From Elusimicrobiota bacterium (GTDB lineage Bacteria; Elusimicrobiota; Elusimicrobia; UBA1565; JACRDR01): DNA of 35,279 bases. A program made the translations under genes and the position numbers. The stretch is taken from contig JBGFSC010000011.1 of the NCBI GenBank assembly GCA_041694815.1, positions 1 to 35,279 of the forward strand, read 5' to 3'. Shown here piece after piece: positions 1-35,279 of this stretch. A model generated the notes under the pieces. That model did no database searches, had not been told where the DNA came from, and worked only from the letters and a program-made list of their open reading frames with translations. Within the stretch, counting starts at the first letter, position 1. The number at the start of each line of letters is the position of its first letter.

Positions 1-32
1 AGTTGATGCAGGACTGTGTTATAATGAGGCAT
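1..32 (-). CDS. IS4-family transposase, N-terminal fragment (MPHYNTVLHQ...), runs off the window
   Basis: ATG at 32 on the minus strand with GGAGG (43->39) 6 nt upstream. The peptide resembles the MxHxNTVxxQL N-terminus of DUF4372/IS4 transposases. Only 10 codons are visible. Confidence 0.65.
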   Translation of the reverse strand, partial: MPHYNTVLHQ

Positions 33-105
33 AGGCGTCCTCCGTCGGTAGATTGCTTCCTCGCAGAAACATTCTACCAATGACGAAGGGCGCCTACGCT
101 ATTTT
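17..105 (+). ncRNA. Candidate antisense hairpin RNA and its promoter in the IS end
   Basis: Perfect extended -10 TGnTATAAT at 17-25, giving a predicted start at about 31-32. Long stem (32-40/88-96, 43-46/82-85, 47-52/73-78) followed by a T-run at 102-105. Confidence 0.4.
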
Positions 106-120
106 AACCGGACAGGAGTG

Positions 121-974
121 AAAATGACCGTCTAATGAGAGACATCCTCAGCCCTGCCATGGATAAGGCATTTCCATCGCATAAAGCCAGCGCGTTCTTC
201 GCCGACGTGAGGAGAAATTACGGCAAGATGCTCGTCCTAAAAGGAGCTCGCATAAAGCAGCCCAACCAGGCGATTGTGCCGGTACAATTTGAACGGGGGA
301 TTTTGGACATGCAATTGACTTTAGGCGCCGATCAGAAGGTCGATGGTCTTCTATTTTTGCCGCACAAAGCCGATATCCCGACTCCGAAGAGGCATCAAAC
401 CGTATTGTCTCTGCCAGTTAGCGGGCGCTGGATAGTCCTGTGGGGAGGGGATACCAGGAAATTAAACGCGCATCACGATTTTCCAAATCAGCGGTTCGCG
501 TTAGACCTGCTTGGCTTGGGAGAGGATGGCAAAACATATAAAGGTAGCGGCAGAAACAATGAGGATTATTATGCGTTTGGGCGAGATGTGCTGGCGCCGT
601 CAGACGGCGTTGTAACCGATGTAATCGAGGGTGTGCGCGATAACGATCCAGGCTCGCCGAATCAATTTTCTGCTTTAGGCAACGCGGTGTTCATCGAACA
701 TCGTTCTCATGAGATTTCCGTTTTGGCTCATCTAAAATTAGGCACTGTGAAGGTAAGAGTCGGCGAAAACGTCAAGCGCGGGCAGCCCATCGGGGTTTGC
801 GGGAATTCCGGAAATTCATCAGAACCCCACCTCCATTTTCATCTCCAGAATACTCCTGTTATCCAAGATGGAGCTGGAATAAAGATATTCTTTGACCAGG
901 TCCTCTTGGGTAAAACGCGCGCGCTGAAAAGGCAGTATTCTCCTCTAAAGGGTGACATTGTCAGTTCCCTATAA
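121..974 (+). pseudogene. M23-family metallopeptidase with DUF3887-like N-domain, probably 5'-truncated by the IS
   Basis: M23 motifs (AHL...V..GE.V..GQ.IG..GNSGNSSEPHLHF). The frame is open back to the IS junction (ENDRL-MRD...) and has no signal peptide. The region is more AT-rich than the backbone. Confidence 0.6.
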
Positions 975-2171
975 TTAATACAGCAGAAACGCGTTCCGGA
1001 TAGAGTCAAATTCCTTGGGGCCTTGGTTGAACATCCGGATCATCTCCTCCGGGCCCGCGCCCTTCTCGTAGAGCTCGCGCAGCTTGTCGTTGCCGATCAT
1101 CCGCCTCTCCTCGTCCCAGCGCACGCCGAATTCCAGGGGATGCAGGTCCCGCAGGGCGCAGAGTATATGAGCGAAAAGCTCCAGCGGGCGGAACTTGGAG
1201 CGGTCGGTGACCTGGATGCGAATCCCGCGGCAGGCCTTGTCTTTGTAAACGTCCTTTTTAGGCCTGAAGTTCTCCCGCGAGAACTTAACTCCGGGCAGCG
1301 CGGCGGATTTAAGCCGCGCCAGCAGGCCGTCGGCGTCAAGCCACGGCGCGCCGACCCAGCGGAAGGGCAGCGGCGTGCCTCGCCCGACCGAGAGATTCGT
1401 GGCCTCGAAGCAGGCTACGCCGGGATATAAAGTGGCGGCGTCCAAGTCCGGAAGGTTGGGGGATGGCTTGACCCATTTAAGGCCCGTCTGATCGTACCAT
1501 TGGTCCCGCGTCCAGCCGCGAAGCGGGATCACCTGCATGCGCACGCCGACCTTGCCGACCACGTTGTGCAGCCTCGCGAGCTCGCCCATGGTGAGCCCAT
1601 GGCGCACCGGCACCGGGAAATAGGCGGTGAAATGCCGGATTTGCGGGGAGAGTATCGGGCCTTCGACGATGTCCCCGGAGATCGGATTGGGTCGGTCCAA
1701 GACGTAGAAATCGAGATTCTCGTCCTCCGCCGACTCCATGGCCATCGCCATCGTGGTGGCGTAGGTATAGAAACGGGCCCCGACATCCTGTATGTCGAAG
1801 ACCAGAGCGTCGAGCCCGCGCAGCATGTCCGAGGTGGGGGCCTTCGTCGAGCCGTAAAGGCTGTAAATCGGGATCACGTGCCCGTTCGGGAGGCGATAGG
1901 TCTGCGACGAGATAAAGTTCGACTCGCTGGTGCCGGTGAAGCCGTGTTCGGGAGAGAAAAGGGCTTTGAGCTCCACCCCCGGCGCCGCGGCCAGGATCTG
2001 CGGCGTGCCGCGGCCGCGGCGGTCCTTGCCGGTCTGATTCGTGATGAGGCCTACCCGCTTGCCCTGAAGCTCGCGGAAGCTATTGGCCTGCAGCACGTCG
2101 ATGCCATTGAGCAGCTCGGCCGAGGCCGGGACCGAGAAGAGCAGCAGCAATGACAGTAGCCGGACGCTCAT
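975..2171 (-). CDS. namZ: DUF1343 / NamZ-family exo-beta-N-acetylmuramidase, secreted
   Basis: Motifs GLITNQTG, LFSPEHG, FDIQDVGARFYTY, DRPNP, RHGLTMGELA, PSPN and SVGRGT. Start at 2171 gives a signal peptide (MSVRLLSLLLLFSVPASA) and an ATGA overlap with the mltA stop. Confidence 0.88.
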   Translation of the reverse strand: MSVRLLSLLLLFSVPASAELLNGIDVLQANSFRELQGKRVGLITNQTGKDRRGRGTPQILAAAPGVELKALFSPEHGFTGTSESNFISSQTYRLPNGHVIPIYSLYGSTKAPTSDMLRGLDALVFDIQDVGARFYTYATTMAMAMESAEDENLDFYVLDRPNPISGDIVEGPILSPQIRHFTAYFPVPVRHGLTMGELARLHNVVGKVGVRMQVIPLRGWTRDQWYDQTGLKWVKPSPNLPDLDAATLYPGVACFEATNLSVGRGTPLPFRWVGAPWLDADGLLARLKSAALPGVKFSRENFRPKKDVYKDKACRGIRIQVTDRSKFRPLELFAHILCALRDLHPLEFGVRWDEERRMIGNDKLRELYEKGAGPEEMIRMFNQGPKEFDSIRNAFLLY

Positions 2172-3403
2172 CGCTGGCGTGGGGGCAGCTTCCTCAGGAG
2201 GATGTAGAGCTGGCCCTCGGCCCATTGGTTGACCGCCGAGGTCTTGGCCTGCGCGCCGTGGCCGACGTAGATGTCCACGCGGCCCGGCCCCTTGATCGCG
2301 CCGCCCGTATCCTGGCAGAGAGCGAAACGAGAGGAGGCGAAGCGCCCCAGTAGCTCGCCTCCCGCGCTGGCTTGGGGCATGACGGTTTTAAAGAAGGCCA
2401 CGGCCCCCAGCGGGATGTATTTGGGGTCGATGGCGATGGAGCGGCCCGCGGTCAGGGACTGCTCGATGGTGCCGAAGGGCTCCCCGTCCGGAGGCAGGGG
2501 CTTAAGCTCGAAGAAGGTGTAGCGGGGATTCTGGCTGATGAGCCACGCCTCGCCTTCGGGATGCGATAACAGATACTGCCGAAGCCGCTCGTGGGAGATC
2601 TCGGAGCTGCTCATCGCGCCGGAGCCGACTACGGCCAGGCCCACGCTGCGGTAGGGTAGGGCGTTGGTCGCTGCGAATTTTGCCAAGAGCTTGCGCTTGT
2701 CGGGCAGTTCCAGGATTCCCGAGCCCTGGATATGGATGTCGAGGCGGTCGAAGGGGTCGGCCAGCCACGCGATCTCGAGCTCCTTGCCCTGGAGCACCTT
2801 GCGCACGTCGATGTCCCGACGGTCGAAATAGGGGACGAGCTTTCCGTTGCTTATCCGCCCGAGTATCGATTCGCCTTTCCATTTGGGGTTGAAAAGGCCG
2901 AGATCTGCCTCGACCATATCCGGGGGCTTCCTATAAAGAGGATAACGGTAGATCGAGTCCGGAGACAGGCTGGCGCGCAAAGTCGGCTGGTAATAGGCGG
3001 AAAAAATCACCTTTCCCTTGCCGTCGGATCCGACGGATTGGTACAGCTCGAAATCCTGGATCAGCCGCCGGCGCAGCGCCTCGGGATCTGGCGCCTGCTC
3101 CAACGCGCCGATGAGGTCCCGGAGGGTTGCCGCCAGCAGCCCGGCTCCCACTTCCCTAGATCCGATCTGGAAGTTTTTCCTTTCCTGGGAGGCCAAATAC
3201 GCCAGATTCTTTGCCGCGGCCTTGCGCAGGCTTTCAAGATCCAGCTCGTCCTTGATCTCGGGCCATTGATCGGGCGGGAGCAGGCGCAGCGCCGTTGCGG
3301 TCGACACCGCGACCGCCGGCTCCGTCGGCGGGGGCACGCGCTTGGGCGGAGGCAGGCATGCGGAAAGCAGCAATGCCAAAAGCGGCGCGCGCCGTTTGTT
3401 CAC
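2168..3403 (-). CDS. mltA: Membrane-bound lytic murein transglycosylase A (lipoprotein)
   Basis: Motifs YYQP, IQGSG, NPRYTFF, SIAIDP and QDTGGAIKGPGRVDIY (3D domain). GTG at 3403 gives MNKRRAPLLALLLSAC (lipobox), with TATAAT 7 nt upstream. Confidence 0.9.
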   Translation of the reverse strand: MNKRRAPLLALLLSACLPPPKRVPPPTEPAVAVSTATALRLLPPDQWPEIKDELDLESLRKAAAKNLAYLASQERKNFQIGSREVGAGLLAATLRDLIGALEQAPDPEALRRRLIQDFELYQSVGSDGKGKVIFSAYYQPTLRASLSPDSIYRYPLYRKPPDMVEADLGLFNPKWKGESILGRISNGKLVPYFDRRDIDVRKVLQGKELEIAWLADPFDRLDIHIQGSGILELPDKRKLLAKFAATNALPYRSVGLAVVGSGAMSSSEISHERLRQYLLSHPEGEAWLISQNPRYTFFELKPLPPDGEPFGTIEQSLTAGRSIAIDPKYIPLGAVAFFKTVMPQASAGGELLGRFASSRFALCQDTGGAIKGPGRVDIYVGHGAQAKTSAVNQWAEGQLYILLRKLPPRQR

Positions 3404-3433
3404 CGCCGCCATTATACTATTTGATATCATCGG

Positions 3434-3517
3434 TGGTGCCAGGCATCCACTTTCTACACTTTGTTGACATTCCGTCCGGAAAGTGGAGAAAGTAGAGAAA
3501 GTGGATGCCTGGCACCA
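3434..3517. repeat. Perfect 22-bp inverted repeat with 40-nt spacer (REP-doublet/REPIN-like)
   Basis: TGGTGCCAGGCATCCACTTTCT (3434-3455) pairs with AGAAAGTGGATGCCTGGCACCA (3496-3517). A tandem 9-mer GAAAGTRGA x3 lies at 3479-3505. Confidence 0.85.
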
Positions 3518-3525
3518 GAATTTGG

Positions 3526-3554
3526 TTGACTTTTTCGACGGGACCTGCTAAAAT
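3526..3554 (+). promoter_or_regulatory. Sigma70-type promoter of smc
   Basis: TTGACT (3526-3531), 17-nt spacer, TAAAAT (3549-3554), with extended TG at 3546-3547. Confidence 0.75.
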
Positions 3555-3625
3555 GGCAGCGTTATCTGGCGGATAAATAACACTAGATAACACTAAATGG
3601 ACGATACCCCGCGACGGGAGAACCC

Positions 3626-6600
3626 ATGTATCTAAAATCGGTAGACATCGTCGGTTTCAAATCGTTCGCCGATAAGACGCATCTGGAGTTCAAGCCCGGC
3701 ATCACGGGCGTCATCGGCCCTAACGGCTGCGGGAAGAGCAATGTCCAGGAGGCTATCCGCTGGTGCATCGGCGAGATGTCATGGAAATCGCTGCGCTCCA
3801 ATTCGATGGTGGACGTGATCTTCGCCGGCACGGCCAAGCGCAACCCCATGAGCATGGCGGAGGTGACGCTGACCTTCGACAACGCCTCCGGCAAGCTGCC
3901 GGTCCAATTTTCGGAGATTACGGTCACCCGCCGGCTGTTCCGCAGCGGGGAATCCGAGTACTACCTCAATAGGACCCAATGCCGGCTGCGCGACATCAAG
4001 GAACTGTTCTTAGACACCGGCATCGGGGGGGATGGCTACGCCATCATCGACCAGGGGGGCGTCGATTTCGTCCTTTCCGCTAAGCCGGAGGACCGGCGGG
4101 CTCTGTTCGAGGAGGCGGCCGGCGTCTCCAAATACAAGGCCAAGCGCGAGGAGGCCCTGCGCAAGCTCGAGCGCGTCGAGATCGACCTCGCCCGGCTTAA
4201 CGATTCGATGGCGATGATCAACGAGCAGATCAAGAAGCTCGACTCCGACGCCCGCAAGGCCAAGCTATACCAGAAGTATAAGGAGGAGCTTGCCGCCATG
4301 GAGGCGGGCCAGATGCTCCAGGAGATGTCCTCGATCCGTTCCGAGCTCGAGAAGGAATCGGGCCTCATGGCCCCGGTCCAGGAGCTGCTCGGCCAGAAGC
4401 GGGCCGAGGCATCCGCCGAGGAGGCGAGGCTTTCCGCCTTGCTCTTGGAGCGCACCGAGCTCGAGGCCCAGGCGGCCGCCTCCAACGAGGCCATCGCCTC
4501 CGTCAAGGCCGAGCTCGTGCGGCTCGAGGAGCGCCTCAGCAACAATCAGGTGATGCGCTCCGATCTCGGCGGCCGCAGGCAGGAGGCGCTGGCCGCCCTG
4601 TCCAAGGACACCGAAAGGTCCGTCGCCCTGGATCCCGAGATCGACCGCGCGCAGGCGGCGCTGGAGCAGGCCGCCAACAAGGAGTTGGAGGCGCGTCAGG
4701 CCTTGGGCGATTTCGAAGGCGAGGCCCAGGCCTTTCAAGCGAAGCTGTCGGAGGCGCAAGCGGAGGCGCAAGCGCGTACGGCGCGCTGCCTGGAGGCCAC
4801 TCAGGCCGTCGTGGAGGCCCACAATACCTCCTCAAGCCTCCGTAACCGCCGAAGCCACGCGGAGCTCGAGCTCAAGCAGGCGCTCAAGGAACTTGGCCGG
4901 CAGGAGGAGAAGGTGCAGGCTTGCCGGGCCGAGATCGACGCGCGGCAGGCCGAAGCCGAGGCGCAGCGCCTGCGCGAGCAGGCCGGCCAACAGGAGGTCT
5001 CTCAAGCCGAAAGCCGCTTGCAGGCGGAGATCGCCCGGAAGGCCGAGCTCGAGGAAAAAATATTCTCCCTGCGCGCCGACGCGGTCCGCGTGGAGGCCAA
5101 GATAGAGGCGGTCCAAGCGCAGGGTTCCCAGGACGCCTATTGGGTCGGCGCCCAGGCCGCCGCCAACGCTGGGATTCCCGGAATTCTCGGGACGCTGAGC
5201 TCGCTTCTCCGCGTGGACCCAGCGTTCGCCTCCCGGCTGGAGGACGTGCTGGGAGAGCGCCTGTATTCCGTTGTCTGCGAGGACGTCGCCGCCGCCAAGT
5301 CCGGCATCGAGTTCCTCCGGGCCGCCGGCAAGGGCCGCGCGCGCTTTTTGGTCTTAAGCGCTTTCGCGGAGGGTGCTGCCCCCCCCGTGATCTACCCGCC
5401 GGAAGCCAGGCCCTTGGCCGAGCGCGTGTCCTTCGATCCAAGGGTCGAGAGGGCGGGTACAGCGCTTTTGGCCGAATGCTACGTCGTGGGCGACGCGCTT
5501 TTCGGCGATCACTGGGTATGCGGTGGCGCCGATATGCCCGAGACCGCGCCGCGGCTTTCGGACATCGGGGCCTTGAGCGCGGAGGCCACCGGGTTGCGCC
5601 AACGCCAGTCCGAGTTCGTTTCGATCCGCGAGGCGACCCAAGCCGCTATCGCCGAGGCGGGGGCGGCGCTCAAGCAGGCGTCCGAATCCCACCGCCAAGA
5701 CGCCGCCAAGCTCCATGCGCTCGAGGCGTCGCTTAGCCAGCGGCGCGAGAGCCTGGGCCTTCTGGAGCAGGAGGCGGAACTTTGCCGCAATGAAGCCGCC
5801 AGGCTCCAGGAAGATATCACGTCGCTGGAGCGCGAGATCGTCGAGGCCGAGGAGCAGGGCCGCCGACGGCAGGAGACCGAGCGCGAGTTCAAGGCCCTGC
5901 AAGCCGAGGCGGAGGCCAGGATCCAGACGCTTGGGGCCGAGGCCTCCGAGCTGCAGATGCGCCGGCATCGCCTGGAAAGCTCGCTGGAGCTTCTCGCGAC
6001 CCATCGCGCGGTGGCTCAGAAGGAGTTCGACCGCCTGGTCGTCGAGAAGGAGACGCTCGAGCAGGACTCCGCGCGGCGCCGCGGGGAGCTCGAGGCCATC
6101 GAGTCGCGCCTCGCCGAATGCGACAAGGTCGAGCTCGATTCCAGGCAGCAGAGTGACGCGGGGCACCGCCGCTTGGCCGAGCTCGAGGGAGCCGCCCAGC
6201 AGCTGCACTCCAGGCTTTTGGACATGACGCAAAGGGCGCAGGCCCTGCAGCAGTCCCTACGCGCGCTCCAGGAGAGTTGCGCCCAGGCGCAGGACCAGCT
6301 CCATCAGTGGGAGATTAAGGAGAGCGGCCTCAAGGCGCGCGAGCAATCGCTCAAGGGCAGGCTATGGGACGAGTGGCAGCTCACCTGGGAAGAGGCCTCC
6401 GCCAAATACGCGCAGCAGGCGGTCGATGGCGAGAAGCTGCAATTCCTGCGGCGGCGCATCCAAAGCCTCGGCAACGTCAATATGGCCGCCCCCGAGGAAT
6501 ACGAGGCCCTTAATCAAAAGCACGGGTTCCTCAACTCCCAGATCGACGATTTAAGCAAGGCGAAGGAAGACCTCCGGGCGGCGATCGGCAAGATCAATGC

Positions 6601-7117
6601 CACGACCCGCGAGAATTTCCGCCAGACCTTCACCGAGGTCCGGGAGCATTTCCGTACCATTTATGCCGCCCTTTTCGAGGGAGGGGAGGCCGACCTGGTC
6701 CTCACCGACCAGGAGAATCTCCTGGAGACCGGCATTGAGATCGTCGCGCAGCCTCCGGGCAAACGCTTGCAGAGCGTCACGCTCCTCTCCGGGGGAGAGA
6801 AGACACTCACCGCCATCGCCCTGCTGTTCGCCTTTTTCATGGTCAAGCCGTCGCCGGTCTGCATGCTTGACGAGGCCGACGCCGCCTTGGACGAGGCCAA
6901 CACCGAGCGTTTCGCGGGCATGCTCAAGGAGTTCTCGCACCAGTCCCAGTTCCTCGTGATCAGCCACAGCAAGCGGACCATGGAGGCGGCCGATCAGATC
7001 TACGGGGTCACGATGGAGGAATCCGGCATCAGCCAGATTATTTCCGTGGATTTCAAGAAAAAATCCGCTTCCGAGACCGCGCCCGAGGCTTCGGCGCCCG
7101 CGGAACCGCTAGTATAG
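3626..7117 (+). CDS. smc: Chromosome segregation protein SMC
   Basis: Walker A GPNGCGKSN, long coiled coils, central hinge, LSGGE signature and LDEADAALD Walker B/D-loop; 1163 aa. Confidence 0.97.
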   Translation: MYLKSVDIVGFKSFADKTHLEFKPGITGVIGPNGCGKSNVQEAIRWCIGEMSWKSLRSNSMVDVIFAGTAKRNPMSMAEVTLTFDNASGKLPVQFSEITVTRRLFRSGESEYYLNRTQCRLRDIKELFLDTGIGGDGYAIIDQGGVDFVLSAKPEDRRALFEEAAGVSKYKAKREEALRKLERVEIDLARLNDSMAMINEQIKKLDSDARKAKLYQKYKEELAAMEAGQMLQEMSSIRSELEKESGLMAPVQELLGQKRAEASAEEARLSALLLERTELEAQAAASNEAIASVKAELVRLEERLSNNQVMRSDLGGRRQEALAALSKDTERSVALDPEIDRAQAALEQAANKELEARQALGDFEGEAQAFQAKLSEAQAEAQARTARCLEATQAVVEAHNTSSSLRNRRSHAELELKQALKELGRQEEKVQACRAEIDARQAEAEAQRLREQAGQQEVSQAESRLQAEIARKAELEEKIFSLRADAVRVEAKIEAVQAQGSQDAYWVGAQAAANAGIPGILGTLSSLLRVDPAFASRLEDVLGERLYSVVCEDVAAAKSGIEFLRAAGKGRARFLVLSAFAEGAAPPVIYPPEARPLAERVSFDPRVERAGTALLAECYVVGDALFGDHWVCGGADMPETAPRLSDIGALSAEATGLRQRQSEFVSIREATQAAIAEAGAALKQASESHRQDAAKLHALEASLSQRRESLGLLEQEAELCRNEAARLQEDITSLEREIVEAEEQGRRRQETEREFKALQAEAEARIQTLGAEASELQMRRHRLESSLELLATHRAVAQKEFDRLVVEKETLEQDSARRRGELEAIESRLAECDKVELDSRQQSDAGHRRLAELEGAAQQLHSRLLDMTQRAQALQQSLRALQESCAQAQDQLHQWEIKESGLKAREQSLKGRLWDEWQLTWEEASAKYAQQAVDGEKLQFLRRRIQSLGNVNMAAPEEYEALNQKHGFLNSQIDDLSKAKEDLRAAIGKINATTRENFRQTFTEVREHFRTIYAALFEGGEADLVLTDQENLLETGIEIVAQPPGKRLQSVTLLSGGEKTLTAIALLFAFFMVKPSPVCMLDEADAALDEANTERFAGMLKEFSHQSQFLVISHSKRTMEAADQIYGVTMEESGISQIISVDFKKKSASETAPEASAPAEPLV

Positions 7118-7188
7118 GACTTAGGTCCTTCGCCCCAAATATTTAGGCCCCTAAGGCCCATGCACCCCTCGGGAAGCAACAATACAAT
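7116..7188 (+). promoter_or_regulatory. Box-type promoter A: two palindromic boxes plus -10
   Basis: AGGAC-TTAG-GTCCT (7116-7129), GGCCC-CTAA-GGCCC (7146-7159), 23 nt, TACAAT (7183-7188), 6 nt, ATG at 7195. Confidence 0.7.
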
Positions 7189-7194
7189 AGAGGC

Positions 7195-7374
7195 ATGGTA
7201 CGGAGAATCATGGCCTCTAAGAAGCCGAAGCTCGGCCCAACACAGCGGATCGTCCTAGGCCCCCAGGGCCTAAACGGCGCCTCGCGGCATAGAACCCAGC
7301 TTATCCTCGGGCGCGATCAATGCGCCTATCTTTGGCTAACCGATCGCGGCAAGCACCGGACGATCAAGTTTTAA
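7195..7374 (+). CDS. Small basic hypothetical protein, 59 aa (not in the ORF track)
   Basis: MVRRIMASKKPKLGPTQRIVLGPQGLNGASRHRTQLILGRDQCAYLWLTDRGKHRTIKF*. Leaderless start 6 nt after TACAAT; the stop overlaps the next ATG (TAATG). Confidence 0.55.
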   Translation: MVRRIMASKKPKLGPTQRIVLGPQGLNGASRHRTQLILGRDQCAYLWLTDRGKHRTIKF

Positions 7375-8441
7375 TGAGGCGAGCGGCCGCACCGCTCCTG
7401 GCGTTCGCGCTGGGAGCCGGATGCATCGGCGGGGCGTGGGCCCAGAATCCCAGCCTTTCGGACGACTATAAGGCGATGATGGGATGGCTTTCCAACGAGG
7501 TGGTCCAAGGCCTGGCGTTCAACGCCGGCTCCACCTTCGACCCCCCCCATGAGCTGCCCGCATGGAAATTGCAGCCCGACATCAGCGTGGGTCTCGGCAG
7601 CGTCCCGCTCGACAAGGCTAAATTCCCAAAAATGAGCGTGCCGGCCTTGGCCGAGAAGAATCCGACGGAGATGCTTCCCAACGATGTGCGCTTCCCGAAC
7701 CTCACCTTGCACATGCGCTTCGGCCTGCCCGGGCGCATGGACCTTTCCTTGCGGGGTGCGGGGATGACCGTGCCCAAGGGCCACTCGCTGGCGCCCGGCA
7801 CCCAGGGAGACGGGCAAAGCAGCACCCTAGGCCTTGGGGCGCGCAAGCATTTCTTCGGCGGCGACGACGATCCGCTGCTTAGCCTGGGCCTCAACTATAA
7901 CCACGTGCGCGGGCATTTCAATTTTCTCAACCGCATCCAATACCTACAGCTGCTGCCCGGCTACACCATCGACGCGGTCAACACGGGTCGCCTGGAGTGG
8001 AACGTCAACAGCTTCGGCGGCAACGCCGTCGTAAGCCAGACCTTCGGGGCTTGGACCCCCTTCGTGGGCGGCGGGCTCAATTACATGACCGGATCGGTCA
8101 AGGCCCGCCTGCAGTCGGATTTCGCGACGGCCCTCATCTCGCCGGCGGTGGGCGAAGCCAGCGCCAAGCCCGAGGCCATCATGACCCGCTTTATTTTCGG
8201 CGTCCAGATGGACCATTCGCGCTTCGGGCTGTTTCTCAACGGAGAGGTGAAAACCTCCGGCGCCTCGGCCGGAAAGACCTTTATCGTGTCCACAGGAGTC
8301 GCGGCCCCGTTTCGCTTCGGCGCCTCGAGGCTCTCGGCCCGGACCGAGGAGGGGTCTCGGGTCGCCTACAGGCCGCCCGGGGCCGAAGCCCTCCGCAAGA
8401 GGGAGGACGACGCGCACCCGGAGCTACTTTTCCTGCAATGA
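7374..8441 (+). CDS. Secreted hypothetical protein, probable outer-membrane beta-barrel
   Basis: ATG at 7374 gives a signal peptide (MRRAAAPLLAFALGAGCIGGAWA). Alternating amphipathic Gly/aromatic strands such as LSLGLNYNH and TPFVGGGLNY. Confidence 0.65.
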   Translation: MRRAAAPLLAFALGAGCIGGAWAQNPSLSDDYKAMMGWLSNEVVQGLAFNAGSTFDPPHELPAWKLQPDISVGLGSVPLDKAKFPKMSVPALAEKNPTEMLPNDVRFPNLTLHMRFGLPGRMDLSLRGAGMTVPKGHSLAPGTQGDGQSSTLGLGARKHFFGGDDDPLLSLGLNYNHVRGHFNFLNRIQYLQLLPGYTIDAVNTGRLEWNVNSFGGNAVVSQTFGAWTPFVGGGLNYMTGSVKARLQSDFATALISPAVGEASAKPEAIMTRFIFGVQMDHSRFGLFLNGEVKTSGASAGKTFIVSTGVAAPFRFGASRLSARTEEGSRVAYRPPGAEALRKREDDAHPELLFLQ

Positions 8442-8824
8442 CGAGCCCGCAGACGTCCATATTGGTCGTCGAGGACGACATCCATTTCCGCGAGACGCTT
8501 ATCGACGCGATGGCGCTCAAGAACGTGCGAGTCAGCGGCGTCGCCTCGGGGGAGGGGGCGCTGAAGGCCGTGCTCTCCGATCCCCCGTCGTTGATCCTGA
8601 TGGACGTACAGCTGCCCGACACTCACGGCTTCGACCTATGCCGCGCGCTCAAGCAGACCGGCAGGCTCAAGAACGTGCCGGTAATATTCCTCTCGGCACG
8701 CTATACGGAGCCCGCCGACCGCGCCGAGGGGCTTTTGGCCGGGGCCGACGCCTACCTTTCCAAGCCGGTGAACCTGGAATCCCTGTGGGAAGAAGTCCGC
8801 TATCTTCTTGACAAGGCCAATTGA
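8438..8824 (+). CDS. Single-domain response regulator (REC only)
   Basis: Motifs ILVVEDD, LILMDVQLP (phospho-Asp), VIFLSA and AYLSKP. ATGA overlap with the upstream gene. Confidence 0.9.
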   Translation: MTSPQTSILVVEDDIHFRETLIDAMALKNVRVSGVASGEGALKAVLSDPPSLILMDVQLPDTHGFDLCRALKQTGRLKNVPVIFLSARYTEPADRAEGLLAGADAYLSKPVNLESLWEEVRYLLDKAN

Positions 8825-8837
8825 GTCCTGCTAACAT
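8808..8837 (+). promoter_or_regulatory. Sigma70-type promoter of the trxA operon
   Basis: TTGACA (8808-8813), 18-nt spacer, TAACAT (8832-8837) with extended TG. GGAGGA SD at 8913-8918. Confidence 0.65.
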
Positions 8838-8924
8838 GAGCTTGTTGTAGCCGCTTAAAGCGCTTCCCTAGCTTTCGCTCTCCCAAACGATCTTTACGAA
8901 AATCTCGGGGTCTGGAGGAAAATC

Positions 8925-9260
8925 ATGGGTTCGGAAATACAGTTGACCGACGACAGCTTCGACGCGCAGGTGGTCAAGAGCGCGGAGCCGGTCCTGGTGG
9001 ATTTTTGGGCGCCCTGGTGCGGGCCCTGCCGCATGCTGGCCCCGGTGGTCGAGGAGCTGGCCAAGGAGTACGCCGGGAAGGTGCGCGTGGCCAAGCTCAA
9101 CACCGACGAGCACCCCAACGCCGCCACCCGATACAAGATTTCAGCCATCCCGACCCTGCTCTTCTTCAAAGGAGGCAAGGTCGTCGAGCAGTTGGTGGGG
9201 GTCCATTCGAAGGCGGACATCAAGAAGACCCTCGATTCGCTCGTCGGCGCCCAAGCTTAG
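8925..9260 (+). CDS. trxA: Thioredoxin
   Basis: DFWAPWCGPC active site, IPTL cis-Pro motif, 111 aa, strong SD. Confidence 0.96.
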   Translation: MGSEIQLTDDSFDAQVVKSAEPVLVDFWAPWCGPCRMLAPVVEELAKEYAGKVRVAKLNTDEHPNAATRYKISAIPTLLFFKGGKVVEQLVGVHSKADIKKTLDSLVGAQA

Positions 9261-9263
9261 GGA

Positions 9264-9773
9264 GTGCCGGGATTCTTTCTCGCGTTGGCGGCGGCCCTGG
9301 GGCTGGCGGGCTGCGCGCGGCCTTCGAGCCTCGACGACCGCGCGCCCGACTTCGAGGCCCCGGACCTCCAAGGCCGAACGTTTCGGCTTTCCGAGCTGCG
9401 CGGCAAGGCGGTGCTGCTTGATTTCTGGGCCACGTGGTGCGGCCCCTGCGAGGAGACCATCCCCTCCTTGGAGCGGCTGCATGAGAAGTACGCTTCGGGA
9501 GGGCTGGAGGTGGTCGGCGTGAGCGTGGACGGCGCCCCTAAGGAGGTGCCGCGCTACGTGAAGGCGCACGGGATGCGTTATAGGGTGCTCCTCGATCCGG
9601 ACCAGCGGGTTATGGAGCGCTACGGGGTCAGCAGCATCCCGACCTCGGTGTTGATCGACCCCCAGGGAAGAATCGCGCAGCGATGGCTCGGCTTCGACGC
9701 GCTCGTCCTAGCCGAGCAGGAGAAGTCCGTCCGCTTGCTGCTTGAGCGTAACGCGCCGGCGAAGACGAAATAA
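9264..9773 (+). CDS. TlpA/ResA-family thiol-disulfide oxidoreductase, lipoprotein
   Basis: LAGC lipobox; motifs APDF, GKAVLLDFWATWCGPC and IPTSVLID. Confidence 0.9.
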   Translation: MPGFFLALAAALGLAGCARPSSLDDRAPDFEAPDLQGRTFRLSELRGKAVLLDFWATWCGPCEETIPSLERLHEKYASGGLEVVGVSVDGAPKEVPRYVKAHGMRYRVLLDPDQRVMERYGVSSIPTSVLIDPQGRIAQRWLGFDALVLAEQEKSVRLLLERNAPAKTK

Positions 9774-9779
9774 AGTCCA

Positions 9780-12461
9780 GTGTCCGTGACCGCTTCTAAA
9801 ACACAACGCTTGTACCTGGTGGATGCCCACGCCTACCTGCATCGCGCCTACCACGCGCTTCCTCCGCTCAAGACCTCCAAGGGGGAGCCGGTCGGCGCCT
9901 TGTTCGGGTTCGCGCGCATGCTGCAGGTCCTGCTCAAGCGCGAGAAGCCCGAATGCCTGATCGTGTGCTTCGATATGCCGGGTCCGACCTTCCGCCACAA
10001 GGCCTACGCGCAGTACAAAGCCACCCGCAAGGAGATTGACGGGGATTTGAAGTCGCAGCTGGCCCTGGCCATGCCCATGGCGGAGGCAATGGGCCTGCGC
10101 TGCCTGGGAGCTGAGGGCTTCGAGGCCGATGACCTGATGGCGACCTTGGCCAGGCGCGCCGTCTCCCGCGGCTTGGACGTGGTGCTGGTCACCGGCGACA
10201 AGGACGCCCTACAGCTCGTGGGCGAGCGCGTCAAGGTGCTCAATGAGGCTAAGGGGGAATGGTTCGACGCCCAGAAGGTCCTCGAGAAGTTCAACGTACG
10301 TCCGGGCCAGATCGTCGACTACCTCTCTCTCATCGGCGATAGCTCCGACAACGTGCCGGGCGTGCCGGGCATCGGCAGCGCGGGAGCCGTCAAGCTCCTG
10401 GCGCGATACGGAAGCCTGGACGCGTTGCTCCAGGCGGCGCGGGCCCGGGATCCAGGATTGCCTCCCAAACTGGCCAAGGCCTTAAGCGAGTCCCAGGAAA
10501 AGGCCCTCTTCGGGCGCACGCTGCTGGAGCTCGATGCCTCCGCTCCTGTCGAGGAATCGCCCGAGCGCTGCGCCGTTAAACCGGCCGATCCCGCCGTCCT
10601 GATACCTCTCTTCGAGCGCTTGGAATTTTTCTCTCTGCTCAAGGAGCTATTGCCCGATTATTCGGCCGCCGTCGGGGACGGCCCCATCTCCGTCTCGGGG
10701 ACTTGGTCCGCCCCCGCCCCTCCCAAGCCGTTGCCGCTCGGCGCATGGCTGGAGCGCGCCGCCGGGGCCCGGGAGATTGCGGTCGCGTTTTGCCCCGCTT
10801 CCGAGGAGATATCCTCCTCGCAGCCGGGCTTGCCCCTGCCCGCCTGCTGGACGCTGGGCCTAAGCCTGCCCGAGGGCCCCGTATGCCTTGCCGACGCGCA
10901 GAAGGCCGGCGCCCACGACGGTTTGGCGCGGTTGCTCGGAGATCCGAAGGTCGGCAAGCTGGGCCACGACCTCAAGGCGGTGTTCTCGTCCTTGGCCGAG
11001 TCCGGGACCCGCGCCGCCGGGGCGCGCTTCGATTCGATGCTTGCCGCCTACTGCTTGAGTCCGGGCCAGGCGAAATATGAGTTCGCGTCGGTCTGGCGAT
11101 TGGCGGGGGCCCAGCCGCTTCCCGCCGGGGAAGAGTCGCGGGCGGCGGCCTTGAGGCAGGCGGCCGCGTTCTGGAAATTGCGCGAGGAGCTTAAGCGTCG
11201 CCTTGAGGACGCGCGTGTCCTGGAACTTTACGAAGGGCTGGAGATGCCGCTAGTCGAGGTGCTCGCCTCCATGGAGAGCCGCGGCGTGGCGGTCGACGCC
11301 CCGTACCTGATTCGCCTGCAGGAGGAGTTCCAGGGGCGCATCGCGGAGGTCAAGCGCGAGCTCGATGCGATGGCTGGCGCCGAGCTCAACCTCAACTCCC
11401 CGCGCCAGCTGGGCAAGCTGCTTTTCGAGGATTTGAAGCTTCCCGTGATCCGCAAGACGCCCAAGGGCGGCGTCTCTACGGACGAAGAGACGCTGCGCGC
11501 CTTGACTTCCCTGCATCCCATCCCCGCCAAGATTATCGAGTACCGGGAGCTGGCCAAGCTCAAGTCGACCTACGTGGACGCGCTTCTGGAGCGTCGGGAC
11601 CCCCGGACCGGCCGCGTGCATACGCGCTTCAACCAGGCGGGAACCGCGACGGGGCGGCTCTCCAGCGTGGAGCCCAACTTGCAGAACATCCCTATCCGCT
11701 CGCCGCTGGGCCAGAAGATACGCCGCGGCTTCGTCCCGGCGCCGGGCAACCTCCTGGTCTCCTGCGATTACTCGCAGATCGACCTACGCGTGCTGGCCCA
11801 TCTCTCCGAGGATCCCGAGCTCTGCGGGGCGTACCGCAAGGGCGTGGACGTGCATCTCAAGACCGCCTGCGAGGTGTTCGGCGTGGAGCCAGAGGCGGTG
11901 GACTCCGAGATGCGGCGGCGGGCCAAGGCCGTCAATTTCGGGATCGTCTACGGGCAGACGCCCTTCGGGCTCGGACAGGAGCTGGGCATTCCCGTGGCCG
12001 CGGCCAAGCAGTACATCGAGCGCTACCAGGCCCGCTACCGCGGGGTGGCGGAATGGAGCCGGCGCAATCTTGAGTCCGCGCGGCGCGATGGCTTCGTGCG
12101 CACCCTACTGGGGCGCGTGCGCTTCTTGCCCGACTTAAGCGCCAAGAATACCGCCGTCCGGCAATTCAACGAGCGCGCGGCGGGCAATACGCCGATCCAA
12201 GGTACTACGGCCGACATCATCAAGGTGGCCATGCTCAACATCCACCGCAAGCTCGGTTCGGAGGCGGCCGCCAAGGGCGCCGTCTTGCTACTTCAAGTGC
12301 ACGACGACCTCCTGTTCGAATGCCCCGCGGAGAAGGCCGAGGCGTTCGCCCGATGGGCCCGCCGCGAGATGGAGGAAGCGCTCAGACTGCGGGTCCCCCT
12401 GGTCGTGGAGGCCAAAATCGGCGCCAATTGGCAGGACCTCCGTCCGGTGCGAGAGACATGA
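9780..12461 (+). CDS. polA: DNA polymerase I
   Basis: 5'-3' exonuclease (LVDAH, EADD, GDKD, GDSSDNVPGV) and polymerase motifs (TGRLSS..PNLQNIP, DYSQIDLR, KAVNFGIVYG, QVHD). The proofreading domain looks degenerate. Confidence 0.97.
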   Translation: MSVTASKTQRLYLVDAHAYLHRAYHALPPLKTSKGEPVGALFGFARMLQVLLKREKPECLIVCFDMPGPTFRHKAYAQYKATRKEIDGDLKSQLALAMPMAEAMGLRCLGAEGFEADDLMATLARRAVSRGLDVVLVTGDKDALQLVGERVKVLNEAKGEWFDAQKVLEKFNVRPGQIVDYLSLIGDSSDNVPGVPGIGSAGAVKLLARYGSLDALLQAARARDPGLPPKLAKALSESQEKALFGRTLLELDASAPVEESPERCAVKPADPAVLIPLFERLEFFSLLKELLPDYSAAVGDGPISVSGTWSAPAPPKPLPLGAWLERAAGAREIAVAFCPASEEISSSQPGLPLPACWTLGLSLPEGPVCLADAQKAGAHDGLARLLGDPKVGKLGHDLKAVFSSLAESGTRAAGARFDSMLAAYCLSPGQAKYEFASVWRLAGAQPLPAGEESRAAALRQAAAFWKLREELKRRLEDARVLELYEGLEMPLVEVLASMESRGVAVDAPYLIRLQEEFQGRIAEVKRELDAMAGAELNLNSPRQLGKLLFEDLKLPVIRKTPKGGVSTDEETLRALTSLHPIPAKIIEYRELAKLKSTYVDALLERRDPRTGRVHTRFNQAGTATGRLSSVEPNLQNIPIRSPLGQKIRRGFVPAPGNLLVSCDYSQIDLRVLAHLSEDPELCGAYRKGVDVHLKTACEVFGVEPEAVDSEMRRRAKAVNFGIVYGQTPFGLGQELGIPVAAAKQYIERYQARYRGVAEWSRRNLESARRDGFVRTLLGRVRFLPDLSAKNTAVRQFNERAAGNTPIQGTTADIIKVAMLNIHRKLGSEAAAKGAVLLLQVHDDLLFECPAEKAEAFARWARREMEEALRLRVPLVVEAKIGANWQDLRPVRET

Positions 12462-13291
12462 GCCAGCGTTTTTCCCACGGACCCATCGATTTTCGTTCCA
12501 TGCCCTCGGCGGTGAAGGCGTTGATGCTGGCCAACTGCGTGGCTTTCCTCATGACGCAGATCGTCGCGGGCCAGTTCTTCGAGCTCTTCGGGCTCGTCCC
12601 GGCGCATGTGATCCGGGACCGCTGGGTCTGGCAGCCGGCCACCTACCTTTTCCTGCACGGCAGCTTCATGCACCTGCTCTTCAATATTTTCGCCTTATGG
12701 ATGTTCGGCGTGCCCATCGAGTCGGAGTGGGGCGCGCGCGAGTTCCTTAAATACTATTTCATCTGCGGGATCGGGGCCGCGCTCTGCAGCGTCGCCTTGA
12801 ACCCCCATTCGCACTTCCCGGTGATCGGCGCCTCGGGGGCCGTCTACGGCCTGCTGGTGGCCTTCGCGATGCTCTACCCGGATGCGGTGATCTACCTCTA
12901 TTTCTTCTTCCCGATTAAGGCGAGCCACATGGCGATACTCTTCGGCCTCATCGAGTTCTTCGCCGGAACCACGCAGGCGACGCCCGGGGTGGCGCGCTTC
13001 GCGCATCTCGGCGGCATGGTGGTGGGCTACCTGTACCTGCGCTGGTGGTGGATCGTGAAGATCAGGCTCAAGGGCCTTTTCTCTCCCGCGGGCCGGGGGG
13101 CCGCCACCCCGCGCCGGTCGCCCAGGCGCCCCAGCCCCGAGGCGCCCCTCGAGGATTCCATGGCCGAGGTGGACCGCATCCTCGACAAGATATCGGCCTT
13201 CGGCAAGGATTCCTTGAACGACGAGGAACGCGAAGTGCTTCGCCGGCACTCGGACCGCGCGCGCAAGAACAGGCCGGAGGGCAATGCGTAG
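12458..13291 (+). CDS. Rhomboid intramembrane serine protease with C-terminal DUF6576-like tail
   Basis: Motifs HLLFN, GASG (catalytic Ser), AHLGG (catalytic His) and VDRILDKIS tail. ATG at 12458 overlaps the polA stop. Confidence 0.9.
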   Translation: MSQRFSHGPIDFRSMPSAVKALMLANCVAFLMTQIVAGQFFELFGLVPAHVIRDRWVWQPATYLFLHGSFMHLLFNIFALWMFGVPIESEWGAREFLKYYFICGIGAALCSVALNPHSHFPVIGASGAVYGLLVAFAMLYPDAVIYLYFFFPIKASHMAILFGLIEFFAGTTQATPGVARFAHLGGMVVGYLYLRWWWIVKIRLKGLFSPAGRGAATPRRSPRRPSPEAPLEDSMAEVDRILDKISAFGKDSLNDEEREVLRRHSDRARKNRPEGNA

Positions 13292-13889
13292 GCTGGTGGT
13301 GGGCCTGACGGGGGGCATCGGCAGCGGCAAGAGCACCGCGCTCGCTGCGTTCGAGGACGCCGGCGCCGAGGCCGTCTCCTGCGATCGCTTGGCGCATGAG
13401 CTCTCCGAGCCCGGGCGCCCGCTCCATCGGGCGCTTTATCGGGCCTTCGGCCCCCGTTACTTCGACCGCAACGGGCGTCTGGACCGCCGGGCGCTAGCCA
13501 GGCATGTGTTCTCCCGGCCTTCCGAGCGCCGCCGGCTGGAGAGGCTCACGCATCCGCCGATACTCCGGGAGCTCGAGCGCCGCGTCGCCGCCGCGCGGAA
13601 AAAAGTCGTCGTCATCGACGTGCCCCTGCTTTTCGAGGCGAGTCTCGCGGCGCGCTTCGACGTGACGGTGCTGGTGTCGGCGCCCGAGGAGGCCGCGGCC
13701 CGGCGCGTGATGCGCCGCGACGGCGCGGCCTTGGCGCAGATCCGCAGGCGACAGCGCAGCCAGATGCCGCTGGCGGGCAAGCTGGCCTTGGCCGACGTCG
13801 TGATCCGCAACGAGGGCCGCGTCAAGGATTTGAGATCGCAGGTGAAGGAGTATTACAGGGCTTTCGAACTGATCGCCACCGCCGCCTAG
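13284..13889 (+). CDS. coaE: Dephospho-CoA kinase
   Basis: Motifs [24 protein letters not shown] and ADVVIRN. Confidence 0.95.
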
Positions 13890-13899
13890 GAGACCGAAA

Positions 13900-15207
13900 A
13901 TGGAATCGCAGACCACGCAGCAGACCCCGCAGCAAGCCAAGCAGATGGACGTCACGGCCTTATCGAAGCTCACCGTCGCCGAGCTGCAGAAGGTGGCCCG
14001 GGAGCTCAAGCTCGAGGGCGTCGACGGGCTTCGCAAACAGGAGATGATCGCCAAGATACTCGAGGGCCAGGCCAAGCAGAACGGCGCCATCTTCGACGAG
14101 GGGGTGCTCGAGATACTCCCGGACGGCTTCGGCTTCCTCCGCTCGGCCGGCTACAACTACCTGCCCGGGCCCGACGACATCTACGTCTCGCCCTCGCAGA
14201 TCAAGAAATTCGGCCTGCGCAAGGGCGACTCCGTCTCGGGCAACGTGCGCGGCCCCAAGGATGGCGAGCGCTTCTTCGCCCTGCTGCAGGTCAAGAGCGT
14301 CAATGGGATCCCGATCGAGCAGCTCAAGGATAGGCCCTTTTTCGACAACCTGACCCCGCTGCACCCCAACACGCGGCTGACCTTGGAGACGACGCGCCAG
14401 GAGCTCACCACCCGCTGCCTCGACCTCATCGCGCCGATCGGCAAGGGCCAGCGCGGGCTCATCGTCGCCGCCCCCAAGACCGGCAAGACCGTGATCCTGC
14501 AGAAGATCGCCAACGCCATCAGCACCAATTACCCCGAGATCGTGCTGATGGTGCTGCTCATCGACGAGCGGCCCGAGGAGGTCACCGACATGCAGCGCTC
14601 GGTCAAGGGAGAGGTCATCGCCTCGACTTTCGACGAGCCGGCCGACCGGCACGTGCAGGTGGCCGAGATGGTGCTCGAGAAGGCCAAGCGGCAGACCGAG
14701 ATGGGCAAGGACGTGGTCGTGCTGCTCGACTCGATCACGCGCCTGGCGCGCGCCTACAACACGATCACGCCATCGAGCGGGCGCGTGCTCTCGGGAGGGC
14801 TCGAGGCCACCTCGCTGCAGCGGCCCAAGCGTTTTTTGGGGGCCGCGCGCAACATCGAGGAGGGGGGCAGCCTCACCATCATGGCCACCTCGCTGGTGGA
14901 GACCGGAAGCCGGATGGACGAGGTCATCTTCGAGGAGTTCAAGGGCACGGGCAACATGGAGGTTTATCTCGACCGCAAGCTGGCCGACCGACGCATCTTC
15001 CCGGCCTTCGAGATCAACCGTTCCGGCACGCGCAAGGAAGAGCTGCTTCTCTCGGAAGACGAGCTTAACAAGGTCTGGATCCTACGCAAGGTGCTGGCCC
15101 CGCTCAACTCGGTGGAGTCGATGGAGCTCCTGCACGAGAAGCTTTTGGCCACCAAGTCCAACAAGGACTTCCTCAAGTCGATGGAGCTCTCTAGCCTCGG
15201 GTCTTAG
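13900..15207 (+). CDS. rho: Transcription termination factor Rho
   Basis: Motifs [40 protein letters not shown] and EEFKGTGN. Confidence 0.98.
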
Positions 15208-15223
15208 AAATCCGCAGCAAGAT

Positions 15224-15289
15224 AGGCCCTAAGTGCTTGCCGGGCCTGCCCTTTGGGCCCATGCCGAATCAGGTTTGGCTTCGTATAAT
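15224..15289 (+). promoter_or_regulatory. Box-type promoter B
   Basis: AGGCC-CTAA-GTGCT (15224-15237), TGCCC-TTTG-GGCCC (15247-15260), 23 nt, TATAAT (15284-15289), 6 nt, GTG at 15296. Confidence 0.72.
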
Positions 15290-15295
15290 GTCCCC

Positions 15296-15817
15296 GTGGG
15301 ATTCCTCGGCCTTGTCGCGTTCCTTTCCTTCGGCACGCCCAACATCGTCCTAGCCGCCGAGCCGGGCCCGGAAGACGCCAAGCAAAGCGCCGATGCCGCG
15401 TTCGGGGAGAATACGGGCGCCAAGCCGGGCCGATCTGGCGAGGCGGTTTCCTCGACTTCTTCCGGAATTGGCGCCCAACTGGGTAAATTTTTCTCCAAGG
15501 AACCCGCAAAACGGAAAACGCGGATTCCCTCTCCCGAAAATTTCGGAGTCGACCCGGACTCAAAGAAAGGCTTTTGGGAGAACGCCTTGGGAGACGCCGC
15601 GGCCTTGCTCTCCATTCCCCTATTCGGCCTGGCCGTAGTCTTGATGGGCCCCATCGGCGCCCTAGCCTTGGCCGCGGGGGGCGCCATCGCCGGCAGCCTT
15701 ACCACTGGTGATCCGTTGGTGGGCATCTATTCCGTGATGGTCTGGCCGATGTTTACCAGCATGTCGATCGGCGCCAAGCTCGGCGCGAAGATCGATCGCT
15801 TCTTTAAATCTCGTTAA
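15296..15817 (+). CDS. Hypothetical exported/membrane protein with Gly/Ala-rich C-terminal helices
   Basis: GTG at 15296 gives a signal-like N-terminus (MGFLGLVAFLSFGTPNIVLAA). Hydrophobic segment LLSIPLFGLAVVLMGPIGALALAAGGAIAG. Confidence 0.65.
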   Translation: MGFLGLVAFLSFGTPNIVLAAEPGPEDAKQSADAAFGENTGAKPGRSGEAVSSTSSGIGAQLGKFFSKEPAKRKTRIPSPENFGVDPDSKKGFWENALGDAAALLSIPLFGLAVVLMGPIGALALAAGGAIAGSLTTGDPLVGIYSVMVWPMFTSMSIGAKLGAKIDRFFKSR

Positions 15818-15823
15818 CCGATC

Positions 15824-15905
15824 GCGTTTCCATTAATTTTACTTCCGCTGCGGAAGTGAAATTAAGGGAAACGCTATTTTATCCGCCCTGGGGCGGATGA
15901 AATAG
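15824..15905. repeat. Two adjacent, related near-perfect palindromes
   Basis: 15824-15874: GCGTTTCC-A-TTAATTTTACTTCCGC-T-GCGGAAGTGAAATTAA-G-GGAAACGC. 15874-15905: CTATTTTATCCGCCC-TG-GGGCGGATGAAATAG. Confidence 0.8.
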
Positions 15906-15947
15906 ACGAAACGCTCGATCTCGTTTACGAAACGATCGTAACCATTT

Positions 15948-16037
15948 TGCCCAAAGGGCCCATTTGCCGGTAGGCCTAAATCCGGCCGGAGACCGGGTCT
16001 TTGGGCCCAGGCGCCCTGACCTGTGAGAGATTACGCT
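15948..16037 (+). promoter_or_regulatory. Box-type promoter C (three boxes)
   Basis: TGCCC-AAAG-GGCCC (15948-15961), partial box AGGCC-TAAA (from 15972), GGGTC-TTTG-GGCCC (15995-16008), 23 nt, TACGCT (16032-16037). Confidence 0.68.
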
Positions 16038-16074
16038 AAAGATGAATGTCATCCTTAACTCGGTTGGGGTAAAA

Positions 16075-16542
16075 ATGAAAACACGATTAATGATCGCGTC
16101 GCTCATCGCTTTTGCTTGGGGCGCCGCCGCGTATGCCGGTGAAAGCGACGAGGCGTTGGTGGCGGGAGCCGCCGTGGAGTTCGACAATAGCGCGGCCGGA
16201 TCTCAAGCAACTGGCGTCGCGGCAAGGAGCGGCTTGAAGGGCATGAGGCAGGCGGGTGTCATCAGTTCGACGAAGGCTAAGGGCCGAGCCGTCGCGCAGC
16301 CTTCCGCTAAATGCAGTTCACAAGGCCCTTCGAATAAAGCGCTCAGGCTATGGAAGAGCCTTGCGTGGGCGGGAGTGACGACTGCCGTCATCGGAGGGGC
16401 GACCGCCGTTGGTCTTGTCATCGCTACCTTGGTCACCGGCAATGTGAATCTCGCGGCTTTTGGCTTGGGCATAACGTTGGGCTCGATGCTGAGCCTGTTC
16501 ATCAGCACCGTCGCGACGATTCAAGCTAAGAAGTTGCAATAA
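16075..16542 (+). CDS. Hypothetical exported/membrane protein with two C-terminal Gly-rich TM helices
   Basis: Signal peptide MKTRLMIASLIAFAWGAAAYA. TM segments AGVTTAVIGGATAVGLVIATLV and LAAFGLGITLGSMLSLFISTVA. Confidence 0.7.
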   Translation: MKTRLMIASLIAFAWGAAAYAGESDEALVAGAAVEFDNSAAGSQATGVAARSGLKGMRQAGVISSTKAKGRAVAQPSAKCSSQGPSNKALRLWKSLAWAGVTTAVIGGATAVGLVIATLVTGNVNLAAFGLGITLGSMLSLFISTVATIQAKKLQ

Positions 16543-16550
16543 TAGTCGGG

Positions 16551-17909
16551 TCACATTAGAAACCACGTCGCCAAGCCGAAATAGACGGCTGTGCTGAGCA
16601 GGTCCGTGAACGTCGTAATCAGTGGACCCGTGGCGGTGGCCGGGTCGATGCCCAGCCGCTTGAACACCAGCGGCTCGATGGCCCCCGCCGAGCTGGCCGC
16701 CGACATCGAGACGAGCATCCCGGTCCCCACCAGCGCCGCGAATTTCCAGCCGTAGCGATCGCCGTACAAGAACCAAGCCGAGAATCCGATGAGGAGGCCG
16801 TAAAAGGCCCCCAAAAGGATTCCAGCCGAGATTTCCTTGGCCACGGTCGTAAACTGCTGTCCGGGCTTGACCTCCCCGGTGGCCAGTCCCCGCACCATGA
16901 CGGTCGCGGTCTGCGACCCTACGCTGCCGCCCATCGCGGCGATGAGAGGGATGAAGGTGGCCAGGGCGACGAGCTTCGAAAGGGTAAGCTCATGATGCTT
17001 GATGATATAGGCGACGATGAGCTCCCCGACGCAGGTCGCCACCAGCCAGGGCAGGCGCACGCGCGTGATGCCGAGCACGGATTTCGTCGCCAGGCCGCCG
17101 CGCACGCCGGCCATCTTGGCGAAGTCCTCCTCGGTCTCCTCGCTGGCGACGTCGACCAAGTCGCGAAACACGACCACCCCTAGCAGCTTGCGACGGCCGT
17201 CGACTACGGGCAGGCTCTTGAACTTGTACTTGCTGAAAAGCTTGACGGCCTCCTCCTGGTCGAGCTCGGGGCTTAGGGCCTGGACCTTGGTGTCCATCAA
17301 GTCCCGCACGGGCATGTCGCCCGGCGCGACGATGAGGGACTTAAGCCCCACGACGCCCGAGAGCCGCCCCTCCGTGTCGACGACCATGAGATTATCGAGA
17401 TGGGTCTGCTCGATATGGCGCAGGCGGGTGCTCAAGCGGACGCGCTCTAAGGCCTGCTTGGTCGTCAGCCGCGGGGATATCGTGACGAAGCGCGAGCGCA
17501 TCAGCGCGCCGACGGTCTGGGGCGGGAATTGCAGGAATTGCTGCACGCTCTCGCGGCCGCTTTTCCTCATGATGCTCATGAGGTGCCGCACGACGTTCTG
17601 CGGCATCCGGCGCGCGACACGCCCAACCTCGGAGGGGTCGAGCTCGTGGAGCAGGTCCTGCACGGTCTCCTGCTGGAGCCCTTCGAGCAGCTCCTGCTGG
17701 TAGGAGGAGTCGAGCTCCTCGAAGAGCTGGTTGGCGCGCGGCCGGCTGAGCAGGCGGAAGATGGCGCGGCGCTCCTCTGGAGTGAAGTGCTCCCACCCGT
17801 CGGCCAGGTCGATGGGGCTGACCTCCTTCAAGCAGCTGCGTGCGGAAACGAAGTCGTGGTCTTGGAGCAGTTCTTTTAGGTCGGAAAGGTAGAGCTGCAG
17901 CGTCTTCAT
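16551..17909 (-). CDS. mgtE: Magnesium transporter MgtE
   Basis: N-domain, CBS pair, then RLPWL, PLIAAMGGSVGSQ and DPATATGPLITTFTD. TGnTACAAT lies 9 nt upstream. Confidence 0.95.
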   Translation of the reverse strand: MKTLQLYLSDLKELLQDHDFVSARSCLKEVSPIDLADGWEHFTPEERRAIFRLLSRPRANQLFEELDSSYQQELLEGLQQETVQDLLHELDPSEVGRVARRMPQNVVRHLMSIMRKSGRESVQQFLQFPPQTVGALMRSRFVTISPRLTTKQALERVRLSTRLRHIEQTHLDNLMVVDTEGRLSGVVGLKSLIVAPGDMPVRDLMDTKVQALSPELDQEEAVKLFSKYKFKSLPVVDGRRKLLGVVVFRDLVDVASEETEEDFAKMAGVRGGLATKSVLGITRVRLPWLVATCVGELIVAYIIKHHELTLSKLVALATFIPLIAAMGGSVGSQTATVMVRGLATGEVKPGQQFTTVAKEISAGILLGAFYGLLIGFSAWFLYGDRYGWKFAALVGTGMLVSMSAASSAGAIEPLVFKRLGIDPATATGPLITTFTDLLSTAVYFGLATWFLM

Positions 17910-17976
17910 CGCGCAGCGATTGTATCATTTGACGCCGCGCCTTTTGGCCGAGGACCGCTTTGTGTATAATCGACCC

Positions 17977-18759
17977 ATGATCGCCATGCTCTTTTTTCTA
18001 CTGTTTGCCTTGCGGCCGATTGCGGAGGCCGCCGCACCGCTCGAAGGCCAATGGATCGACCTGACGCACCCCTTCGACGAAAAGACGATCTATTGGCCGA
18101 CGGAGAAGGGCTTCGCGCTCGAAAAGGGCTTCGAGGGTGTGACGGCCCAGGGCTATTATTACGCCGCCCACCGCTTCTGTGCGGCGGAGCACGGCGGCAC
18201 CCATGTGGACGCGCCGCGGCATTTCTACCGCGGACGGCGCACGGTCGACGAGCTGCCCATCGAGCAGTTGATCGGTCCGGCGGTGGTCATCGACGTCTCG
18301 GCCGCCTGCGCCGAAAATCGCGACTACCAGGCGCAGGTTTCCGACTTCCAGCTGTGGGAAAAGCGCCACGGGAAAATCCCGGAGCGCTCCATCGTCCTGA
18401 TCAAGACCGGGTTCGGCCGGCATTGGCCGGACCGCAGGCGCTATTTGGGGACCGACGAACGGGGGCCCAAGGCCGTTTCCTCTCTGCATTTTCCGGGCCT
18501 TCACCCCAGCGCCGCCCGCTGGCTCATCGCCCGCCGCTCCATCAAGGCCGTGGGCCTCGACACGGCCAGCGTCGATCACGGTCCCTCGAGGCGCTTCGAG
18601 AGCCATGTCGCGTTGTTTGCGGCCGAGGTGCCGGTGTTCGAGAACCTCGCCAATATCGACCGGCTTCCCCCGACCGGCGCGCAGCTCATCGCGCTACCCA
18701 TGAAGATTAGAGGGGGCAGCGGGGCCCCCCTTCGAGCAGTCGCCTTTTTCCCTAAATAA
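17977..18759 (+). CDS. Cyclase-family (kynurenine formamidase-like) metal hydrolase, exported
   Basis: Motifs DLTH, EHGGTHVDAPRHF, GLDTASVD, ENLAN and PMKIRGGSGAPLR. ATG at 17977 lies 6 nt after TATAAT and gives a signal peptide. Confidence 0.9.
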   Translation: MIAMLFFLLFALRPIAEAAAPLEGQWIDLTHPFDEKTIYWPTEKGFALEKGFEGVTAQGYYYAAHRFCAAEHGGTHVDAPRHFYRGRRTVDELPIEQLIGPAVVIDVSAACAENRDYQAQVSDFQLWEKRHGKIPERSIVLIKTGFGRHWPDRRRYLGTDERGPKAVSSLHFPGLHPSAARWLIARRSIKAVGLDTASVDHGPSRRFESHVALFAAEVPVFENLANIDRLPPTGAQLIALPMKIRGGSGAPLRAVAFFPK

Positions 18760-18876
18760 CGGCTGCCCGCCGGCGTTTTCGTGGTATAATGTTTTTAGCG
18801 GCAGCCGCTTGAGGCGCCACGGATCTCCGAGGAGACCTGGCGCCTCTGGCGTTTATGGGCTATAATTTCGGTGTTT

Positions 18877-19782
18877 ATGTCCGCCTCAGCCCTGTTTTTG
18901 GCTCTTTCCGCCTGTGCCCAGGCCGCCGGCCTGGGGGGGGAGTGGGCCCGTTTTTCGGTGCTAACCCCTTCCGGTCCCGAGGAGCCTTCCCCGCAGGTTC
19001 TGCGCGAGCTCAACGGGCTCGTCTACGCGGTCCATAAGGTCCGCAGCGGCGACAACATGGCCCGCCTGGCCAAGGAGTGCGGCAGCTCCTTGGAGACCCT
19101 GCAGGCCACCAACGACAACGAATTGATCTTGCTGCGTCCCGGGGCGAAAATCACCGTCCCCAACAAGCGGGGCTTCCTGTACACGGTCAAGAAGGAGTCT
19201 GAGACCCTCGATTCCATCCTGACGCGCTACCGCTACCGCAACGCCAACGTGAAGCCGCGCGAGCTCAAGGAGCGCGTGATCGCCGACAACGACCTGCCCG
19301 GCATCGCCTTGCTCGCCCCGTACACGCTGTCGAAGGGCGAGGTGCTGTTGTTGCCCGAGGTTAAGGTGCATTTCGACACCTACCAGTTCCCATTCCAGCA
19401 CCCGGGATGGTCCCGCATCAGCTCCGGTTTCGGCCAGCGCCGGCACCCGATACTCAAGTACAGGCGCATGCACGATGGCCTGGACCTTCCCAAGCCGTTC
19501 GGTACCCCCGTCTACCCCTCCCGCAGCGGAGAGGTGACGAAGGCAGGGTGGTACGAGGGGTACGGCAACATGGTGGAGGTGCGCCACACCGACGGGGCCT
19601 ATACCCGTTATGGCCACCTTTCGAAGGTATTGGTGGCGGTCGGCGACAAGGTGGGACGAGGGAAGACCGTCCTGGGCCGGGTAGGTTCCTCGGGCCTTTC
19701 CACGGGACCCCACCTGCACTTCGAAGTGCGGGATAGGCGTGGTCGCGCGGTCAATCCCCGATACAAGATCGGCAGCCGCTGA
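18877..19782 (+). CDS. LysM + M23 peptidoglycan endopeptidase
   Basis: LysM-like HKVRSGDNM repeats; M23 motifs HDGLD, YGHL and STGPHLHFEV. Start is either 18871 (GTG) or 18877 (ATG). Confidence 0.9.
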   Translation: MSASALFLALSACAQAAGLGGEWARFSVLTPSGPEEPSPQVLRELNGLVYAVHKVRSGDNMARLAKECGSSLETLQATNDNELILLRPGAKITVPNKRGFLYTVKKESETLDSILTRYRYRNANVKPRELKERVIADNDLPGIALLAPYTLSKGEVLLLPEVKVHFDTYQFPFQHPGWSRISSGFGQRRHPILKYRRMHDGLDLPKPFGTPVYPSRSGEVTKAGWYEGYGNMVEVRHTDGAYTRYGHLSKVLVAVGDKVGRGKTVLGRVGSSGLSTGPHLHFEVRDRRGRAVNPRYKIGSR

Positions 19783-19812
19783 TCCCTATTATTTTGCTAT
19801 AATGACCGTCTC

Positions 19813-20163
19813 ATGAAGCCCGGGATACATCCTGTATACGTCGAGACCCAGGTGAGCTGCGCCTGCGGCCATGCCTTCGTGACCCGTTCGGTTAAGCCAT
19901 CGATCAAGCTCGAGATCTGCTCCGAATGTCATCCCTTTTACACGGGGAGGCAGAAGCTCATCGATACCGCCGGGCGGGTCGACCGCTTCCGCAAGCGTTT
20001 CGCCAAGACCGAGGGAAAGATGGTGGTGCGCAAGCCTATTGCCTCGGTTAAGATGAAGAAGCTCGAGTCGGCGGCTGGGGCCAAGCGCAAGGTCCTCAGT
20101 ACCGCCCCGACGGCGGCCAAGAAAGAGGAGAAGCCCAAGAAGGCCTCACCCAAAAAGGCTTAG
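19813..20163 (+). CDS. rpmE: 50S ribosomal protein L31 (Zn-binding type) with Lys-rich C-terminal extension
   Basis: Motifs [21 protein letters not shown] and GRVDRF. TGCTATAAT lies 9 nt upstream. Confidence 0.96.
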
Positions 20164-20177
20164 ATTCCTTCCATGAA

Positions 20178-20206
20178 CCCGACCCCGAACAGGGCCGGGC
20201 TTTTTT
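20178..20206 (+). terminator. Putative intrinsic terminator after rpmE
   Basis: CCCGACCC / GGGCCGGG stem (one mismatch) followed by CTTTTTT. Confidence 0.45.
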
Positions 20207-21265
20207 ATGCCTAAAATCGAGTCTCTAGAGAGCGAATACCGTGATATCGAGGCCCGCCTGAGCGCCTCGCCCCCCCCTCCCCTGCAGGATCGGCAGGCGC
20301 TGTCCAAGCGCCACGCCGAGCTCGCGCCCTTGATGCGTTTGTTGAGCGAGCGCCGTAAGGTGGAGAGGGACCTCGAGGAGGCCGAGGCCCTCTTGCGCGG
20401 CCCAGATACGGAGCTCCACCCGCTCGCCGAGGCCGAGAAGTCGCAGCTGGCTCGGCGCCTAGAGGAGCTAGAGTCCGCCCTGCGCGTGGAGCTGCTGCCC
20501 AAGGACCCGCGCGACTCCAAGAACGCTTTCCTGGAGGTGCGCGCCGGCGCCGGCGGAGACGAAGCGGCGCTTTTCGCCTCCGAATTGGTGCGCATGTATA
20601 CCCGGTTCGCGCAGATGCGCGGGTGGCGGGTCGAGTTGGTGGAATTCGTCGGCACGGGTCTTAAGGGAGCCAAGCAGGCGACGCTGCACGTCAAGGGGCC
20701 GAACGCCTTCGCCTGGCTTAAATTCGAAGGGGGCGTGCACCGTGTCCAGAGGGTGCCGGTCACGGAGGCCTCTGGCCGCATCCATACCTCGACCTGCACG
20801 GTCGCCGTGCTCGCCGAGGTCGAGGAAGTCGAGGTGGAGGTCAACCCGAAGGATCTACGCGTCGACACCTACCGCGCCGGCGGCGCCGGGGGCCAGAACG
20901 TCAACAAGGTGGAGACGGCCATCCGCATCACCCACGTCCCCACAGGGATCGTCGTGCAATGCCAGGACGAGCGCTCGCAAGGCCAGAACCGGCTCAAGGC
21001 CATGGCCATCCTCAGGGCCAAGCTCGCCTCCGTCGCGCGCGAGAAGGCCCTCGAGAAGGAGACGCAGGACCGGCGGCAGCAGGTCGGAAGCGGCGACCGC
21101 TCGGAAAAGATCCGGACGTATAATTTCGCGCAAAATCGCGTCACCGACCACCGGCTCGAGCGCTCCTGGCATAACCTGCCGGAAGTGCTCGAGGGCGCGC
21201 TCGAGCCCGTCCTGGAAGCGCTCCGCAAGGAAGCGGAAGAAGCCCAGCTTCGCCAAGTCCGATAA
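20207..21265 (+). CDS. prfA: Peptide chain release factor 1
   Basis: Motifs [22 protein letters not shown] (PxT of RF1), GGQ and RSEKIRTYN. Confidence 0.97.
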
Positions 21266-21268
21266 GCG

Positions 21269-22150
21269 ATGACCCTCTCCGCATGGATGGAGAAGGCGGA
21301 GCAATATCTCGTTTCGCGCCGCGTTGGCGAGGCGAGGGCCAACGCCGAGTGGCTGATGGCTCATGTATTGGGAATCTCGAGGCCCTTGGTCCGCGCGCAG
21401 GGGGAGCGCGCGCTCAACGACAAGCAAGGCCACCATTTCTGGCGCCTCGTGCTCGAGCGTGGGCGTCGAGTCCCCCTGGCGTACGTGTTGGGCACCCAGG
21501 ATTTTATGGGACTGAGGCTGCGCGTCAATCCCTCCGTGCTTATTCCTAGGCCGGAGACGGAAGAACTGGTGGAAGCCGCGGTCCGATTGGCCCGCGGGAT
21601 GGAACGCTCGAGGCCGCTCAATATCCTCGAGATCGGCACGGGCTCGGGCTGTATCGCCATCGCGCTGGCCCGTCTGCTCCCGGAGGCGACCGTCTACGCG
21701 ACGGAATTGAGCTCGGCGGCCCTGACGCTCGCTATGGAAAACGCGAGAGAGCATCTGCTGACCCCGAGGATCCGATTCATCCACGAAGACCTTTTCCTTC
21801 CGGAACAGGCGCGCGGTTCTCCTTGGGCCGATCTCTTGGTGGCCAACCCGCCTTATATCCCCAGCCCAAAAATCCGCACCTTGGAGCCGGAGATACTCCA
21901 CGAGCCCTCGGTCGCGCTCGACGGCGGCCCGGACGGCTTGACGGCGCTGCGTTCTATCATACGGCAATCGCCTCGAATTTTAAAGGAGGGTGGTTACGTG
22001 GCGCTCGAGATCGGCGATGGTCAGGGCGAAGCTGTCGCTGAGCTCTTGGGCAAGGCAGGTTTCAGCGAGACGCAGGTCCGTCGGGATCTTGCGGGCCTTG
22101 AGCGGATTGCGATCGCGTGTCGTCGCACGAGCGGTGGGGCGACACGTTGA
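21269..22150 (+). CDS. prmC: Release factor glutamine methyltransferase
   Basis: Motifs LIPRPETE, EIGTGSGCIA, NPPY and ALDGGPDG; follows prfA. Confidence 0.95.
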   Translation: MTLSAWMEKAEQYLVSRRVGEARANAEWLMAHVLGISRPLVRAQGERALNDKQGHHFWRLVLERGRRVPLAYVLGTQDFMGLRLRVNPSVLIPRPETEELVEAAVRLARGMERSRPLNILEIGTGSGCIAIALARLLPEATVYATELSSAALTLAMENAREHLLTPRIRFIHEDLFLPEQARGSPWADLLVANPPYIPSPKIRTLEPEILHEPSVALDGGPDGLTALRSIIRQSPRILKEGGYVALEIGDGQGEAVAELLGKAGFSETQVRRDLAGLERIAIACRRTSGGATR

Positions 22151-23306
22151 TGCTTTGTGCCAGCCTATCCCCCGACCAGGCAACGCCCTCGATCACCACT
22201 TCCCATTCGACGCGATAGTCGCCCGCCGCCTGGGGTGCCGTAAAATACACCGGCAGCCGCGCCGTCGCCCCTGCCGGCAGAGCCCCCACAGGGAAGCGGG
22301 GTCCGTCCCATTGCAGCATCGCCCCGTCCGCCGCCCGGAGATGGTAGCTAAGGAATACCTCGGCGGGCGACCAATCAAAGCTGGATGCATTCGAGACGGA
22401 TACCGTCACGGGAAGGCCGCAACCGGGGGCGTGCAAGGCGGGCAGTTGACCGGAGAGCATAGACGCGAAGTGGCGGGCGGGGGTATGATAGACAGCCTCG
22501 GCCAAGCGCGCAAAGAAGGGGTAGGCGCGGCGCACGCCCACTCCCCCTAGATCGTGTGTCAAGACGACGATGATTCGCGCCCCGGTGGGAGTCCACAGCA
22601 CCCCGGCGTCGTGCAGGATTCCGTCTAAATCTCCGGTCTTATGAGCGAGCCGCGCCCCGTCCGGCAATCCTCGCGGCAGGCGGTCGCCGACGGCTGGCCT
22701 GCCCTTATAGGAGGGCATCGAGAGTATGTGCAGCATCTCATCGCTGGCCGCCTTGGAGACGACCTCGCCGAGGAGCAACTTTCGAAACAACAGCGCCATA
22801 TCGCCGGCACTGGTGGTATTGAGCGTCCGGCCCCCATAAAAATAGTTTAGACGCGTATGCCGAAGTCCGATGGCTGCGGCTGACGCGTCTATTTTTCGAG
22901 GTCCGCCCAAATGTTGGACAAGACCCAGGGCGGCGCCGTTGTCGCTCCAGATGATCATGCGTTGGATCGCGTCCATGAGGCCCATCCGGACCCCCGCCGG
23001 CGTGCGCACGCCTTCCGCGCTGTCCCCCGAGATCACCGGCAGTTCTGGATCCAGCTCCCCTTCCTTAACCTGGCGGTACGCCTCGACCATGACCATCAGC
23101 TTAAACAGGGACGCGGAGGGGATCTCCTCATCAGCGGCTTTCTCCCAGCGAAAACCGGAGGCGGGCTCCTCAACCACTATAGCGTTCGGGTAACCGAAAT
23201 CCCGGCTCTCCTTTTCCAAGATTTTTGAGAGCGGACTTATCGAGGTCCCGGCGTCGGCTCTAAAAGCGGAGGCAAGCAGGAGCAGCAGGGCGAGGGGGCG
23301 GCGCAT
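22062..23306 (-). CDS. Class A beta-lactamase-like serine hydrolase with C-terminal Ig-like domain, secreted
   Basis: SxxK (SLFK), SDN and HKTG motifs; signal peptide MRRPLALLLLLASAFRADA; Ig-like tail (V.V.N....W...LSYH...PAG...G.Y.VEW). Confidence 0.85.
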   Translation of the reverse strand: MRRPLALLLLLASAFRADAGTSISPLSKILEKESRDFGYPNAIVVEEPASGFRWEKAADEEIPSASLFKLMVMVEAYRQVKEGELDPELPVISGDSAEGVRTPAGVRMGLMDAIQRMIIWSDNGAALGLVQHLGGPRKIDASAAAIGLRHTRLNYFYGGRTLNTTSAGDMALLFRKLLLGEVVSKAASDEMLHILSMPSYKGRPAVGDRLPRGLPDGARLAHKTGDLDGILHDAGVLWTPTGARIIVVLTHDLGGVGVRRAYPFFARLAEAVYHTPARHFASMLSGQLPALHAPGCGLPVTVSVSNASSFDWSPAEVFLSYHLRAADGAMLQWDGPRFPVGALPAGATARLPVYFTAPQAAGDYRVEWEVVIEGVAWSGDRLAQSINVSPHRSCDDTRSQSAQGPQDPDGPASR

Positions 23307-23312
23307 GGCCTT

Positions 23313-23355
23313 AGTATGGCCCCGCTCGGCCGAAAGCGCAAGGGCCCGGTCCTGA
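23313..23355 (-). promoter_or_regulatory. Box-type promoter E (only the proximal half-site is well conserved)
   Basis: Minus strand: GGCCC (23346->23342), 23 nt, CATACT (23318->23313), 6 nt, ATG at 23306. Confidence 0.5.
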
Positions 23356-23418
23356 CAGGAACCGGAGCGTTTGCTGGCATATGGATGCCCCGCATCAAAT
23401 CTAGGTAAAATGGCGCCC

Positions 23419-24672
23419 ATGGACCGTTTCCTGGTCGAGGGGGGCAAACCCTTGCGGGGGACCGTCCGCGTCAGCGGCTCCAAGAACGCCGCCCTGCCCA
23501 TCCTTATCGCGACCCTCCTGACGGAGGAAGAATGCGTCCTCCATAATATCCCGGACTTGCGCGATATCCGCACGACGCTCAAGCTTATCGATCATCTCGG
23601 CAAGCGTATCGAGCGTCACGGGTCCACCGTGCGCGTCGGCGGCCGCAACCGCGTACGCACCCGGGCCCCCTACGAGCTAGTCAAGCAGATGCGCGCCTCG
23701 GTGCTCGTGGCCGGCCCGCTCCTGGCCCGCCACCACCATGTCCAGGTGGCGCTGCCCGGAGGTTGCACGATCGGCCTGCGCCCCGTCGACATCCACTTGG
23801 CGGCGTTTTCGCGCCTCGGGGCGCGGGTCTCCACCGAGCACGGCGACGTGGTCCTGCGCGCCGCGAGGCTGCGGCCGGCGTCTGTTTCCTTCGAGTTCCC
23901 CAGCGTCGGGGCGACCGAAAACCTGATGATGGCGGCCTCGCTGCTGCCCGGAAGGACGACGATACAAAACGCGGCGCGCGAGCCGGAAATCGAGGATTTG
24001 GCCGATTTCCTCTCCAAGATGGGGGCTAGCATTCGCGGCGCGGGGAGCCGTACGGTCCGGATCGAGGGAAGCCGCGTCCTGCGGGGCGCGGAGCATACGG
24101 TGATCCCGGACCGAGTCGAAGCCGGCACGTTCCTCATCGCCGCGGCGGCCGCCGGGGGCCGGCTCCTGCTCGAGGGCGCCCGGGAAAAAGACCTGTCGGC
24201 GCTGTTGGCGGCCCTCAAGCGCTCGGGCGCGCGCGTCCGCCTCCTGCCGGGGGGCATCGAGATCGAATCCAGCGGCAGACCCCGCCCGGTCAGCATCGAG
24301 ACCCGGCCGCATCCGGGATTTCCGACCGACCTGCAGGCCCCCTGGATGGCGTACATGGCGATAGCCCAAGGGCGCAGCCGGGTACGCGAGAAGATATTCG
24401 AGAAGCGCTTCATGCACGCCGCCGAGCTTCGGCGCATGGGCGCCGATATCGCCATCGACGGCGAGTCGGCTGAGATCCGCGGGGTGCCCAAGCTCCTGGG
24501 AGCCCCCATCATGGCGTCCGACATACGCGCGGGGGCGGCGCTGGTGGTCGCGGCCCTGGCGGCCTCGGGGAAAAGCGAGATTCAGCGCGTCTACCACATC
24601 GACCGCGGCTACGAGCGCATCGAGAACAAGCTGCGAGCGGTCGGCGCCGAGATACGGCGGCTACGCCATTGA
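23419..24672 (+). CDS. murA: UDP-N-acetylglucosamine 1-carboxyvinyltransferase
   Basis: Motifs GSKNAALP, PGGCTIGLRPVDIH (catalytic Cys), SVGATEN, PGFPTD and HIDRGYE. ATG at 23419 lies 7 nt after TAAAAT. Confidence 0.97.
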   Translation: MDRFLVEGGKPLRGTVRVSGSKNAALPILIATLLTEEECVLHNIPDLRDIRTTLKLIDHLGKRIERHGSTVRVGGRNRVRTRAPYELVKQMRASVLVAGPLLARHHHVQVALPGGCTIGLRPVDIHLAAFSRLGARVSTEHGDVVLRAARLRPASVSFEFPSVGATENLMMAASLLPGRTTIQNAAREPEIEDLADFLSKMGASIRGAGSRTVRIEGSRVLRGAEHTVIPDRVEAGTFLIAAAAAGGRLLLEGAREKDLSALLAALKRSGARVRLLPGGIEIESSGRPRPVSIETRPHPGFPTDLQAPWMAYMAIAQGRSRVREKIFEKRFMHAAELRRMGADIAIDGESAEIRGVPKLLGAPIMASDIRAGAALVVAALAASGKSEIQRVYHIDRGYERIENKLRAVGAEIRRLRH

Positions 24673-25934
24673 ACTACACCCAAGCCCTGAGAGTGCTCGC
24701 CGGGCGCCCCGAATCCTATATGCGCCTCGGCCTGACGCGCATGCGCCGGCACCTTAAGGCCCTGGGCGACCCGCAGGAATCCTTCCTATCGCTGCACGTG
24801 GCGGGCACCAACGGTAAGGGTTCCGTCTGCGCGATGCTTGAGGCGGCCTTGCGCGCGGGCGGCGAGCGAGTGGGACTCTACACCTCGCCGCACTTAAGCG
24901 ACGTGCGCGAGCGCATCCGCGTGGATGGGCGTCCCATCCCCAAGGGGGAATTCGGGCGCGTCATGTCCTTCGTCCTGCGCCGGGAACGCGATCCTCTGAC
25001 CTATTTCGAACTGGTGACCGCTATGGCCTTCGTGCACTTCAAGCGCCGCGGGGTGCGCTGGGCGGTGCTCGAAACCGGGATGGGCGGGCGTCTGGACGCC
25101 ACGAACGTCATCCGGCGTCCGGCGGCGTCCGTGATCCCGGCGATCGATTACGACCACACGCAATGGTTGGGTTCCGATTTGGCCTCGATCGCGCGCGAAA
25201 AGGCCGGAATCTTCAAGCGGGGGCGGCCCGCCATCGTGGCCGAACGCAAGCCCCGTGCCCTCGCGGCATTGCGCCGCTGGGCCAGGCTGAGGGGAGCTTC
25301 CTTTCGGGTATCGAGGCCCCGTTGGAGACGGGTGAGGATCGATTGGAAGCGCGGCCGCCAGTTCCTCGAGGGCAGGCAGGGACGCGTAGCCATCGGCGTG
25401 CTCGGCGCTTCCCAGCCGGCCAACGCCGCGCTGGTGCTGGACGTGCTTGCGGAGTTGCGCCGGCGCGGCTACCCGATACCCTCTGGAGCCTGCAACGGCT
25501 TGGCCCGGTTGCGCTGGCCAGGGCGCTTCGAGGTGCTGCGCCGCGGGAGGAAAACGGCGATCCTCGACGGCGCCCACAACCCCCAGGCGATTCGCCATTT
25601 TTGCAGGACCTTGGACGCCTCCCCATGGGCCGCAAGGCCGAAGCGCTTTTTATTGGGGATGCTTCGGGACAAGCCCTATGAGCGCATGCTGAGGCTGCTG
25701 GCCCCGCGGCTTTCGGAGGCGGTATGCTCCAAGCCACCGTCCCCACGGGCCCTGGAGCCGGTCGAACTCGCGCGGAGCCTGCGGTGCGCTGCCCCCAAGG
25801 CGGACATCTGGGTCGTGCCGGACGTCCGGGAAGCCGTTAGCGCGTGGCTCAAGAGCCGCTCGCCCGCGACCCTGTGCGTCTGCGGCTCGTTTTATCTCGT
25901 GGGAGCGGCGCGGGAGGTGCTGGAAGGGCCATGA
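24669..25934 (+). CDS. folC: Folylpolyglutamate synthase / dihydrofolate synthase
   Basis: Motifs HVAGTNGKGS, YTSPHL, ETGMGGRLDATN, LDGAHN and GSFYLVG. Confidence 0.94.
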   Translation: MNYTQALRVLAGRPESYMRLGLTRMRRHLKALGDPQESFLSLHVAGTNGKGSVCAMLEAALRAGGERVGLYTSPHLSDVRERIRVDGRPIPKGEFGRVMSFVLRRERDPLTYFELVTAMAFVHFKRRGVRWAVLETGMGGRLDATNVIRRPAASVIPAIDYDHTQWLGSDLASIAREKAGIFKRGRPAIVAERKPRALAALRRWARLRGASFRVSRPRWRRVRIDWKRGRQFLEGRQGRVAIGVLGASQPANAALVLDVLAELRRRGYPIPSGACNGLARLRWPGRFEVLRRGRKTAILDGAHNPQAIRHFCRTLDASPWAARPKRFLLGMLRDKPYERMLRLLAPRLSEAVCSKPPSPRALEPVELARSLRCAAPKADIWVVPDVREAVSAWLKSRSPATLCVCGSFYLVGAAREVLEGP

Positions 25935-26878
25935 AGAAGAAGCGTGCGTTAGGCCTGGGGATCGACACCGGGGGCACCTACACGAAGATCGTCGTCGTTT
26001 CCGCGCAGGGGCGAGCCCTGCACGAGGCGCAGGTGCCCACGTATCCGGAGCTCGGGCCGCGCAAATTCGTCGAGCGCGTCTCGGCCGCGCTGCGGAGCAT
26101 GGACCTCTCCCTTTTCCGGAGCATCCGTGGCATCGGCTTGGGATTGGCCGGCGACGTCGACAGCGAGCACGGCAGCCTCCGCTTCACCCCGAACCTTCGC
26201 TCTTTTGGCGGCTTCGCCTTCCGCAAGGCCTTCGAGGCGGCCCTGGGCCTGCCCGTAAAGGTGGAAAACGACGCCAATATGGCCGTATGGGGGGGCTATG
26301 TCGTCGAGCTCAAGCGGCGCTGCGGGAACGTGCTCGGGATCACCATGGGTACGGGGATCGGAGGCGGGCTCATTCTCGAGGGGAGGATTTACCACGGCTC
26401 GACCGGTTCGGCGGGAGAGATCGGGCATTGCTGCGTCGAGCCGGAGGGCGAGCTGTGCCATTGCGGGCTCCGCGGCTGCCTGGAGGCCTATGCCGGCTCC
26501 TATGGGATCGTTCGAACGGCCAGGAAGCTGATGGCGGAGCGCCGTTCGCTGATGGCCCGCTGGTGTCCCGATCCCCATCTGCTCGAGCCCAAGATCGTCG
26601 CCGAGGCCGCCTGCGCGCGGGATTGGGCGGCGCGCGAAACGTGGCGAGTGACGGGGTATTACCTGGGCCTGGGGATCGCCAACGCGGTCTACCTGCTCAA
26701 TCCCGAGGAGATCCTCATCGTGGGCGGCGTATCCCGCGCCGGCCGCCTCATCCTCGACCCGGTGGCCAGCGTGCTGCGTGCGCAGCGCTTTAAGACGCCG
26801 TTTAAGCGAGCGCGCGTGCGCATCGCGCGCACCCCCAATCTCGGCGCGGTCGGCGCGGGGCTTCTAGGATTGGAGTGA
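25931..26878 (+). CDS. ROK-family sugar kinase (glucokinase/GlcNAc kinase-like)
   Basis: Motifs GIDTGGT, ENDAN, GTGIGGG, GEIGH and CHCGLRGCLE. No N-terminal HTH; ATGA overlap with folC. Confidence 0.9.
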   Translation: MKKKRALGLGIDTGGTYTKIVVVSAQGRALHEAQVPTYPELGPRKFVERVSAALRSMDLSLFRSIRGIGLGLAGDVDSEHGSLRFTPNLRSFGGFAFRKAFEAALGLPVKVENDANMAVWGGYVVELKRRCGNVLGITMGTGIGGGLILEGRIYHGSTGSAGEIGHCCVEPEGELCHCGLRGCLEAYAGSYGIVRTARKLMAERRSLMARWCPDPHLLEPKIVAEAACARDWAARETWRVTGYYLGLGIANAVYLLNPEEILIVGGVSRAGRLILDPVASVLRAQRFKTPFKRARVRIARTPNLGAVGAGLLGLE

Positions 26879-28962
26879 TTCAGCTCCTCGTCTATTCGCT
26901 GCTGGCGCCGTCCGTCCTCGCCGCCGAGCCCGAGCCCTTCCGCCTTCCGCCCCCGACCACCTCCCAGTTCGTAGAATTCTCCTCCGACCATTTCGAATAC
27001 GACCGGACGAGCTCGACGCTGCACCTGATCGGGCACGCGCGGCTGCACAACGCCACCATGACGATGCGCGCCGACGAGATGTGGATGGACTTGGAGACCC
27101 GGCGCACGAGGGCCGAGGGGCACGTGGAGATCGAGCAGGGTCCTGGTATCCTATTCAGCGATCGGGGCGAATACGATTTCGAAAGCGAGGAGGGGGCGTT
27201 CTGGAAGACGGTGGGCGGCTTCCCCCCCTGGCGCATCTACGGCGCGAAGATGCGGGTGGACTCGAGGCGTACCCTGTATTACCGTAGGGCCCGCTTCACG
27301 AGCTGCGGCATGGGCCTACTGCGCGAGGACGCCAGACGCCTCCCGCATTACCATATGCGGGCCAGCTGGACGCGGGTGCGGCCCGATCATTCCCTATGGG
27401 CCTTCAACGTGTTCTTCTTCCTCCGGCGGCTTCCCATCTTCTACACGCCGGTGCTCTACAAGTCGCTGGCCAAGGAGCACCTATTGCGCACGCGGCTGAC
27501 CCCCGGCTACGCCCATCGCGACGGCGGCTTCGCGAAGACGACCACGATCTTCAACCCGATCCATAATCTCCAGAACGAGGTATTCGTGGACCATTACGGG
27601 CATCTGGGCATCGGGGTCGGCAACCAGCTGCAGTTCAAGGCCTCCGAGATAGACCGGGGCACGCTTTACGCCTACCGCATCAAGGAAAAGTACCCTAGCC
27701 CGGACCCGGGCAAGCCCCCCGCGGAGCGTTGGGTGCTGCTGGGCGACCAGTACCAGACCTTGGTCGGCCCCTACGCGATGCAGCTGCGCCTGCAGGCGCA
27801 GTCGGACCCGGATTTCAACAACCACTATACCCGCTCCAACGCCTTCCGTGTGACGCAGCAGATGGTCAACAACGGCGCGCTGGTCCGCAATGGGACATGG
27901 GGCATTACGCGCCTGAGCTACTCGCGCACCGACGACATGGACTTAATCACGCGCAAGTACAGGAAAACCAGCGAAAGCTCGCCGCGCCTGGAATTCAACT
28001 CGGCCCCCGTGGCGATCCCCAAGGTGAACCTGCTCAATACCTTCAGCCTGTCGGGCTCCAACGACTATAACCCGAGCGACACACTGTTCCACCGCAACGG
28101 CTCCGCCGGCTGGCAGATGACGCAGAACTACATGCTTCGGGGCGTGAGCTTCGTGCCGCTCATCGGGATCACCGAAACCTACATCGACAATGCCGTGCTG
28201 GCCGACCGCTTCGGCCGCAGCCGCCGCTACGTCGACGCCTTCGTGGGCCGCTACAACTTGGGCGGCACGGCGCGCGTGAACAATCCCTTGGGGGCCACCG
28301 ATTTCACCCACGCCTATGTCCGGCGCTTCGTGCCCGACACGCTCATCCCCGACGTGTACGCGGCCGACAAGGGCGTCGAGAGGAACATGTCCACCCTGGC
28401 GCACGCCTTCCGTCCCACGCGCGCGCTTTTCCTACGCACCGAGACGGGCTACGATTTCCGAACCTATTGGGACCGCAGCGTCGGCTTCCGTGACCGCGTG
28501 CAGCCGTTGATCGCCGATTTCAATTTCATCCCGAACAGGAAATTCAACGTCTCCGTCCGCGATAGCTATTCCCTGAATAAGGGCAACGAGAACTTCCTGC
28601 TCCAAGCCGATTTCGGGGACCGGACGGGCAGCTTTTTCGGCGTCGGGGTCTTTCACAGCCTCGGCGACGTACAGCATTATATCCTAAGCCAGGAGATCGG
28701 CTGGCCCTCCACGGGCACCTGGCATGTATTGGGCGCGCTGCGTTCGGACCTCTACAACACCGGCGGCCCGAAATTCTCGCGCTGGTATTTTTTCGAGAAG
28801 GAGATCATCCTCAAGTACAACTTCCACGATTTCAATACCCGCTTCGTATTCCGCCTGCGGCCCAACGACGTGCGGGAGGTCCAGTTCATGTTGACCTTGA
28901 GGCTCGAGGCGACCGACGTGTGGCGGCGCCAGATCTCCACGGACTACGTCGGAGAACGCTAG
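26875..28962 (+). CDS. lptD: LptD-like LPS-assembly outer-membrane protein
   Basis: Signal peptide, OstA-like beta-jellyroll N-domain, then ARFTSC, PHY, PIFYTP and SDPDF, followed by a long aromatic beta-barrel region. Confidence 0.72.
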   Translation: MIQLLVYSLLAPSVLAAEPEPFRLPPPTTSQFVEFSSDHFEYDRTSSTLHLIGHARLHNATMTMRADEMWMDLETRRTRAEGHVEIEQGPGILFSDRGEYDFESEEGAFWKTVGGFPPWRIYGAKMRVDSRRTLYYRRARFTSCGMGLLREDARRLPHYHMRASWTRVRPDHSLWAFNVFFFLRRLPIFYTPVLYKSLAKEHLLRTRLTPGYAHRDGGFAKTTTIFNPIHNLQNEVFVDHYGHLGIGVGNQLQFKASEIDRGTLYAYRIKEKYPSPDPGKPPAERWVLLGDQYQTLVGPYAMQLRLQAQSDPDFNNHYTRSNAFRVTQQMVNNGALVRNGTWGITRLSYSRTDDMDLITRKYRKTSESSPRLEFNSAPVAIPKVNLLNTFSLSGSNDYNPSDTLFHRNGSAGWQMTQNYMLRGVSFVPLIGITETYIDNAVLADRFGRSRRYVDAFVGRYNLGGTARVNNPLGATDFTHAYVRRFVPDTLIPDVYAADKGVERNMSTLAHAFRPTRALFLRTETGYDFRTYWDRSVGFRDRVQPLIADFNFIPNRKFNVSVRDSYSLNKGNENFLLQADFGDRTGSFFGVGVFHSLGDVQHYILSQEIGWPSTGTWHVLGALRSDLYNTGGPKFSRWYFFEKEIILKYNFHDFNTRFVFRLRPNDVREVQFMLTLRLEATDVWRRQISTDYVGER

Positions 28963-28994
28963 GGATTTGTCATGAAAATGCTAAACTTTCGTCC

Positions 28995-30062
28995 ATGAAG
29001 GCGCTCGTACTCTCGGGCGGCAAGGGCACCCGCCTGCGGCCGATCACCCATACCTCCGCCAAGCAGCTCATCCCGGTGGCCAACAAGCCGATTCTGTTCT
29101 ACGGCCTGGAGGCGATCGCCGCGGCGGGCATCAAGGAGGTCGGCATCGTCGTGGGGGATACGCGGGCGGAGATCGAGGCCGCCGTCGGCGACGGGAGCCC
29201 TTGGGGATTTCGGGTGACCTACATTCCCCAGGAAGCTCCCCTCGGCCTGGCCCATGCGGTCAAGATCTCCAAGGAGTTCATGGGGGGCTCGCCGTTCTTG
29301 ATGTTCCTGGGGGACAACCTGCTCAAGGAAGGACTCAACGGTATCGTCGAGGATTTCAAGAAGAACAAGCCCAATGCCCAGATCCTGGTCGCCAAGGTGC
29401 CCAACCCCCAGCAATTCGGCGTCGTGGAGATGAACGGGAGCCGGGTCTTGCGCCTCGTCGAGAAGCCGGCCGAGCCCAAGAGCGACCTGGCCCTGGTGGG
29501 GGTATACCTCTTCGACTCGACGATTTTCGAGGCCATCGACAATATCCGGCCCTCGAGGCGCGGCGAGCTCGAGATCACCGACGCCATCCAATGGCAGGTG
29601 GACCGCCAGCGGCGCGTGACGGTTAAGCATATCGACGGCTGGTGGAAGGATACGGGAAAGCTCGAGGACATGCTCGAGGTCAACCGCCTGGTGCTCGAGT
29701 CGGTCCAGGAAGGCCTGCACCCGACGGCCTCCGTCGACGAGCATTCGAAGCTCGAGGGCCGGGTCGTGCTGGAGGAGGGGGTGCACGTCGTGCACTCCAC
29801 GATCCGGGGGCCCGCGGTGATCGGCAAGGGCAGCCGGATCACCCGCTCCTACGTCGGCCCCTACTCGTCCATCTATTTCAACGTTTCGATCGAAGACAGC
29901 GAGGTGGAGCATTCCATCGTGCTAGAGCACGCCAAGATCCGCAATATCCGCCGCATCCAGGATTCGCTGATCGGCCAGCGCGTCGAGGTGCTTCGCTCGC
30001 ACGGGGTGCCTGCCGCCTACCGCCTCATGGTGGGCGATTCCAGCCGCGTCGAGGTGCCGTGA
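28995..30062 (+). CDS. rfbA: Glucose-1-phosphate thymidylyltransferase (long form)
   Basis: Motifs GGKGTRLRPITHTSAKQL, PLGLAHA, EKP, ELEITD and WWKDTG, plus a left-handed beta-helix tail. ATG at 28995 lies 7 nt after TGCTAAACT. Confidence 0.92.
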   Translation: MKALVLSGGKGTRLRPITHTSAKQLIPVANKPILFYGLEAIAAAGIKEVGIVVGDTRAEIEAAVGDGSPWGFRVTYIPQEAPLGLAHAVKISKEFMGGSPFLMFLGDNLLKEGLNGIVEDFKKNKPNAQILVAKVPNPQQFGVVEMNGSRVLRLVEKPAEPKSDLALVGVYLFDSTIFEAIDNIRPSRRGELEITDAIQWQVDRQRRVTVKHIDGWWKDTGKLEDMLEVNRLVLESVQEGLHPTASVDEHSKLEGRVVLEEGVHVVHSTIRGPAVIGKGSRITRSYVGPYSSIYFNVSIEDSEVEHSIVLEHAKIRNIRRIQDSLIGQRVEVLRSHGVPAAYRLMVGDSSRVEVP

Positions 30063-30063
30063 C

Positions 30064-31047
30064 ATGAACGAAGAAAGGATTTGGTTGGTGACGGGGGGGG
30101 CCGGGTTCATCGGCTCGCATATCGCCGAGGCCTTGGTCCAAGAGGGCAAGCGCGTGCGCATACTGGACAACCTCTCGACGGGGAAAAAGGGGCATATGGC
30201 CTCCTTCGAGAATCGTATCGAGTTCGTCGAAGGCGATATCCGCGACTTGGACGCCTGCCGCAGCGCCATGTCCGACGTGGACTTCGTCATCCACCAGGCC
30301 GCGATCCGCTCGGTGCCCAAATCGGTCGATCGCCCCACCGAGTCGCACGACGCCAACGCGACGGGGACGCTGAACATGCTGGTGGCGGCCCGGGAGGCCA
30401 AGGTGCGCCGCTTCGTCTACGCCTCCTCGAGCTCGGTGTACGGAGACGCCAAGCGTTTTCCCCAAAAGGAGGAATACCGCCCCCAGCCCGTGAGCCCCTA
30501 CGCGGCCTCCAAGCTCTGCGGCGAGCATTACGCGATGCTCTACACCAAGACCATGGGCCTCGAGACGGTTTCCTTGCGCTACTTCAACGTTTTCGGCCCG
30601 CGGCAGGACCCCGAATCCCTGTATTCCGCCGTGATCCCGAAGTTCATGGAGCAGGCGTACCTGGGCCGACCCCTCGAGGTGCATTGGGACGGCAGGCAGA
30701 CGCGGGATTTCACGCATATCCGCAACGTCGTTTCGGCGAATCTCTTGGCCGCCAAGACGCGCAAGGGGATCGGGGAGACCTTCAACATCGCCAACGGCAA
30801 GACCCATTCCTTGCTCGACATCATCAAGGTGATCGAGTCCATCCTGGGGCGCAAGCTCCAGAGGCGCCACACGCCGATGCGCCGAGGCGACGTGCGCAAG
30901 ACCTGGGCGGACATCTCCCGCGCGCGGAGGCTGCTGGGATATAAACCCGTCATGAATTTCGAGCAGGGCCTCAAGGACACCTGGGCCTATTTCGAGCGGC
31001 ATTATTTCAAGGGGCAGCGGCCGTCGGCGCAGCTGAGCGCGGCATAA
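30064..31047 (+). CDS. NAD-dependent nucleotide-sugar epimerase (WbpP/UDP-GlcNAc 4-epimerase-like extended SDR)
   Basis: Motifs TGGAGFIG, ASSSSVYG, YAASK and LRYFNVFGPRQ. Confidence 0.88.
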   Translation: MNEERIWLVTGGAGFIGSHIAEALVQEGKRVRILDNLSTGKKGHMASFENRIEFVEGDIRDLDACRSAMSDVDFVIHQAAIRSVPKSVDRPTESHDANATGTLNMLVAAREAKVRRFVYASSSSVYGDAKRFPQKEEYRPQPVSPYAASKLCGEHYAMLYTKTMGLETVSLRYFNVFGPRQDPESLYSAVIPKFMEQAYLGRPLEVHWDGRQTRDFTHIRNVVSANLLAAKTRKGIGETFNIANGKTHSLLDIIKVIESILGRKLQRRHTPMRRGDVRKTWADISRARRLLGYKPVMNFEQGLKDTWAYFERHYFKGQRPSAQLSAA

Positions 31048-31051
31048 GGCC

Positions 31052-32065
31052 ATGAAACTGCTGGTCACCGGGGGCCTTGGGTTCATCGGCTCCAACTTCA
31101 TCCGCTATTTCCTGAAGCGCTACCCGGACGCCTCGATCGTCAACCTCGACAAGAAGACCTACGCCGGTAATCCCGCCAACCTCGCGGAATTCGCCCGCGA
31201 CCCGCGCTACCGCTGGGTGCGCGCGGATATCGCCGACGCCAAGGCGGTGGATCGGTGCATGAAGGGGGCCTCCGCCGTCGTGCATTTCGCCGCCGAAAGT
31301 CATGTCGACCGCTCGATACTGGACGCCTCAGGCTTCCTTAAGACCAACGTGCTGGGCACACAGGTGCTCTTGGACGCCGCGCTCCGGCATAAGCTGGGGC
31401 GCTTCCTTCACGTGAGCACGGACGAGGTCTACGGCAGCGTGGAGGAGGGGTTCTCGCGCGAGGACGATCCCTTGGAGCCCAACAGCCCGTATGCCGCCTC
31501 CAAGGCCGCCTCCGATCTGCTCGTGCGTTCCTATATCGTCACGCACGGCCTGCCCGCGCTGATCACCCGCGCCTCGAACAATTTCGGCCCTTATCAGTAC
31601 CCGGAGAAGGCCATTCCTCTGCTCATCACCAATCTCATGGAGGATATCCCATTTCCCCTGTACGGGGACGGGCTCAACGTGCGCGACTGGCTCTACGTGC
31701 TCGACCATGCCAAGGCCATCGATGTCGTCTTGAGCCAAGGCAAGATCGGCGAGATCTACAACGTCGGGGGATCCTTTTCCTGCACGAACCGGGAGCTTGT
31801 GACCCGAATCCGCGAGATGATGGAGAAGCCGCCCGAGCTCATCCGCCACGTGGCCGACCGGAAGGGCCACGACCGGCGCTACGCCTTGGACTGCTCCAAG
31901 CTCCGCGCCCTGGGATGGAAGCCCGAGCTCTCCTTCGAGCAGGCCCTGGCCGAGACCATCGACTGGTACCGCGCGCATCGGTCCTGGTGGCGGCCGCTCA
32001 AGCGGGGCGAGGGGTACCGCCGCTATTACCGCAAGCAGTACAGGAGCCGACATGCAATCGCATAA
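31052..32065 (+). CDS. rfbB: dTDP-glucose 4,6-dehydratase
   Basis: Motifs HFAAESHVDRSI, STDEVYG, PYAASK, RDWLYV and DRKGHDRRY. Confidence 0.95.
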   Translation: MKLLVTGGLGFIGSNFIRYFLKRYPDASIVNLDKKTYAGNPANLAEFARDPRYRWVRADIADAKAVDRCMKGASAVVHFAAESHVDRSILDASGFLKTNVLGTQVLLDAALRHKLGRFLHVSTDEVYGSVEEGFSREDDPLEPNSPYAASKAASDLLVRSYIVTHGLPALITRASNNFGPYQYPEKAIPLLITNLMEDIPFPLYGDGLNVRDWLYVLDHAKAIDVVLSQGKIGEIYNVGGSFSCTNRELVTRIREMMEKPPELIRHVADRKGHDRRYALDCSKLRALGWKPELSFEQALAETIDWYRAHRSWWRPLKRGEGYRRYYRKQYRSRHAIA

Positions 32066-32645
32066 TCAGCACGCTCACGCCTCGCGCCCGATGCCCTGGG
32101 GATCGGCGAGCGGATGGATCGAGGTGGTCTGCGGGAGCATGTTCTCGGGCAAGACCCAGGAGCTCATCCGCCGCCTGCGCCTGGCGATGATCGCCAAGCA
32201 GAAGGTGCAGGTGTTCAATTCCTCCCTCGACGTGCGCTACGGCAAGAACCACATCATCTCGCATGACCTCTCGAAGATCGCCTCGCACTCCGCCGCGAAA
32301 TCGAAGGACATCCTGCGGATGGTGGAGTCCGACACCCAGGTGGTGGGCATCGACGAGGTGCAATTTTTCGATCCGGGCATCGTGGCGGTCTGCGAGGTCT
32401 TGGCCGGGCAGGGCCGTCGCGTGATCGCGGCGGGGCTCGACCAGGACTACCGCGGGCAGCCCTTCGCCGTCACCGCCAAGCTCATGGCCATCGCCGAGTT
32501 CGTCAGCAAGAATTTGGCCGTCTGCGTGGTCTGCGGCAATCCCGCCAACCGCACCCAGCGCCTCACCCACACCAAGAAGCGCATCGAGGTCGGCGCGGGC
32601 AGCAAGTACGAGGCGCGCTGCCGCCGCTGCTTCAGTATCGTCTAG
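32052..32645 (+). CDS. tdk: Thymidine kinase
   Basis: Motifs GSMFSGKT, IDEVQF and AGLDQDY; Zn site CVVC...CRRC. Confidence 0.95.
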   Translation: MQSHNQHAHASRPMPWGSASGWIEVVCGSMFSGKTQELIRRLRLAMIAKQKVQVFNSSLDVRYGKNHIISHDLSKIASHSAAKSKDILRMVESDTQVVGIDEVQFFDPGIVAVCEVLAGQGRRVIAAGLDQDYRGQPFAVTAKLMAIAEFVSKNLAVCVVCGNPANRTQRLTHTKKRIEVGAGSKYEARCRRCFSIV

Positions 32646-33842
32646 TTACCAGAGTTTAAAGACTTCGTCGGCCGATTCTTTGCGAGGGCCCCCAGATGGC
32701 TCGACAGCCGGTTTCTCGCCTATTTGTCTAGATAATCGACCATAGGCCGCTTGGGCTTCCTCGGCCGACACGTCGGGTGACCAGTAACCGGTGAGTTTGT
32801 CTTCCCGCCATTTTCTCGCGGTGCCGTCGTCGGCGAGAGTGATCATCTTCGTGGCGTCCTGGTTGAAGGAGACTCCGGTGACAGGTCCTTGATGGCCTCG
32901 CAGCGTATCGAGTTTTCTTCCCGACCGCGCGTCCCAGACCGCCACCGTCGGTCCTGAGCGGTCCCAGCGCGTAATTCCGATTTTTGAGGCGTCCGGGCTG
33001 AAGGCCACGCATTGAAGGGGAAAGAGATGATCGTCGGTTTGCTCCAGGGTGGCGACTCTCTCCCACCTCCGCGTATCCCAAACCGTATATACTTGGGATA
33101 CTATTCCGCTATGTAGCAGCACCCTAGAACCATCCGGACTGAATCTAGCGACGTTGAGGCGGTAATTTTCGAGAGGAGTTTCCTGGATGAGCTCTAGAAC
33201 CTTCCCTCGCTCGACGGCGTAAATCCTAACGACGCTTATCGCCCTCTTGTTGACCACCCAGAATAGGCGGGAGCCATCGGCATTGAGGGCGGCTCCGACC
33301 GCGGGAGCCCTTTTTTTCAATAGGACTTTGCCTTTTCCCGATTCGAGGTCCCAGGCTTTGACCCTCGGATTGCGAGCATTCCATACAGGAGCTGCGTAAA
33401 CCGTCAGGCCATCGGCCGCCGGAGCGGCGGCGTCCTCCATTCTAATCTTGAAGTTTCCGAGCAAGTTCCGGCTCTGCGTGTCCCAAACGGAGAAATCGTT
33501 GAGTCCCCAGGCGATCAGCGTGCGGTCATCCGCGCTGAGCAATGCGTCGCGTATATATCCTTGAGGGTGTTTGAAAGAATCTATTTTTTCGCCCGTTCCA
33601 GCGTCCCAGATTGCCGCTTCGCCGGCCATGTCTCCCGTGATAATCCGAGTCCCGTCCCAGCTATAACGGATGGAGGTCAAATTGGTCTTTTTTAATATGA
33701 CTCCAAGCTCCAAAAGCTCTTTCTGCGCTTGTTCCAGTAAGCCGCTCTTCGGGAGACCGCCGGCAACGCCCGGTGCAGCCGCGTTGCCTGTCCGTGCGAT
33801 AAGAATCGCCAAGACCAGGGCGGAGCAGGCCATTCGAGGCAT
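32646..33842 (-). CDS. Secreted WD40-repeat (beta-propeller) protein
   Basis: Signal-like N-terminus and repeated ...WD units, e.g. GHQGPVTGVSFNQD...DGTARKW. Confidence 0.85.
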   Translation of the reverse strand: MPRMACSALVLAILIARTGNAAAPGVAGGLPKSGLLEQAQKELLELGVILKKTNLTSIRYSWDGTRIITGDMAGEAAIWDAGTGEKIDSFKHPQGYIRDALLSADDRTLIAWGLNDFSVWDTQSRNLLGNFKIRMEDAAAPAADGLTVYAAPVWNARNPRVKAWDLESGKGKVLLKKRAPAVGAALNADGSRLFWVVNKRAISVVRIYAVERGKVLELIQETPLENYRLNVARFSPDGSRVLLHSGIVSQVYTVWDTRRWERVATLEQTDDHLFPLQCVAFSPDASKIGITRWDRSGPTVAVWDARSGRKLDTLRGHQGPVTGVSFNQDATKMITLADDGTARKWREDKLTGYWSPDVSAEEAQAAYGRLSRQIGEKPAVEPSGGPRKESADEVFKLW

Positions 33843-33848
33843 GTTTTA

Positions 33849-33913
33849 AGTATATAAGGCGTCAATGAAATGGGTCGAGGGTCCAAAGGCCTAAATGCCG
33901 GGCCTTTGGGCCT
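33849..33913 (-). promoter_or_regulatory. Box-type promoter D (two boxes)
   Basis: Minus strand: AGGCC-CAAA-GGCCC (33913->33900), AGGCC-TTTG-GACCC (33892->33879), 24 nt, TATACT (33854->33849), 6 nt, ATG at 33842. Confidence 0.72.
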
Positions 33914-33935
33914 ACATGGGCAGCAGGATCGGCTC

Positions 33936-33970
33936 TTGACGAATGCGCAATATCTGATATACTGAATATC
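33936..33970 (+). promoter_or_regulatory. Promoter and likely autoregulatory operator of TA pair 1
   Basis: TTGACG (33936-33941), 16-nt spacer, TATACT (33958-33963) with extended TG. Inverted repeat GATAT-ACTGA-ATATC (33956-33970) overlaps the -10. Confidence 0.6.
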
Positions 33971-33974
33971 GTAT

Positions 33975-34247
33975 ATGGCTCTCCGCCGCCTCAATTCACG
34001 ACATCAAATCACGATCCCTCCCGGGCTTCTTCGTGAGGCTGGCGCGCCGGAAGGCGGCCTCTATTCGATCCGTGCCGAGCCAGGACGCATCATCCTTGAG
34101 CCCAAGGAATTGCAGGATAAGGAGTTCGAGGAAACCGACTGGCGCGCCTTGGACCGGCTGGTGAAGCGGCAGCTTAAAGATCGCCGATTCACGGAATACC
34201 CCTCCCCGGAGGCCGCGAAGGTTCATTTCAAGCGACTGGGACTGTGA
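33975..34247 (+). CDS. AbrB/MazE/SpoVT-fold antitoxin
   Basis: RLNSRHQITIP...LR...G...G...IILEP swapped-hairpin pattern with an acidic segment; overlaps the toxin start (GTGA). Confidence 0.8.
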   Translation: MALRRLNSRHQITIPPGLLREAGAPEGGLYSIRAEPGRIILEPKELQDKEFEETDWRALDRLVKRQLKDRRFTEYPSPEAAKVHFKRLGL

Positions 34248-34519
34248 TCCTGGTCCGCTATCTCCATTCCTTCGACAAGTCATTGCTCCCGTTGCGTCCC
34301 GGCGATCGAGCCCAAGTCAAGGCGGCCGTGCAACGCTTGCTCGAGTATTTCGGCGGCCGGCCGAAGCCCATCGGTCTTGGCCTTCGAAAATTGAGGCGGC
34401 CCTACTGGGAGATCCGAGCCTCCTTGGATCAGCGCGTTCTCTTCATGCTCGAAGGGGATATTGCGAGCTTCGTGGTCGTGGGCAGCCATGACGGGATTAA
34501 GCGTTTCTTGAAGCGTTGA
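34244..34519 (+). CDS. RelE/ParE-superfamily toxin
   Basis: Basic 91-aa protein with F.KS, LRKL, WEIR, RVLF and VGSHD patterns. Confidence 0.72.
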   Translation: MILVRYLHSFDKSLLPLRPGDRAQVKAAVQRLLEYFGGRPKPIGLGLRKLRRPYWEIRASLDQRVLFMLEGDIASFVVVGSHDGIKRFLKR

Positions 34520-34603
34520 TCGCCTCATGTTGTGGTGCACGGACGGGGCCGCCCTTTGGGGTTCTCTGTCGACGTTAAAACGTTATGAGGTTAAAATGTG
34601 CAT

Positions 34604-34840
34604 ATGAAAAAACAAAAGCGCCTACCGACCACGGTTTATCTTAGTCCAGGGCTCGCTCGGGCCGCCAAGGTCAAGGCCGCCCTAACGGGCGAAAGCCTCT
34701 CCGACATGGTCAACGACGCGCTAGCCGATAGGCTTAAAGAGGACGAGGAAGATCTAAGAATCATCCGCGAAAGAAAAAAGCAGCCTTCCCGGCGCTACGA
34801 GGATTTCTTGAAGGACTTAAAGCGGGATGGGCTTATTTGA
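34604..34840 (+). CDS. Ribbon-helix-helix (CopG-like) antitoxin
   Basis: TTVYL...L..A.KVKAA....SLS..VN.AL...L.ED.EDL pattern. TCGACG-17-TAAAAT promoter lies 6 nt before ATG 34604. Confidence 0.8.
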   Translation: MKKQKRLPTTVYLSPGLARAAKVKAALTGESLSDMVNDALADRLKEDEEDLRIIRERKKQPSRRYEDFLKDLKRDGLI

Positions 34841-35066
34841 GCTGCGGATCAGCAAATTGGCCGAGACCGATTTACTTGAGATCCCCTTTCCTTTCCGCCG
34901 GCGGATCAATCAGCGCATCTTGCGGTTGAGGCGCGACCCGTTCCCTCCTGGCGTCCACCGTTACGATGAACTCGGCTTCTGCGTTTTAGAAGCCCATGGT
35001 CGGCGCATCGTCTATGCAGTCGATGAAGATGTGGGCTGCGTCACTTTATATCGCATTCGTCGATAA
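34827..35066 (+). CDS. RelE/ParE-like toxin, possibly degenerate
   Basis: A..DL..IP, I..L..DP.P.G and RIVY.VD patterns; overlaps the antitoxin by 14 bp. Confidence 0.68.
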   Translation: MGLFELRISKLAETDLLEIPFPFRRRINQRILRLRRDPFPPGVHRYDELGFCVLEAHGRRIVYAVDEDVGCVTLYRIRR

Positions 35067-35097
35067 CAATCCTTGCTGGCATGGCCGCTAGCATCAG

Positions 35098-35279
35098 CTA
35101 AACATCGATTTTTTGCCCCATCTTTTTGGCGGCGCTAAAAATCACGCTCATCGGACATGCTTCGAGGAGAAGCTCGACCACAGCTACGGTTCTGTTGAGG
35201 ACGTCGGGCACATCGTTACCAGCTAACGAACGCTGAAGCAGGCTAAAGTCGAAGGGATAGTGATCTAAAAGCACGGGAG
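35098..35279 (-). CDS. Possible 3' end of a gene entering from the right edge
   Basis: One minus frame is open for 59 codons from the window edge (PVLLDHYPF...KKMGQKIDV*) to TAG at 35100->35098. No recognisable family. Confidence 0.35.
   Translation of the reverse strand, partial: PVLLDHYPFDFSLLQRSLAGNDVPDVLNRTVAVVELLLEACPMSVIFSAAKKMGQKIDV

Follow-up and report, generated by a model that had tools for sequence, protein, structure and literature searches.

A phased palindromic promoter box marks a candidate activator regulon of exported proteins in the class Elusimicrobia

The window analysed here is the whole stretch of 35,279 nt from contig JBGFSC010000011.1 of an Elusimicrobiota bacterium (GCA_041694815.1; genome G000 below). 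Four of its promoters carry a palindromic box, scored in bits with a genome-trained matrix. Promoter 1 has a proximal box at 7146–7159 (15.6 bits; centre about −42.5), an in-phase distal box 23 bp upstream at 7123–7136 (12.1 bits) and an extra palindromic box at 7116–7129 (12.2 bits). Its −10 hexamer, TACAAT (7183–7188, +), is followed by a putative leaderless upstream open reading frame of 59 codons without a signal peptide (7195–7374, +), the stop of which overlaps the start of a gene for a DUF6588/Lsa36-like signal-peptide protein (7374–8441, +; Pfam below cut-off, Atlas value of 0.98 with a DUF6588 cluster from Elusimicrobiota). Promoter 2 combines a distal box at 15224–15237 (12.7 bits; 23 bp upstream), a proximal box at 15247–15260 (11.1 bits) and the −10 hexamer TATAAT (15284–15289, +) with a leaderless orphan signal-peptide protein that starts with GTG at gap 6 and has a hydrophobic Gly-rich C-terminal half (15296–15817, +; no Pfam match). 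In promoter 3, the proximal box (15995–16008, 16.0 bits) precedes TACGCT (16032–16037, +) and another orphan signal-peptide protein (16075–16542, +; alternative start 16042; no Pfam match, and a best Atlas value of 0.79 that is a lead only), and the distal box at 15948–15961 (9.1 bits) lies 47 bp upstream, at the third array position. Promoter 5, on the reverse strand, has a distal box at 33900–33913 (17.5 bits; 21 bp upstream), a proximal box at 33879–33892 (15.9 bits; gap 24) and TATACT (33849–33854, −) ahead of a leaderless signal-peptide WD40 propeller (32646–33842, −), which ends in a genome-private tail, here an A-D-E-V-F-K-L-W variant.

An earlier note on this DNA had listed five 14-mers with gaps of 23, 23, 23, 23 and 24 nt to −10 hexamers, and all of these are present. 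Sites 1, 2, 3 and 5 are boxes; site 4 (23342–23355, −) was rejected, as it scores −19.2 bits, has no alternative box at gaps 18–59 and is a lone right half-site. Additional upstream boxes had been placed 21–30 bp away at four sites; the distal boxes scored here lie 23, 23, 47 and 21 bp upstream in promoters 1, 2, 3 and 5. The box placed at 7116 is a perfect palindrome and shares 7 bp with the in-phase distal box, and the start codon noted 6 nt past the −10 of site 1 is an ATG that opens the 59-codon frame, not the secreted-protein gene at 7374. The mltA, cyclase, rpmE and rfbA promoters are boxless as reported (no match of at least 4 bits in the scanned stretches), whereas the stretch with murA and site 4 contains one 5.9-bit match.

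Across G000, the box has the consensus TRGGNCY-WW-RGNCCYA, with 7-2-7 symmetry, a GG-N-C core and, within it, a core of 14–16 bp with RGGNCY half-sites. Its end lies 23 nt upstream of a TAnnnT −10 element, which puts the dyad centre at −42.5 if transcription is assumed to start 7 nt past the −10. Both the excess over shuffled background and the sharp peak 23 bp from TAnnnT that had been anticipated were recovered. A seed matrix gave 83 matches of at least 10 bits in repeat-masked upstream regions, including the 7 seed boxes, against 13.6 in dinucleotide shuffles; in a hold-out restricted to the other contigs, a matrix built from the window boxes gave 39 matches at gap 23 against a median of 4 (p = 3e-25). 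Boxes in coding DNA showed no positional peak. About 110 promoters carry the box, in keeping with the very large regulon foreseen, against 4–11 at five shifted control offsets. The box-to-−10 gap has echo peaks at 46–48 and 69–70, indicating phased arrays, and the spacing between boxes peaks at 22–24 and 45–47. At least two boxes occur in 91 of 111 promoters, and 10 divergent promoter pairs share their arrays.

The absence of a good −35 was confirmed among leaderless promoters, where a match of at least 5/6 occurs in 0 of 46 with a box and in 59 of 457 others. The box had been thought to replace the −35; rather, it abuts a degenerate one (23 = 6 + 17), the bases directly after it being mostly A/T, T/G and G. 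Dyad location and poor −35 fit a class II-type, activator-dependent sigma70 promoter, and dependence of transcription on the activator is a prediction from this arrangement. That the box is an activator site appears very probable.

Genes headed by leaderless box promoters in G000 encode signal-peptide proteins in 42 of 46 cases, against 151 of 457 for other leaderless promoters (p = 5e-15), in agreement with the enrichment proposed earlier; genes were called with our own Markov caller instead of a standard one, and signal peptides were assigned by a hydrophobicity heuristic, not SignalP. Only 1 of 48 tRNA genes has a box, and that one is divergent from a target. The targets include exported proteases, a nuclease, signal-peptide-bearing Lon, FtsH and AAA ATPase, pyruvate kinase and an ATP/ADP-carrier-like protein, and about 50 share the genome-private C-terminal tail. 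An N-terminal F-D tag did not separate targets from all other signal-peptide genes under four patterns (p = 0.08–0.23) and gave p = 0.04 under a fifth; it became significant only once operon members left the control, with patterns picked post hoc. Two further genes lie outside the 111-promoter list: secA has two boxes upstream, separated from its −10 by a REP-like element, and a giant gene (3925 aa) has a box 47 nt from its −10.

The box is present in most of the class Elusimicrobia. A scan of relatives, suggested earlier, found it in 41 of 41, with 0–3 matches per genome for a reversed control. Box-positive genomes made up 47/50, 7/8 and 2/2 of groups f4, f5 and f8, and 0/3 and 0/49 of groups f6 and f12. 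Allowing one mismatch, G063 (14 versus 6 in the control) and G141 (21 versus 0) are both positive. The eight pattern matches in G043 were discarded, as 9 of its 12 relaxed matches are one REP-like repeat. Read by eye, the targets in G104, G121, G163, G188 and G057 are again mostly signal-peptide proteins, few of which have homologs in G000. Together, motif, fixed geometry, arrays, target bias and phylogenetic range support an activator regulon, as judged from sequence.

The regulator had been expected outside the window, and our candidate is indeed found elsewhere (G000:C27:50865-51545). It belongs to a conserved Tad (Flp) pilus locus and follows two histidine kinases, one of the dCache-HAMP type and the other a receiver-kinase hybrid. 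It is a NarL/LuxR-family response regulator with a PF00072 receiver and a PF00196 GerE-type helix–turn–helix (HTH), both above cut-off, and is the sole GerE/LuxR HTH in G000. Alignment to DosR (3c3w) matches an Asp to the phospho-acceptor region and a K-T-V-K-N recognition helix to that of DosR. Of 161 genomes from the phylum, 67 have an ortholog (at least 65% identity); the strict motif is found in 63 of these 67, against 4 of the 94 others, one of which is G043 with its mostly REP-like matches. By hand count, 58 of these 67 genomes have the ortholog no more than 16 kb from the Tad ATPase, and Tad ATPases are also found in 40 of the 49 f12 genomes, all lacking both box and regulator. In two ortholog-bearing genomes the motif is weak or at control level (G151, 5 versus 3; G094, 15 versus 14). 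The regulator itself is not preceded by a box in G000 (−5.8 bits), nor are Flp (1.5 bits) and the pseudopilin gene, and the flanks of 29 ortholog loci contain no conserved box. Family, recognition helix, co-occurrence and the exclusion of other families make this regulator the likely binder.

The families compared as binders were CRP, OmpR, LysR, HTH_17, XRE, TetR and MarR, and all but the last two were excluded or judged unlikely. The CRP/FNR type raised in the earlier note is improbable, since HTH_Crp_2 has 0 matches in the one genome examined for it, box-rich G167 (16 strict box matches, 95% complete), and a NarL/DosR-like response regulator fits better. OmpR proteins are missing from G167, G188 and G104, LysR from G000 and HTH_17 from G188; the single XRE/LexA-like protein of G167 adjoins a box, but has no homolog in G000. 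TetR- and MarR-type HTHs occur in all seven box-rich genomes, although such proteins are usually local repressors. The box could then be a genuine activator site for another conserved binder (TetR/MarR-like, RHH or an unannotated fold), with the NarL regulator merely sharing the clade. On the tree, the ortholog and the motif both go back to essentially a single gain, so their co-occurrence is not independent evidence, and any clade-specific gene would fit it. Moreover, a Tad-linked homolog in G102 (52% identity) has the same K-T-V-K-N-H helix with no boxes (4 versus 11 in the control), as do homologs with this helix in G071, G050 and G180, so the regulon cannot be predicted from the helix. Against another binder, the 7-2-7 symmetry, GG-N-C core, −42.5 location and tandem arrangement of the boxes agree with a NarL-family activator whose base-reading residues are the same, and the ortholog is 65–88% identical across the class with the helix invariant in 30 loci. 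We consider a different binder unlikely.

The remaining alternatives concern the box itself, and we rank them lower still. The arrays might be operators of a repressor or silencer by which secreted genes of horizontal origin are kept silent until induced; the targets are indeed AT-shifted accessory genes (GC3 0.71 versus 0.82), a pilT-like gene has one box between its −35 and −10, and a second gap peak at −1 (18 matches) could reflect sites on the −10. This last peak is explained by the T-A flank that the box itself carries, and a repressor needs neither a location beside a weak −35 that is constant to 1 bp nor extension upstream only, which makes repression improbable. A role as core promoter element, recognised by an alternative sigma factor or an RNA-polymerase-binding factor, would account for the strict −10 distance and for the slightly asymmetric proximal box with its conserved downstream flank. 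Such an element is hard to reconcile with a palindrome that has as many as three in-phase copies and is shared by divergent promoters, or with an ordinary TAnnnT −10 that also accompanies TTGACA promoters in G000, and we regard it as very improbable. Least credible, to the point of being negligible, is that the arrays have no regulatory role and were left behind by insertion sequences (IS) or mark their target sites. Two IS elements are inserted at box arrays in G000, but the box is absent from IS ends, a search of 100 further genomes from the order found one of the ends in none of them, and the class-wide box-to-−10 geometry contradicts such an origin. A metagenome scan for full IS copies returned two unrelated chance matches.

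Class II CRP/FNR promoters and lambda CI at OR2/PRM place a dyad near −42, adjoining the −35, and lambda operators are spaced about 23–24 bp apart; unlike these systems, box-rich G167 has no CRP HTH, and G000 and G167 have no XRE protein in common. A close parallel is DosR/DevR of Mycobacterium tuberculosis, which resembles the predicted NarL-family dimer in its K-T-V-K-N recognition helix and in a palindromic box that has an A/T centre and, in each half, a G-G-(A)-C core. Also alike are the proximal box at −42.5/−43.5 next to a −35 of suboptimal sequence, the tandem boxes, two to four in number, and the shared divergent promoters. In DosR, K179, K182 and N183 are reported to contact GGGACT within a box whose centre is at −43.5 (PMC13486717), and Dev boxes stand in tandem, for example at −42.5 and −63.5 (PMC3177182). 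By the same sources, DosR differs in its 21-bp box period (23–24 bp here), and the roughly 110 promoters and exported, lineage-specific targets of G000 set it apart, as do sensors that are Tad-locus kinases and not hypoxia sensors. Orthology to DosR was rejected: in the PDB, VraR/LiaR score highest (E = 1e-39 versus 3e-29 for DosR), and the neighbouring kinases are not of the DosS/T type.

PprA–PprB of Pseudomonas aeruginosa likewise has a NarL/LuxR-family regulator, associated with a tad/flp locus, which activates surface and secreted products (PMC3510237, available in part; these portions contain no PprB site consensus). PprB activates tad genes, whereas the pilus promoters here are boxless and the targets dispersed. 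The Kil (Tad-like) predation systems of Myxococcus and Bdellovibrio also pair a Tad pilus locus with many exported hydrolases; the portion of the source available places Kil in deltaproteobacteria without mentioning Elusimicrobia (PMC8460266). Membership of Kil would call for a Tad ATPase/platform of the Kil clade and for prey killing; the Tad parts here were identified by Pfam. A literature search found no description of a motif, regulator or IS targeting of this kind.

We propose that a dimeric activator binds the box and governs a regulon of exported proteins that spans the class. Judging from the geometry and from DosR, one dimer at −42.5, against the weak −35, would recruit sigma70 RNA polymerase, and others would bind cooperatively near −65.5 and −89. 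Once phosphorylated, the regulator would switch on about 110 promoters and 125–170 exported proteins at once; because the Tad and regulator promoters are boxless, it would control cargo and not the pilus. The purpose, the least certain step, may be a contact- or nutrient-triggered programme of attack or feeding on other cells or their remains, and contact or predation as the purpose is held only tentatively, as is the link to life cycle, predation or host contact that the earlier note suggested. The explanation as a whole (an activator regulon, a Tad-linked NarL/LuxR-type regulator as its likely binder, and attack or feeding as its purpose) has, in our estimate from sequence, a probability of roughly 0.7. 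More doubtful is a cell-contact phase in which a Tad-linked phosphorelay fires the regulator for 100–200 exported proteins, some acting inside prey or host, with the tail sorting or docking about 50 of them and the two IS elements homing to the arrays that the regulator occupies, in the way that Ty elements target tRNA genes. Lon, FtsH, the AAA ATPase, pyruvate kinase and the ATP/ADP-carrier-like protein need an ATP-containing compartment and, on that reading, would therefore act inside a prey or host cell.

For a class of bacteria most of which are uncultured, the box would define a first candidate for a master regulon, and it names a specific protein–DNA pair open to direct test. A single switch would tie together several oddities of G000, namely ATP-dependent enzymes with export signals, WD40 islands and a shared tail. 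The box picks out fast-evolving secreted proteins of any class member from sequence alone, and should the contact-phase reading be true, it would be a ready-made effector marker across the whole class, as hrp and PmrA boxes are in pathogens. Whether these bacteria live as predators, epibionts or scavengers becomes a directly testable question.

The five 14-bp boxes described in the earlier note are present in the window with the gaps to the -10 and the -10 hexamers reported there. Four of them (7146-7159, 15247-15260, 15995-16008 and 33892->33879) score 11-16 bits with a genome-trained matrix, but the fifth (23355->23342) scores -19 bits, has a right half-site only and is rejected as a box. 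The ATG after the first box begins a reading frame of 59 codons that runs into the signal-peptide gene at 7374, its stop overlapping the start of that gene. A further box (7258-7271, 12.2 bits) lies within this upstream ORF, with no -10 at a gap of 22-24 nt. The promoters that had served as negative controls lack a box in the stretches scanned.

The window is contig C39 of an assembly of 2.77 Mb in 54 contigs, whose release factor 1 finds its best named matches in Elusimicrobia. For genome-wide tests, 2,367 genes were called with our own, non-standard Markov model, and signal peptides were assigned by a hydrophobicity heuristic instead of a standard tool. In repeat-masked upstream regions, a matrix from seven window boxes gave 83 matches of at least 10 bits, against 13.6 in shuffles. 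A REP-like repeat family of ~60 copies and other repeats dominate intergenic k-mer counts. With the window contig held out, boxes ended 23 nt upstream of 39 of 4,913 non-coding -10 elements (median 4 per offset, p=3e-25), which bears out the predicted positional peak. Extra peaks occurred at gaps 46-48 and 69-70, and one at gap -1 because the box carries a T-A flank; boxes in coding DNA gave no positional peak. The consensus is T-RGGNCY-WW-RGNCCY-A. As 23 = 6 + 17, the box end meets the start of the -35 hexamer, where bases are mostly A/T, T/G and G. Given an assumed transcription start 7 nt past the -10, box centres fall at about -42.5, -65.5 and -89.

A two-box score identified 110 promoters, compared with 4-11 at five shifted offsets, in line with the very large regulon anticipated; since the matrix had been trained on sites of this kind, cleaner evidence comes from the hold-out test. 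The signal-peptide heuristic was passed by 87/111 first genes, and the 24 failures include 10 divergent partners and several with signal peptides by eye. Leaderless transcription is apparently common in this genome (start codons peak 6-8 nt past TAnnnT, with 198 at gap 6 versus ~60), and 58/110 regulon first genes begin 5-10 nt past the -10. Among leaderless promoters, the class with unambiguous starts, a signal-peptide protein lies downstream of 42/46 with a box and 151/457 without (p=5e-15; 3/11 at a control offset), and a -35 matching at 5 or 6 positions occurs in 0/46 and 59/457, respectively; both the target class and the poor -35 noted in the window thus extend to the genome. TTTACC is a second positional word, ~38-39 nt upstream of the -10 in leaderless promoters (6/9 occurrences). 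At a pilT-like gene (L255, C14:22754), an 11.8-12-bit box sits between a TTGAC-type -35 and the -10, possibly as a repression site.

Outside the window, 28 of the 111 first genes, picked mainly by length, were scanned against Pfam, and eight had no family. The others include peptidases (two subtilases, prolyl oligopeptidase, M13, M16, M28, zincin, trypsin-like), other hydrolases (endonuclease I, lytic transglycosylase, serine hydrolase, amylase), FtsH and Lon with signal peptides, and WD40, HEAT, TPR and DUF885 proteins; one WD40-containing similarity cluster comprises nine first genes. Three of the box-headed genes scanned encode normally cytoplasmic enzymes with signal peptides: a pyruvate kinase barrel (L302:184-1314), a two-ring AAA_5 ATPase (L295:147-2843) and an alpha-amylase/debranching-like enzyme (L254:1681-3705). 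Regulon targets are AT-shifted (GC3 0.71 versus 0.82). A C-terminal tail, A-E/Q-E-R-F-K/R-L, ends 30/173 regulon-linked and 18/685 other signal-peptide ORFs (p=4e-11, with the pattern picked after viewing the data); most of the 18 sit in the same islands. It is private to this genome (31 pattern matches versus 0-2 in each of 100 others of the order); a variant ends the window's WD40 protein (32646-32680), and about 55 other genes carry the tail. An N-terminal F-D-G/N tag was non-significant at first and reached 32/173 versus 27/685 after regrouping.

The strict pattern, box-N23-TANNNT, is present in 41/41 genomes from the family and order, where reversed controls gave almost no matches, and in 67/161 of the phylum: family groups f4 (47/50), f5 (7/8), f8 (2/2), and f2 and f3 (6/6), with none in f6 (0/3) or f12 (0/49). 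In one genome, G043, the matches are mostly a REP-like repeat. In five other genomes, judged by eye, most box targets are likewise signal-peptide proteins, and few have homologs here: the switch is conserved and the cargo is not. At the level of sequence, we regard motif, geometry, arrays, target class and range as demonstrated.

The regulator was expected outside the window, and a candidate lies on contig C27 (50865-51545): a receiver-GerE response regulator, shared with G167 at 69% identity and the only LuxR-type HTH in the genome. A dCache-HAMP kinase and a receiver-kinase hybrid precede it within a Tad locus (Flp, TadE, CpaB, secretin, ATPase, two platform proteins, TPR); the Tad ATPase (L308:12866-15190) carries a fused ParA/MinD-like domain. 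Orthologs of at least 65% identity occur in 67/161 genomes, of which 63 are strict-motif-positive, versus 4/94 others, and in 58/67 (hand count) they lie within 16 kb of the Tad ATPase. Because small box-rich genomes exist, other binder families can be excluded: the CRP type, whose promoter geometry the earlier note cited, fails, G167 having no CRP HTH; OmpR domains are missing from G167, G188 and G104, LysR from the genome under study and HTH_17 from G188; and the single XRE protein of G167 has no match here. A TetR- or MarR-type protein may be the binder instead. The clade gained regulator and motif about once, so their co-occurrence overstates support for the pairing. In G102 a Tad-linked homolog shares the helix, yet the genome has no boxes; homologs in G071, G050 and G180 likewise keep the helix without boxes, and the motif signal is weak in G151 and G094 despite an ortholog. 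We infer that the LuxR-type regulator is the likely activator that binds the box.

Two IS-like elements with unassembled transposases, X and Y, insert at the outermost box. One end of X (contig ends C3, C5, C9, C12, C15, C17, C33, C38 and C50) begins exactly 8 nt beyond a box in 7/9 cases at 10 bits or more (chance per position 3e-4), the other two being right half-sites and two flanks being identical; the opposite end has a box in 0/9. With ends paired by 4-bp target duplications, X is inserted in one orientation just outside the outermost box. Y (contig ends C12, C17, C20, C27, C38, C45 and partners) lies inside it in 6/6 (6.9-15.3 bits), its 9-bp duplication matching box positions 5-13. In 11/15 cases this outermost box and a -10 are 47-48 or 70-71 nt apart; four other repeated elements have a box within 29 nt at 0/45 ends. 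Protein-guided targeting, sequence preference or selection may explain this placement.

The regulator helix K-T-V-K-N aligns with DosR, although the whole sequence is closer to VraR/LiaR. DosR, which contacts sigma region 4 and alpha, reads GGGACT through K179, K182 and N183 in a box that has its centre at -43.5 and lies next to a suboptimal -35 (extracts of PMC13486717), and Dev boxes occur in tandem, with two to four at each promoter, for example at -42.5 and -63.5 (extracts of PMC3177182). Anecdotally, PDB 7x1k has a K-T-V-K-N-H helix in common with the regulator, and a stretch of a Listeria DegU operator probe resembles the left half-site (extracts of PMC9263151). No box lies at the Tad or regulator promoters, unlike the case of PprB, also of the NarL/LuxR family (extracts of PMC3510237). 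The system would work like DosR, sits like PprB and is neither; no earlier description of the motif or its pairing with the regulator was found in the papers searched.

We propose that a phosphorelay within the Tad locus would act on the regulator, whose dimer at -42.5 would recruit sigma70 polymerase while upstream dimers bind cooperatively, the secretome being induced jointly. The Tad ATPase has matches in 131/161 phylum genomes, including most of box-less f12. The hydrolases and the ATP-dependent enzymes that carry export signals, together with the Tad-like pili that predators use (extracts of PMC8460266), lead us to speculate that the regulon may serve a contact-triggered feeding or predation phase.
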